The position numbers and the translations under genes are program-made. Below, one piece after another: positions 1 through 32,000 of a DNA stretch of 32,000 nucleotides. The stretch spans positions 390,001 to 422,000 of the forward strand of contig OZ245768.1 of NCBI GenBank assembly GCA_965227835.1, in the 5' to 3' direction. Source of the stretch: Candidatus Saccharimonadota bacterium. GTDB taxonomy: Bacteria; Patescibacteriota; Gracilibacteria; BD1-5; UBA6164. The notes under the pieces were generated by a model that was not told the origin of the DNA, did no database searches, and worked only from the letters and a program-made list of their open reading frames with translations. Positions within the stretch are counted from its first letter, which is position 1. Each line of letters opens with the position of its first letter.

Positions 1-1
1 T

Positions 2-319
2 ATATATTGAGAAGAGTTTCCAAGCCTCGTTTATGAAAAATATTGAGAGAATTCAAAAGATTTTAAAAAATATTTAAAATCAATAAATAATAAATTAATA
101 AATATTCCAAAATGCTTATGATGAACTTGAATTTATCAAAAATATAATGATTTAAAACAAAGAAATACTTTAGAGGATTATACCTATAAATATATTAAGA
201 ATTTATATATAAAGAAATCTTTAAATTGTAAAAAATGTAAATATAATAATAAATGTGAAGGAATTCATATAAATTTTATAAGAAGTTATGGTTTTAGTAT
301 TTTACAACCAATTAGGTAG
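2..319 (+). CDS. radical SAM/SPASM-like protein, C-terminal fragment (5' end outside window)
   Basis: Frame is open from the window edge under table 25, with 5 in-frame TGA. The tail ...PKCLGGTGIYQKY...NCKKCKYNNKCEGIHINFIRSYGF is Cys-rich (CxxCx5CxG) and paralogous to the tail of the next gene (CKSCDLNSICSGIY). TAG stop at 317-319; length is divisible by 3. Confidence 0.6.
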
Positions 320-412
320 TTTTATCATATCATTTTTACTTTTTTTACCCGATTATAAGTTTAAATGTAGTTATTAAAAATTAAATTATATATCAATTAA
401 CTATAAATTTAA

Positions 413-1357
413 ATGGCAAATATTTGATACATACAAGTAAATAGACATTGTAATAATGCATGTCATTTTTGTAGTAATCCAAGTAATGGGAATAATATTA
501 GCTATGAAAGATGAATATATCTTATAGATGATTTTGTAAAAAGATGATATAGATGAATAATATTCACATGATGAGAGCCAACACTTTCACCAGATTTGCC
601 TAACTGGCTTGCATATACAAGGGAAAAATGAATAGAAAATAGAATGATATCTAACTGAATGATGTGTTCAAATTCGAAATTTATGAAAAATTTAGCCGAA
701 TCTTGATTAGAATTAGTTCATTTTTCTGTTTATTCTTGTTTTTCTAAAATTCATGATTTTTTGACAGATACACCTGGAAGCTGGGAAAAATTAATAAAAT
801 CTATAACAAATGCTTTAAACAATTGAGTAAGAGTTCAAATAAACACAGTTATTAATCATTATAATGAAAATCATTTAGATAAAACAATAAAATTTTTGAC
901 TAAAACCTTTCCTCCTATAACTCATTTTGTTTGGAATAATTTAGATCCACTTATGATGAGAAAAACTGGCACTGCTTGGTCTACATTGCCAGATTTTGAT
1001 AATTTTAAAGAATCCTTAAAAAAAGCAACATATTATTTAACTGTAACTTGAAGAACTTTTAGAGTTGAAAGAGTTCCTCTTTGTTATATGAATTGATTTG
1101 AATGGGCTTCTACAGAAACTAGAAAAATTGTAAAAAATGAAGAAAGAATAGTTCATTTTTTAGATGATAGAGAAACTATTAGGCAGTATTGAAAACACTG
1201 GGAGCATAATAAGTTAGACTGATGTAAAAGTTGTGATTTAAATAGTATATGTTCATGAATTTATGAATACAGAAAATATTATAATTATGTAAACGTTTAT
1301 CCTCAAAAATTAAATAAAAAAGAAAAACAAGATATAATAAACAAGATAAATATTTAA
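413..1357 (+). CDS. radical SAM protein (CxxxCxxC; Cys-rich C-terminal tail)
   Basis: ATG at 413. The N-terminus MANIGYIQVNRHCNNACHFCSNPSN carries the CxxxCxxC 4Fe-4S motif. IFTGGEPTL is the GGE SAM-binding motif, and both Gly are TGA. C-terminal motif is CKSCDLNSICSGIY. TAA at 1355-1357. 315 codons translated triplet by triplet, with no TAA/TAG and many in-frame TGA. Confidence 0.85.
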
Positions 1358-2731
1358 TTATTTTATAAATTCACTTTCAAAGATTTCTAAAAATAATTTT
1401 GTTATATAGCTAATTATACTATTTCAAAAAATAAATGTAATTACAAATGAAGCTACAATATATGGCGCAAAAGAAAAAGTTCTTAATATTTTTAAATTTT
1501 TTATTTTCATAAATCAATTTGTTTTTTTTTCAATATGGTGATTATTTACCAAGCTAAAAGATTTTTTTATTAATAAGGAAGTTTCTTTATCTATAGGATT
1601 TGATATTTTTGAAAAGTATAATCATGGGTTAGGGTATAATAGATAGTTTTTTTTCTTTTTTTCTTTTTCATTAGGTTCAATATATCATAAAATAGCTTGC
1701 CTCCCCAACATCTTAACCAAATATTCTTTATCCACAATATCACCCTCTTTCAAATCTCTTATATTAATAAATTTCATCTCAGAAATATGAAAAGTAATCT
1801 TATAAGCATAAAAAAGAACTCTAAAAATAATATATATTCATATATATAAAGTAAAAATTAAAAACAAGTACCCTAAAATTTCACTTGGATTTTTGATATA
1901 CTCATAAAATACAAAACCCAATAAAATAATAAATAAAATGACCAAAAACACATTTCAAACTAAATCTAGTCTTAACTTCAACCTATTAGATAAATATTTT
2001 TTAATTCTAACAACTAAAAATTTAAATAAATACAATCATCCAATAAAAATACCAACCAAAGCAAAAATTAAATAAAAATGATATTTTTCAAATATATTCC
2101 CTTCTCCTATAAGGAGAGGGTTTAGGGGTGAGGTTTTTAAACTATCAAACAAATAAACCCTACTGAGTCTAATACTTACAAAAATAAGTAAAAATACCAC
2201 TAACCATTTTAAAATTATAGACAGAGATTTTCATCATTTATTATTTTTATAAATTTTCCACCTATCCCACAAATCATTTTTTATCTGATAAAAAAGAGAC
2301 TTTACATATCATTTTTGAAAAATACATCTTCCCAAATAAAACCGAATAAAATACAAAAACATATAGGTCAAAACTATAATGGCTAAGTTACCAATAAAAG
2401 ATATTACTCAAATATGAGGAATAAAAAGAGATAAAACTAATAAATACTTAGCATCTCAAGCTGACCAAATTCAAAAATAATACAATATAAAACTTACAAA
2501 AAAAGTTAGAAATATTTGTAAAAATAAGTATAAAATCTTAACATGACTTAAATCTATAAAAGGTATAAGATTATAAAAATTGAAAATAAAAATATAATAA
2601 AAAGGCACAATAACAATTAAATATCCCAAATAAATATTGGGGATTTTTTTTTCTTTTAAATCTGAATTAACAATTCTGTAGTTTAAATACAGAAATAAGA
2701 CTACAATAATTATAATAGGAATATAAATCAT
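1358..2731 (-). CDS. polytopic membrane protein with A24 prepilin-peptidase-like N-terminal domain
   Basis: ORF-track fragment 2471..2731 reads through in-frame TGAs into a single 458-codon ORF, checked codon by codon. Its TAA (1358-1360) abuts the TAA of the convergent radical-SAM gene inside the palindrome TAATTA (1355-1360). There are many hydrophobic spans. NSDLKEKKIPN and FGIWSAGDAKYLLVLSLF resemble the two catalytic-Asp motifs (D..[RK].IPN and G.GD.KL) of A24 peptidases of the CpaA/TadV/FlaK type. The C-terminal half is unassigned. Confidence 0.6.
2099..2131 (-). repeat. short palindromic GEG-type repeat element, copy 1 (inside the membrane-protein CDS)
   Basis: cccttctcctataaggagagggtttaggggtga. 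Its reverse complement, tcacccctaaaccctctccttataggagaaggg, aligns at about 28/34 positions with tcaccccccaatccctctccttagaggagagggg at 31392-31425. The core is an inverted repeat (ctctcctta.aggagag). It is translated in frame as ...TSPLNPLLIGEG... Confidence 0.6.
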
Positions 2732-2759
2732 TTTGAATTTTATAAACTAGCTAAAAGAA

Positions 2760-3998
2760 TTAAAACTCTTGGATATTATTTAAAAATTCCAAGAAATTTA
2801 CAATTTTTAATCATTTTACTTCAAAATAGGTTTCAGTTTTATAATATACAAGATATTTATGAGAAAAATTACAAGCAAGCAATCACTTAGTTTCTCTATC
2901 TAAATTTTCTATATTTAAATCATAACAAACTTGCACTCAAATATTTTTATCAAGAACAATAAAATCAATTTCGTAATCTTTGTTTTTCATATAAGACACA
3001 TCATCAAATTTCTTATTAAGTTCATTCCATACTGCATTTTCAAATCTTTGTCATAAATTTTCCAAAAGAAGTATGTTATTGTATCATAAGTCATAAAAAA
3101 AGAATTTCTTTGATCATTTTTTATATTTATCTAAAAACTCTTTTATAAAAAATATTTCTTTCAGGTATTCTATGTAATTATAAATGGTTTGTTTTCAGAT
3201 TTTAAGATTTTGTGATTTCAACTCATTAAATATTTTGTTTATATTAAATTCTTTTGTAATACCAAGTAATAGTTTCTTTATAAGGTACTTTATTGCATAT
3301 TCATTCTCTATTGAATATTTTTCCAATAAATCTTTATACAATAATAAATTAAAGTATCATTTAATTAATTCATATTTAGTTTCGTTATTTTTAGATAATA
3401 CTATCTCTGGATAAGATCAAAAATTTAGAAATTCACTTATAGTATTGCTTAATAAAGCTAATTGTTTTTCAGTGTATGTGTTATCTATTTTTATGTCTCT
3501 AAAGTACAAAAATTCCATAAATTTTAGTGTATGTACTCTTATGTCTATGGTTCTTCATCTAAATACTGTTGATATTTCACTTGATAATAATTTTGAATTT
3601 GAGCCACTTAGAAATAATTTATATCACTCATTGAATAAATATATTACTATTTTTTTAAAATTTATTAGTTCTTGTATTTCATCAAAAACAAAGAAGGGTT
3701 TTTTGTTTGGGTATAGTTCAAAGAAATTTTCAAGCAATTTTTCTACAGAAAAATCATCATATAGGAATGCTGTAAAATCTATAAAAACTATTTGTTTTTT
3801 ATCTATTTTTTTTTCTTTTATTAGCTTTTTTAATGTGAAGAACATAAAATATGTTTTACCTGCTCTCCTTGGTCATACAAATGTGATTATCTTATTGAGT
3901 TTTAAATATTCATAGTTAAATCTTATTTGTCTTTTCAAAGGATTAATTTCAGAAATTTTCTCTTGTCATCTGAGTATGAGTCTTTTATATTTATCCAT
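2760..3998 (-). CDS. AAA+ ATPase, COG1373 type (AAA_14 + DUF4143-like)
   Basis: 413 codons checked triplet by triplet, from ATG at 3998 to TAA at 2760-2762. The P-loop VGPRRAGKT is at 3852-3875, with its first Gly encoded by TGA. Walker B-like FFVFDEIQ is present. The architecture and motifs are typical of the uncharacterised COG1373 ATPases. Confidence 0.85.
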
Positions 3999-4015
3999 AT
4001 AAGACGGTTTTACAT

Positions 4016-4046
4016 AATAATAGTCTTATTATATAAGACTATTATT
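4016..4046. promoter_or_regulatory. perfect 14-bp inverted repeat between the lysS stop and the ATPase start
   Basis: aataatagtcttat-tat-ataagactattatt, 18 nt upstream of the ATPase ATG (3998) and about 80 nt downstream of the lysS stop. No U-run follows it on the minus strand, so it could be an operator or RNA hairpin rather than a classical terminator. Confidence 0.3.
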
Positions 4047-4124
4047 AAAATCAAGTAAAATTATGTATAAAATATTTTTAATTATTAAAATACATAATTT
4101 GAATATAAATCATTTTTAATTTTA

Positions 4125-5777
4125 TTAGCTTTCTTCCTTATTACTTTTCATAATAGGGAAAAGTATTACATCTCTAAGATTTTCTTGCCCAGTTAGCAAA
4201 GAAACTATTCTATCTATACCCATACCCCAACCTGATTGACAAGGCATACCATATTCCATTGCTAGAACAAAATCATCATCTCATGAAGTTGCTTCTTCGT
4301 CTCATCTTTCTATTGCTTCAGACTGTTCGCTAAATTTTTCTTTTTGAATTTTTGGGTCGACTAATTCTGAGTAAGCTTTTAATACCTCCCATCAATTTAA
4401 TACAAGCTGAAACTGCTCTACTATATTTTCATTATCATCTGATTGTCTTGCTAAGGGTTGCATTGTTACAGGGTAATTATAAACAAAAGCTGGACCTACT
4501 ATATTTGGTCTTAAAACCTTTTTATATAAATAATCTATCATTGTAGAAAGTCCTTGTTTATCTATTCACTCCCAAGTAAATCAAGCTTTTTTTATATCAC
4601 TTCTTAATTTCTTTTCATCTTCTATACCATATTTAGAAATATCAATACCTGATTTATCTTTTACCCCTTCTATATAATCTATTCTATCAAAAGGAGTCTT
4701 AAAATTAACTAATTTTTCCTCTCAATTTTTATCTTTTATTTTCAATTCTCTTTTTATATTCATTTTATCAAATAGATAATCAAACATTTTTTCTGTAAAC
4801 TTCATATTATCTTCAAAATTCCACCAAGCAGCATAATGTTCAACCACACTAAACTCTTGAACATGAGAAGGATCAGATCATTCATTTCTAAAATTTTTTC
4901 ATATTTCAAAAACTCTTTCAAACCTTCAAACAGTTGCCTTTTTTAGGGCTATCTCTGGAGCTATACGAAGAAAAAAATCTTCATCAAAATCGTTGTGATG
5001 TGTTACAAAAGGCTGAGCCGCAGCTCAGCTTGCAGCATTTCCCAAGATAGGGGTTTCTATTTCTACAAAACTATTTTCCCAGTAAAATTCTCTTATTGTT
5101 TTTATAAATTTACTTCTAAACATAAATATATCAAAAGAATCTTTATTTGTTATCAAATCAAGATATCTTTGTCTATATATTATTTCTCTATCTTGAAGTC
5201 AATGAAATTTTTCAGGTAAAGGTCTTATTGCTTTTGATAATATTTGAAATTCTTTTACAAATACTGTCAGTTCTCCGTGATTTGTTAAAAATAAATCTCA
5301 TATAATACCAATATAGTCTCATATTTGGCAAAATTTCTCAGCTATTTTAAATGCAGATTTTGTTTCTCATCATATTTCTATTTCAGATACTAAATTTCAT
5401 TTTTTTTCTTCCTTTTTTATTTCATCGTAATTATTTGAGTTTTCTAATCTATTCTCATATTTTGAATTTCAAGTGTTAAATACAATTTTATCTTTAGCAA
5501 AACAAATTTGTATTTCTCAGCTTTGGTCTCTTATTTTTCAAAATAAAAGTTTTCACATCCCTCTGCTTGATATAATTCTTCCAGCTAATTTATATTCACC
5601 TTTTGCTCAGTTTTCCATTAATTCTTCTGCTTTTTTTTTCTTTTGTTCTAAACTACTTGTAACTATATATTCTATGTCTTGCTTTCATGAAAACTTGTTT
5701 GCATAGCAAATAATTCAAGCCTCTTTCATTAATTTTATTTTATTTTGTCTTTCTAAGCTTTCTTTTGAGTATTGCAT
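4125..5777 (-). CDS. lysS: lysine--tRNA ligase (class II)
   Basis: 551 codons checked triplet by triplet. Conserved motifs: [51 protein letters not shown], and C-terminal [40 protein letters not shown]. Several conserved Gly are TGA. TAA at 4125-4127. The only in-frame ATG before the upstream stop is 5775-5777. Confidence 0.95.
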
Positions 5778-5909
5778 TGATTTATATTTATTTGATGTAA
5801 AAAATAATGTTTTTTCATTTTATTTTTTTTTTTATATTTTTCTAATTTTTTAAATACTTTTTTATTTTATTTGGTATTAAGGTATTCTTAGCTATCTTCT
5901 TAAAAAAAG

Positions 5910-5938
5910 TTGATTTTCTATACTTTTTAGGATATAAT
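5910..5938 (+). promoter_or_regulatory. sigma70-like promoter (TTGATT-17-TATAAT) for the downstream ATPase gene
   Basis: ttgatt at 5910-5915, a 17-nt spacer, and tataat at 5933-5938. A second identical -10 at 5965-5970 was created by the 25-bp direct repeat. Confidence 0.5.
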
Positions 5939-5978
5939 TACTAAAAAAGCATAACTTTTTAGGATATAATTACTAAAA
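5922..5978. repeat. 25-bp direct repeat x2 (actttttaggatataattactaaaa), 32-bp period
   Basis: Identical copies at 5922-5946 and 5954-5978, immediately upstream of the ATG at 5982. The repeat duplicates the -10 box. Confidence 0.85.
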
Positions 5979-5981
5979 TAT

Positions 5982-7148
5982 ATGAGATATTTAGAAAAAT
6001 ATATACTGCAAGATTTACAAGATAAAATGGTTTTCATATGATGACCAAGGCAGGTATGAAAAACTACAATTTCCATTAATATAGCAGATAATAATTTTTC
6101 CAATTATACATATTTAAATTGGGATAAAAAAGAACATAGAAAAAAAATACTTGATTCAACATATGATTTTTGAAGTAAAATAATCATTTTCGATGAAATA
6201 CATAAATATAAGTCTTGGAAAAGACTTTTGAAATGAGAATTTGATGTAAACAGACAAAAATATAAATTTCTTGTAACTGGTAGTGCTAGATTAGATATTT
6301 ATCAAAAATGATGAGATAGTATGCTTTGAAGATATTATTATTATAGGCTTCATCCATTTAGCTTAGCTGAAATACTATCTATAGAGAATGATTTTTCAAA
6401 ATGAATAAAAATACATTTTAAAAATATATTTCCAAAAGATAAATTATTAGAATTAGTTGAATTTTGAGGTTTCCCTGAAGTCTTTACAAAGAAAAACTTA
6501 AGGATTCTTAATAGATGGAAAAAAGACAGGCTTAAAAGAATAGTTTATGAAGATATAAGAGATTTAAATAATATAAAAGATTTATGACTTTTAGAGCTTC
6601 TTGCTTCTATACTAAATACAAAAGTTTGAAGTCCTTTTTCAATAAATTCTCTAGTTGAAGATTTACAAGTTACAAATAAAACTATCACAAATTGGATTGA
6701 TATATTTGAGAAGGTTTATTTGGTTTATAGGATATATCCATTTTATAAATCAAATTTAAAATCACTCAAAAAAGAGCCAAAACTATATTTTTGGGACTAT
6801 ACAGGTTTAAATAATATATGAATAAGAAATGAAAATCTTGTTGCAAATCATTTATTAAAATGGGTTCATTTTTTGACTGATGTATACTGATATGATGTAA
6901 AACTACAATATTTAAGAGATAAACAACAAAGAGAGGTTGATTTTGTTGTAAATATAGACTGAAAAATAAAGTATCTTATAGAAGTAAAAACAAGTGATAT
7001 AAATGTATCTAAGCATCTTTTGTATTACAAAGAAAAACTTGAAGTGAAGGATTGTTTTCAGGTTGTATTTTTAGATAAAGAAATTGATTTTGAAAAACAC
7101 TGAGTAAGAGTTATTTCAGCATCTAAATTTTTAACAGCATTTGTATAA
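5982..7148 (+). CDS. AAA+ ATPase, COG1373 type (AAA_14 + DUF4143-like), second paralog
   Basis: 389 codons translated triplet by triplet. The P-loop FIGGPRQVGKTT at 6039-6068 has three of its Gly encoded by TGA. Other motifs: IIIFDEIHKY Walker B, and LVTGSARLDIYQKGGDSMLGRYYYYRLHPFSL, which is typical of this family. TAA at 7146-7148. Confidence 0.85.
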
Positions 7149-7171
7149 ATAACTCTCTGCAAAATTATTAT

Positions 7172-7193
7172 AGTAAACTAACTCGTGAGTTAG
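7172..7193. repeat. hairpin repeat agtaaactaact-N4-agttag, copy 1
   Basis: agtaaactaactcgtgagttag. It shares the 12-nt arm and partial return arm with the perfect hairpin at 7317-7344. Confidence 0.5.
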
Positions 7194-7238
7194 AATATTT
7201 TAAAATACAATTTTTACTGAAAAGACAATTTTTATTTT

Positions 7239-7267
7239 TTTGTCAACAGAGGACTTTAGCCCTTTGC
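7239..7267. repeat. single inverted, diverged copy of the 36-bp hairpin repeat family seen at 14191-14298
   Basis: tttgtcaacagaggactttagccctttg compared with the reverse complement of the 14.2-kb unit, ttttcaacagaaggctttagcctttt. Roughly 80 percent identity by eye. Confidence 0.45.
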
Positions 7268-7316
7268 TATTGTAAGAAATTTCTATTTTTGAAAAGAGAC
7301 TATCTAATTTATCAAC

Positions 7317-7382
7317 AGTAAACTAACTTACAAGTTAGTTTACTATAAAAAGAAGCTTAAAAAATGGCTTCTTTGTTTTTTT
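7317..7382. terminator. 13-bp perfect hairpin followed by a bidirectional intrinsic terminator
   Basis: agtaaactaactt-ac-aagttagtttact at 7317-7344. It is followed by aaagaagc-ttaaaaaatg-gcttcttt plus gttttttt at 7349-7382. On the minus strand the same stem is followed by a T-rich run, so it can also terminate the gene ending at 7434. Confidence 0.6.
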
Positions 7383-7433
7383 ATAAATTATTCAAATTTA
7401 GAAATTGGTAATGAAATTATCTTTAAAAAACCC

Positions 7434-8630
7434 CTAAAAAATAACTTCTCCATCTTCTTCTCCTGAAGCCAACTCTAGTTTTTCTGCTCCAGGCAAAGCT
7501 TTTCACATAAGTGATTCTAAATCTCAATACATATGAGTAACAGCAAAACTAGCTCTTTCTAGATCTCTTTCTCTTTTTTTCCAATTTTTTTCCATGGCTC
7601 TTCTTTCAGCATCAATTCAAGCTTTTAAATTAGAAAATACATCAACTATCATTGATATTTTAGAAGAAAATTCTTCACTTGTTAAATACTTATAAAGCAT
7701 TTCCATTTTTAAATCTTTTCATTCAACAGATTTTTCTATTTTTGAAACAGAAAGTAGTTTGTCCCTTAGTATGGAAGATACAGCAATTACAAATTCTGGT
7801 GAGCAAACCATTACATCATCCAATAAACCAAAATTTTTAATATCTTTTGGCATTACATAAGAAACTAAAATAGCTATATCTCAGTTTACTTTTAGCTTAT
7901 CCTCTTTTAACTTCATAATCCAAGAATCTGACCAAGCTTTGGTATTTTTTGATTCCCAGACTATAGTTCAAGAATCTTGTCAAAACTTATCTCTAACTTT
8001 TTGTATAATATCTGCTCATTTTACTCAGGTTGGTACATCTTCTATTAAATCAAAAGGGAAGTTTAGTTTTAGGGAAGTTTTTAAATCTTCTTCTGATATA
8101 TCACCTTGTATTTGTTGTGATCATTGTTCAGATTTTCTCTTTAAATCATCAATTGTTTTTTTCATTTGTTCTTGTTGCTTTTGGTACTCCAACTCTTTTT
8201 TTCTATTTTCTTCTTGTATATTTTTTAGTCTTTCTTCTAATTGTTTATCATTTTTTTCATTTAGCTCTTTTGTTATTTGATCCTGCATTTGTCTTTTTTG
8301 TTCATCAAGCTTTCTTGTCATTTCTAGTTCTCTATCTTTTTCCTTTTGTTCTAATTCTCTTTGTTTTTTTCTCATTTCTAATTCTTGTTTTTGTAAATTT
8401 TCTATTTGTTTCTGTTCTTCTGCTAGTCTATTTTTCAAATCCTGCATTTCTATAGAATCTTTTTTAGCTTGTTTTAAAGCTTCAGATTTAGCAAAATCTA
8501 TAGCCTTTTTCCTCATTTCTTCTCTTTCTTTTTCAAATTCTTCTTCAAGTTTTTTTCTGTATTTATCTTGAGATAGTTTATCTAAATCTATTATTGTTTT
8601 ACACGAAGGGCATACTATACTTTGTTCCAT
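7434..8630 (-). CDS. DUF2130-like protein: Zn-ribbon, long E/K/Q coiled coil, PD-(D/E)xK-like C-terminal domain
   Basis: ORF-track fragment 8121..8630 reads through TGA into 399 codons, checked. N-terminal CPSCKT, then about 150 aa of coiled coil. The next stretch is GSQQIQGDISEEDLKTSLKLNFPFDLIEDVPTGVKGADIIQKVRDKFGQDSGTIVWESKNTKAWSDSW, which matches my memory of the DUF2130 consensus (GAD...WESK, an E-x-K nuclease-like motif). TAG at 7434-7436. Confidence 0.75.
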
Positions 8631-8641
8631 TATTGTTATTT

Positions 8642-9760
8642 TTAATATTCTAAATTAGGATAGTTCATATTTACTTCTTGGAAATGTATTCTTTGTCTTT
8701 CTCTTACTGTTTTTATCATTTCATTGCTGGGGTTCATTTCTTTAAATAAAATGTCCATTTCACTTACTACATAATCTATTTCTTCATTTATTTCTTTACC
8801 TAAATCTGTGAAAAGAGCATACTTTTTTATTACTTTTTGTAGGAATTTTGTCTTTATGTAAAAAAGAATTATTTTTTCAAACCATCATTTATCATCTCAA
8901 AGAGCTCAAGAAAGGTATGCTTTCATTATTATATACATAGTAGGGGCAAAGGCATGGTATCATAGAAACACTCAGTGTATATGTCTAGCATCTGGTCTTA
9001 TGGCTGAATAATATTTTTCTTCTTTTGAGTTTAGGATTACTGGATCAAACTGCATAAGTAAATTTAGTTTATTATGAGACGATTCGTGTATTACGGCTTC
9101 CAAATTGTTTATTTCGGGAGTATTTGAATCTATAGTATATCATAGATAAAGATGTCCTACACATTCTTTATAACTAGCTGAATTGTGAATAGATTTTGCT
9201 GTACCCAAGGGTATTATTTTTGTTATAATTTGATTTAGTTCATCATATATTCACCTATCTACTTTTTTTAGAAGTTCAAAAGTTTTTTTATAAACTTCTA
9301 GCCACTCTTGTTTACTTTTTTCTCACCAATTTCAAGCTACAGCTCAAAGTTGTTTGTGTTCTGGATGGGCATCTCTTCAATTATAGGGGTTATTGTCTGT
9401 ATCTGTGAGTCTGATTTGAGTTCAATAAATTTTATCTCATTTGTTTTGTGATAATTTATCTGAAGATATTCATTCCTCTAAAAATATTTCTATTTCTTCC
9501 TTTAATTTAATGATTTCTATCTCTGGGGATGTATTTTCATTTAGACTTATTACTATTCAATTTATCAAAGAGGATATATCTGCATTTAGTATAAAATTTT
9601 TACAATCTTTTTTTAAAAGCTTTTCTATTTCTTCTTTTAATATTCATTTTTCTTGTAAATTTTTTAAATCATCTAATAGTTTTTGATAATATTTTTGAAA
9701 ATAATTTTTTAATAGGGGAGAGTCCTTGGTTCATAAAACATAGTATTTTAATTCTTTCAT
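8642..9760 (-). CDS. HEXXH-motif domain protein (peptide-modification-associated family candidate)
   Basis: 373 codons checked, from ATG at 9758-9760 to TAA at 8642-8644, 11 nt upstream of the DUF2130-like gene start. HESSH is at 9074-9088 in the context NNLEAVIHESSHNKLNLL, followed by RPDARHIHGVFLGYHAF. From memory this resembles the HEXXH-motif domain family found next to radical SAM/SPASM maturases. It needs an HMM search. Confidence 0.7.
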
Positions 9761-9942
9761 ATCCGTTTAAATTATCTTTTAAGTTATATAATTATTATCT
9801 CTTGAAATTATATTATTTTAGCTTTTAAATGCAATAAATTTGAAGAAAAATTTGATATTTTACTTTATTTAAATAGTATCTAGGATACAAGTTTTACTTG
9901 TTTTTTGAATAATGTTATCTTTTTTGTTTTAGGAGGTAAAAA

Positions 9943-10686
9943 ATGGATACAAGTTTTCATAATATAAAGGCTGATAGTTATGAGGTAACTAGGGTTAATA
10001 AACTGGTGAAAAACACCTATATTACCATCGGTATAGGGATTATGCTTAGTGCTATATCCTCTTATTTTACTTTGAATGTTAATATAAGTTTGTTTCCACT
10101 TATATTGATGCTTGCCTCTATGTTTGGTCTAATTTTTGCAATTAGTCATTTCAAAAATAGTGCTATTGGTTTGTTCCTCTTTTTTGCTTTTACAGCACTT
10201 ATGGGAGCTTTCGTAGGACCGGCTATAGGTCTTTACCTAGATTTGCCTAACGGGAAAAACATTGTTACTATGGCATTTACTATGACAACTTTTGTATTTA
10301 TAAGTTTGTCTTGTTATGTTCATATTAGCAAAAAAGAATTCAGCTTTATCGGAGGTTTTCTTTTTACTGGATTGATATTGCTAATTGTTGCAATGATACT
10401 CAATATTTTTTTCTATCATCCTGTCTTCCATTTGGTGATAAGTTGTGTGGCTGTTCTTGTATTTTCTGGTTTTATTTTATATGATACTTCTAGAATGGTA
10501 CATGAACATAATGGTAACTATATTGAGTTAGCATTGTCGCAATTCTTAAATATTTTTAATCTATTCATACATTTATTATCCATTCTTGGGATACTTTCTG
10601 ATGATTGATTAAGAAAAATAAAAGGAGTTTACCTAAAACACCCTGCTTTGAAAAAAGCAGGGTGGTTTTTTAAAATTCCATATTAA
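9943..10686 (+). CDS. Bax inhibitor-1/YccA family membrane protein (ancestral stop TGA at 10606-10608; reads on to TAA 10684-10686 under table 25)
   Basis: Strong SD aggaggt 7 nt upstream of the ATG. Seven-TM-like profile with the C-terminal LYDTSRM...LFIHLLSILGI signature of the BI-1/YccA family. All 14 Gly are GGN, with no internal TGA. GC is visibly higher than in the flanks. The TGA after ...SDD is followed by an intrinsic terminator that lies inside the table-25 extension. Confidence 0.85.
10639..10671 (+). terminator. intrinsic terminator of the BI-1 gene
   Basis: caccctgct-ttgaaaaa-agcagggtg followed by gtttttt. Confidence 0.8.
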
Positions 10687-10814
10687 TAAATACTGGTATC
10701 TATCTACTATACAGTTAATTTAAAATTCAATCTAAAAATTGCTTTAATAAATAAACTATGCTAAAATTTTATATACTTATTAAATTTATATTTTAATTCA
10801 TAAACTCATAAAAA

Positions 10815-12713
10815 ATGGGGACATCTTTAAGTACAAGAGAATCTTTTTGATGATTATCAGAATCAAGTGAAGAAAATAATACTTCAGAGTATATAAGTGA
10901 TAATCCAATTATAGTTGAGGTGGAGCAAAAAATAGCTGAAATAAAAAAGCTATATGATTCTTGAGAGCAAAGTAAAAATGAATATCTTAATTGAGTTCTT
11001 GAATCTTTGGAAGACCTTCTTGAAAGAATTAAGAAAGATAAAAGTGGTGTTTCTTTTGAGACTAAAGCTCATATTTATGATTTGAGAAAAGATGCAATTT
11101 TATGATTATTAGAATGAAAAGTTATAGACTATAATACTGTAGAAAGTAGAGATATAGAGAGAAATGAAGTTTTAGATAGTTTGATAAACTATGATAACTT
11201 TTCCTTAAATGAGAATTTCTTTGACAATTATATAGAAGAATATAAAAAATATAATCCTGATAGTCTTGTAAAAATGAAAAAAGAAAAAATAAAATTACTC
11301 TCAGATAAATTTTTGAAAAATAATGAGGAATTTGAAAATACTGTAAGAAATATGCAATATTTCTACGATGCTAATCTAGAATATATTAATTATAATTTTG
11401 AAGACATTCTTTTAAATGAATATAGCTATAATTTGTTTTCTTCTATTTGACAAAAAGATATAGATAGATTTTTAGATAAAAAACAAAATCTTTGAATAAC
11501 AAATAATTTTTTTAATAAAAATGATTTATTATCTATATTTGAAAAATTTTTAGAAGATGATACTTATTTAGATAAATATTTAGGCCTATCAAATACTTCT
11601 TTATTTAAAGCTAGAATTATAGGAATAAGTAGTAGAATGAAGATAGAAGATTTGGAATATTTTGCCGATTTATTTCAATGATTTAATGGTTTTTCTGTTT
11701 GGTTATGACATAGATTGGAGTATATACTTGATTGAGAGTATGGTGCCTATAATATAAGATCTATTTTAAATAGTAAAAAGTTAGAAAAATATTTTAAAGT
11801 TTGAAAGCTTAATTTACATGAATTAGAAACATTTATTTTGAGTTTAAAATATTATGATTTTTCAAGAAAAAAATTAGATATAAATAAATATGCAAAATTA
11901 CTTGATAGACTATATGATAAATGATATAAAATTACAAACAATATTGATTTTTTAACCTTAGCTTCTCAATTAGATACTATAGAGGAGTTTTGATTGGAAG
12001 ATATGATAGTTGAAAATAATATTTCAAACTTTTCTCGTTTTACTAAAGAAGATTTAATTAGATTAAAAAATGATTTTGAAGATATTGAAAATAAAGATAG
12101 AAAAATAGCTTTATTGGTATTTTCCAAATCAGATCACAACTGAGTATTTTCTATACATAAATTTTTACCAAATAAGAAAATCCCAGAGGATTATAAAATA
12201 GTTTATTATGAAGTGAATTGAGAGAGTGATTTCTATGGTATTTTGGATAGATATAAATGAGCTGAACAGAAAATAGATTTAATGGTTTTAGCTTGACATG
12301 GTAATGAGGATTTAGTTCAACTAGGATGAACACCTAAAAGGGATTTAATTGGTGTTAATCTTGAAGAAAGTAGAGATTACTATCTAAGCTCATATGATGA
12401 ACAATATCTTACCAGATTTGATAGTGATGAAATCTCATCTTTTGTTGATAGTTTTTGAGAAAACTCTAATATTATTCTTCATTCTTGTATAGCTTGAAAA
12501 TGAGAAAAATCTACGGCTAAAGCAATATCCTCTGCTTTATGAAGTAATGTTACTATATATGGAGCAGATGAAAGTATACAAAATACTAATATTTCCTTTT
12601 GAGATTGATGAGAAATAAAGTCTGTAGAGTTTTGATCTTTTTTACAAAAAATAAATACTGTTATTTATAGTAATTGAAATTTGTTTGAATGAGAAAATTG
12701 AGAACAAGTTTAG
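10815..12713 (+). CDS. hypothetical 632-aa protein with C-terminal caspase/CHAT/CPD-like (clan CD-type His-Cys dyad) domain
   Basis: 633 codons translated triplet by triplet, from ATG at 10815 to TAG at 12711-12713, with many in-frame TGA. The C-terminal ~200 aa reads ALLVFSKSDHNG...DLMVLAGHGNEDLVQLGG (His codon 12297-12299) ...SNIILHSCIAGKGEKSTAKAISSALGSNVTIYGADESI (Cys codon 12486-12488). This is the xGHG / hhhhxxC pattern of caspase-fold peptidases (CHAT, DUF4347, C80 CPD). Confidence 0.7.
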
Positions 12714-12737
12714 ATTTTCTTTGAAGCAAACAAAAAT

Positions 12738-12766
12738 TTGACATTTTTATACTATTGTGATATAAT
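12738..12766 (+). promoter_or_regulatory. consensus sigma70 promoter with extended -10 (TTGACA-17-TGaTATAAT)
   Basis: ttgaca at 12738-12743, a 17-nt spacer ending in tga, and tataat at 12761-12766. Confidence 0.6.
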
Positions 12767-12909
12767 ATATTTGTTTTTTGTGATAGATACTAATCTATAT
12801 TTAAACTGGGTTATTATAAAAATCTTTTTTAAGTTTTCCTTATTTTAAGTGTTTTTATGATAATTTAAAGACATTTAAATATAGATCATCTATTTATCAT
12901 GAATTAATG

Positions 12910-12965
12910 TTTTGAGCTACCAATTTATTAATAAGATTTTTTATTGGTAGTTTGGTAGCTCAAAA
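12910..12965 (+). other. structured 5' leader element with nested or alternative hairpins
   Basis: ttttgagctaccaa at 12910-12923 pairs perfectly with ttggtagctcaaaa at 12952-12965. The inner ctaccaat can instead pair with attggtag at 12943-12950. The element sits in a leader of about 240 nt between the consensus promoter and the ATG at 13007. Confidence 0.4.
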
Positions 12966-13006
12966 TACCTTTAATCTAAATTTTTCTCAATCAAAAGGTA
13001 AAAATC

Positions 13007-13261
13007 ATGAAAAAATTATTAATTATTTTTCTTCTTTTTGCTGTTGTTTTGTCTTTTTCACCACTTTACTTAGCTGAAAGGCACTACGATCAAAATGGAA
13101 ATTTTACTCACTCCACTCCTATTTTTCCTACTTTTGATCTATCACTTATGAGGGATCCAAGTAATTGTGAAACAAACGAGCAGGTTCCTCGCGATAGTAT
13201 TTTAAATCTTGTAGGAATAGAGGTATTTAAGTGTAAATTTCCTAAAGAAGAAGAACTATAA
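13007..13261 (+). CDS. small secreted protein (84 aa), hypothetical
   Basis: Intact in the ORF track. N-terminal signal peptide MKKLLIIFLLFAVVLSFSPLYLA. No TGA. Ends in TAA and is followed by a clean terminator. Confidence 0.65.
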   Translation: MKKLLIIFLLFAVVLSFSPLYLAERHYDQNGNFTHSTPIFPTFDLSLMRDPSNCETNEQVPRDSILNLVGIEVFKCKFPKEEEL

Positions 13262-13274
13262 ATAGATGAAAAAG

Positions 13275-13307
13275 AAAGCATAGAGGATAAAATCCTCTAT
13301 GCTTTTT
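13275..13307 (+). terminator. intrinsic terminator
   Basis: aaagcatagagga-taaaa-tcctctatgcttt followed by tt. It also lies just downstream of the convergent pilin-like gene. Confidence 0.7.
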
Positions 13308-13324
13308 AAATTTACTAAATTAAA

Positions 13325-13720
13325 CTACATATCTAAAAGCCTATAGTCTTTATCTATCTCCAAAAAATCATTTTTTATACTTAATTTAAAATTAATTGAA
13401 TCACTTGTTTTTCATGACAAAATATATTCTATTTCATCAATTATAATTCAAGTGCTTGTATTTGCTGTAGAACAATTATCTAAGTTTAGGTAAAAATTAT
13501 TTAAATTGGAGTTGGAGGCTCAGCTTCAAAATATATTTTCAATACATTCTCCAAAACTGAAAAAAAGATAATTTGTATTTTTATAAATATTTGAATTGTT
13601 TATGCTTTTTGTATTTTCTCAAATCAATTTAAAAACTCAAAAAACAGCCATACTTAACAACACAGAAGCCACTACAACTTCTATTAGTGAAAAAGCTTTT
13701 TTCTTTTTTTTGATTAACAT
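13325..13720 (-). CDS. type IV pilin-like / pseudopilin protein (prepilin-type N-terminal motif)
   Basis: 132 codons checked. The N-terminus MLIKKKKKAFSLIEVVVASVLLSMAVFG carries the [KR][GA]F[ST]LIE cleavage/methylation-type motif (13679-13699) followed by a hydrophobic helix. TAG at 13325-13327. Confidence 0.75.
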
Positions 13721-13725
13721 CTATT

Positions 13726-14112
13726 TTATTTCCTGATTTTTAAAAATTTAGGATAATGAAAAATAAACAGAATTAAAAAAACTATAATTGTTGATATGGT
13801 ACTTATAAAAGTATTTTTTAAATCATAATATCTAGAATCTATAATTGCTTTTTTTGCTTCTTCTTCACACTTTTTTATTTCCTGTTTTGTTTTTACTTTC
13901 TTTATACTTTTTTGTGCTTCTTCGTTCCACTCATATTCATTTCTACACTCTCTTACTTCCCAGTTTCTTTCATTACTAGCATATTCTTTGTCTGATATAA
14001 AATAATATTTTCATGCATAGTTCAAACTTACTCCCAGTGATATTGATATTACCACAACAGAAACAAAGCTAACTATTCCAAGATAAAAAGTGTATAGTGT
14101 TTCAGATTTCAT
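13726..14112 (-). CDS. hypothetical membrane protein (128 aa, 2 TM)
   Basis: 129 codons checked. There are TM segments at both ends and a charged middle part with paired Cys. The TAA at 13726-13728 is 5 nt before the pilin-like start, so the two are probably co-transcribed. Confidence 0.6.
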
Positions 14113-14190
14113 ATTTTTATAAATTATAAAATAAAATTTTTTAAAATGTCTTTAAGTTTATTTTCAAACAAGGGTTTTAGTTCTTGTATC

Positions 14191-14298
14191 AAAAGGCTAA
14201 AGTTTTCTTTTGAAAAACTATTTCTCAAAAGGCTAAAGCCTTCTGTTGAAAAGCAATTTCTCAAAAGGCTAAAGCCTTCTGTTGAAAAACAATAAATA
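14191..14298. repeat. 36-bp tandem hairpin repeat, 3 clear copies plus a degenerate copy at 14161-14190
   Basis: Units start at 14191, 14227 and 14263: aaaaggctaaagccttctgttgaaaagcaatttctc. Each contains the palindrome aaggctaaagcctt. They are directly abutting with no spacers. The array lies between the thrS stop and the start of the 128-aa gene. Confidence 0.85.
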
Positions 14299-14351
14299 AC
14301 CTTTTAGGTAAAAAATTATTTCATATTACATTCTCTCTAAACTTACATAAA

Positions 14352-16229
14352 TTACAATTCTTTTTTTCTATACTCATCCAAAATTCTTACTTTAAAATCT
14401 TCTAGCTTTTCTACAGTTTGTTCTTTAGTCTTATAATTCCTTACAGATACACTTCAGTTTTTTTCTTCTTGCTCTCAAATAACCAATATATAATTAATAT
14501 GCATTTTTTCCGCATTTCTAATTTTCTTGTTCAATGATTCAGTGCTTAAATCTGATGTTACCCTTATTCAATCCTTTTTAAAATCTTCTTCTATTTTTTT
14601 AGAATACTCATCAAGTTTAGATAACACAGGTATGATTATAACTTGTCTTGGAGCCAACCAAAGAGGAAATGTTCCTGCAAAATGTTCTATCAAAACTCAC
14701 ATTCATCTTTCAAGTGATCAAAAAATAACTCTATGTATTACAACCGGTCTTTCTTTTTCTCATTTTTCGTTATTAAAACTTAAATCAAATCTTACAGGCA
14801 AATTGAAATCACATTGTATAGTTGCTAGTTGCCATTGTCTTCAAATAGCATCTTTGAACATAAAATCAAGTTTTGGTCAGTAAAAAGCAGCTTCTCATTC
14901 CACCCTTTCATATGGTAAATTATTTTCCTTACTTGCCTCTTCCAATTCTTTTTCTGATTTTTCCCAAATATCATTATCTCATATATATTTTGATTTATCA
15001 CTTCATCTTACAGAAAGAGATACCCAATAATCTTCTGTCATTCAAACAGTAGTATAAAACTCCTTAATTATATCAGTTATTGATTTAATTTCTTGTTTTA
15101 GTTGAGATACTCTACAAAACAAATGACCATCATCTTGAGTTATAGATCTCACTCTTGTCAATCATCAAAGTTGTCATGATTTCTCATCTCTATAAACTGT
15201 TGCTGGTTCAAAATATCTAACAGGCATATCTCTATAAGAAAATTGATTATCTGCAAATATCTGCATATGGTGAGGACAATTCATAGGTTTCATAAAAAAT
15301 TCTTCTTCCTTTCATTTTACTTTAAAAAGTTCATCTCCAAATTTAGAAGCATGACCTGATTTTTCATATAAATCTTTTTTTGCCATATGAGGTGTCCATA
15401 CCCTTTGATAACCTTTTTTAGAATGTATTTCCCATAAATAATCTTCTATTTCTTTTCTCATAATCATTCAAGCTGGTTGTATTAGAGGCAATCAAGCTCA
15501 AACTAGATTTGAAATACTAAATAGTTTTAATTTTTGTCCCAGTATTCTATGATCTCTTTTTTTTGCTTCTTCAAGCATATTTAAATGCTTATCTAGTTCT
15601 TCTTTTGTATCAAAAGCATAAGCATAAATTCTAGTTAACTGCTTATTTTTTTCATCTCAAAGCCAATAAGCTCATGCTATTCTTACTAGTTTAAATGAGT
15701 TTGAATCTATTTCTTTTGTATTTTCTACATGAGGTCAGCTACACATATCTATAAACTTTAGATTTTTGATTTGATCTCAATCAAGCTCACTAAATTCTTC
15801 AAAATTTTTACTTGTTAGATAATCTTGAACTTTACCATAATACTGGTTTGTTTTTCATTTTGATGTATTTATATAAAACCCAACTTTACCAGATTCTATC
15901 TTTTCAGCATTTTTGAAGTCTCAGCTTTCAAATTTATCTACAAGCTCAATTTTAAATCATTCTCACATATTTTTTAATATATCTCTTGCTTCATCAAAAT
16001 TTACTTCAAATTTTTTAAAATCTTGATTAGCACTAACTATTTTTTTCATTGATTTTTCTATTGTTTTCAAATCTTTTTCTCAAAATTCATCTTCTCAAAA
16101 ATCAAAGTCATAAAAAAATCAATCAGAAGTATCAGGTCAAGTAGCTATTTTACAATTTGGGAAATTATTTTTTACAGCTTGAGCCATAATGTGGGCCAAA
16201 GAATGTCTCTTTGTCGATATATTAGTCAT
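14352..16229 (-). CDS. thrS: threonine--tRNA ligase (no N-terminal TGS domain)
   Basis: 626 codons checked triplet by triplet. It starts [44 protein letters not shown], which is the HxxxH editing-domain motif and GP..DGFYYDF with Gly encoded by TGA. Class II core motifs include [10 protein letters not shown] and [16 protein letters not shown] at 14352-14354. Confidence 0.9.
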
Positions 16230-16492
16230 TTTTTATATTTCTTATTTTTAGTAAATTTTAAAATAGTTTTAATACTATTTATTTAAATTTTCTTTTAATT
16301 TCTAAACGATATATTAAATATTTATAATATATTGCAATACATTTTTTATTACTTAAGCAGAGGTTGATGAATTACTTTTTCATATAAGTTAATTTTTCAG
16401 TATCTCCTTAAATACAAGAGCAATTTTTTGTTTTTATACTCAAATTATGATATTATTAATATATATTTTTAATTAAAAATTTTAAAAACGAT

Positions 16493-17527
16493 ATGTTAAA
16501 AGAAATTTTACAGATGTCTATAGACTTAAAAGCTTCAGATATAATACTTTCTTCATGATCAAAAGCTAGTTTAAAAATATGATGAGAAGTTAAATTTATA
16601 GAAGATAAAGAAGTTATTTCAAAGCAGTATATGCAAAATATAGTTTTTTCAACTATGAGTGAAAACCAGAAAAACAGATTTATAGCAGAAAAAGAGCTTG
16701 ATTATGGTATATGATTTGGTAAACATAGATTTAGAGTAAACGCATTTGTTACTAGAAAAGGTATGGGAATAGTATGCAGACCTATTCCAACAGAGGTTCC
16801 TGAATTTGATAATTTATGATTACCTCCAATAGTAAAAACTCTAGCTCACAGGAGGAATTGATTAGTTTTAATAACATGACCTGTATGATCTTGAAAATCT
16901 ACATCTATGATTTCATTGGTAAATGAGATAAATAATACAGAAAATAAACATATAATAACCGTAGAAGATCCAATAGAATTTATATTTGAAAATAACAAAA
17001 GCTTGATAGAACAAAGAGAAGTTGGTACTTCAACTCTTAGTTTTGATAATTGATTGAAATATGCTCTTAGACAAGCTCCTGATGTTATAATGCTTGGGGA
17101 AATGAGAGATATAGAGACTTTCAGATTAGCTTTGAGAGCAGCTGAAACAGGAAATTTAGTATTTGCCACTCTACATACTTCTTGAGTTGCTAGAACTATT
17201 TCTAGAGTAATAGATATGTTTCCAGCTTGAGAGAAAGATCAAATAAGGGGGCAATTATCCGAATCACTTATATGAGTTATATGGCAAAAATTATTAAAAT
17301 CAAAAGATGAAAAGGGGAGAGTACTTGCTACAGAAGTTATGATAAACAACACATCTATTTCAAACATTATAAGGAAGTGAGATACTCATCAGATAAACTC
17401 TGTTATAGAAACTTCTTTGACAGAGGGTATGATTAATATGAAAAGGACTTTAGAAAAACTTTATGAGCATTGAAAAATAAGTGAAGATTTGTACAAGGAA
17501 GAAATTAAAATGCTTTGAACAGATTAA
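16493..17527 (+). CDS. pilT: type IV pilus retraction ATPase PilT
   Basis: 345 codons checked. Walker A GPVGSGKS at 16877-16900 is encoded tga-cct-gta-tga-tct-tga-aaa-tct. Other motifs: [40 protein letters not shown] (His box) and [11 protein letters not shown] at 17525-17527. Confidence 0.9.
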
Positions 17528-17535
17528 AAAAATAA

Positions 17536-18507
17536 ATGAAAAATATAAAATTAAATAACTTTAGTATCAGGAGAATAAACTTAGTTTTATTTTTTTTGGT
17601 ATTTTTATCAAGTCTAACTTTCTTAATTTTTCCAGAGTTTTTTTCTTTTAAAATTTATTGGATAGGGTTTGTATTTTCACTTTTTTTTCTTTTTTTAGTA
17701 CTAAATCATATATACTACATAGATTTTGAGAGATCAAAAAATAATATCAAACAAGCATTTAAAAATAATGATTTACCCATCAATAAAAATGGCTTATATA
17801 AAGAAAATAATGAACAATACAACTTATTTAAATATTTTTTTATAGATAGAAAAATTAAACAAAAGGATTATTTGGATTTAGAAGGTGTACTTCAAAAATT
17901 TACTCCAGAATATTTTTTAAATTATTTTTCAAAAAAAGGTAAAGATAGAATAGAGCTTGGATTATCTTCAAAGCAATTTATGCATGTTATGTTTTTAGAT
18001 ATAATAGGTTTTACTACAATTACAGAAAAGATAAGTCCAGAGAGAGCACTTCTTCTTCTCAATATATATTTTGATTGAATTGTAGAGATTATAAAAAAGT
18101 ATGGATGAAATATAGATAAGTTTCTTTGAGACTGAATTTTAATAGTTTTTACTGATAATAATTCTGACAATGCACTTTATGCTAGTATAGAAATACAAAA
18201 ATATATAAAGAATTTTAATATTTCAGATATATGAAAAAATATCTCAATTTGAATAGGAATAAATTCCTGAGAAGTAATTATGTGAACTATTTGATCTAAT
18301 AAGAGAATGGAGTTTACTATAATTTGAGATGTTGTAAATACAGCTTCTAGGATTGAAGGTCTTACTAGAGAGTTTGAAAACAAGATAATAATTTCAAAAG
18401 ATACTTTTGATAATATATTAGATAAAAAAAGATTTTCTTTGAAATACTTATGAGAGAGAGTGCTAAAATGAAAAAAAGTTAAGAAAAAGATTTATGGAGT
18501 AGCTTAG
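17536..18507 (+). CDS. membrane-anchored class III adenylate/guanylate cyclase
   Basis: Starts 8 nt after the pilT stop. Two N-terminal TM segments, then VMFLDIIGFTTITE...YGGNIDKFLGDGILIVF...[40 protein letters not shown], the class III cyclase catalytic signature with several Gly encoded by TGA. 324 codons checked. TAG at 18505-18507. Confidence 0.85.
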
Positions 18508-18518
18508 TTTTAAAACAA

Positions 18519-18552
18519 AAAAATAGTAATTATATTTAATTACTATTTTTTT
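18519..18552. terminator. bidirectional AT-rich intrinsic terminator between convergent genes
   Basis: aaaaatagtaatta-tatt-taattactattttt (14-bp stem), with T-runs on both strands. Confidence 0.55.
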
Positions 18553-18614
18553 AATTTCGTACTTTTTATATTTTGTTACAAAATCTTTTTTTGTAAACTT
18601 TTTTGAATTAGATT

Positions 18615-19217
18615 TTAGATTTGTTCTTCTTTTATTGGTCTTAATTTTTCCTTAACAACATCTATCCTAGTTATCATTTCTCTTATATTTTTTGTTTTTT
18701 CCTTTTCCTTTGTTATTTCTTTTGATATAGAAGTTATTTCCAGAGCCTTTTCTCACATTTTTATAATATTTTCTATCATATTAGTTTTATAAGGATGATC
18801 TGACTCATTTAACATTTTTGAAATTTCAAGATTCTTTAAAAGAATTCATACATGAGTAATAATAGGGTAATCTTTTTGACTTATAAAGTAATTTAAAACA
18901 TCTTCGCTTATATAAATAGATGTAATTCAAATTTGGTGCCCCACTTTTGATTTTTCTCCATTATTTATATTATCTTCTATTAAATGCTCTGGGGTTATTT
19001 TTTTGGGTATTAGTTTACTAACTAACCTATTAACACGCTTAATTATATCTAGTTTCTCTTTTTTATATTCAATTCCTCAGCTAATTTGAAATTTTCAGTC
19101 TGATAGTTCTATAAAAATATTTTTTCAATTTTCTGGTATTTCAATTAAAGAAGATAGTAAATTTGTTTCTTCTATAGGATGGTTACTACTGTTTATATCT
19201 ACTATTTCATTTTTCAT
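18615..19217 (-). CDS. hypothetical protein (200 aa)
   Basis: 201 codons checked, from ATG at 19215-19217 to TAA at 18615-18617, with several in-frame TGA. I recognise no motif. Confidence 0.55.
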
Positions 19218-19331
19218 ATTTTTGAAGTTAAGATTTAAAATATATACTATTATATTTAATAAATAATATATGTCAATATTTTATTTGATATAATTCTATC
19301 ACGAAATACAACTTTTATAAAGATACAATAT

Positions 19332-20535
19332 GGGTCTGTTGCAAATTAGATTTTAGCTATTAAAAAGAGAAAAAAGAGATATAATTAGATAGTAATTATA
19401 TTCTAAGAAAATACCTATGTGAGAATCAAATCAAATAAGTTTTGTTATCCTAAACGAGCTAATTCCAGAAAATCATCAATATCGTAAATTTAAGAAATTG
19501 TGGAACTTTGATTGAGTAAATAAAATACTAAAAAATATAGATCTATGAAAAACTCATGTATGATATTGAGTAAAAAAATTATTTCTATGTTTACTAATCC
19601 AGTTTATGGAAGATCTATCAGATAGAGAGTTAGAGAAATATCTTGCAGAAAATTTAGCTGGTAAATGGTTTTGCTGATTTAAATTAACAGATAAAACTCC
19701 AGATTATAGTATATTCTCAAGAGCAAGAAAAAAGATATGAACAAATGAACTATCAAAGATATTTGAAGATTTAAAAAATCAATTATCAAATAAGGGGTAT
19801 ATGAGTGAAGTGTTTACATTTGTAGATGCTTCTCATTTAGTTACTAAAGCTAATTTATGGGAAGAAAGAGATAAATGAATAAAAGAATGATATGAAAAAA
19901 TGAATAATGAAACTCTTCCAAAAGTTGCTAATGATAAGGAAGCTAAAATTTGATCTAAGTGAAAAAATAAATTTTGGTATGGTTATAAAAAACACGCTAG
20001 TGTTGATATGCAATCTTGAATGATAAACAAGATAGCTATAACTCAAGCTAATGTAACAGATGCAAAGTGAATGAAACATGTATTACCAAATTCATGAGCA
20101 GTATATGCTGATAAGTGATATTGTATTTGACCAGCTATATTATCATCAAAAAAGAAGTGATTACATTTATGTGCAATAAAGAAGAATAATATGAAAGAGA
20201 AGGATAAGGATAAAGATAGATTTTATTCTAAACTTAGATCTCCTTATGAGAGAGTATTTTCAAAAATGAATCATAGAGTGAGATATAAATCTGTAGTAAA
20301 AAACCAGTTTACTGCATTTATGGAAGCTATATCTTTTAATCTCAAAAGATTGGTTGTATTAGAGGAAATCCCAATAGCTTAGATTAGTTTCCTTAGGTGG
20401 ATTTTGTCTAAAATCCTAAATTATATATAAAAATGGCTATAATTTAACAAAAAATAGATGAATTTTATAAATCTTTCATCTATTTAGTACTTTTCTTAAT
20501 TAAAACTCTTTTTAAAATCAAAACGCAACAGACCC
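19332..20535 (+). mobile_element. IS5-family insertion sequence (about 1.2 kb) with terminal inverted repeats and a 5-bp flanking direct repeat
   Basis: Left end gggtctgttgc at 19332-19342 and right end gcaacagaccc at 20525-20535 form a perfect 11-bp IR. AATAT lies immediately outside both ends (19327-19331 and 20536-20540). It contains one transposase ORF. Confidence 0.8.
19417..20382 (+). CDS. IS5-family DDE transposase (DUF772-type N-terminus)
   Basis: 322 codons translated. LIPENHQYRKF is typical of the InsH/DUF772 N-terminus. FVDASH, AVYADKGY and RSPYERVFSKM match the D, D, E regions of the IS5/IS4 superfamily. I count 17 in-frame TGA, for example in GYGVKK and ADKGY. TAG at 20380-20382. 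Confidence 0.85.
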
Positions 20536-20649
20536 AATATGATAGAATCTATTAACTGTATCTATATATAGGCACTAATATTTATAAACCCATACTTTTA
20601 AATAATTTTTTGCATTAATAAAAAAAGACATATAATAATTTTGTTAAAT

Positions 20650-20856
20650 GAAAAGCATTTGAATCTTGCAGACACAAGATGAGGCTCGAGGAAGAAAGTT
20701 TCTGCCTAAAAATAGAAATTATTAGAACCTTGCGGAGGTGAAATCCTTCGTCAAAAAAAATAAAATTAAGTAAAAGCTTTTTGGTGGCACCTTTCGTAAA
20801 TATTCAAAAATACGAACCAAAAGCACACATCTATATTATGTGTGTTTTTATTTTTT
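20650..20856 (+). promoter_or_regulatory. T-box riboswitch leader controlling aspS
   Basis: The antiterminator is canonical. Helix A1 is gcuuuu(u)gg (20776-20784) paired with ccaaaagc (20817-20824). The 7-nt bulge UGGCACC (20785-20791) matches the T-box UGGNACC. Helix A2 is uucgua/uacgaa (20793-20798 / 20811-20816). The competing terminator aaaagcacacau (20819-20830) / auguguguuuuu (20838-20849) plus a U-run reuses the A1 3' strand. The element lies 13 nt upstream of the aspS ATG. A candidate GAC-A specifier is at 20671-20674. Confidence 0.75.
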
Positions 20857-20868
20857 AATATTAAAAAA

Positions 20869-22704
20869 ATGTTTAGAACTCATAAATGCAACGAACTATC
20901 CTCAAAAAATATTTGAGAAGAAGTTACTTTATCTGGTTGGGTAAGCAACAGAAGAGATCATTGATGAATTATTTTTATAGATCTTAGAGATAGATATTGA
21001 TTAACTCAAATAGTATTTGATCCTAAAGATAATAAAAAATCTTGGGAAACAGCAGATTCTTTTAGGAGTGAATATGTTATAAAAGCTTGTTGAAAAGTAA
21101 GATCAAGACCAGAATGACAAGCTAATCCTAATATGCAAACAGGGGATATAGAAGTAATCATAGAAGGTAATACAGAGATTTTAAGTGTATCAAAAACTCC
21201 ACCTTTTGAAGTAGATGATTTTTGAGAATTAGCAAATGAGGAAGTAAGGTACAAATACAGATATATAGATTTAAGAAGACCTAAAGCTTTAGAAAATATT
21301 AAATTTAGATCAAACTTTCTTACATATACAAGAAACTGGTTCGTATCTAGAGATTTTTTAGACATTCAAACACCTATTTTCACAGCATCTTCTCCGGAAT
21401 GAGCAAGAGATTTTATAATTCCTTCTAGACTACATCCAGGTAAATTTTATGCGTTACCTCAAGCTCCTCAGCAATATAAACAGCTTTTGATGGTATGATG
21501 AGTAGATAAATATTTTCAAATAGCACCTTGTTTTAGAGATGAAGATCCTAGAGCTGATAGACATGCTTGTGAGTTTTATCAAATAGATTGTGAGATGAGT
21601 TTTGTAAAACAAGAAGATATATTTGAAGTAGTTGAAAATTATCTAACTGATGTAGTTTGAGAACTATCAGATAAAAAAATAACCTCTAAATCTATTTTTT
21701 CTCAAAAAGAAGAAACTAGTAAACTTAGATTTTCTCAAATTTCATATTTAGAATCTATGGAATTTTTTGGTACAGATAAACCAGATTTGAGATATGATAT
21801 GAAACTTATAGACGTAGCTAATATATTCTCTAGATCACAAAATGAGATTTTTAGCTCCATAGCTTCTGATTCAAAAAATAATAGAATAAAAGCTATAAAA
21901 GTAACAAATTGAGATAATTTATTTTCCAAAACTCAAATGAAAAATTTTGAGAAATATGTTTCTCAATTTTGAGCTAAAGGTCTTTGATATTTTCAAATGA
22001 AGCAAGAAGGTTTGAAATGACCTTTAAATAAATTTTTCAGTGATAAAGATTTGTCAGATATAATAGAGATTACTGATTTGAAAGTTTGAGATGTAGTTTT
22101 TTTTGGAGCTTGAGATAAAAATACAGTACTTGATTATATGTGAAAATTTAGAGTATATTTATCTAAGTTAATTGATGAAATTATGTGATGAGAATTTATT
22201 CCAAAAGATGAATTAGCCTTTTGTTGGATTACTGATTTTCCTATGTTTGAGATAAGTGAAATTAATTGAAAGATAGACTTTGGTCATAATCCCTTTTCTA
22301 TGCCAAAATGATGAATAAAAGCTTTTGAAAAAGAAAATTTGCTAGAAGTAGAATCAGATCAATATGATTTATCTTGTAATGGTTATGAGGTATTATCAGG
22401 TTCTATTAGAAATCATGATTTTAAATCTTTGGTTAAAGCTTTTGAAAAAATATGAAGAAATGAAGAAGAAGTAAAAGAAAAATTTGGGGCTATGTATGAA
22501 GCTCTTCAATATTGAGTTCCTCCTCATGGAGGTTTTGCTATAGGGATGGATAGGCTTATTATGATTTTGAAAGATGAGGATAATATTAGAGAAATATATG
22601 CCTTTCCTAAATCTGGTAGAGCTCAGGATTTGATGATTAATGCTCCTTCTTTTGTTGAGGATATTCAACTGAAAGAATTGAATATAAATGTTTTGAAGAA
22701 GTAG
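20869..22704 (+). CDS. aspS: aspartate--tRNA ligase (bacterial type)
   Basis: 612 codons checked. The N-terminus [52 protein letters not shown] has TGA at the conserved Gly positions. Other motifs: [33 protein letters not shown] and [17 protein letters not shown] at 22702-22704. Confidence 0.95.
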
Positions 22705-22882
22705 GGGAATGGTTTAATAATTTTAAAAATTCTAAATTTTCTTCTTAATTAATTGCACTTCACTTCTTATTTTGGTGTAGTTATTGATTCTACAGCTGAA
22801 AATGAATCTAAAGAGCATGAAAATAAGAACAAAACTTTTATGGAAGTTTTGGATGTTTTGTATAAAAATTTTTGATAATTCT

Positions 22883-22910
22883 TTGACAGAATTAAACTAT
22901 TTCTTATAAA
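22883..22910 (+). promoter_or_regulatory. sigma70-like promoter (TTGACA-16-TATAAA) for the lipoprotein gene
   Basis: ttgaca at 22883-22888 and tataaa at 22905-22910. Confidence 0.4.
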
Positions 22911-22945
22911 GAAATTACTTTTGTTAAACTAAAGAGGAGGGAGTT

Positions 22946-23371
22946 ATGTATTTTGCAAAAGTTTTTTTTCTTATTGCTATATTGCTACAATTATCATCCT
23001 GTATTTCTACTAATACATATAACAAATATAAAGGATGTGAAATTGTTAATGGTACTTTTATTGGTTTAAAAACTCCTGGAAAAATAGCATGCTTTGATAA
23101 AATACAGGGTGATGTTTTAAGGGTATATTATGAATCATATAGACATAGTAAATCTAGAACACTTATAAAATTTTCACTATATGATAAACTATCCAATATA
23201 TCAAAAAGTGAAAATCCTATTTCTAAATATACCATATCATCTAAAAAAAATCCTATTTATTTACTTAATGTATGCTATAATGGTTATCATCATAGACTTT
23301 ATGCTAAAGCTAATTATAAGGAATTGGAGTTTGAATTTCGTAAGTTAAAAAGTAGATTAAAAAGATGTTAA
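22946..23371 (+). CDS. putative lipoprotein (141 aa)
   Basis: Intact in the ORF track. Strong SD agaggaggg. Signal peptide with lipobox LQLSSC. All six Gly are GGN, with no TGA. Ends in TAA plus a strong terminator. Confidence 0.75.
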   Translation: MYFAKVFFLIAILLQLSSCISTNTYNKYKGCEIVNGTFIGLKTPGKIACFDKIQGDVLRVYYESYRHSKSRTLIKFSLYDKLSNISKSENPISKYTISSKKNPIYLLNVCYNGYHHRLYAKANYKELEFEFRKLKSRLKRC

Positions 23372-23390
23372 TATATAGTTTTAAGAACTA

Positions 23391-23428
23391 AAAAACTCCC
23401 CAAAACTTAAACTTTTTGGGGAGTTTTT
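23391..23428. terminator. bidirectional intrinsic terminator (15-bp stem)
   Basis: aaaaactccccaaaa-cttaaact-ttttggggagttttt. It lies between the lipoprotein stop (23371) and the giant ORF stop (23431). Confidence 0.8.
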
Positions 23429-23430
23429 CT

Positions 23431-26400
23431 TTACTCTATATTATCTTTTATATATTCTAAAGATTTTCAAGGATGATTAAACATAGTTATATCGTTATCT
23501 CATATTTCTTCCAAAGTAGGTATAGAAGAATCAAAGCCTTTATCTTTTAAGAAATCTTTTATCTTTGTATCACCAAGCATATCATAAATCAAAAGTAGTA
23601 TAGCATTTATATTTTCCTCATTTTTTTCTGATTTTTGATTTAAAATAGGTGTTAAATACTTATCTTTCATATATTTAAAAATCACTTTGTCTTTTCAAGA
23701 TAGGTTTATTCTCATCATTTCCACTTGGTATTTTAATATATAATCCTGTAAAACCCTATAATCATATCAGACTTTTCATATACCTTTATCTAAATTATTA
23801 GTAATATAGCTTAATCAGTAAATTTTGCCTCCAATTCATTTACTGAATTTTTTTTCTATCATTTTCTCTGGTATATCTATATCTGGATTTATCAATTTTA
23901 AAATTCTTACTATGTAGTTTTCACCTATAGCAAACATCATATTATTTTCTCCTTGATTCATTCATAAAAGAATCATAGCATAATAAGATTTTCTTGACTG
24001 TTCATCTAAAATAATTTCTATTGGATTTTCCTTTACTAAATTAAATAATATATGTGAAAAATGATTACTTATATCCATTAGTTTTGCCTTAGCTATATGT
24101 GTTGACATAACTTGTCAGACTAAATTATTATTTTTTTTACTAGATTTACTCCAAGTTGAATCTTCCCATAAGGTTGTTGAGAAATCTTGTATTACATCTC
24201 TAAGTATTTCTCTTTCTTCCTCTCAAAGTCTAAAAACTCACCTTTCTTTTTCGGGTATTTTTTGCCACTCCCTTTTTCTGTCTTTTATTATCTCATGTAC
24301 TTTTCTAAGTTTACCAATTTCTTCGTCTACATATCTAAAACTTTCCCCATTTGTATATAAAAAATCAAGAACTTCTCTTTGGTGTAAAAATGATATTGAA
24401 TCTAAAACCCAGTCAGGATCTAGAAATTTTAATTTGATTTGATAATCTCATAAAGAGCTTGTATATTCTTTTCAGAATATAGAATAATAAATATTTAGAA
24501 CTCTTTTTAAATTTTTTCTTGAAATTATTCCATATCAAAAGTTACCTTCACCATTTTCTGATTCTATAAATCTTGATATGTCAAGTAGGGAAGCTATATT
24601 TTCATTTCTTGCTACTAAATCAATTACTTCATCTGCGGTTCTATCATCTCCCACTCTTTCCATTTTATTTATTTTAAATTCTTCAATTATATCTAAAATA
24701 TCACTTATATCTATTGACATACTAGAATTAACATTGATATTCCTCTTGTTCATAAAATCAACTCTATTATCCTCATTTAAATACCTTCATTTTTTTTCTA
24801 GTACAAAATATAGAAAATATTGTCTCTGTAATGGATCAAGATTTCTGATGTATGAAAGTTCAGGATGTTTAAATTCATGATAATATAGTTCATTTGTTAT
24901 ATTATTAAAAATATCTGTAACAGAATCGTTTGGATAAAATACTATATTACCAAAATCTCTTTGTTTTGCTCTCTTTTCTCTTTTATCTTTAATTTCTCCT
25001 CTTCTTTTTTCTATATAACGATTATGAGGTATAGTTTTTGTTTCAAAATAGGGAAGAGGTATATTCACCACTAATGCTCATGGATTTACTTCTCCTTCTG
25101 TCTGTAAATAACCAAAAACTTGAAGTCATTTTATTTGTTCTCCATAATAATATTTTACAAGGTCCATATAATGAGGTGAAGTTATATCCAATCATTCTTG
25201 TATGGTTATTACTTCTTTGAGTGTATTGAAAAGACTATCTCAATACCTAAGAGCATATGTTGTTTTTATTTTTGTATCTTTGTAAAGACTATTTTTTTCT
25301 ATTCTTTTGAAAATTGATCATTCTCATGGGCTTATTATTTCTGGAATATAATATGAACTACTTGTAAGAAACTCCCAAAAAAATCTTACCCTTGATCTCA
25401 TAGTTTCTCTTTCCTCTTTTAATGGATTACTATAACCATGTACTCAATCAATAACTGTTAATCATCAAAGCTCTATTTCATCCTCAGGAAATACTTTTAT
25501 AGATTCAATATTTTCTCTCAAAAGATCTAAGAATTCTTTTGCTTTTACTTCTCTTTTTTTGAAATGCTCTGTTATAAAAAATTTCTGTCCTTCATAAATT
25601 TCAAAGATCATTCCATTATTTTCTATTTCATATCTTATACATGAATTAAAATCATCTTTGTTTATAAGTCTTTTATTTCCTTGAAACCAGCTATTTTTTT
25701 TAACACAATCTTCAGCTATTTTTATAAATTTATATTTTTCATATTCTTTTCTTAAATCTATTTTTTCTCAGTTTATTTTAATATCTATCAATTCAGCATA
25801 TTTTCATATTCCAGAATAAATATTATTTCTAAATGAATAATAATCTTTATCTCAAGAACCATCGATATCTAATCTATTTTGTATAAAGTGTCTTAGAAAG
25901 TGTATTATATCCATACTTTCTTCACTTATTTTTAGATTTTTATTTCTGTCTAGTTGATTAATTTCTTTAGTTAATTCACTTATTATACTATTTAGTGTTT
26001 TTATATTTAAGATAGCTCTATTATAGTTTATGTAATCAAAATGTATTTCTGGAGCTTTTAAATTCTTCGGTATAGTTTTATTTGGATTTTCCAACATATA
26101 TTTTAACAATTCTTCGCTAGCCTTTCTCTCTAGTAAACTTATAATAGTATCTCTTCTTTCTTCTTCTCTTTTTAATCTTAATTTTTTTAATCTTATCTCT
26201 TCCAAAAATACTTCTGGGTCATATCAAAAAAAATTTTGATATAATTGCTCCCTTCATCTTTTTATCCTGCTTTTTGTGATTTTCATTTCTGAGGCTTTGA
26301 AAGAAAAACTTTTTTCACCTAGAATTAATCATACATGAGTATTTGGATGAAATCATCCTCAACTTTCCATATATTCTCTTACATTTCTCTTGAAACTAGA

Positions 26401-27876
26401 ATATCTAAAAAGCATTGTTACTAGAGATCAATAGTATTTATCAGGATCTGCCATCATTTGAGTATATGAAGACTTTATATCTTGTATATAAGCATCATAA
26501 CTTTTATTATCTTCGTAAAAAGGTGAATCAATAGTTGTTCTTCTTTTATCAAAATATTGTCTAAAATCAAAACTATTCTCAAATCATATTTTTTTTAGTT
26601 CATCAGGTAGTATCCAAGCATCTATATTTTCTTTTATTATAAATGAATTTTCTTCATAAGAAGCTTTTTCAGGATCTATTCAAAATCACATTAGTTTTCT
26701 TATCATATTTGCACATCATACCAAATTTTCAAATGCTATATCAACTATTCTAGGTAGCCTTGATTCTCATAGAGTCATTTCAGACTCAGAAAACCATGAA
26801 AGAGTATTTAAATATCATAGCTTTTTAACTTTTTCAGGATATAGTCTATCATATATTTCTAATGTTTGTCTCCTAAGATTTTCTCTTGTTACTCAAATTA
26901 TTCAGGAATACTCTTCTGATTCTACTTCTACTGATTCTAGTATAGATCCTATAGTATCTCATTTTTTTATTACTATTTCGTGTTCTGACATAAATCTATA
27001 TCTTGTTACTTTTGAAGAGTTTTCATCAAAAACTACTTTTAATTCTCACATATCCAGTAAATCTCTTCAGTTGTCTAAATAAATCTTAGTTCATTTTACT
27101 ATTACTTTCCATCAAGGTTGTATATGAGTGTCCTTAAAATCTATAATTTGGGGTTTATATCAAGAGTATTCTCACTTTTTTTCTCTAAGCATTACCGAAA
27201 ATTCTCTTCATCATAAAAATTGGAAAACTACTTCTGTCCCTTTCAATAAACTTAAATTATCATATTTTTCTGCCAATACCTCATCAGCAACTATTTTTCT
27301 TATTACACTTCAAAGATGTGTTATTTCTGGTGTTTCATATACAGCCATAGTTTTTTCTCCTCTATCTACATATATATAGTGAGTAAGATTTTTATTTGGT
27401 TGTTTTATTACTATTCTATCATTTTCTATTTCTAGTTCATCATTATCTTCTACTTCTATCCGATCAGCTCTTTCTCAAAGTTCTCTATTTCATATTACTT
27501 GATTAACTACTTCTCCTAGAGAATCTCATGTGTTTAAATCTACTTTTCATAAGGCTAAAGCATTCATATATTCAATATCATTTAATCAAGGATCTTCATT
27601 AATTTGATTTAGTTTATATATAAATTCTGGTTCATTGTCTTTTTTATGTTCATATATATCTTCTAGGTATATTATATTTTCTCTTTGTTTATTTCATATA
27701 ATTCAAGTAGCTATGGGAGTATAATAAGATTTATTTTGTCCTGTGCTAGATGATACTATATCAAGAAACTTTAGATTGTATCAATCTAAAGTTTCTTGTA
27801 TTTCTATTTCTGGTAGACTAGCATTAGCAGTTCCAGCTAAAAGAGCTCATACTATTAATAATTTCTTTTTGCTCAT
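23431..27876 (-). CDS. giant secreted protein, 1481 aa, no recognisable domain
   Basis: All 1482 codons were read individually, and there is no TAA/TAG from 27876 down to TAA at 23431-23433. ORF-track fragments 23500..23685, 24535..24753, 24787..25071 and 25852..26205 are all in this one frame, separated only by TGA. The N-terminus MSKKKLLIVGALLAGTANA/SLPE is a Sec signal peptide with an AxA site. Confidence 0.8.
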
Positions 27877-28042
27877 TTTTTGTTTTTGTTTTTATTTTGA
27901 TTTTTTGAGTTTTCAATTTGATTTTTATGTTAAAAATCTTTTTAAATTTTTTTAAAATTTATTTTCATTGTTTTCTTTTTATATCACGATATCTCCCTTG
28001 ATATTCATTAAATTTTTGTGGAAACATACTATCATAATAATA

Positions 28043-28885
28043 TTTATATATACTTCATAACTCACCAGCTCATATTTCCATTCTTTCCCATAATCCTACG
28101 AAGGTTTTGTCATCAGAACTTTCTAATAAACTTAACCAAAAATCCATTAATTCCTTTCCAATTTTTTCCCTGTTTTCTCATTCTTCTAAGACAATCTCTT
28201 CCATAGGTTTACATAACTTGCCTTCTCCCCAATAGTTAGCTGCACTATTATCTACAACTACGGGTAAATCTTCATTTATAATTTCTGTTTGAGTTGAACA
28301 CATTTTATTTAAATTGCTTATTATAGAATTTATTCTACTATTTATATTTGAAATATTTTCACTATTTTTTTCTTCTCTATTTATTAGATAATCATGCATT
28401 TCATTAAGAATATCAAACACTCCATCAATACTTTCTTTTCTTCTATTAGATAATTCTGTTTCTATTTCTCTTATTCTTTCATCAAAAACTGTAAAATTTT
28501 CACCTGATTCTAGACTTAAACCAATAAATTGGCTATTTAAAGAATCTATTTTTTCCTGTAATATTGCTAAAGTAGATAAATTACTATTACCCATTCACAT
28601 TTCTTCTAGAAGATTTTCTATAGCATCTAACTGGTTTCTAAAATCTTGATTTTCTATCATAAGTCTTTCATTTTCTCTTGTAATTCTTTTATTATCATTT
28701 TGTAAATTTTCATTAACACATCATAAAGAATCTACTTCTCTTCCTAGAGCATCTAATTTTTCTCTTGTATCACCACCTATAATAAACTCAGATACTCCAG
28801 ATAACCAAGAGGAATTTTCATTATTACTTCCTTCTCCATTATTTTCTGGAATATCACATTCATATCTGTTTTCTAAATTTCCCAT
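28043..28885 (-). CDS. coiled-coil protein (280 aa), hypothetical
   Basis: 281 codons checked. It extends ORF-track fragment 28178..28594 in both directions across TGA. It starts MGNLENRYECDIPENNGEG, has heptad-like E/N/L-rich stretches, and ends in a W-rich tail. TAA at 28043-28045. Confidence 0.65.
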
Positions 28886-28937
28886 AAAAATTAAATTAAA
28901 AAATTATTTTATAAATTGTTTTGTTATTTTTTTATAT

Positions 28938-30197
28938 CTATCTTGTAAATGTTTTCTCTTTCTCTACATCCTCTCTTCCTGATTTAAAAGCAGGCCGTTC
29001 TGGTTTAATTATTTTGAATCAACCTTGCCTGTTTCTTATTAATAATTTACCTTCTAAACTTTCAAAAGATACTTTAAGAATGGTAACTTCCTCAACTTGT
29101 TTTCATCATTCTTTTCTATAAACCACAAAATTAGTATGTTCAGGATTATCTTTATTTCTTTCAATTTTGTTAGGTATATAAAACTTTATAGCTCTTGGGT
29201 TGGTTCATACACTAATACGTCTTTCACCCATATCATAATCTAATTTAAAACCCTTAGATTCTTTTCTAAGTCTATCTTGATGTGCTTTTCCAACAAATTC
29301 ACTCACATATGGTTCATCATATATAGTAACATCAGGATTTTCCTCTAAATCTTCAGGACTACTTACAGCCTCACTTTTACTTGCTTTTGGTTCTGTTTCA
29401 GCTGAAGTATTACTATCAGAGACATTACTATCATGACTTGTTTCTGTGTCTTCTATTTCTTCTAATTCTAGTGGAATTTCATTTGGTACTTGTACTACTG
29501 CTCCTTGACTCTCACTTAGATTTTCTTCTTCGTCTAGTTCTACTTCTACTTTGGGTTCTTGTATTATTGTAGCCTCTTGGCTTTTTGGTAATTCAGTTCC
29601 TTTAATCTGTCATATATATCTTTCTTTTCTAGTATTTGGATTATATATATATATATTGTTTCAACTTATAACTACTTTTTCTTCTAGTAAAATCTTATGA
29701 CTCTCTTCATTCAAATCTAAATCTGATTCTTTAAGTCACATATTTTGTTCAAGGATATTGAACACACTATCTCAAGATTTTACATCAAATTCATAATCAT
29801 ACTGCTTAACTTCCAATCATTCTATTCAAAATCATTGTTCTACTTTTCATACTGGAATCAATTTATCACCATTTTTTCTGTAAACAATATCTCATTCTAA
29901 TTTCAATATAATTCTGTCTTCTGGCCACACCATATCTGCTTTTTTGTTCCATATAATTCTATTTCATTTAGTGGTCAATGCATTTATATAACTAAGCCAG
30001 TCTCAAGAGTGTCTTATTTCTAATCATTTTGGGCTTCTAAGCTCTCCTATTATAGAATCACTTATTTGTTCTTTTAGTTCATCCATTTTTAAAGAAGATG
30101 TTTGTTCTATCATCTCTTTTATAGCTTTTAGAGAGAGATTTTCCTCTCTTGCTTGTCTAAAGCTTTCAAAATGGATTTCTCAAAAATTTTCGCTCAT
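28938..30197 (-). CDS. hypothetical acidic protein (419 aa)
   Basis: 420 codons checked triplet by triplet, from ATG at 30195-30197 to TAG at 28938-28940. The central region is highly acidic and low-complexity (EPKVEVELDEEENLSES...EEIEDTETSHDSNVSDSNTSAETEP). I recognise no motif. Confidence 0.65.
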
Positions 30198-30228
30198 AAT
30201 TTTTTTATATTTTTAATTTTACACGTAA

Positions 30229-30257
30229 ATTGTAACATATATTTTTTTGAGAGTCAA
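30229..30257 (-). promoter_or_regulatory. sigma70-like promoter with extended -10 for the minus-strand three-gene operon
   Basis: On the minus strand: ttgact (30252-30257), 17 nt, then tgt-tacaat (tacaat at 30229-30234). It lies about 30 nt upstream of the ATG at 30197. Confidence 0.45.
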
Positions 30258-30304
30258 AAAACTGACTACAATGTTTTTTATATCTTACAAAATAAAAAGT
30301 TGTT

Positions 30305-30332
30305 TTGACTTATATTTCGGCAAAACTATAAT
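30305..30332 (+). promoter_or_regulatory. sigma70-like promoter (TTGACT-16-TATAAT) for corA
   Basis: ttgact at 30305-30310 and tataat at 30327-30332, 30 nt upstream of the corA ATG. Confidence 0.45.
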
Positions 30333-30362
30333 AATTTTAGTTTTTTATTTTAAAGTTATTTT

Positions 30363-31280
30363 ATGGTTAGAAATTTAAAAATATGATCACTTAATTGGAT
30401 AGATTGAGTTTGAATAAAGGATGAAGAGATAAAAAATATTTTATCTAAACATAGTGTACATGAGCTTGATATAGAGGCTTGTTTGGAGTGAAATCAAAAA
30501 GCAAGGATTGATAACTATCCATGATATTCTTTTTTGATACTTCATTTTCCTAAATACAACAGAATAAAAAAACTATATGAACTTAATCAGTTTAATATAT
30601 TTATATCTAAAAATGATTTAATTACCTTTAGAAATGCTACTTGAAATCATATAAATAGAATATTTAATTATTATGGTAGTTTGAAATCATCAGTTAAAAA
30701 AAGGGATATAAAAATTAGCACTTGATATATATTGTATGAAATTACACAAGCTATGCTTGAAAAAATGTTTAATGTTATAAAAAATATAACTCTTGATATA
30801 AAAACGATAGAAACAAAGATTTTTGATTGAAAAGATAGTACAAGTCTTGTTAGAGATATAATGATAAAAAAAAGAAATATAATTACTTTGAAACATATGT
30901 TTAAACCTCAAATAGCTGTGTTGAAACAATTAAAAAATTTGATAAATGATATATACAAATGAGAGATAGAGGTTTATTTTGAAGATTTGGAAGATAAACT
31001 TGACCAAATAGTTAATGATATAAATGTATTGCAAGAGTATATGGAAGGTGTTGAAAATTCTTTTAAGTCTATAGTTGATATAAAAACTAATTTTGTAATA
31101 AAAATACTTACAGCTTTTTCTGCTTTTATGCTTCCTCTTACCTTAGTTACTAGTTTTTACTGAATGAATATAGATTTGTCTCCTTATCAAAATATTAATA
31201 TACCTCTTTTTCTTTTTTCTATTGGTTTGTCTTTTATAGTTATTATTTATTTGTTTTTGAGAAGTGGTTGAAGGTTTTAG
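30363..31280 (+). CDS. corA: CorA-family magnesium/cobalt transporter
   Basis: 306 codons translated. The C-terminal two TM segments carry the signature LVTSFYGMNI, with YGMN at 31158-31169 and its Gly encoded by TGA. TAG at 31278-31280. Confidence 0.9.
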
Positions 31281-31391
31281 ATAAGAAAATTTTATTTTAT
31301 CTTGAAAATGATTTAAAGTTAATACTATAATTCTTCGAGCAGATATTATTTTGACTCAAATTAAATCTTATACTAATCACCCGAGCAGACT

Positions 31392-31425
31392 TCACCCCCC
31401 AATCCCTCTCCTTAGAGGAGAGGGG
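31392..31425 (+). repeat. short palindromic GEG-type repeat element, copy 2 (intergenic)
   Basis: tcaccccccaatccctctccttagaggagagggg. The inverted-repeat core is ccctctcc-ttag-aggagaggg. It is related to the copy at 2099-2131 and is flanked by short local repeats (cgagcaga x2, gatagaaca x2). Confidence 0.6.
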
Positions 31426-31603
31426 ATAGAACAGGAGAGATAGAACAGAGAAATTATTTAGAACTCTTTAACTCTAAAAATTACAAAAGAGTATTAGATA
31501 TAAAAAAATAGTTATAATAATTTTTGTTTTTATAATTATAAAGGAATTTTTCAGTTTCTCCTTAATATTTAGCTTTGTTTTAAATTAATAATAAATTTTT
31601 TTA

Positions 31604-32000
31604 ATGACTCCAAGAATAACAATTATAGGTAGACCAAATGTTTGAAAATCAAGTTTTTTCAATTTATATACCTGACATAAAATAGCAATTATAGATAATA
31701 TTTCTGGAACAACTAGAGATATATCTGAATTTGAATTCTATGATTCTAAAAATGATATAAAATATATAATTGCTGATTCTTGATGACTTGATTTTTGATC
31801 AAAAACTGATGAGGTTTCTTTAGATATTATAGAAAAAACAAGAGAATCTATGAAATCTTCAGAACTTTTAGTGTGGGTTTTGGAATATGATAAATTTAGT
31901 AATCTAGATGAAAAAATATTAAAAGTTCTGAAAAAGCAAAATTTTAATAACTATATAATAGTTGCTAATAAAGCTGATAATGAATCATTTGTTATGGAGT
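31604..32000 (+). CDS. der: ribosome-associated GTPase Der/EngA, N-terminal part (3' end outside window)
   Basis: [45 protein letters not shown]...IIADSGGLDF...ANKADN. This gives G1 GRPNVGKS, G3 DSGG and G4 NKAD, with Gly in G1 and G3 encoded by TGA. The frame is open to the window end. Confidence 0.9.

Follow-up and report, generated by a model that had tools for sequence, protein, structure and literature searches.

The window, by which we mean the whole 32,000-nt stretch of DNA analysed, almost certainly comes from the chromosome of a bacterium of Candidatus Gracilibacteria in which genetic code 25 is in use: UGA specifies glycine, and only UAA and UAG terminate translation. Practically every gene has TGA codons that are read through; their meaning is glycine and not tryptophan, and the lineage is Gracilibacteria. 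The recoding has been known since 2013 and is ordinary for the lineage, table 25 being known from hundreds of genomes. UGA as glycine has been validated by proteomics in BD1-5 (PMC4032931), and Codetta assigns it in 13 of 15 Gracilibacteria species, the two exceptions having RF2 and lacking tRNA-Gly(UCA) (PMC8629427). With NCBI translation table 25 (the Candidate Division SR1 and Gracilibacteria code) the window has in common that UGA lies in frame at conserved glycines, that translation stops only at UAA and UAG, that the genome is small and very AT-rich, and that the best matches are in Candidatus Gracilibacteria. No difference in kind was found; TGA is unusually dominant here, being the main glycine codon (64% of all glycine codons in the window).

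Table 11 gives ORFs (stop-to-stop, 90 codons or more) that cover 31% of the window, the longest with 222 codons. With only TAA and TAG as stops, the same threshold gives 25 non-overlapping ORFs that cover 90% (Table 1). Measured from stop to stop, the longest then has 1,486–1,487 codons; from its first ATG it encodes 1,481 aa. The sequence-only reading had proposed such a comparison of coding densities. It had also counted 25 long ORFs, one of 1,481 codons, once TGA is read as glycine, and had considered such lengths unexpected by chance; both statements hold, since the longest ORF free of TAA and TAG had 124 codons on average over 100 shuffles and never exceeded 210 (coverage 6.5%). Over 9,630 codons there are 360 in-frame TGA (37 per 1,000), spread over 24 of the 25 ORFs and present in nearly every gene, and not one in-frame TAA or TAG. 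The 24 complete ORFs stop at TAA (15) or TAG (9), and the GC content is 25%. The same jump in density is seen in four Gracilibacteria loci (L001–L004), of which three belong to genomes less closely related. When TGA was masked as X in the translations, Pfam recognized LysRS, AspRS, ThrRS, a PilT-type T2SSE ATPase, CorA, a Der-type GTPase and two AAA_14/DUF4143 (COG1373-type) ATPases. Rfam gave no family at gathering thresholds over the whole window, and only terminator-driven noise at E < 1 in the gap at 12650–13400. The IS5-like element has 12-nt perfect terminal inverted repeats, with CAATATG repeated at both ends, and its site is uninterrupted in L001.

Table 1. Features of the window, with the number of in-frame TGA codons in each ORF.
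Feature	Positions	Strand	TGA	Basis or remark
ORF, 3′ part, cut by window start	2–319	+	5	no Pfam match
Radical SAM protein	413–1357	+	15	PF04055, E 2e-17
Multi-pass membrane protein	1358–2731	-	13	no Pfam match
AAA_14/DUF4143 ATPase (COG1373 type)	2760–3998	-	13	P-loop G(TGA)PRRAGKT at 3852–3875
Lysyl-tRNA synthetase	4125–5777	-	23	Pfam
Second AAA_14/DUF4143 ATPase	5982–7148	+	16	P-loop GGPRQVGKTT at 6039–6068, with 3 of the TGA
DUF2130 protein	7434–8630	-	10	PF09903, E 2e-52
Hypothetical 372-aa protein	8642–9760	-	17	
Bax1-I/YccA family gene	9943–10686	+	1	Pfam, codon counts
Sole in-frame TGA of Bax1-I gene	10606–10608	+		homologue ends
Intrinsic-terminator hairpin inside table-25 tail of Bax1-I	10639–10671	+		z = -4.9
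Hypothetical 632-aa protein	10815–12713	+	30	
Type IV pilin-like protein	13325–13720	-	6	PF07963, N-terminal methylation motif
Hypothetical 128-aa membrane protein	13726–14112	-	1	
Threonyl-tRNA synthetase	14352–16229	-	32	Pfam
PilT-type retraction ATPase	16493–17527	+	16	Pfam
Membrane-anchored adenylate/guanylate cyclase	17536–18507	+	12	PF00211
Hypothetical 200-aa protein	18615–19217	-	6	
IS5-like insertion sequence	19333–20534	+	17	transposase 19417–20382
Aspartyl-tRNA synthetase	20869–22704	+	25	Pfam
Lipoprotein-like 141-aa ORF	22946–23371	+	0	sole ORF without TGA; 7 Gly codons, all GGN
1,481-aa protein, N-terminal signal-like sequence	23431–27876	-	60	no Pfam match
Hypothetical 308-aa protein	27959–28885	-	6	low TGA share, 6 of 23 Gly codons
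Hypothetical 419-aa protein	28938–30197	-	17	
CorA Mg2+ channel	30363–31280	+	11	includes G of invariant GMN (31158–31169)
GTPase Der, N-terminal part, cut by window end	31604–32000	+		TGA in G1 GRPNVGKS and G3 DSGG

Coding density by itself fits table 4 (UGA as tryptophan) as well as table 25. Homologue columns, structures, codon interchange and composition all support glycine. In AspRS the 25 TGA columns hold 58% glycine and 0.15% tryptophan among 132–134 diverse representatives (34–53% identity). Control columns of the same alignment hold 71% glycine at GGN and 47–49% tryptophan at TGG, and all other codons read as standard. The homologues were found with database entry P0001 as query and then re-aligned locally to the X-masked query; because P0001 carries W at TGA sites, that query is biased against glycine. 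Non-glycine cells amount to about 40% in TGA columns vs. 29% in GGN columns and represent ordinary variability, since the GGN columns show it likewise.

The solved structures used as references (PDB chains) come from standard-code organisms. Glycine stands at 11 of 16 TGA positions of PilT in the Aquifex PilT structure 2gsz, the three glycines of Walker A among them, and at 13 of 18 aligned positions of LysRS in 9slz, including those of the class II motifs GNAASG and FEIGKNFRNEG; in CorA, TGA falls on the glycine of the invariant GMN motif. Ortholog alignments, which the sequence-only reading had also proposed, place TGA mainly on glycine. The motifs on which that reading had relied are where it put them: the PilT Walker A (TGA-CCT-GTA-TGA-TCT-TGA-AAA-TCT, 16877–16900, + strand), both AAA_14 P-loops and the Y-TGA-M-N of CorA; those of Der, AspRS and LysRS are present in the translations. 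The codon interchange tally was made at the DNA level and is independent of any translation. Against L002–L004 (thrS, pilT, aspS, corA, and der), TGA exchanges with GGN 70 times, with other codons 36 times and with TGG never, and all 20 window TGG codons compared stay TGG. Against the near-identical L001 there are five exchanges of TGA with GGA and none with TGG. Glycine makes up 5.84% of residues with TGA counted and 2.1% without it.

Similarity supports placing the source in Candidatus Gracilibacteria (BD1-5/GN02; GTDB class JAEDAM01). Within the 120 best matches of AspRS and of ThrRS, every named one is from Candidatus Gracilibacteria (67–73% identity; HOT-871, GN02-872, and 28_42_T64 among them), with none from Absconditabacteria. 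The sequence-only reading had offered either group, and the choice is now narrowed to the former. ThrRS shares 73% identity with its Gracilibacteria counterpart in L004, a locus where conserved synteny around thrS is confined to thrS-pilT. Both aspS-corA-der and thrS-pilT are syntenic between the window and chromosomes of Gracilibacteria, the closed HOT-871 genome (CP017714.1) among them.

Reading of UGA as tryptophan (table 4) occurs in Mycoplasmatales and, among insect endosymbionts and others, in Hodgkinia, Zinderia and Nasuia. The likeness to such systems is considerable: the same codon freed from termination, an AT-rich reduced genome, loss of RF2 (for the window's genome, expected from its lineage), and the same density jump. 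In addition, public entries of the lineage (P0001 and P0271) carry W at TGA positions. That the window follows table 4 is nevertheless highly improbable. Tryptophan is nearly absent from the TGA columns and common in the TGG columns; TGA never exchanges with TGG, although this takes a single third-position transition; TGA sits on glycines of Walker A, class II aaRS and GMN motifs; and the implied tryptophan content would reach 4.5%.

Still less credible is the standard code, under which the TGA-interrupted frames would be pseudogenes, sequencing errors or non-coding AT-rich DNA. The short ORFs of table 11 agree with it, but full-length, domain-complete aaRS, PilT, CorA, and Der are recovered only with TGA read-through, independent genomes have TGA or GGN at the same positions, and TAA and TAG are missing in frame where TGA abounds. 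Selenocysteine or programmed read-through is ruled out by the frequency of TGA, its presence in nearly every gene, its alignment to glycine, and the lack of an Rfam family at threshold. Recoded phages of Gracilibacteria and Absconditabacteria do exist (PMC10746230), and the window contains an IS element as well as a run of genes without annotation; against a phage or prophage origin are the three aaRS genes, der, corA, pilT and a pilin, the synteny with Gracilibacteria chromosomes, and the lack of any structural phage domain by Pfam in the window, so that we hold such an origin to be very unlikely. There is somewhat more room, though not much, for a code richer than table 25, in which CGG (perhaps CGA) also means tryptophan. 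This extended code, with UGA as glycine plus CGA/CGG as tryptophan, is that of Absconditabacteria (SR1) and is predicted for some Gracilibacteria (Shulgina and Eddy, 2021; PMC8629427). As in that code, CGA and CGG are very rare in the window (1 and 3, vs. 322 AGA, among 9,630 codons), and such rarity accompanies known reassignments (PMC8629427). However, extreme AT bias is enough to account for the rarity, in the AspRS homologue columns AGG corresponds to arginine, and the best matches of the window are Gracilibacteria. There are just four CGA/CGG codons to judge by, all in unconserved proteins, and two of them are still CGG in L001.

Given code 25, what is known of the lineage suggests how it would operate. 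A tRNA-Gly of its own, with anticodon UCA, would decode UGA; release factor 2 (prfB) would have been lost so that nothing terminates at UGA, and the strong AT mutation pressure would then drive GGA to TGA. The glycine identity elements to be expected of the UCA-anticodon tRNA are G1:C72, C2:G71, G3:C70 and U73. In BD1-5 genomes, prfB has been found in none (PMC6851277). Within the window no prfB adjoins lysS, which is weak as evidence of loss, a matter for the whole genome. There are no tRNA genes in the 32 kb or in loci L001–L004. A pattern scan of the genome contig collection for tRNA-Gly(UCA) (TTCAAA-N13-14-GTTCRANTC-N8-CGCT) gave 104 matches, essentially all by chance and in unrelated phyla; the loop and acceptor features assumed are evidently unfit for the Gracilibacteria tRNA. 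The only real Gly-type tRNA(UCA) in that scan was in L055, an unrelated Patescibacteria MAG.

The claim that the whole window is recoded goes a little too far in two places: the 141-aa ORF has no TGA, and the sole TGA of the Bax1-I gene is at the family's stop position. The glycine codons of Bax1-I are 16 GGN and this one TGA, and its GC3 is the highest of the 25 ORFs. In all 120 non-self homologues, the protein ends within one residue of the TGA, a codon that behaves more as a relict stop than as a conserved glycine. The table-25 reading continues past it for 26 codons in an open frame to a TAA, and the tail contains a hairpin typical of intrinsic terminators (11-bp stem with 6 G-C pairs, 4-nt loop, then GTTTTTT). 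Because its sole TGA sits at the family's stop position, the gene is probably of a standard-code donor. The chances are about even, in our judgement, that it has come across the "genetic-code firewall" to a genome where UGA is glycine and has been caught before adaptation. The old TGA stop would now be translated into a 26-residue tail, the ribosome running through the gene's own terminator hairpin to a fortuitous TAA. The closest homologues (L109 and L110) are not the donor: they are 48–50% identical, have 44–47% GC and end in TAA.

Code-11-compatible phages of Gracilibacteria show the same pattern at gene ends, having no internal TGA and ending in TGA followed by a back-up TAA (Liu et al., 2023; PMC10746230). 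Bax1-I, unlike these, is a single cellular-type chromosomal gene, and its back-up stop lies 26 codons off, beyond the terminator hairpin. This distance makes the gene look like an unadapted import, not a dual-code strategy.

The recoding is textbook for Gracilibacteria and brings no new principle; its practical point is annotation. Gene calls under table 11 are wrong for the window, the genes being shredded into fragments of at most 222 codons. Table 4 returns full-length proteins with tryptophan misplaced at about 4% of residues where glycine belongs. The public protein collection searched contains table-4 translations of the lineage, this genome's own Bax1-I included (P0001 and P0271); P0271 and P0393 are window proteins, identical outside the masked TGA positions. 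Such mistranslations pass into alignments, HMMs and structure predictions. The Bax1-I gene, for its part, offers a small concrete example of what becomes of a gene that brings a TGA stop into a recoded genome. If it is indeed such an import, genes of its type might serve, across whole genomes, for dating and counting imports into code-25 lineages and for asking what read-through tails cost.

UGA is translated as glycine throughout the window. The sequence has 25.0% G+C. Read under table 11, in which TGA is a stop, it has 31% of its length in stop-to-stop ORFs of 90 codons or more, none longer than 222 codons. Once TAA and TAG are the sole stops, the ORFs number exactly 25, do not overlap and take up 90% of the length, which upholds the claim of the sequence-only reading that glycine at TGA merges the short ORFs into 25 long ones. 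These ORFs contain 360 in-frame TGA and no in-frame TAA or TAG in 9,630 codons; 15 genes end in UAA and nine in UAG. The longest spans 1,486-1,487 codons from stop to stop, the 1,481 codons reported earlier being its length in amino acids from the first ATG. Chance stretches of this size had been thought unlikely, and shuffling the sequence 100 times gave a longest TAA/TAG-free ORF of 124 codons on average and 210 at most, with a coverage of 6.5%. When translations with TGA masked as X were searched against Pfam, matches were found to a radical SAM protein, two AAA_14/DUF4143 ATPases, LysRS, DUF2130, Bax1-I, a pilin, ThrRS, a PilT-type ATPase, adenylate cyclase, an IS5-like transposase, AspRS, CorA and Der. 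The motifs quoted earlier in favor of glycine are all present where they had been placed and on the same strands, those of Der, AspRS and LysRS being seen in the window translations and the others listed in the table.

Features of the window, with positions and basis
Feature	Position	Strand	Basis or remark
AAA_14 P-loop, first	3852-3875	-	Sequence check
AAA_14 P-loop, second	6039-6068	+	Sequence check
Bax1-I/YccA gene	9943-10686		Pfam; single TGA at 10606-10608; hairpin at 10639-10671
PilT Walker A, TGA-CCT-GTA-TGA-TCT-TGA-AAA-TCT	16877-16900	+	Sequence check
IS5-like element, 1.2 kb	19333-20534		Transposase with 17 in-frame TGA
CorA Y-TGA-M-N	31158-31169	+	Sequence check
CGA (1) and CGG (3) codons	13087, 2344, 27462, 28997		Codon count

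A sense codon TGA could also be read as tryptophan, as in table 4. The closest database AspRS, that of the near-identical relative contig L001, and the database copy of the source genome's own Bax1-I protein (P0001 and P0271) both show Trp at every TGA of the DNA, and so are products of gene calling with table 4 rather than with table 25, in which TGA is glycine. Since such translations are unfit for deciding between the two residues, four tests independent of any translation table were chosen. In the first, the window's AspRS, masked with X at TGA, was aligned with 132-134 AspRS cluster representatives (34-53% identical). Its 25 TGA columns hold 58% Gly and 0.15% Trp, against 71% Gly in control columns where the window has GGN (the four usual glycine codons) and 47-49% Trp where it has TGG. 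All other codons with enough columns have their standard meaning, AGG as Arg included. Structures from standard-code organisms give the same residue: Gly stands at 11 of 16 TGA positions of PilT in Aquifex 2gsz, all three Walker A glycines among them, and at 13 of 18 of LysRS in 9slz, including both motifs quoted earlier, and in Thermotoga CorA (3jcf) TGA corresponds to the glycine of the invariant GMN motif.

For the codon-pair test, thrS, pilT, aspS, corA and der were compared with loci from three more distant Gracilibacteria genomes, L002 (HOT-871 CP017714.1), L003 and L004, counting every aligned pair with TGA in either genome. The partner of TGA was TGA in 57 cases, GGN in 70 and another codon in 36; TGA and TGG were never exchanged in the five genes, and 20 of 20 window TGG codons remained TGG. 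Against L001 (93-99.5% identical) there are five changes between TGA and GGA and none between TGA and TGG. As to composition, glycine makes up 5.84% of residues with TGA counted and 2.1% without it; under table 4, tryptophan would reach 4.5%. Because homologue columns, structures, codon pairs and composition point the same way, TGA is a glycine codon and the main one here (64% of all Gly codons), as the sequence-only reading had it.

The same reading had left the lineage as Gracilibacteria or Absconditabacteria, which can now be narrowed. Among the best 120 AspRS and best 120 ThrRS matches every named protein is from Candidatus Gracilibacteria (67-73% identity; HOT-871, GN02-872 and 28_42_T64 are included), and none is from Absconditabacteria. 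The gene orders aspS-corA-der and thrS-pilT recur in Gracilibacteria genomes, and in all four related loci (L001-L004) reading through TGA brings the same jump in coding density. The window comes from the chromosome, not from a phage.

Judging from this lineage, UGA would be decoded by a tRNA-Gly(UCA) and RF2 would be absent; neither the window nor L001-L004 carries any tRNA gene. The literature backs both expectations. UGA as glycine was validated by proteomics in a BD1-5 bacterium (PMC4032931), prfB was undetected in all BD1-5 genomes (PMC6851277), and Codetta assigned UGA to glycine in 13 of 15 Gracilibacteria species, the two exceptions having RF2 and missing the tRNA (PMC8629427). The code of the window is NCBI table 25 itself, which was first reported in 2013, is validated by proteomics, is in standard tools and applies to hundreds of genomes (bioRxiv 10.64898/2026.05.24.727570). 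The recoding is thus already known, and the main finding is not novel. A 44% GC Patescibacteria MAG (L055, JBAZTY010000004.1) has at 507-580 (-), beside tRNA-Glu, a tRNA of Gly type with a UCA anticodon (acceptor GCG...CGC-U). ORFs cover 94% of the locus under table 11 and 99.7% with TGA read through, and the MAG may represent a higher-GC lineage in which UGA is glycine but sparingly used.

Absconditabacteria have CGA and CGG recoded as well, to Trp; for some Gracilibacteria, CGG as Trp has been predicted (PMC8629427). The 9,630 codons of the window include one CGA, three CGG, no CGC, eight CGT and 322 AGA. All four CGA/CGG codons lie in unconserved proteins, and two of the four are unchanged in L001.

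Some loci have features of their own. The IS5-like element has perfect terminal inverted repeats of 12 nt, and CAATATG is directly repeated at its two ends. One copy is present in the window and one in L001 (373-1568), at different sites, and each site is uninterrupted in the other genome (L001 ~4510-4530 is among those noted). Transposition has therefore been recent in both lineages. The 610-bp gap between convergent genes at 12714-13324 contains a GC island (34-38% at 13050-13250) and a sigma-70 promoter with 12/12 consensus and extended TG (12738-12766, +). Its only ORF is a doubtful one of 85 aa that carries the window's single CGA, and Rfam gave no convincing family match; the gap may encode a small RNA or protein not yet described. 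On either side of lysS lies an AAA_14/DUF4143 (COG1373-type) ATPase, at 2760-3998 (-) and 5982-7148 (+), the two being paralogous. In L001, a 162-aa NYN-domain (PF01936) gene, absent from the window, lies directly upstream of aspS (4860-5348).

Between aspS and corA is a 7.5-kb block (22870-30300) of four ORFs, of 141 aa (lipoprotein-like), 1,481 aa (with a signal-like N-terminus), 308 aa and 419 aa, none with a Pfam match. The two flanking genes adjoin in HOT-871 and have other small genes in between in L003. The segment 22870-31296 is the most diverged from L001 (93% identity, 42 gaps, vs. 99.5% in the pilT-cyclase region). TGA accounts for none of seven Gly codons in the 141-aa ORF (22946-23371; P = 8e-4) and for six of 23 in the 308-aa ORF (27959-28885; P = 2e-4). 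That both of these ORFs with low TGA use lie in this block hints at a different history for them.

The TGA share of glycine codons is uneven from gene to gene. Recoding had been ascribed to the whole window; this holds for the general meaning of TGA, but besides these two weaker outliers there is a strong one, the Bax1-I/YccA gene. Of its 17 glycine codons 16 are GGN and one is TGA (P = 9e-7 against the ratio for the window as a whole), and no other ORF has so high a GC3. Its TGA falls at most one residue from the end of 120 of 120 non-self homologues, which terminate in '...LSGDD-stop' where the window has '...LSDD-TGA'. Thirty nucleotides past it comes a hairpin with a perfect 11-bp stem and then GTTTTTT (z = -4.9); the other strong hairpins of the window are all intergenic, mostly directly after a TAA or TAG stop. 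In a search of 5.8 billion proteins, the sole close relative was the genome's own copy. The next matches are 38-51% identical and themselves ~220 aa long, the named ones mostly from marine Gammaproteobacteria, with no Gracilibacteria homologue among the top matches.

On the simplest reading, the gene was probably acquired horizontally, from a standard-code organism. What had been its stop would now be read as glycine, and the 26-residue tail so added would extend across the gene's terminator as far as a TAA. A TGA followed by a later TAA resembles the stop pattern of code-11-compatible phages of Gracilibacteria, in which a TGA stop is followed by a back-up stop (PMC10746230). Two loci with some of the closest non-self homologues, L109 and L110 (ENA ERZ25070844; on 2.2-Mb and 1.3-Mb contigs), are 48-50% identical, belong to standard-code genomes with a GC content of 44-47%, and are not the donor. 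They may share a study or habitat with L001 (ERZ25074195), the accessions being in a similar range.

With the code itself known, what remains of value is twofold: annotators are warned that public collections contain table-4 translations of this Gracilibacteria lineage, and the Bax1-I gene may have been imported across a code boundary without adapting.

Follow-up and report, generated by a model that had tools for sequence, protein, structure and literature searches.

A stand-alone HExxH-type oxygenase gene as the probable displaced end module of an expanded HXS-type island in a code-25 Gracilibacteria genome

The window analysed here, a 32,000-nt stretch of contig OZ245768.1, carries at 8642–9760 on its minus strand a gene whose sequence and modelled fold point to an Fe(II)/alpha-ketoglutarate-dependent HExxH oxygenase, a predicted hydroxylase. 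This gene is probably the displaced end module of an expanded maturation island of the HXS (His-Xaa-Ser) type, its product hydroxylating an HxsA-like protein, while in the same reading the DUF2130 gene next to it is a bystander which flanks the island in this genus and forms no functional pair with it. Family membership, the fold of the HExxH protein, gene order and co-occurrence were observed directly.

The locus and its two proteins

Both genes are fragmented when the window is translated with table 11 and intact only under table 25 (TGA = Gly), whereby the HExxH gene gives a stand-alone protein of 372 aa with 17 in-frame TGA codons and the DUF2130 gene (7434–8630, minus strand) one of 398 aa with 10. 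The reading of TGA as glycine is supported directly, since two TGA-coded residues in the DUF2130 protein, G202 and G205, align to invariant glycine columns among 26 homologues. Under this code, the open reading frames, the 11-nt spacer (8631–8641, minus strand, read directly) and the motifs quoted in an earlier sequence-only reading of this DNA were all found in place; the HESSH motif (H225, E226, H229) occupies 9074–9088 on the minus strand, corresponding to residues 225–229. The bidirectional terminator described there was recovered in part. A single terminator-like hairpin, the sole site found, lies at 7349–7374 (plus strand) between the DUF2130 gene and a convergent ATPase gene, but its T-run is on the plus strand only (the minus-strand tail has just 4 T in 8), so that it would serve the ATPase gene; moreover, one site against 0.8 ± 0.7 in shuffled sequences is at chance level. 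The promoter scan over 7000–10200 was uninformative (15 sites, 17.6 expected). Beyond the hairpin, Pfam matches identify a block of three genes at 2760–7148: an AAA_14/DUF4143 ATPase (2760–3998, minus strand), a class II aminoacyl-tRNA synthetase (4125–5777, minus strand) and a second AAA_14/DUF4143 ATPase (5982–7148, plus strand). Transposase remnants, like these ATPase genes, occur near the HExxH and DUF2130 genes.

In the HMM search, the HExxH protein matched NCBIfam TIGR04267 (aKG-HExxH peptide beta-hydroxylase) over residues 159–276 with 53.4 bits at a cut-off of 40, which confirmed the family assignment and the accession proposed earlier. Residues H225, E226, H229, R255, P256, D257, R259 and H269 are invariant among 25 homologues, and in the profile alignment the HESSH, R.D.R and HA motifs align to ChlH; the protein's profile also matches ChlH (8s5f) and SjiH (22ob) by sequence. 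The AF2 model (pLDDT 93.2) recovered the same two proteins from the PDB with Foldseek, 8s5f ChlBHExxH at E 3.6e-10 (TM 0.60–0.71) and 22ob SjiH at E 1.4e-8, and the next match had an E value above 1. Identity to the solved aKG-HExxH structures is 11–16%. The PADLOC scan gave no match for this protein, and the phylum-wide sample held no homologue outside the order. Known members of the family hydroxylate His, Asp, Gln, Phe and Pro.

It is extremely unlikely that the protein is instead an HExxH metallopeptidase of the zincin type with a leader-peptidase role. The motif itself would fit such an enzyme, as would the zincin-like fold of the aKG-HExxH family and some hydrolytic activity in its member PflC (PMC12636437). 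Nevertheless, a match to an ordinary metallopeptidase family, named earlier as evidence that would speak against the sequence-only reading, did not turn up in Pfam or NCBIfam; the only structural matches at E < 1 are two aKG-HExxH oxygenases, and the R-P-D-x-R and H269 motifs, common to ChlH, are invariant.

The second protein belongs to DUF2130, as proposed, with a strong match to PF09903 (198.3 bits, cut-off 26.7) covering 252 of the 255 profile positions. It carries CPSC at residues 7–10, GAD at 205–207 and WESK at 225–228, and shares with the family the conserved E...D...ExK core, in which E180, D207, E226 and K228 are invariant across 26 sequences. Its model has a long helix at residues 18–169 followed by a putative PD-(D/E)xK-type core with pLDDT around 90, in agreement with the earlier description of about 150 aa of coiled coil and a nuclease-like core. 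The claimed zinc ribbon stood only as far as the CPxC motif, present in 24 of 29 homologues: it is a single knuckle without a second Cys pair and differs thereby from a full ribbon. Foldseek matches of the core were weak (none at E ≤ 0.001) and nearly all to PD-(D/E)xK nucleases, with the nuclease domains of SPARDA, DdmD, MspJI, McrC, PaqCI and Bax1 at the top. The PDB sequence search returned only coiled-coil matches, and PADLOC only coiled-coil-type matches at E ≥ 0.0036. To our knowledge, the DUF2130 family has no characterised member. It appears (PF09903, COG4487) in the list of PD-(D/E)XK phosphodiesterases of Steczkiewicz et al., 2012 (PMC3424549). The gene is near-core: it occurs as a single copy almost throughout the order, with 22/30 and 28/28 genomes in two families carrying it, and its predicted product is a coiled-coil PD-(D/E)xK nuclease-like protein. 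A role in DNA recombination or repair is likely by analogy because its architecture resembles that of RmuC, in which a coiled coil also precedes a nuclease-like domain, although the protein and RmuC do not match in sequence.

The two genes as neighbours

Among some 30 HExxH-bearing relatives, the order with DUF2130 after HExxH was seen only here and in one genome of the same genus, G642, where the spacer is 24 nt. A tblastn search of 24 HExxH loci with the DUF2130 protein as query gave G642 as the sole match, and gene-order maps of 8 kb on either side of 22 HExxH loci agree that the adjacency is absent outside the genus. In two other genomes (G435 and G417) both genes are on one contig but 80–325 kb apart, and elsewhere they are on separate contigs. 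The HExxH gene is patchy in the order (13/30 and 8/28 genomes of the two families), and DUF2130 had no recurrent neighbour across 30 loci. The sequence-only reading had proposed a two-gene cassette, to be given up if the families did not co-occur beyond this locus, and, bar the one same-genus genome, the comparison across genomes gave exactly this outcome. The two genes are probably co-transcribed here, given the 11-nt spacer, but by position only.

A genus-specific module, for example one in which the hydroxylase modifies or regulates the nuclease in a conflict system, is highly improbable. The pair is on the same strand in both genomes, has stayed together through an inversion (see below) and lies in the vicinity of AAA_14/DUF4143 ATPases and transposase remnants, as such a module might. 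Against it stand the confinement of the adjacency to one genus, the near-universal distribution of DUF2130 independently of HExxH, the PADLOC scans, which found nothing beyond coiled-coil noise, and a far stronger conserved partnership of the HExxH gene elsewhere. The alternative of a conflict or defence function, raised earlier, does not apply to the pair and is right only indirectly, for the HXS-type island to which the HExxH gene would belong (PMC13128918). Recognising the adjacency as positional keeps a spurious "HExxH + DUF2130" system out of the catalogue.

The partners are found on the other side of the three-gene block, which stands between them and the HExxH gene: they are at 413–1357 and 1358–2731 of the window and further upstream, so that the earlier suggestion of a peptide-modification enzyme parted from its radical SAM partner was borne out. 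Comparison of the gene order with that of G642 indicates that a local inversion most likely carried the HExxH gene about 6 kb away. The rearrangement would have comprised an inversion of the block running from HExxH and DUF2130 to the aminoacyl-tRNA synthetase gene and the insertion of the two AAA_14 ATPase genes. At the presumed breakpoints, the search for inverted repeats returned AT-rich noise only, and the second breakpoint found no confirmation in the comparison.

The HXS-type island and its putative product

The HXS families, TIGR03976–03979, are those of Haft and Basu. The island spans about 26 kb (genome positions 366.8–392.7 kb), and its last three genes fall in the window at 1–2731. 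It begins with HxsD (genome 366857–367108; TIGR03976, 58.9 bits, cut-off 50) and the radical SAM/SPASM protein HxsB (368154–369551; TIGR03978, 448.2 bits, cut-off 370), followed by an HxsA-like precursor of 146 aa (372419–372859) and then by nine radical SAM genes with the CxxxCxxC motif, mostly HxsC- or HxsC4-like; U32-like and kinase-like genes are also present. The radical SAM proteins of the island score best to HxsC4 and HxsC, whereby HxsC4 (NF038332) reaches at most 135 bits at a cut-off of 500. One of them, of 422 aa (genome 389051–390319, plus strand; NF038332, 134.8 bits, below the cut-off), has its 3' end at 1–319 of the window. The next, of 314 aa at 413–1357 on the plus strand (PF04055), is the closest HxsC relative in the genome, with 94.6 bits to TIGR03977 under code 25, below the cut-off of 267.9 (75 bits with stops read through). 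The last gene of the island, at 1358–2731 on the minus strand, encodes a polytopic membrane protein with a putative A24 (prepilin-peptidase-type) aspartyl-protease core: an orthologue, not the window protein itself, matches PF01478 with 29.1 bits (cut-off 26.5), and the motifs D24...IPN and GD(93)xKY are kept in 15–17 of 17 sequences.

The precursor opens with a conserved basic leader and ends at its C-terminus in a (His-Gly-Ser)x8 tail. The NCBIfam model HxsA3 matched all four of the precursors compared (best E 7.6e-11, below the 65-bit cut-off) and HxsA4 gave E 1.2e-6, also below its cut-off of 55 bits; no Pfam domain, including the peptidoglycan-binding one, was detected. The search for short precursor genes proposed earlier gave none within the window, the only match there being 22928–23368 at E = 2.6, but an HxsA-like precursor was found 25.8 kb upstream of the HExxH gene as the sole match of its profile in the genome. 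It surfaced through a cluster of 110–166 aa proteins and an HMM search. When 393 small ORFs of 22 HExxH loci and the window were clustered, conserved short ORFs were shared by one pair of close relatives at most.

The order 422-aa radical SAM, 314-aa radical SAM, A24-like gene and HExxH is common to most relatives. Orthologues of the 314-aa protein (62–76% identity) occur in 26 of the 101 genomes of the order, beside the A24-like and HExxH genes, and the A24-like gene, the divergent neighbour of HExxH in relatives, likewise in 26/101. The HxsA-like profile has a match in 39/101 genomes, among them all 30 HExxH-positive genomes tested, and where the two genes share a contig, 1–30 kb separate precursor and HExxH in 16 of 17 cases. 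In G417, the HExxH gene lies 90 kb off the island. The stand-alone oxygenase gene is a regular end module of expanded HXS-type islands in Gracilibacteria, even where rearrangement masks the link. It is an accessory to the island, since it is absent from seven precursor-bearing genomes.

This absence would also suit another reading, in which HExxH is tied to the island by position only and acts on a different substrate, such as a small molecule or the N/S/T/G-rich, secreted surface protein of cluster 3 (about 900–1150 aa with a signal peptide). In both families of the order, the cluster 3 gene immediately follows HExxH on its downstream side, and no feature discriminated by eye between the precursor tails of HExxH-positive and HExxH-negative genomes. 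We nevertheless consider such a substrate unlikely: in this genome 42 kb lie between cluster 3 and HExxH, the precursor accompanies HExxH in every genome tested, and the characterised aKG-HExxH enzymes each act on a peptide of their own gene cluster (PMC12636437, PMC13060819).

For the preferred HxsA-like substrate, we infer the chemistry, the leader cleavage and the antiphage role as follows. The radical SAM enzymes would first modify the precursor's His/Gly/Ser-rich core, after which the HExxH enzyme would hydroxylate side chains of the modified precursor, and the A24-like peptidase may cut off the leader at K-G|F-L-T-D-E, a conserved site that resembles a class III signal (F at +1, E at +5). 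The mature product would be exported by analogy with HxsA of E. coli, which blocks the entry of phage DNA (PMC13128918). A fuller version, in which HExxH, a dedicated A24 protease and about 10 radical SAM enzymes mature the His-Gly-Ser-repeat protein, the A24-like enzyme cuts the leader and the hydroxylated and otherwise heavily modified product at the surface keeps phage DNA out as an HXS-type barrier in a cell without a periplasm, is tentative and rather doubtful as a whole. If the assignment holds, the HXS system, so far one of four genes in Pseudomonadota, gains a tailoring step that depends on oxygen and perhaps a dedicated leader peptidase of the A24 type, and His-Gly-Ser repeats become a new candidate type of substrate for the HExxH enzyme family.

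Comparison with known systems

With the aKG-HExxH family (TIGR04267/IPR026337: the ChlH domain of ChlBH 8s5f, SjiH 22ob, BpmH/BipH, PflC/PosC and PesO), the protein shares an HMM score above the cut-off, the invariant HExxH and downstream R.D.R/H motifs, the fold (TM 0.6–0.7) and adjoining radical SAM genes for peptide maturation. It differs in being stand-alone instead of a radical SAM fusion, in its host from a code-25 Gracilibacteria lineage and in its presumed substrate, a protein with His-Gly-Ser repeats that belongs to an HXS-type system; this context is absent from the cited literature.

The HXS system proper is the antiphage system HxsD-HxsB-HxsC-HxsA of E. coli, Klebsiella and Pseudomonas, with 99.7% of known systems in Pseudomonadota; antiphage activity by blocked DNA entry is that of the E. 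coli HXS only (Li et al., 2026; PMC13128918). In a Patescibacteria-type cell, as here, such a role would hold by analogy. The island has in common with the HXS of Pseudomonadota HxsD and HxsB above the curated cut-offs, HxsC-like radical SAM proteins and a precursor ending in His-Xaa-Ser repeats, although its HxsC-like and HxsA-like proteins are well below the curated cut-offs and the peptidoglycan-binding domain that E. coli HxsA carries is absent from the precursor. Instead of four genes, it extends over about 26 kb and adds about nine radical SAM genes, the HExxH oxygenase, the A24-type peptidase and U32-like and kinase-like genes.

Genetic code and gene coordinates

The window has a G+C content of about 25%, and the region falls apart into many short ORFs under translation table 11, while table 25 yields long genes. 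The two genes that the sequence-only reading had proposed as a two-gene cassette both lie on the reverse strand: the HExxH gene (8642-9760) encodes 372 aa with 17 in-frame TGA codons, and the DUF2130 gene (7434-8630) encodes 398 aa with 10. Since G202 and G205 of the DUF2130 protein, both TGA-coded, fall in invariant-Gly columns among 26 homologues, TGA=Gly is supported directly; many of these homologues come from genomes without TGA in the same region.

The observation itself (two genes, their motifs and families) is confirmed. The 11-nt spacer, the HESSH at 9074-9088 and, in the DUF2130 protein, CPSC and GAD...WESK were all reproduced, and the model of that protein shows the helix of about 150 residues. 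The bidirectional terminator described 3' of the gene pair proved to be one hairpin, with a T-run that serves the convergent + strand gene; only one terminator-like site was found, no more than shuffles yield. Between an AAA_14 ATPase gene and the DUF2130 gene lies a pair of 29-nt inverted repeats (7165-7193 and 7323-7351; 90% complementary, 129 nt apart), with arms that are themselves partly palindromic. This could be a small mobile/REP-like element or a pair of hairpins.

Families and proposed pairing of the HExxH and DUF2130 proteins

With 53.4 bits (cut-off 40), the HExxH protein belongs to NCBIfam TIGR04267 ('aKG-HExxH-type peptide beta-hydroxylase'), the family suspected from the sequence; it has no Pfam family. 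Invariant in the 25-sequence alignment were H225, E226, H229, R255, P256, D257, R259 and H269. Its profile matches the HExxH domains of 22nu/22ob and of ChlH (8s5f), and the AF2 model (pLDDT 93.2, pTM 0.91) found no PDB matches other than 8s5f and 22ob; all further entries, metalloproteases among them, had E > 1. Characterised aKG-HExxH members are Fe/aKG oxygenases acting on RiPP precursors, where the hydroxylated residue is His, Asp, Phe, Gln or Pro; one additionally cleaves the backbone (PMC12636437, PMC13060819, PMC12707348).

The second protein was verified as PF09903 DUF2130 (198 bits), listed as a PD-(D/E)XK family (PMC3424549), with E180, D207, E226 and K228 invariant in the alignment. 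The core of its model is confident, and its weak structural matches are nearly all PD-(D/E)xK nuclease domains, none at E <= 0.001; no sequence relatives were found in the PDB, and PADLOC gave nothing beyond matches of coiled-coil type (E >= 0.0036). As for the proposed zinc ribbon, the CPxC is present (residues 7-10, kept in 24/29 homologues, directly N-terminal of the long helix), but no second Cys pair occurs at the N-terminus, leaving a lone knuckle closer in look to a Rad50-type zinc hook than to a ribbon. Such a hook needs two chains.

The window genome, 1.49 Mb on a single contig, has one copy of either gene. Across a class sample of 401 genomes, true HExxH homologues were limited to the window's order, where two families have them (13/30 and 8/28 genomes), with none in a phylum-wide sample; DUF2130 was present in 22/30 and 28/28 genomes of these families, always as one copy, and class-wide in 89/401. 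When 24 HExxH loci were searched by tblastn with the DUF2130 protein, the same-genus genome G642 alone gave a match, in agreement with +/-8 kb gene-order maps of 22 loci. Elsewhere, genes on a shared contig lie far from each other, at 536 and 862 kb in G417 and at 112 and 194 kb in G435; in other genomes they are on separate contigs. Among 30 DUF2130 loci sampled from the class, no neighbour recurs. In the loci compared, the adjacency is thus absent beyond the genus; such a lack of wider co-occurrence is what the sequence-only reading had itself named as evidence against a cassette, and the cassette is not supported.

Radical SAM and peptidase partners and the probable displacement of the HExxH gene

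In relatives, the HExxH gene ends a conserved block of two radical SAM genes (rSAM-422, for 422 aa, and rSAM-314, for 314 aa) and a divergently oriented gene for a polytopic, roughly 450-aa membrane protein; more radical SAMs, glycosyltransferases, a carbamoyltransferase and a TPR protein often come before it; rSAM-314, the membrane protein and HExxH are contiguous in, e.g., G793, G798, G803 and G805. The window holds the 3' end of rSAM-422 (1-319), rSAM-314 (413-1357) and the membrane protein (1358-2731), which supports the suggestion of a peptide-modification module separated from its radical SAM partner. By sequence, this membrane protein belongs with the A24-type aspartyl peptidases: an orthologue passes PF01478, and the catalytic motifs D24...IPN and GD93xKY are both conserved. 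Upstream of the window runs a co-directional array that includes nine CxxxCxxC genes, one U32-like and one kinase-like gene, and remnants of transposases. In NCBIfam its radical SAMs score best to HxsC4 and HxsC, except for a PapB/HxsB-like and a HemN-like enzyme; all scores are far under curated cut-offs. The array is broken directly 5' of rSAM-422 by a fragment of a Mutator-family transposase and by a gene for an rve-type integrase (L081:13214-14704; G000:C1:387214-388704), which points to recent activity of insertion sequences in the island.

The gene order in G642 is rSAM-314 (+), A24-like (-), HExxH (+), DUF2130 (+), a 134-aa gene (+) and a class II aaRS (+), versus rSAM-314 (+), A24-like (-), AAA_14 (-), aaRS (-), AAA_14 (+), DUF2130 (-) and HExxH (-) in the window. 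The A24-like/HExxH junction is common to other genera and thus ancestral, and one HExxH-to-aaRS inversion plus two AAA_14/DUF4143 genes most likely explains the difference. No inverted repeats mark the breakpoints, and the far breakpoint of this putative inversion is unconfirmed. The two AAA_14/DUF4143 (COG1373-type) ATPase paralogues, 2760-3998 (-) and 5982-7148 (+), flank the aaRS gene in inverted orientation and coincide with, or lie close to, the rearrangement that parted HExxH from the island; a third copy lies within the island of G642.

In other genera, HExxH is followed by a large secreted N/S/T/G-rich protein, then rpoD and dnaG. These genes are scattered in the window genome, and so DUF2130 became the flank of HExxH in this genus only. 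The secreted proteins (900-1150 aa, no Pfam domain), whose genes lie 3' of HExxH in the majority of relatives from both families, may be located at the cell surface. In the window genome the gene is outside the window at G000:C1:441850-444822, 42 kb from HExxH; L031:4811-7915 and relatives hold other members.

The HxsA-like precursor and comparison with the HXS system

Small-ORF clustering over 22 HExxH loci and the window gave no shared precursor. An HMM built from a cluster of 110-166-aa proteins at three HExxH loci had one match in this genome (G000:C1:372419-372859; L082:14419-14859; E = 2e-22). In this HxsA-like protein, a conserved basic leader (FPKLKKKLKGFLTDESGKI.KKDALG) is followed by a mildly hydrophobic stretch; the core is rich in His, Gly and Ser and includes a VNGH motif, and the C-terminal tail consists of (His-Gly-Ser)x8. 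All 4/4 cluster members match NCBIfam HxsA3 below the cut-off, the present one also HxsA4, again below it, and it contains no Pfam domain. The genes just 5' of it, HxsD (58.9 bits vs 50) and HxsB (448 bits vs 370), are bona fide by their profile scores; for HxsC, no gene in the genome scores up to the cut-off, and rSAM-314 comes closest. Between HxsB and the precursor lie about nine small co-directional ORFs of 76-147 aa (G000:C1:369642-372402; L082:11642-14402).

The precursor profile matched in 39/101 genomes of the order, including 30/30 HExxH-positive genomes tested (22 plus 8 more), 7 without HExxH and 2 others outside the test. In 17 relatives the precursor and HExxH genes are on the same contig, and in all but one of these the distance is 1-30 kb; in the window genome it is 25.8 kb.

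After the basic leader, HxsA-like precursors carry an invariant F-L-(T/S)-(D/E)-E, usually following Gly. With F at +1 and E at +5, the motif looks like a site for prepilin-type cleavage, so the A24-like enzyme may be the precursor's dedicated leader peptidase and would cut at K-G↓FLTDE; the HExxH enzyme would hydroxylate the HxsA-like protein. A pilin-like protein with the N-terminal methylation motif KKAFSLIE (13325-13720) and a T2SSE/PilB-type ATPase (16493-17527) show that genes of a type IV pilus-like system lie nearby, a relevant background for an A24-type peptidase paralogue.

Work from 2026 showed that in E. coli the HXS system (HxsD-HxsB-HxsC-HxsA) keeps phage DNA from entering the cell; its effector is an HxS-repeat protein matured by radical SAM enzymes and processed N-terminally. 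Known examples are 99.7% in Pseudomonadota, almost all with exactly four genes; the paper makes no mention of HExxH enzymes, peptidases or Gracilibacteria (PMC13128918). By analogy, the island may have an antiphage role. What is added here is the link of a separated HExxH gene to the island, along with rejection of its pairing with DUF2130. Compared with the system of E. coli, the island extends beyond four genes and is an expanded, undescribed HXS variant, of which the HExxH gene is probably the displaced tailoring oxygenase.

What the first reader, a model, noticed from the sequence alone, without database searches (positions are those of the whole stretch)
9943..10686. Fossil TGA stop: a BI-1/YccA gene apparently imported from a standard-code donor into a TGA=Gly genome
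This 221-codon gene has no internal TGA. All 14 Gly are GGN, whereas in neighbouring native genes roughly half or more of the Gly codons are TGA by my count. It has a strong aggaggt SD that native genes here lack, and visibly higher GC than the flanks. It ends where BI-1 family proteins normally end, at a TGA (10606-10608), followed 30 nt later by a textbook terminator (10639-10671). In the host code that TGA is Gly, so translation should run through the terminator hairpin itself (...GLRKIKGVYLKHPALKKAGWFFKIPY) to TAA at 10684-10686. This would be a direct footprint of horizontal transfer across a genetic-code boundary. It also raises the question of whether the 25-aa tail is tolerated, or whether TGA termination is context-dependent here.
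Basis: partly seen in the sequence, partly recalled or inferred. Interest (0 to 1): 0.75.

Follow-up and report, generated by a model that had tools for sequence, protein, structure and literature searches.

The report
Imported BI-1 gene with fossil stop
A bacterium that reads TGA as glycine carries a membrane-protein gene (BI-1/YccA) taken from a standard-code bacterium; the gene keeps its old ribosome-binding site, TGA stop and terminator, so the old stop should now be read as glycine and translation should run on through the terminator.

Summary
The window comes from a Candidatus Gracilibacteria genome (about 25% GC) in which TGA encodes glycine: TGA occupies invariant P-loop Gly positions. 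Native genes use TGA for 66% of Gly codons.

The 221-codon BI-1/YccA gene (9943-10605) has 0 TGA among 14 Gly (P = 2.6e-7 binomial, 1.7e-5 beta-binomial). It has the highest GC3 in the window and one of only two Shine-Dalgarno sites among 23 genes.

Its core ends exactly where 80 proteobacterial homologs and the solved YetJ structure end. There it meets TGA (10606), a perfect 11-bp terminator hairpin (10639-10664 plus a T-run), and then TAA (10684). All non-self homologs (at most 48% identity) come from standard-code Gamma- or Betaproteobacteria. These show the same stop, ~20-50 nt spacer and terminator layout, and 38% of them stop at TGA.

A closely related contig (L089) has one copy of the site that lacks about 874 bp (9845-10718). 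It also has a second copy in which an insertion sequence (IS) has truncated the gene.

Horizontal import with a fossil stop is well supported. The donor is unsampled. Read-through into a 26-aa basic tail, and possibly stop-less mRNAs, is inferred and not shown.

The parts
9845..10718 (+). Inserted cassette (about 874 bp): 5' leader, SD, BI-1 ORF, old stop, terminator and a short 3' stretch
   Evidence: This stretch is replaced by 14 nt at the homologous intergenic site upstream of copy A of the 632-aa gene in the related contig L089. The flanks match at 95% (9767-9844) and 99% (10719-10815). The left boundary is uncertain by about 35 nt. ATTTAAAT / ATTTAAAAT lie at the two junctions.
9931..9937 (+). 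Shine-Dalgarno site AGGAGGT, 5 nt before the ATG
   Evidence: 20 of the 23 genes in the window have no SD-like motif, one has only a weak AGGA, and none was seen upstream of about 30 genes in the relatives L085 and L086.
9943..10605 (+). BI-1/YccA core ORF: 221 codons, no TGA, 14 GGN Gly codons
   Evidence: Pfam PF01027 E = 1.6e-46, covering profile positions 1-207 of 207. The AlphaFold model has 7 TM helices. Foldseek matches B. subtilis YetJ with TM-score 0.80.
10606..10608 (+). TGA: the ancestral stop position, a Gly codon in this genome
   Evidence: 80 proteobacterial homologs and YetJ end at the aligned residue (...SDD/SGDD). 30 of the 80 homologs stop with TGA. The same TGA is present in L089.
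10609..10683 (+). 25-codon read-through tail LRKIKGVYLKHPALKKAGWFFKIPY (net charge about +7)
   Evidence: Translation is. No homolog has a counterpart. Model pLDDT falls from 55 to 35 along the tail. The distal part differs in L089 (CFVLDSS) because of an indel after the hairpin.
10639..10671 (+). Intrinsic terminator: 11-bp perfect stem, 4-nt loop, G + T6
   Evidence: The 59 nt from the TGA to the end of the stem are 100% identical in L089. The same kind of hairpin follows yccA in nearly all proteobacterial homologs.
10684..10686 (+). First in-frame stop that this genome recognises (TAA), 13 nt after the T-run

Best explanation
What it is. An expression cassette of about 0.87 kb was acquired by horizontal transfer into an intergenic spacer of a code-25 (TGA = Gly) Gracilibacteria genome. 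It comprises a leader with a strong SD, a 221-codon BI-1/YccA membrane-protein gene, a TGA stop, about 30 nt of spacer and a GC-rich intrinsic terminator. The donor used the standard code and carried a proteobacterial-type yccA. The cassette has not yet been adapted to the host code. It has gained no TGA-Gly codons and it keeps an SD that native genes do not use.

What happens now. The old stop is a sense codon, because the host decodes UGA as Gly and this lineage is reported to lack RF2. Ribosomes should therefore insert Gly at 10606 and continue for 25 more codons, through the terminator hairpin, to TAA at 10684. The product would be a 247-aa protein with a strongly basic, unstructured tail on what is normally a short acidic C-terminus predicted to face outward.

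The terminator conflict. The hairpin and T-run lie upstream of that TAA. Two outcomes follow:
- If the terminator works, the transcript ends near 10671 with no stop codon, which would call for ribosome rescue.
- If translating ribosomes suppress the terminator, transcription reads into the next gene.

Shown versus inferred.
- Shown: the code, the codon and SD anomaly, the family and fold, the position of the ancestral end, the donor-type layout, the presence/absence difference, and the IS-truncated copy in a relative.
- Inferred: read-through at this site, the fate of the mRNA and protein, and whether the gene is still useful.
For: Code 25:
- TGA sits at invariant P-loop Gly positions.
- ORF content is 4.6-fold higher when TGA is treated as sense.

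Anomaly of the gene:
- 0 TGA of 14 Gly against 66% in native genes, P = 2.6e-7 or 1.7e-5.
- GC3 is 0.258, the highest in the window.
- It has one of only two strong SD sites among 23 genes.
- In the relative L085 the ribosomal protein L19 gene has 5 TGA and 4 GGN and no SD. TGA avoidance plus an SD is therefore not simply a trait of highly expressed native genes.

Foreign ancestry:
- Every named homolog and every locus examined outside this lineage is standard-code, the named ones Gamma- or Betaproteobacteria, at 36-48% identity.
- The native LysS finds Gracilibacteria at 64-73%.

Fossil stop and layout:
- The core ends at the family's normal end.
- 30 of 80 homologs stop with TGA, and nearly all are followed within about 20-50 nt by a GC-rich hairpin and T-run.
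- The terminator here is strong.

Discrete insertion:
- The related contig L089 has the same flanks at 95-99% identity with the cassette missing.
- L089 also has a second copy of the site with the same TGA, tail start and hairpin.
- The right-hand junction is thus confirmed in an independent assembly.

Literature:
- UGA = Gly in Gracilibacteria is validated by proteomics, prfB is absent from all available BD1-5 genomes, and acquisition from a Colwellia-like bacterium has been proposed for another marine gracilibacterium (PMC6851277).
- tmRNA rescue of proteins whose stop codon is not recognised has been shown in recoded E. coli (PMC6207430).
Against: - No donor or close homolog (above 48% identity) exists in any collection searched. 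The protein is the most divergent member of its clade: 16 of 63 conserved columns differ, against a mean of 2.1 and a maximum of 14 for the others. Its FYMINK and GARP contents lie outside the homolog range. The transfer may therefore be old or indirect, which makes the complete lack of TGA less expected.
- Non-Gly codon use is intermediate and does not separate the gene from one native membrane protein.
- The other SD-led, TGA-free gene (22946-23371) is an ORFan with a native-like GC3 of 0.099. SD plus no TGA is therefore not proven to mark imports.
- The missing cassette in L089 could equally be a deletion. L089 is a 3.6x contig that may join two strains at an IS.
- Nothing here shows transcription, read-through, the tail, or tmRNA tagging.
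- prfB, ssrA, tRNA-Gly(UCA) and the 16S anti-SD lie outside the window.
Confidence: 0.78

Rival explanations
1. The cassette is a failed or decaying import. Terminated transcripts lack a stop codon and the tail is harmful, so little or no functional BI-1 is made and the gene is drifting toward loss.
For: - The terminator lies inside the code-25 reading frame. Its hairpin ends at 10664, the T-run at 10671, and the TAA is at 10684.
- The relative L089 has lost the first 436 nt of the gene next to an IS with no target-site duplication, so the gene is dispensable.
- The L089 fragment also changes an otherwise invariant Tyr (ILYD to ILHD).
- The protein deviates at 16 of 63 conserved columns.
- tmRNA destroys products of genes whose stop is not recognised in recoded E. 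coli (PMC6207430).
Against: - The 221-codon frame is fully open in 25%-GC DNA, where TAA and TAG arise easily.
- All 38 columns invariant across the 16-sequence alignment are kept, and many of the deviations are conservative.
- The SD and the hairpin are intact.
- Ribosomes translating through the hairpin could suppress termination and reach the TAA.
Confidence: 0.3
2. The gene is native, or long resident, and belongs to a small class of genes that are selected to avoid TGA and to use an SD, for instance for special translational control.
For: - Two genes in the window share the three traits of SD, no TGA and their own terminator. The second is an ORFan with native-like GC3.
- The BI-1 amino-acid composition is strongly AT-shifted, as expected after long residence.
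Against: - No Gracilibacteria homolog turned up in any search except the near-identical L089 fragment.
- The stop and terminator layout is that of the proteobacterial genes, with the old stop out of place in this code.
- A cassette-less version of the site exists.
- The L19 gene in a relative uses TGA and has no SD.
Confidence: 0.08
3. TGA at 10606 still terminates translation here through context-dependent or competing termination, so the normal 221-aa protein is made.
For: The layout would then be perfectly functional: stop, 30-nt spacer, terminator.
Against: - TGA is used as Gly 356 times in the window's other genes, including at invariant catalytic-motif positions.
- prfB was not detected in any available BD1-5 genome, and UGA = Gly is validated by proteomics (PMC6851277).
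- No special sequence context was identified.
Confidence: 0.05
4. Assembly artefact: a fragment of another organism was spliced into the contig.
For: It is a single gene with foreign features inside a metagenome-derived genome.
Against: - The right-hand junction (terminator to the upstream region of the 632-aa gene) recurs in the independently assembled contig L089 at 96-100% identity.
- The gene is only 31% GC.
- Both flanks are native, TGA-rich genes on one 1.49-Mb contig.
Confidence: 0.02

Closest known systems
Proteobacterial YccA (FtsH protease modulator; BI-1/TMBIM family, Pfam PF01027)
   Same: - Full-length family match and about the same length (221 aa against 219-227).
- The same C-terminal end (...LLSILGILSDD here, ...IHLLSILGILDD in Psychromonas).
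- The same LNIFNLF motif, with Asn where YetJ has Asp.
- The same gene layout, with an intrinsic terminator shortly after the stop.
   Different: - At most 48% identity.
- It scores 139 bits against a cutoff of 353 for NCBI's YccA equivalog model.
- It deviates at 16 of 63 conserved columns.
- It sits in a TGA = Gly genome, so it is predicted to carry a 26-aa basic tail.
- It lacks the gammaproteobacterial neighbourhood of tusD/C/B/E-type (DsrE/DsrC) genes.
Bacillus subtilis YetJ (solved BI-1 structure, 4PGR and related entries)
   Same: - Seven-helix fold: Foldseek TM-score 0.80 normalised to the target.
- The sequence alignment runs to the last residues of both proteins, 221 here and 211 of 212 in YetJ.
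- The first Asp of the pH-sensor pair is conserved (LYD).
   Different: - About 26% identity.
- The second sensor Asp (D195, YLDF) is Asn here.
- YetJ has nothing corresponding to the tail.
Code-11-compatible phages predicted to infect Gracilibacteria and Absconditabacteria (Liu et al. 2023, PMC10746230)
   Same: Their genes have no in-frame TGA although the host reads TGA as Gly. Where TGA is the stop, translation is expected to continue to a nearby backup stop.
   Different: Those are phage genomes, with backup stops described as lying in close proximity. Here it is a single chromosomal cellular gene whose next stop lies 26 codons away, beyond its own terminator. No phage or integrase genes are nearby, and no closer phage or plasmid homolog exists.
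Recoded E. coli lacking RF1: incoming UAG-ending genes (Ma et al. 2018, PMC6207430)
   Same: A foreign gene's stop codon is not recognised as a stop by the recipient. The outcomes include C-terminal extension and tmRNA/ArfA/ArfB rescue, which impairs horizontal transfer.
   Different: That system is engineered and the codon is unassigned. Here the case is natural and the codon is fully assigned to Gly, so simple read-through is expected and rescue is needed only if the mRNA ends at the terminator.
Colwellia-like acquired region in a marine gracilibacterium (Sieber et al. 2019, PMC6851277)
   Same: A marine Gracilibacteria genome carries genes most similar to Alteromonadales-type Gammaproteobacteria, which are possible hosts.
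   Different: [quoted passage not shown] Here the imported gene has no TGA sense codon and still shows its old stop.

Membership tests
BI-1 / YccA / TMBIM family (Pfam PF01027 Bax1-I) | Full-length match to the family profile above the curated cutoff | tested here: met
   159.2 bits against a cutoff of 34.1, E = 1.6e-46. Residues 19-215 cover profile positions 1-207 of 207.
BI-1 / YccA / TMBIM family (Pfam PF01027 Bax1-I) | Seven-transmembrane-helix fold as in YetJ | tested here: met
   The AlphaFold model has pTM 0.72. Its helices are 4-46, 53-69, 74-99, 104-129, 136-157, 160-187 and 193-218. Foldseek finds YetJ with probability 1.00 and TM-score 0.77-0.81 normalised to the target.
BI-1 / YccA / TMBIM family (Pfam PF01027 Bax1-I) | Protein ends a few residues after TM7 (short acidic C-terminus in bacterial members) | tested here: inconclusive
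   The core up to the TGA ends exactly there. Under the host code the predicted product carries 26 extra residues. Which product is actually made was not testable.
YetJ-type pH-gated Ca2+ leak channel | Di-aspartyl sensor (YetJ D171 and D195) | tested here: not met
   The first Asp is present (LYD, D181). The second position is Asn (FLNIFNLF against YetJ YLDFINLF), as in the proteobacterial YccA proteins.
E. coli-type YccA equivalog (NCBIfam NF007765) | Score above the equivalog cutoff | tested here: not met
   139.2 bits against a cutoff of 353. This is a family member, not a demonstrated functional equivalent. Modulation of FtsH is not testable here.
Genetic code 25 genome (Gracilibacteria / Absconditabacteria) | In-frame TGA at conserved Gly positions of native genes | tested here: met
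   TGA occupies the Walker A Gly positions in three ATPases/GTPases and conserved Gly positions in ThrS and a radical-SAM-like protein. There are 356 TGA against 182 GGN. LysS relatives are named Candidatus Gracilibacteria.
Genetic code 25 genome (Gracilibacteria / Absconditabacteria) | Loss of RF2 (prfB) and presence of tRNA-Gly(UCA) | not testable with these tools
   There are no tRNA genes in the window and the rest of the genome could not be fetched. The literature reports prfB absent from all available BD1-5 genomes (PMC6851277).
Horizontally acquired gene | Nearest relatives lie outside the host lineage while neighbouring genes' relatives lie inside it | tested here: met
   BI-1 finds Gamma- and Betaproteobacteria at 36-48% identity. 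LysS finds Gracilibacteria at 64-73%. The NJ tree places the gene on a long branch beside an unnamed standard-code sequence.
Horizontally acquired gene | Deviation in composition and codon use from the host | tested here: met
   No TGA-Gly codon and the highest GC3 in the window. Non-Gly codon use is only intermediate.
Horizontally acquired gene | Presence/absence difference with conserved flanks in a close relative | tested here: met
   The L089 A-site lacks window 9845-10718, with flanks at 95-99% identity. The direction of the event (insertion or deletion), and whether the two L089 copies are paralogs or alleles, remain unresolved.
Intrinsic (Rho-independent) terminator | GC-rich stem-loop immediately followed by a T-run | tested here: met
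   11-bp perfect stem with 6 G-C pairs, 4-nt loop, G + T6. The 91-nt stretch around it folds at -27.1 kcal/mol, z = -5.4. Activity in vivo is not testable.

The most novel reading that the evidence does not exclude
The code boundary acts as a built-in filter on imported genes. The donor's terminator sits between the old TGA stop and the next stop the host recognises. In the TGA = Gly host, properly terminated BI-1 transcripts therefore carry no stop codon, ribosomes stall at the 3' end, and the product is tagged by tmRNA and destroyed. Only read-through transcripts would yield a tail-bearing protein. The gene would be largely silent, which would explain why a close relative has let an IS truncate it. 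Genome-wide, such stop-then-terminator cassettes would be a natural counterpart of the tmRNA-based genetic isolation seen in recoded E. coli.
Probability: 0.22. Interest if true: 0.7.

Novelty: new member of a known kind. Interest (0 to 1): 0.5.

Why it matters
Whether alternative genetic codes isolate lineages from gene flow is an old question, usually argued from theory, from phages or from engineered strains. This locus is a natural chromosomal case caught before adaptation. The whole donor expression unit is still legible: the SD, a TGA-free frame, the old TGA stop and the terminator. A sister contig shows both a version of the site without the cassette and a version where it is broken.

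It makes several questions directly testable:
- Is a TGA-ending import read through?
- Does the extra tail matter?
- Does a terminator placed inside the new reading frame produce stop-less mRNAs?
- How fast do imports pick up TGA-Gly codons and lose their SD?

It also offers a simple recipe for listing recent imports in code-25 and code-4 genomes: a TGA-free gene with an SD, whose homologs end at an in-frame TGA. The homolog taxa (marine Alteromonadales and Oceanospirillales types) hint at who the donor, and perhaps the host, might be.

In itself it is one gene of a well-known family. The consequence, extension past a reassigned stop, is what current knowledge predicts.

Tried and rejected
- Fetching the source genome. 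Exact-product look-ups for BI-1 (247 aa), LysS and the 141-aa lipoprotein all failed. prfB, ssrA, tRNA-Gly(UCA), the 16S anti-SD and a genome-wide census could therefore not be checked.
- Synteny in Gracilibacteria relatives at about 72% LysS identity. Gene order is not conserved, so this was uninformative.
- Candidates on small-genome or long contigs (P0030, P0064, P0118). All are standard-code, 44-59% GC, with no TGA-sense genes.
- The 192-aa hits. They come from a typical gammaproteobacterial context with DsrE/DsrC-type genes.
- P0092, which shares the PVFHLVIS motif and groups with the window gene in the NJ tree. It lies on a 1.5-kb contig of 37% GC that appears standard-code, and identity is only 43%, so it is not a donor.
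- A phage or plasmid vector. The best phage hits are 34-35% identical and the best plasmid hit 38%, with no mobile-element genes next to the cassette.
- JGI metagenomes. There was no exact match to the TGA/tail DNA and no close protein relative.
- A codon-usage likelihood test of native against Psychromonas/Colwellia-like usage without Gly. The result was intermediate and not decisive.
- Rfam search for a regulatory RNA in or around the cassette. Nothing was found.
- Promoter scan. Matches are at chance level in this AT-rich DNA, so no promoter is claimed.
- The IS that truncates the gene in L089. It is not present in the window.
- The 141-aa SD-led TGA-free gene as a second proven import. It has no homologs at all, so its origin remains open.
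Full report
**1. The window and its code.**
The window is about 25% GC. With all three standard stops it holds only 21 ORFs of at least 100 codons (2,875 aa). With TAA/TAG only it holds long, tightly packed ORFs totalling 13,109 aa.

In those ORFs TGA is far commoner than TGG and occupies invariant glycine positions. Examples are the P-loop GPVGSGKST, encoded as TGA CCT GTA TGA TCT TGA AAA TCT ACA, GGPRQVGKTT, FTGGEP, and the ThrS motifs. So TGA = Gly (table 25).

The native LysS finds proteins named Candidatus Gracilibacteria at 64-73% identity. It also finds itself on a 1,489,121-bp contig. The public protein set holds this genome translated with TGA = Trp. This explains the 96% self-hit and the W at residue 222 of the stored BI-1 protein.

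**2. The observation.**
- SD AGGAGGT at 9931-9937 and ATG at 9943.
- 221 codons without TGA, with 14 Gly codons that are all GGN.
- TGA at 10606-10608.
- A perfect 11-bp hairpin at 10639-10664, followed by G + T6.
- TAA at 10684-10686.

The other genes analysed in the window use 356 TGA and 182 GGN. Zero of 14 gives P = 2.6e-7 (binomial), or 1.7e-5 if genes are allowed to differ (beta-binomial). GC3 is 0.258, against 0.095-0.191 for all other genes.

Of 23 gene starts, 20 have no SD-like motif and one has only a weak AGGA. The two strong SDs belong to BI-1 and to 22946-23371, the only other TGA-free gene. AGGAGG is not enriched in the window as a whole, with 5 copies against 4.8 expected. Two of the five nevertheless sit 5 nt before these two ATGs.

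About 30 genes in two Gracilibacteria relatives also lack an SD. The ribosomal protein L19 gene there has 5 TGA and 4 GGN. TGA avoidance with an SD is therefore not simply the mark of a highly expressed native gene.

**3. What the gene is.**
It is a full-length Bax1-I/YccA family protein (PF01027, E = 1.6e-46, profile positions 1-207 of 207).
- The AlphaFold model shows seven TM helices.
- The model matches only B. subtilis YetJ in the PDB, with TM-score about 0.80.
- It is below NCBI's cutoff for an E. coli YccA equivalog.
- Like proteobacterial YccA, it has Asn at the second position of YetJ's di-Asp sensor.

**4. Where the family ends.**
Sixteen aligned homologs, 80 genome-derived homologs and the YetJ crystal chain all end at the residue aligned with ...LSDD. 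Psychromonas has ...IHLLSILGILDD; the window has ...IHLLSILGILSDD. The TGA is therefore at the ancestral stop position.

Among the 80 homologs the stops are TAA 42, TGA 30 and TAG 8. Nearly all are followed within about 20-50 nt by a GC-rich hairpin and T-run. The window has the same layout: a 30-nt spacer, then a hairpin. The 91-nt stretch 10600-10690 containing it folds at -27.1 kcal/mol, z = -5.4.

Native genes here also use terminators, for instance at 13305-13275 and 23391-23428. In those cases the hairpin follows a TAA or TAG.

**5. Ancestry.**
The sources searched were:
- a word-indexed search of 5.8 billion proteins;
- an exhaustive HMMER search of 1.84 billion representatives;
- a scan of 185,579 species genomes.

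The best non-self full-length relatives are 36-48% identical. Wherever named, they are Gamma- or Betaproteobacteria: Psychromonas, Colwellia, Glaciecola, Oceanospirillaceae, Halieaceae, Nitrosomonas and Thauera. The contigs I inspected are standard-code. No closer homolog exists on phages or plasmids or in JGI metagenomes.

In a distance tree the gene sits on a long branch. It differs from the proteobacterial consensus at 16 of 63 columns that are at least 90% conserved, against a mean of 2.1 and a maximum of 14 for the others. It is richer in FYMINK and poorer in GARP and Gly than any homolog.

Low-GC Psychromonas yccA genes have GC 0.33-0.38 and GC3 0.24-0.40. An AT-rich donor could therefore account for much of the composition without long residence. 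Non-Gly codon use is intermediate. The donor is unsampled and the age of the transfer is open.

**6. A relative with and without the cassette.**
The exhaustive search found a 97-aa fragment that is 94% identical to residues 151-221. It carries the same TGA and the same tail start. Its contig L089 (ENA, 41.6 kb, 3.6x coverage) matches the window at 84-97% DNA identity over LysS, DUF2130, the 372-aa gene and the downstream genes.

L089 carries two copies, A and B, of the 632-aa gene that follows BI-1. A and B are 82% identical to each other.

Upstream of copy A:
- The flanks match the window at 95% (9767-9844) and 99% (10719-10815).
- Window 9845-10718 is replaced by 14 nt.

Upstream of copy B:
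- The BI-1 3' part from window position 10379 onward is present.
- It is preceded by an IS with terminal repeats GGGACCTCTGCAA / TTGCAGAGGTCCC and no target duplication.

Between window and L089 the remaining 227 nt of ORF differ at 8 sites, 4 of them non-synonymous and one changing the invariant ILYD to ILHD. The 59 nt from the TGA to the end of the hairpin are identical. The sequence after the hairpin differs by an indel.

The window's 632-aa gene is a clean mosaic: like A for about 750 nt, then like B. A and B may therefore be paralogs, or alleles of two strains joined by the assembler at the IS.

Either way:
- The cassette is a discrete unit of about 0.87 kb bounded by native spacer.
- Its right-hand junction is confirmed in an independent assembly.
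- It predates the roughly 3-4% divergence of the two genomes.
- It is dispensable in the relative.

**7. What should happen in the cell (inferred).**
UGA = Gly in Gracilibacteria has been validated by proteomics, and prfB was not found in any available BD1-5 genome (PMC6851277). Ribosomes should therefore read Gly at 10606 and add LRKIKGVYLKHPALKKAGWFFKIPY. This tail has a net charge of about +7, no homolog counterpart, and pLDDT of 55 falling to 35.

The distribution of Lys and Arg in the loops fits an N-in, C-out topology. By that reading, which is my inference from the sequence, the tail would place a cluster of positive charges on the outer face.

From textbook knowledge, intrinsic termination releases RNA within the U-tract, here at about 10669-10673. 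That lies before the TAA at 10684. A terminated transcript would have no stop codon in this code. Such a transcript is the substrate of tmRNA/ArfA/ArfB rescue, shown to block expression of genes with unrecognised stops in recoded E. coli (PMC6207430). Alternatively, ribosomes translating through the hairpin may suppress it and let transcription run into the 632-aa gene. None of this could be tested here.

**8. Comparison with what is known.**
Liu et al. (PMC10746230) described phages predicted to infect Gracilibacteria whose genes lack in-frame TGA. Their TGA stops are backed up by nearby stops. Sieber et al. [quoted passage not shown]

The present locus is a cellular, chromosomal gene still in donor format. 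I found no description of such a case in the papers searched, but it is what present knowledge predicts. I rate it a new member of a known kind, with moderate interest.

**9. Verdict.**
- Observation: confirmed.
- Horizontal import across the code boundary with a fossil TGA stop: supported, confidence about 0.8.
- Read-through with a 26-aa tail: likely.
- Stop-less mRNA and loss of function: possible, about 0.2-0.3.
- Context-dependent termination, native origin or artefact: unlikely.

Noticed in passing
window 22935-23428 (+): This is a second self-contained cassette. It has a strong SD (AGGAGG, 5 nt before the ATG at 22946), a 141-aa lipoprotein-like ORF (signal peptide plus Cys) with 0 TGA among 6 Gly, a TAA stop and a 15-bp terminator hairpin (23391-23428). 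Unlike BI-1 it has a very low GC3 (0.099) and no homolog at all in 5.8 billion proteins, so its origin is unknown.
   Followed up: partly
window 27959-28903 (-): A 308-aa protein of unknown function with a coiled-coil-like sequence is TGA-poor: 6 TGA against 17 GGN, P = 1e-4 against the window average. It has no SD.
   Followed up: no
window 10815-12713 (+); L089 6859-8748 and 10365-12215: The 632-aa gene downstream of BI-1 is a clean recombinant. Its first ~750 nt are 97-100% identical to copy A of the related contig and the rest 97-100% identical to copy B, while A and B are only 82% alike. This suggests a fast-diverging gene, possibly for a surface protein, that is shuffled by recombination between paralogs or strains.
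   Followed up: partly
L089 about 8781-9988: An IS with a DUF772/DDE_Tnp_1 transposase and terminal repeats GGGACCTCTGCAA / TTGCAGAGGTCCC abuts BI-1 at window position 10379, with no target-site duplication. This implies an IS-associated deletion or rearrangement, or an assembly join at a repeated IS. This IS is absent from the window.
   Followed up: partly
window 9883-9895 and 9945-9957: There is an exact 13-nt direct repeat, GGATACAAGTTTT, once in the BI-1 leader and again at codons 1-5. The upstream copy forms a small hairpin (ACAAGT-TTT-ACTTGT) followed by T6. The ACTTGT arm could pair instead with the copy inside the ORF. Chance cannot be excluded, since about 0.5 such repeats are expected in 2 kb of this composition by my own estimate.
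   Followed up: no
window 12714-13324: A 610-nt gap has no convincing gene. It contains a perfect consensus promoter (TTGACA-17-TATAAT with an upstream TG, 12738-12766, + strand) and a 14-bp hairpin at 13275-13305. No Rfam family reaches its threshold, so this could be an undescribed RNA gene.
   Followed up: partly
whole window / public protein records P0001, P0123: The public protein collection holds this genome translated with TGA = Trp (table 4) rather than Gly. Every stored protein therefore has Trp at its TGA positions, about 4% of residues in LysS.
   Followed up: yes
window 19417-20382 (+): An IS5-like transposase (DUF772 plus DDE_Tnp_1) is written in the host code, with 17 TGA codons, one of them at codon 2. 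This contrasts with the BI-1 cassette.
   Followed up: no
window 10606-10612: The old stop reads TGATTAA, so a TAA lies one base out of frame directly after the TGA. A tandem TGA-TAA stop disrupted by a 1-nt insertion is conceivable but untestable with one lineage.
   Followed up: no

Follow-up and report, generated by a model that had tools for sequence, protein, structure and literature searches.

What kind of switch stands before aspS in this CPR genome: a T-box that reads tRNA, as its sequence suggests, or something that the standard T-box model is right to pass over? The window, by which we mean the whole 32,000-nt stretch analysed here (G000:C1:390001-422000), comes from a closed 1.49-Mb genome with 25.5% G+C that uses genetic code 25. 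Within it, aspS runs from 20869 to 22704 on the + strand, with 25 TGA codons read as Gly. It is preceded by a candidate T-box leader of ~205 nt that spans 20652-20856 (+) from its 5' box to its U-tract. An earlier sequence-only reading had called this leader a canonical, textbook T-box. A T-box-type leader is indeed there, with every listed element in its place. It is not canonical: it has no match to the T-box model RF00230, no distal platform, a specifier in an apical loop, no Stem III and an extra unpaired U. With high confidence, we read it as a minimal member of the T-box family that attenuates transcription in response to tRNA and is tuned to tRNA-Asp, with aspS as the regulated gene.

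The 5' half of the leader is a compact series of hairpins; all parts given here lie on the + strand. A promoter-like site, TTTGCA-16 nt-TATAAT, sits at 20609..20636 (pattern scan, 10/12 matches), and relatives' leaders have similar promoter hexamers at equal spacing from the leader. From this site, we predict that the transcript starts ~7-10 nt upstream of the leader. The 5' box AAAGCAUUUGA (20652..20662) contributes an AGC that pairs with GCU at 20684-20686, then a bulged AUUU, then GA. Ultrashort Stem I (20663..20680) is a 6-bp helix, AUCUUG/CAAGAU, capped by the 6-nt apical loop CAGACA. This loop holds the specifier GAC at 20671-20673, followed by a conserved A at 20674. GAGGCU (20681..20686) completes the GA motif and its closing stem as their 3' strand. 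Together they give the K-turn-like layout AGC-AUUU-GA ... GA-(G)GCU, with an atypical bulge of 4 nt and a 3' GA that is AA in many relatives. In the window, 18 nt (20663-20680) separate the two GA-motif strands, and the distal platform is absent.

Stem II (20687..20732) consists of a lower helix, CGAGG/CCUUG, and an upper helix, GUUUCU/AGAAAU. Between them lies a purine-rich, S-turn-like internal loop with AAGAAA on one side and UAUUAGAA opposite. The GA motif and this internal loop may fold as a K-turn and an S-turn, respectively. The Stem IIA hairpin, CGGAGG-UGAAAU-CCUUCG (20733..20753), runs into an F-box-like UUCGUCA. An A-rich single-stranded linker follows (20754..20775, or 20751-20775 if the overlap with the IIA segment is included); it carries the conserved motif AAAUUAAGUA at 20763-20772 and retains the purine motif AAUUAAG.

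Two mutually exclusive helices make up the 3' half. The antiterminator (20776..20824) comprises helix A1, in which GCUUUUUGG (20776-20784) pairs with CCAAAAGC (20817-20824) around one bulged U; the T-box bulge UGGCACC (20785-20791); and helix A2, in which UUCGUA (20793-20798) pairs with UACGAA (20811-20816). This is the arrangement that the sequence-only reading had described, save for U20792, which has no partner and makes the bulge effectively 8 nt. A2 of the window opens with U-A, not with the G-U wobble described as the aminoacyl sensor. The intrinsic terminator (20819..20856) is a 12-bp stem of AAAAGCACACAU (20819-20830) and AUGUGUGUUUUU (20838-20849), followed by the U-tract UUUUUAUUUUUU. 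This tract ends at 20856, 13 nt before the ATG of aspS at 20869, as had been counted earlier. The terminator stem takes 6 nt of the A1 3' strand, just the reuse that had been claimed, and a pattern scan picked it up where shuffled sequences gave an expectation of 0.0.

Fold energies place the resting state of this switch at OFF. A2 plus the terminator folds with -14.7 kcal/mol (z = -5.1) versus -8.2 kcal/mol for the antiterminator alone, so termination is the more stable default. A terminator that overlaps the A1 3' strand by ~6 nt recurs in all 90 leaders of the family described below, 87 found by script and the other 3 by eye; the script missed these 3 because of long A2 inserts. The AAAGC of the 5' box (20652-20662) recurs at the end of the A1 3' strand (20817-20824). 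In the minimum-free-energy fold of the whole leader, the 5'-box AAAGC pairs with the A1 5' strand (20776-20784), and RNAalifold, run on a MAFFT alignment, also drew a long-range 5'-box pairing, there with the A1 3' strand. Judged from these models, pairing of the 5' box with A1 may be a third pairing that stabilises the OFF state, or a coincidence.

Standard annotation passes this leader by. RF00230 has no match in the window at its gathering score (93 bits), and at E<=10 it has none in 20450-20950 or in the whole genome. The sequence-only reading would have taken the lack of a significant RF00230 match as a refutation, which proved too strict a yardstick. The weak matches (E>0.5) that SL2, ohsC and further families show in 20450-20950 are due to chance. 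By a rough base-composition estimate, UGGNACC occurs by chance in a few copies per 32-kb window; the motif alone therefore means little, and context and conservation count.

Conservation is readily seen among relatives. We located aspS in 40 of them and fetched 30 loci, 16 of which carry the same leader upstream of aspS. The sequence GGUGGCACCUU is invariant in 15 of these 16 leaders, and L013 differs with GGUGGCAGCUU. A covariance model built from the 16 aspS leaders, R1 (148 positions, 30 pairs), gives the leader in the window 115.7 bits (E = 4e-30). In the rest of the genome, R1 has exactly one further strong match, at G000:C1:810737-810914 (102 bits). The genes called lysS (a class II D/K/N-type synthetase, 4125-5777, -) and thrS (14352-16229, -) in the same window are real, and neither has an RF00230 or R1 match, which agrees with the earlier remark that they lack such a leader.

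R1 describes a widespread family that is homologous to known T-boxes. It matches 136 of 151 genomes of the order (~90%), usually twice per genome, bearing out the suggestion that the element is widespread in the lineage; in samples of the class and of the phylum, it matches 43 of 151 and 20 of 151 genomes, respectively. With its threshold relaxed, RF00230 aligned five distant R1 members end to end with 29-54 bits (L183, E = 6e-9; L184, 1e-7; L189, 5e-6; L174, 1e-5; L173, 0.01), which ties the family to T-boxes by homology. RF00230 places the Stem II and K-turn regions of distant members on its own Stem II and K-turn. In the two printed alignments, those of L183 and L184, 72-74 distal Stem I positions of the model are deleted, and the K-turn, Stem II, IIA/F-box, Stem III and T-box sequence stand in register. 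Of the 151 genomes in the phylum sample, 50 have an RF00230 match at E<=1e-3, but only 5 have one that passes the model's own threshold. Canonical T-boxes exist in some CPR lineages, and reduced ones escape annotation. A literature search, which was not exhaustive, for T-boxes together with CPR, Patescibacteria, Gracilibacteria or Saccharibacteria found no paper.

The structure is maintained by compensatory change across the family. We fetched 80 further loci and aligned 90 leaders to R1; MAFFT had misaligned the longer Stem I hairpins, and the leaders were realigned to the covariance model instead. In this alignment, which is fitted to R1, compensatory changes appear in 25 of 30 pairs, and the share of paired cells is 97.5%, versus at most 49% in slid controls. 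The covariation score, from the same fitted alignment, is 0.58 versus 0.07-0.12 for slid partners. On the unfitted MAFFT alignment, RNAalifold found double compensatory changes in 16 of 28 pairs. A GGU/ACC mini-hairpin that RNAalifold drew inside the bulge was rejected: its columns are invariant and so show no covariation, and it would destroy the conserved bulge.

Individual elements differ in how they are held constant. At the base of Stem I, a G-C and a C-G pair are invariant in 90 of 90 leaders, and an A-U pair shows compensatory change. The Stem I helix measures 4-6 bp across the family, with all 4 modelled pairs covarying, and in 79 of 90 leaders its loop has 7 nt arranged as N-N-codon-A-N. 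Compensatory changes occur in 8 of 8 modelled pairs of Stem II, whose internal-loop purines are invariant; 4 of 5 pairs covary in Stem IIA and 5 of 5 in A2. Linkers are 24-46 nt long (median 26) and contain the motif A[A/U]NRAG in all 90 leaders. Up to the end of the antiterminator, leaders measure 138-236 nt, with a median of 151. Stem III is absent in 88 of 90: a linker hairpin occurs in 2 of 90 only, and the window's A-rich linker cannot form one. A IIA/B pseudoknot, sought in the AT-rich leader of the window, cannot be drawn there; its pairing is visible only in the GC-richer relatives L023 and L030. The ACC part of the bulge is variable, reading UGGUAAC in 13 ileS leaders, including this genome's, with single occurrences of UGGUAUU, UGGUAAU and, in L013, UGGCAGC.

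Codon, bulge base and downstream synthetase match within this one genome. Bulge base C20788 fits the discriminator of tRNA-Asp(GUC), which has G73 and an encoded CCA, as the sequence-only reading had predicted from that base. The second R1 match (L032:1501-1678, equal to G000:C1:810737-810914, +) is an ileS leader with the loop CU-AUC-A, the bulge UGGUAAC and a terminator, and the genome's tRNA-Ile(GAU) has A73 and an encoded CCA. Loop triplet, bulge base and synthetase thus change together in one genome, as the T-box mechanism requires. The earlier nomination of GAC-A (20671-20674) as specifier stands, since the triplet tracks the gene across leaders; the internal loop expected to hold it does not, and the triplet lies in a terminal loop. 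After the second leader come a PemK/MazF-like ORF (L032:1735-2154) and then ileS, and by its position this toxin gene appears to be under isoleucine-tRNA control.

The rule that couples codon to bulge base has 0 exceptions in 90 leaders. All 51 leaders with the bulge UGGU have an AUC loop, and 35 of them have IleRS <=2.8 kb downstream; in 2 of the 51, the residue after AUC is G or C, not A. The 39 leaders with UGGC carry AAC (34) or GAC (5), with AspRS downstream of 38 of them. An ORF of 411-415 aa follows an AUC/UGGU leader in four genomes (L085:1538-2770 (-), L111, L113, L114). The ORF of L085 is an ilvA-like threonine dehydratase (Pfam PALP + Thr_dehydrat_C), and the other three cluster with it by blastp. 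AUC leaders that lack a nearby ileS and stand before ilvA also fit isoleucine control, and in some of these reduced genomes the predicted Ile regulon takes in a biosynthetic gene. Outside the order, the combination of AUC and UGGU is seen ahead of genes whose products have IleRS-like N-termini, that of GUC and UGGU ahead of valS-like genes, and that of UCC and UGGC ahead of an ORF resembling a histidine phosphatase. Three leaders outside the order have AAC or GAC loops, with UGGC in the two whose bulge was read.

Among aspS leaders, the codon toggles between Asp and Asn. GAC is found in G000 (the genome of the window), G003, G019, G018 and G077, and AAC in congeners of G000 and G019. A gene for asnS (TIGR00457) was not found above the NCBIfam cut-off in ten genomes (G000 and nine relatives, of both GAC and AAC types), and gatB is present in 5 of 5 genomes tested, G000 among them. 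With asnS missing and gatB present, AspRS is probably non-discriminating. On this gene content, the host's AspRS probably also charges tRNA-Asn, and the order as a whole probably uses the indirect route to Asn-tRNA. An AspRS that charges tRNA-Asn too would explain AAC in the same loop position in relatives. Because tRNA-Asn of this genome has G73, as does tRNA-Asp, the bulge C can remain fixed even as A and G alternate at the first codon position.

A related arrangement is reported from another bacterium. Saad et al. in 2012 reportedly described an Asn-specific T-box in Clostridium acetobutylicum that controls the ND-AspRS/GatCAB route from a canonical long-Stem-I leader. Both systems join a T-box that reads an Asn codon to an indirect Asn-tRNA pathway with a non-discriminating AspRS. 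Unlike in C. acetobutylicum, the leaders here present the Asn/Asp codon in a minimal Stem I, and relatives differ in which of the two codons they carry. This toggle, in which the bulge base does not change, is a clean natural experiment on the specificity of T-boxes and is linked to the indirect synthesis of Asn-tRNA.

Specificity has switched repeatedly between Ile and Asx. A tree of the 90 leaders, built with the loop and bulge columns left out, requires 9 changes of the Ile/Asx label, and well-supported branches force at least 5 of them; the AU test rejects a grouping of all Asx leaders in one clade (p = 0.013). Codon and bulge base switch together in 5 of 5 independent pairs on supported branches and in 9 of 9 on all branches; a sign test on the 5 independent pairs gives p = 0.06, the best that five pairs can reach. 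The window's aspS leader groups with the ileS leader of its own genome (99/88 support, 78% identity) and apart from its aspS counterpart in the congener G001. Two histories fit these sequences: repeated copying with re-targeting, or exchange between the two leaders of a genome with selection holding codon and bulge base. Under either history, codon and bulge base are functionally coupled. A DDE transposase ORF (DUF772 + DDE_Tnp_1; window 19417-20382, +) stops ~230 nt before the leader's promoter. By its kinship to the genome's own ileS leader, the window's aspS leader may have been replaced or converted here.

These elements suggest how the leader would work. By default, the nascent leader would form the terminator (20819-20856), and RNA polymerase would halt 13 nt before aspS. 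A build-up of uncharged tRNA-Asp would be the trigger, through two contacts with the leader. Its anticodon GUC would pair with GAC (20671-20673) in the apical loop of Stem I, braced by the docked purine loop of Stem II, and its free 3' end, G73-C-C-A, would pair with UGGC (20785-20788) of the bulge. This would stabilise the otherwise weak A1/A2 and keep AAAAGC (20819-24) from the terminator, with the result that transcription would continue into aspS. For charged tRNA, the second contact would be impossible. What the analysis establishes is the covarying structure, the mutually exclusive helices, the agreement of loop codon, bulge base and downstream synthetase, and the homology to T-box leaders; tRNA binding and charge sensing are predicted.

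Several features count against a T-box reading: the RF00230 miss, the lack of a distal Stem I, the lack of Stem III, the extra bulge U, an A2 that starts with U-A and the lack of a IIA/B pseudoknot. The leader might be the relic of a T-box that has lost its tRNA sensing and now serves as a terminator, either constitutive or under some other control (by protein or NTP), with codon and bulge kept by descent only. Such a relic would suit the failure of RF00230 on this leader and the missing distal Stem I and Stem III, both necessary in studied T-boxes (PMC7583486). Yet loop triplet and bulge base are invariant or co-vary over at least five independent switches while neighbouring loop positions drift, and all helices are maintained through compensatory changes. 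The only codon change tolerated in aspS leaders, moreover, is A<->G at the first position, which puts Asn for Asp, both with G73 tRNAs. We therefore regard a relic as very improbable.

Scant credence also goes to a main action on translation or mRNA stability, as in the short-Stem-I T-boxes of Actinobacteria, with the hairpin and U-tract incidental. The alternative helix of the window is a 12-bp stem followed by UUUUUAUUUUUU and covers neither the start codon nor any Shine-Dalgarno-like sequence, and a U-run hairpin overlaps A1 in 90 of 90 leaders despite the varying distance and identity of the first gene. These observations outweigh the facts that an ultrashort Stem I has so far been described for translational T-boxes (PMC7583486) and that the ATG lies a mere 13 nt past the U-tract. 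A different question is which tRNA is read. That the effective ligand here is tRNA-Asn, or both Asx tRNAs, and not tRNA-Asp alone is unlikely: the window's GAC perfectly matches the anticodon GUC of tRNA-Asp, whereas the GUU of tRNA-Asn needs a G-U wobble at the first codon position. The idea draws on the AAC of 34 of 39 related aspS leaders, on an AspRS that probably charges tRNA-Asn in a genome without asnS and with gatB, and on the G73 shared by the two tRNAs.

As a transcription attenuator tuned to tRNA-Asp, the leader shares its logic with class I transcriptional T-boxes (RF00230; Bacillus subtilis tyrS, glyQS). Like them, it has an A1/UGGN-ACC/A2 antiterminator that competes with an intrinsic terminator, a bulge N that fits the tRNA discriminator, and a specifier codon plus A that fits the regulated synthetase. 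The GA motif at the base of Stem I, the purine-rich internal loop of Stem II, and the IIA hairpin with its F-box-like CGUCA are shared as well. Unlike class I, Stem I here is 4-6 bp and thus has no AG bulge, distal loop or tRNA-elbow platform, and the specifier sits in the apical loop, whereas class I holds it in an internal loop. Stem III is absent (88/90), the bulge is effectively 8 nt, no G-U pair stands at the base of A2, and the score lies far under the Rfam threshold.

In outline, as judged from literature descriptions (PMC7583486), the leader also resembles the ultrashort Stem I (class II) ileS T-boxes of Actinobacteria, with an apical specifier, no elbow platform and Stem II directly next. 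Those T-boxes were described by Sherwood et al. 2015, and structures exist for the Mycobacterium and Nocardia ileS leaders (summarised in PMC7583486); apical specifiers belong to the short Stem I's of such translational actinobacterial T-boxes (PMC7583486). Ile (AUC) is the commonest specificity in the CPR family too, within a range of Asp, Asn, Ile, Val and Ser. Unlike class II, the leaders here end in a Rho-independent terminator, whereas actinobacterial leaders sequester the Shine-Dalgarno sequence and control translation. Stem III has been lost here, whereas actinobacterial leaders keep it, often enlarged.

We lean, if only slightly, towards a broader view: a previously undescribed, CPR-wide class of terminator-type T-boxes that works without the elbow platform (in this order also without Stem III) and has been redirected between Ile and Asx on at least five occasions through joint changes in codon and bulge base. 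The long Stem I platform is held to be 'generally require[d]' or essential in transcriptional T-boxes, for capturing tRNA fast enough, and Stem III to be indispensable for the discriminator and integral to the charge sensor (PMC7583486). A terminator without either module in ~90% of the sampled genomes of the order stands against these stated requirements (PMC7583486). If the broader view is true, tRNA capture and 3'-end sensing would proceed by other means: a Stem II dock and an A-rich linker tracking the minor groove, a slow or paused polymerase, or a protein helper. At ~150 nt to the antiterminator, these leaders would offer a natural minimal scaffold for studying what T-boxes truly require.

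Such regulators go unseen in CPR genomes under standard annotation, which comprises RF00230 and the short-Stem-I (class II) model of TBDB, searched in Actinobacteria only (PMC7778990). In the CPR genomes here, our two models, RF00230 and R1, detected no T-box-type leaders besides those of aspS and ileS.

The genes that follow these leaders are themselves varied. In many genomes (L067, L069, L078, L010, L105), small unrelated genes stand between leader and synthetase: NUDIX, MazG, GNAT+DUF4440, GIY-YIG/DUF4357, ITPase-like, and a recurrent 77-aa ORF without a Pfam match. Extra genes seem to land in the interval between T-box and aaRS. Outside the window, ARAGORN lists tRNA-Val(UAC) and two tRNA-like genes within 300 nt (G000:C1:256908-257207, -). 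The two tRNA-like genes have 8-nt anticodon loops, listed as 'ggaa' and 'tttg', and they and the tRNA-Val(UAC) beside them all end in CCAU, not CCA.

What the first reader, a model, noticed from the sequence alone, without database searches (positions are those of the whole stretch)
23431..30257. Promoter-to-terminator three-gene operon encoding a 1481-aa secreted giant protein plus two unknown partners
A good extended -10 promoter (30229-30257) precedes a 419-aa acidic protein, a 280-aa coiled-coil protein and a 1481-aa protein with a clear Sec signal peptide (MSKKKLLIVGALLAGTANA). The operon ends at a 15-bp-stem terminator (23391-23428). None of the three shows a motif I can assign to any known family, and together they occupy more than 20 percent of the window. 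Large secreted orphan proteins are prime candidates for the cell-surface and host-attachment or predation machinery of episymbiotic CPR bacteria. This is my best candidate here for an undescribed system. In the standard-code track it is invisible, split into at least 6 fragments.
Basis: partly seen in the sequence, partly recalled or inferred. Interest (0 to 1): 0.75.

Follow-up and report, generated by a model that had tools for sequence, protein, structure and literature searches.

The report
Gracilibacteria-specific giant LysM/Cys-His exoprotein
The 1481-residue secreted protein is real and belongs to an unannotated family of giant proteins found only in Gracilibacteria-class bacteria, probably cell-wall-binding thiol enzymes, but its two upstream partner genes occur only in this species, so there is no conserved three-gene system.

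Summary
The window uses genetic code 25 (TGA = Gly). Three same-strand genes of 419, 308 and 1481 aa lie between a TTGACT-17-TGnTACAAT promoter-like site and a 15-bp-stem terminator. The giant starts with a Sec-type signal peptide and is under purifying selection (dN/dS 0.28).

The giant is not an orphan. An exhaustive HMMER search found 49 cluster representatives. A genome scan found 18 loci, all in Gracilibacteria, Peribacteria or UBA6164 MAGs. The family has no Pfam, NCBIfam, PHROG or PDB sequence match.

Family architecture:
- an N-terminal LysM module, confirmed by AlphaFold and Foldseek in a homologue;
- a domain with invariant Cys, Asn and His, with the Cys at a helix N-terminus and the His at the start of a strand;
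- a variable coiled coil;
- an ~800-residue conserved C-terminal region.

The models are confident (pLDDT ~86), yet only the LysM module has a structural match.

The two upstream genes have homologues only in a strain of the same species, and in none of the 20 loci from other taxa. The "three-gene system" is therefore not conserved.

Best reading: an exported cell-wall-binding thiol hydrolase of a new family. Enzymatic activity and substrate are inferred, not shown.

The parts
30229..30257 (-). Promoter-like site TTGACT - 17 nt - TACAAT with an upstream TG (extended -10). It sits in the divergent intergenic region shared with corA.
   Evidence: It is a consensus match only; such matches are not enriched over shuffles.
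28938..30197 (-). A419, 419 aa. It has a conserved N-terminal domain (aa 1-205), an acidic linker (aa 206-300; 29 acidic and 3 basic residues) and a basic C-terminal domain (aa 301-419, pI 9.9). It has no signal peptide and is found only in this species.
   Evidence: dN/dS against L001 is 0.08 for the N part and 0.44 for the C part.
29748..29933 (-). A419 aa 89-150, a module weakly similar to G1481 aa 251-314 (beta-hairpin-like stretch followed by a 'KxGDS/T..ILE' motif).
   Evidence: BLASTP 29% identity over 65 aa. Smith-Waterman score 72, z = 4.6, 0 of 500 shuffles reached it. Suggestive only.
27959..28885 (-). C308, 308 aa, acidic. It has a central coiled-coil-like region and an aromatic-rich C-terminal ~100 aa. 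It has no signal peptide and is found only in this species.
   Evidence: dN/dS is 0.76, based on few substitutions.
23431..27876 (-). G1481, 1481 aa (173 kDa), with 60 in-frame TGA (Gly) codons. It is a divergent member of a Gracilibacteria-specific family of giant proteins.
27820..27876 (-). Sec-type signal peptide, aa 1-19 (MSKKKLLIVGALLAGTANA|S).
   Evidence: Sequence inspection. It is kept in L001. About half of the family members have such an N-terminus.
27127..27819 (-). N-terminal extension, aa 20-250. It has no counterpart in most family members, and its first 150 residues evolve fastest (dN/dS 0.56).
26917..27126 (-). Segment aa 251-320, aligned to the LysM module of the family. It is divergent in G1481.
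   Evidence: Alignment A8. The LysM fold is shown for homologue P0003. No Pfam LysM hit in G1481 itself.
26272..26859 (-). Conserved Cys/His domain, aa 340-535. Cys388 (26713-26715), Asn512 and His514 (26335-26337) are invariant. Glu530 occupies a position that is E/D/N/Q in almost all members.
   Evidence: Alignment A3. In both AlphaFold models the Cys starts a helix and the His sits at or just before the start of a beta-strand.
25915..26271 (-). Variable helical or coiled-coil linker, aa 536-654. Its length varies from about 0 to about 450 aa across the family.
24742..25914 (-). Conserved region B, aa 655-1045, of alpha/beta type. Motifs: DFxxxFIQxRxD, NGxxID, GPxxxDGxH, MNxRTRFxFEF, PxExxEP, QIKxLQ, INxPIPYFD. 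It contains two further 'GD(S/T)' strand-helix units.
23434..24741 (-). Conserved region C, aa 1046-1481, mostly helical. In alignment A7 the invariant residues include Glu1105, Ser1141, Asp1144, Gln1146, Asn1251, Gly1254, His1272, Glu1310, Glu1319, Asn1320, Arg1324 and Glu1457 (16 invariant columns in all); Gly1143 is nearly invariant.
   Evidence: No PDB sequence hit and no Foldseek hit.
23391..23428 (.). Intrinsic-terminator-like hairpin with a 15-bp stem, an 8-nt loop and a T run. It is shared with the convergent ORF 22946-23371.

Best explanation
G1481 is a Sec-exported, divergent member of an undescribed family of giant proteins (about 1000-1600 aa) confined to the class Gracilibacteria, which here includes Peribacteria and UBA6164. 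Nearly all loci examined use genetic code 25.

The family has four parts:
- a LysM-type glycan-binding module;
- a domain with an invariant Cys, an invariant Asn-x-His and a following acidic or amide residue, in the order and secondary-structure setting of a papain-like (clan CA, NlpC/P60-like) thiol hydrolase;
- a variable coiled coil;
- an ~800-residue conserved C-terminal region with its own set of invariant polar residues.

Proposed mechanism, all of it inferred. After Sec export the protein docks on peptidoglycan, either the cell's own wall or that of a host cell, through the LysM-type module. It cuts or remodels the wall with the Cys/His domain. The C-terminal domain supplies a second, still unknown, catalytic or binding function.

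A419 and C308 are real genes found only in this species. They are probably co-transcribed with G1481 and are accessory factors rather than parts of a conserved system.

Shown here: the gene structures, the genetic code, purifying selection, family membership, the taxonomic range, the LysM fold in a homologue, the invariant residues and the lack of conserved synteny. Inferred: enzymatic activity, substrate, localisation after export and co-transcription.
For: **Code and genes.** Code 25 and the three gene structures.

**Real genes.**
- G1481 dN/dS is 0.28, against 0.095 for AspRS.
- The A419 N-terminal part has dN/dS 0.08.

**Family.**
- The exhaustive HMMER search found 49 cluster representatives at E < 1e-3 and 9 at E < 1e-30. 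There are two conserved blocks.
- The genome scan found 18 loci in GTDB species representatives, all titled Gracilibacteria, Peribacteria or UBA6164.
- Nearly all of these loci need TGA read as sense.
- phmmer E-values of G1481 against the family genes run from 1e-38 to 1e-85.

**LysM module.**
- Sub-threshold Pfam LysM hits fall at the same N-terminal place in P0003, P0004 and P0005.
- The AlphaFold model of P0003 residues 1-349 has pLDDT 85.5.
- Its best Foldseek PDB matches are almost all LysM domains: probability up to 1.0, rmsd 2.1-2.5 A, TM-score 0.73-0.81 relative to isolated LysM domains.

**Cys/His domain.**
- Cys388, Asn512 and His514 are invariant in 28 sequences.
- Position +16 after the His is E/D/N/Q in nearly all members.
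- In both models the Cys begins a helix and the His sits at or just before the start of a strand.
- The only hhalign alignment to MepS pairs GSLVPxYF with GDLVLF and NTHQSMFxGN with GRHVGIYIGN, so the family His is aligned with the His of the MepS GRHVGIYIGN motif, taken from general knowledge to be the catalytic His. The score is not significant.

**C-terminal region.** The model of P0015 has pLDDT 85.8, and the region has many invariant polar residues.

**Export.** A signal peptide or N-terminal transmembrane segment is present in about half of the members. Some also have a C-terminal transmembrane segment followed by a basic tail.
Against: - No profile or fold search places the Cys/His domain in any known peptidase family:
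  - Pfam scans of 28 domain sequences gave no recurrent family.
  - The PDB profile search was empty.
  - hhalign against MepS gave probability 1.25%.
  - Foldseek found no NlpC/P60 or papain catalytic-domain match with either model.
- Model coordinates could not be inspected, so whether Cys and His are close in space is unknown.
- In G1481 itself the LysM-equivalent segment is divergent and has no Pfam hit.
- About half of the family members have no signal peptide. That fits poorly with a purely extracytoplasmic wall enzyme, unless those members leave the cell by another route.
- No activity, expression or localisation data exist.
Confidence: 0.45

Rival explanations
1. Non-enzymatic surface protein. 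G1481 is a structural fibre or adhesin on the cell surface that recognises and holds a host cell. The conserved Cys and His would then have a structural or metal-binding role.
For: - It has a signal peptide.
- The first 150 residues evolve fastest (dN/dS 0.56 against 0.15-0.3 elsewhere), as expected for an exposed tip.
- Some family members have a C-terminal membrane anchor.
- Giant surface proteins are proposed as host-attachment factors in Vampirococcus (PMC8080830).
Against: - It has no adhesin-type repeats (Ig-like, beta-helix, FG-GAP, cadherin) in Pfam.
- It has no internal repeats.
- The family is conserved along its whole length and has many invariant polar residues, typical of active sites.
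- Half of the members lack a signal peptide.
Confidence: 0.2
2. Housekeeping autolysin. The family remodels the cell's own wall during growth and division, like LysM-NlpC/P60 enzymes (LytE, LytF, CwlS) or coiled-coil peptidases (CwlO, PcsB, RipC). It would have nothing to do with a host.
For: - It combines LysM, a Cys/His domain and a coiled coil.
- It is present in every Gracilibacteria lineage sampled, often as one or two copies, and sits among housekeeping genes (aspS and corA here).
Against: - The same failures of membership as for the best explanation apply.
- No ftsEX-like partner is conserved next to it.
- The ~800-residue conserved C-terminal region has no counterpart in known autolysins.
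Confidence: 0.2
3. A dedicated three-gene machine. A419, C308 and G1481 would be obligate partners of one undescribed system.
For: - The genes share one strand, have short gaps and have one promoter-like site and one terminator.
- A419 aa 89-150 weakly resembles G1481 aa 251-314.
- The order is kept in L001.
Against: - A419 and C308 have no homologue next to any of the family genes in the 20 loci from other taxa.
- No other neighbour is conserved across the family.
- A419 has no relative in the large protein index or in JGI metagenomes.
- L001 is the same species (93% nucleotide identity), so its synteny carries no weight.
Confidence: 0.1
4. Relic of a phage or mobile element, for example a tape-measure-like or virion-associated lysin.
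For: The weakest Foldseek hits in BFVD include tape-measure, minor tail and LT_GEWL proteins (E 0.02-0.8). An IS element lies 3 kb away.
Against: - None of those hits is significant.
- tblastn against 50,697 phage records found nothing.
- PHROGs gave nothing.
- No phage genes lie nearby, and the gene is chromosomal and vertically spread in 18 or more species.
Confidence: 0.05

Closest known systems
LysM-NlpC/P60 peptidoglycan endopeptidases (B. subtilis LytE/LytF/CwlS; the T. thermophilus enzyme in PDB 4xcm/4uz2)
   Same: - An N-terminal LysM module is followed by a domain with an invariant Cys, then His, then a polar residue.
- The Cys sits at a helix N-terminus and the His at the start of a strand.
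- Many members have an export signal.
- The LysM fold of homologue P0003 superposes on these proteins' LysM domains (rmsd ~2.2 A).
   Different: - The catalytic-domain similarity is not detectable by Pfam, PDB profile search, hhalign or Foldseek.
- About 125 residues, largely helical, separate Cys from His, against about 50 in NlpC/P60.
- The protein is 5-10 times longer, with an ~800-residue conserved C-terminal region of unknown fold.
Coiled-coil-bearing wall hydrolases CwlO, PcsB and RipC (from general knowledge)
   Same: A long coiled coil is attached to a Cys-His peptidase domain.
   Different: In those enzymes the coiled coil is N-terminal and couples to FtsEX. Here it lies between the Cys/His domain and a large C-terminal domain, and no FtsEX-like neighbour is conserved.
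Two-domain VirB1-type hydrolases of monoderm conjugation systems (SLT + CHAP; PrgK, TraG of pIP501, CwlT; described in PMC12102498)
   Same: They are large wall-active proteins combining a thiol peptidase domain with a second lytic domain, and LysM is sometimes added in Patescibacteria. Region C has an 'ES...SxGDFQ' pattern that recalls the SLT 'ES...GLMQ' motifs.
   Different: - No VirB4, VirD4 or other T4SS genes are in the window.
- No SLT or CHAP hit was found by Pfam, PDB profile search or Foldseek. The only hints are LT_GEWL proteins in BFVD at E 0.2-0.8.
Giant surface proteins of Vampirococcus lugosii (Absconditabacteria), PMC8080830
   Same: They are giant (>1300 aa) envelope-associated proteins in a related code-25 lineage, proposed to mediate host contact.
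   Different: Those proteins are described as carrying known interaction domains. Homology to this family was not tested here, and the paper does not describe a LysM + Cys/His family.

Membership tests
Gracilibacteria giant-protein family (unnamed; P0003-P0051, L002-L022) | Significant full-length sequence similarity to family members | tested here: met
   phmmer E-values run from 1.9e-67 down to 1e-3 for 49 representatives, and from 1e-38 to 1e-85 against code-25 translations of the family genes in the fetched loci.
Gracilibacteria giant-protein family (unnamed; P0003-P0051, L002-L022) | Keeps the invariant residues of both conserved blocks | tested here: met
   G1481 keeps the family-invariant residues Cys388, Asn512, His514, Glu1105, Ser1141, Asp1144, Gln1146, Glu1310, Arg1324 and Glu1457, and the nearly invariant Gly1143. 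It departs at several highly but not fully conserved positions, for example 'ESY' becomes 'ESE' and 'YN' becomes 'YM'.
LysM domain (PF01476) | Match to the Pfam model above the gathering score | tested here: not met
   G1481 has no hit at E <= 1. Homologue P0003 scores 19.1 bits against a cut-off of 20.9. P0004 and P0005 give weaker hits at the same place.
LysM domain (PF01476) | beta-alpha-alpha-beta fold that superposes on solved LysM domains | tested here: inconclusive
   Met for homologue P0003: AlphaFold pLDDT is above 90 over residues 30-100, and Foldseek gives LysM hits with probability up to 1.0, rmsd 2.1-2.5 A and TM-score 0.73-0.81. G1481 itself could not be modelled, because the tool refuses code-25 translations. 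Its aligned segment, aa 251-320, is divergent.
NlpC/P60 / papain-like clan CA thiol peptidases | Invariant Cys, then His, then a polar third residue, in that order | tested here: met
   Cys388 and His514 are invariant, and position 530 is E/D/N/Q in nearly all of 28 sequences.
NlpC/P60 / papain-like clan CA thiol peptidases | Cys at the N-terminus of a helix packed against a beta-sheet that carries the His | tested here: inconclusive
   DSSP on both models puts the Cys at the first residue of a helix and the His at or just before the start of a strand.
NlpC/P60 / papain-like clan CA thiol peptidases | Detectable sequence or profile similarity to the family (PF00877, PF05257 or solved members) | tested here: not met
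   Pfam scans of 28 domain sequences gave no peptidase family. The PDB profile search was empty. hhalign against MepS gave probability 1.25%.
NlpC/P60 / papain-like clan CA thiol peptidases | Fold similarity of the catalytic domain to solved members | tested here: not met
   Foldseek against the PDB returned no catalytic-domain hit with either the full-length model or the domain model. A large helical insertion may hide it; no TM-align-type search was available.
Lytic transglycosylase / lysozyme-like (SLT, GEWL) | Catalytic Glu-Ser motif followed by a GLMQ-type motif, with profile or fold similarity | tested here: not met
   An 'ES(Y)...SxGD(F/Y)Q' pattern with invariant Glu1105, Ser1141, Asp1144 and Gln1146 exists, but its spacing is 35-50 residues. 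The PDB profile search was empty and Foldseek against the PDB was empty. BFVD gave only LT_GEWL proteins at E 0.21-0.79.
Sec-dependent secreted protein | N-terminal signal peptide with n-, h- and c-regions and an AxA cleavage site | tested here: met
   MSKKK / LLIVGALLAGT / ANA|S. It is kept in L001. This was judged by inspection and a hydropathy scan; SignalP was not available.
Operon (single transcription unit) | One transcript covering all three genes | not testable with these tools
   Only indirect evidence exists: the same strand, gaps of 52 and 82 nt, one promoter-like site upstream, one terminator downstream and none between.
Conserved multi-gene system | Partners are syntenic with the core gene across taxa | tested here: not met
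   Among 21 family loci, A419 and C308 homologues occur only in L001, the same species. No other neighbour cluster is shared beyond close relatives.

The most novel reading that the evidence does not exclude
The family is a lineage-defining, previously undescribed enzyme of the Gracilibacteria class. It would combine a LysM anchor with two catalytic domains of novel fold: a thiol hydrolase with no detectable relatives and an ~800-residue C-terminal domain. The cells would use it to open the wall of a host or prey cell during episymbiosis or predation. In this species the secreted version would have recruited two private accessory proteins, A419 (which shares a module with the giant) and C308.
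Probability: 0.2. Interest if true: 0.8.

Novelty: new variant of a known kind. Interest (0 to 1): 0.55.

Why it matters
Gracilibacteria and their relatives are uncultivated or barely cultivated. They have reduced genomes and are thought to live on other cells. How they attach to and breach a host is largely unknown.

Four properties make this family a concrete candidate for a lineage-specific envelope or host-interaction enzyme:
- it has 1000-1600 residues and is present in every sampled lineage of the class;
- it is often exported;
- it carries a wall-binding LysM module and an invariant Cys/His pair;
- it folds confidently in AlphaFold yet matches nothing solved.

It also shows how much is lost when code-25 genomes are read with table 11 or table 4. 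The public copies of these proteins carry Trp at 4-6% of positions where Gly belongs, which blocks both annotation and modelling.

The negative result matters as well. The tidy promoter-to-terminator "operon" is not a conserved system.

Tried and rejected
**Searches and tests that found nothing**
- Pfam, NCBIfam, PHROGs and PADLOC on the three proteins gave nothing except coiled-coil noise for C308.
- A PDB sequence search with G1481, and profile searches with the Cys/His domain and with region C, gave nothing.
- The word-indexed protein search was nearly useless for these low-complexity, AT-rich proteins:
  - G1481 found only itself.
  - A419 found nothing, not even itself.
  - The family profile found only 2 proteins.
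- The first genome scan, with G1481 as a single protein, found nothing, so the source genome is not among the GTDB representatives.
- Alignments A5 and A3 were too divergent for the locus finder. A 6-sequence alignment, A6, worked.
- The metagenome scan with A419 found nothing.
- tblastn against phage records found nothing.
- Foldseek with the full-length model against the PDB and BFVD gave no significant match.
- hhalign of the Cys/His profile against E. coli MepS was not significant.

- Code-25 translations could not be given to the exhaustive search or to the structure predictor.
- The table-4 (Trp) copy P0001 and correctly translated homologues were used instead.
- G1481, A419 and C308 themselves were therefore never modelled.

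**Ideas rejected**
- Assembly artefact or pseudogene: the ORF is intact in two assemblies and under purifying selection.
- Mycoplasma-type code 4: TGA sits at conserved Gly positions.
- Polymorphic toxin: the family is conserved end to end, with no variable C-terminal tip.
- T4SS or T4P component: no conserved linkage.
- The 17-bp hairpin inside the 5' end of the gene as a conserved regulatory element: it is degraded in L001.

Full report
**1. What is in the sequence**

The window has 25% G+C. Under table 11 it has almost no long ORFs, but when TGA is read as sense it is densely coding. TGA stands for Gly, not Trp. All three glycines of the PilT Walker A motif, the Gly of the CorA YGMN motif and both glycines of the radical-SAM FTGGEP motif are TGA codons, and TGA supplies 60-80% of the Gly codons in most genes. 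The window therefore comes from a code-25 organism.

On the minus strand between 23431 and 30197 lie three genes:
- A419: 28938-30197, 419 aa.
- C308: 27959-28885, 308 aa from the first ATG.
- G1481: 23431-27876, 1481 aa, with 60 in-frame TGA codons and hence 61 fragments under table 11.

The flanking signals are at the stated coordinates.
- The promoter-like site TTGACT-17-TGtTACAAT is at 30257-30229 and the 15-bp-stem terminator at 23391-23428.
- Promoter-like matches are not commoner here than in shuffled sequence (46 against 55.9), so the promoter rests on its position alone.
- The gaps between genes are 52 and 82 nt, with no terminator-like site between them.

G1481 starts with MSKKKLLIVGALLAGTANA|S, a classical Sec signal, which is kept in the second strain.

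**2. The genes are real**

A second assembly of the same species was found: L001, from ENA sample ERZ25074195, at 93-99% nucleotide identity. Against it:
- G1481 is 92% identical, intact, and has dN/dS 0.28. The first 150 residues are the least constrained, at 0.56.
- AspRS next door has 0.095.
- C308 has 0.76, based on few substitutions.
- The A419 orthologue is broken by two frameshifts on a contig of 4.36x coverage. Even so, its N-terminal part has dN/dS 0.08 and its C-terminal part 0.44, so the frameshifts are most likely sequencing errors.

**3. The giant protein belongs to a family**

Curated libraries gave nothing for G1481 or A419, and only coiled-coil noise for C308. The word-indexed search returned only G1481's own table-4 translation, P0001, which has Trp at each TGA.

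An exhaustive HMMER search with residues 241-1440 of P0001 found 49 cluster representatives at E < 1e-3 and 9 at E < 1e-30. About 25 of them are 1000-1600 aa long. There are two conserved blocks, at G1481 residues ~326-540 and ~790-1340.

Most representatives have 4-6% Trp and about 1% Gly, so they are code-25 proteins mistranslated with table 4.

A scan of one genome per GTDB species, using a 6-sequence alignment of the first block, returned 18 loci. All are titled Candidatus Gracilibacteria, Candidatus Peribacteria or Patescibacteria UBA6164. Their G+C ranges from 20% to 56%, and nearly all need TGA read as sense. Translated with table 25, their family genes match G1481 at E-values from 1e-38 to 1e-85.

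The family was not found in 50,697 phage records.

**4. Architecture of the family**

(a) *N-terminus.* About half of the members begin with a signal peptide or transmembrane segment. The other half begin directly with the next module. A subgroup ends in a transmembrane segment plus a Lys/Arg tail.

(b) *LysM module.*
- Pfam LysM hits just below threshold fall at the same place in P0003, P0004 and P0005.
- An AlphaFold model of P0003 residues 1-349 (28-sequence alignment, mean pLDDT 85.5) gives Foldseek PDB hits that are almost all LysM domains. Their probability reaches 1.0, rmsd is 2.1-2.5 A and the TM-score relative to isolated LysM domains is 0.73-0.81.
- The E-values are only 0.3-2, because the module is about 58 residues long.

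(c) *Cys/His domain, ~200 residues.*
- Its motifs are PRIVD...CAN..R, DAWxLPxEL, GSLVPxYF and HxNTHQxxFxGN.
- Cys388, Asn512 and His514 (G1481 numbering) are invariant in 28 sequences. The position 16 residues after the His is E/D/N/Q in almost all.
- In both models the Cys is the first residue of a helix and the His sits at or just before the start of a beta-strand. This is the arrangement of papain-like and NlpC/P60 thiol hydrolases.

(d) *Helical linker.* It varies from about 0 to about 450 residues.

(e) *Conserved C-terminal region, ~800 residues.* It has many invariant polar residues, including Glu1105, Ser1141, Asp1144, Gln1146, His1272, Glu1310, Asn1320, Arg1324 and Glu1457.

A full-length model of member P0015 (40-sequence alignment) has mean pLDDT 85.8 and pTM 0.64.

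**5. Tests that did not support a known fold**

No known fold was recovered for anything but LysM.
- Foldseek with the full-length model: best E = 0.29 in the PDB and 0.02 in BFVD, all implausible long helical alignments. A few LT_GEWL, lysozyme and tape-measure proteins appear at E 0.04-1.0.
- Foldseek with the N-terminal model: no catalytic-domain match.
- Profile searches of the PDB sequences with the Cys/His domain and with region C: empty.
- Pfam scans of all 28 Cys/His domains: no recurrent family.
- hhalign of the domain profile against E. coli MepS: probability 1.25%. Its single local alignment pairs GSLVPxYF with GDLVLF and the family His with the His of the MepS GRHVGIYIGN motif, taken from general knowledge to be the catalytic His. 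This is a consistent hint, not evidence.

The thiol-hydrolase reading therefore rests on residue invariance, residue order and secondary-structure setting. Membership of NlpC/P60 or any other clan CA family is not established. The idea that region C is lysozyme- or SLT-like (an ES...SxGDFQ pattern) failed every test and is kept only as a speculation.

**6. G1481 within the family**

G1481 keeps every invariant residue but is a divergent member, about 30% identical to its nearest relative. The exhaustive search found no closer cluster than its own.

It has a signal peptide and an N-terminal extension of about 250 residues that others lack. The segment aligned to the family's LysM module (aa 251-320) is degenerate.

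The same segment weakly resembles A419 aa 89-150: 29% identity, Smith-Waterman z = 4.6, and 0 of 500 shuffles reached the score.

**7. The partners are not conserved**

phmmer with A419 and C308 against all ORFs (table 25) of 21 family loci hit only L001. The neighbours of P0003 and P0005 are unrelated proteins.

Clustering of all neighbouring ORFs found no partner shared beyond close relatives. The larger clusters were antisense shadow ORFs of the giant gene itself.

A419 has no relative in the 5.8-billion-protein index or in JGI metagenomes.

In three loci the family gene is tandemly duplicated (L004, L014, L016). The conserved unit is therefore the giant gene alone. A419 and C308 are additions found only in this species, and they are probably co-transcribed with it.

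**8. Interpretation**

Most likely (confidence about 0.45), G1481 is an exported, wall-docking thiol hydrolase of a new family with a second, unknown C-terminal function.

Whether its target is the cell's own wall or a host's cannot be decided. The faster-evolving exposed N-terminus, and the clade's known investment in giant surface proteins (PMC8080830), lean towards host interaction. The universal presence of the family among housekeeping genes leans towards a core envelope function.

The rivals are a non-enzymatic adhesin, a housekeeping autolysin, a true three-gene machine and a phage relic. They are weighed in their own section.

**9. Verdict**

- The finding is a real, unannotated, lineage-specific protein family with a confidently predicted but unmatched fold. 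It is best described as a new variant of LysM-anchored wall enzymes.
- It is not a conserved three-gene system.
- Interest is moderate to high for specialists in candidate-phyla bacteria.

Noticed in passing
window 27762-27798: A perfect 17-bp inverted repeat with a 3-nt loop lies inside G1481 codons 27-39, just after the signal peptide. It is far longer than chance allows in 32 kb. In the second strain (L001) only 13 of 17 pairs remain, so it is probably not a conserved regulatory element.
   Followed up: partly
window 22946-23371 (+): A 141-aa lipoprotein-like ORF (MYFAKVFFLIAILLQLSSC...) lies convergent with G1481. It is only 57% identical to its L001 orthologue (dS 0.69, dN 0.27), while flanking genes are 92-100% identical. 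This is a local hot spot of divergence or a replaced allele.
   Followed up: partly
window 19417-20382 and 20845-20862; L001 10433-11026 and 14452-15417: The IS5-like transposase (DDE_Tnp_1) sits between the 200-aa ORF (18615-19217) and aspS in the window, but next to pilT in L001. A 594-bp stretch carrying a NYN-domain gene in L001 is absent from the window, at a point where the two alignment blocks overlap by 18 bp.
   Followed up: partly
window 27959-28885 and 9943-10686: C308 and the Bax-inhibitor-like membrane protein gene use TGA for few of their Gly codons (6 of 23 and 1 of 17). Other genes of the window use it for 60-80%. The reason is unknown; it could reflect expression level or foreign origin.
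   Followed up: no
L001 1324-2504: The A419 orthologue in the second strain is split by two frameshifts on a contig of 4.36x coverage. Both halves are still under purifying selection (dN/dS 0.08 and 0.44), so the frameshifts look like sequencing errors rather than decay.
   Followed up: yes
window 1358-2731, 13325-13720, 16493-17527: Scattered type IV pilus genes are present: a 457-aa membrane protein with a weak prepilin-peptidase (A24) match, a pseudopilin with an N-terminal methylation motif, and PilT. None is linked to the giant-protein family in other loci, apart from a pilin gene upstream in L003.
   Followed up: partly
window 10815-12713 (+) and 8642-9760 (-): Two further proteins have no Pfam family at gathering level. 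One is a 632-aa protein with no match. The other is a 372-aa protein containing an HESSH motif, with only a weak sub-threshold match.
   Followed up: no
L004 4430-11483; L014 4120-11262; L016 343-7408: The giant-protein family occurs as tandem paralogue pairs in UBA6164-like genomes. Both copies have N-terminal signal or transmembrane segments. In L002 the family gene is followed by a 619-aa protein with a faint PG_binding_1 hit and a protein of more than 4200 aa.
   Followed up: partly
public protein collections (P0001, P0002, P0006-P0051): Most public copies of this family are table-4 translations with Trp at every TGA (4-6% Trp, about 1% Gly). This probably explains why the family has escaped annotation, and it hampers modelling.
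   Followed up: yes
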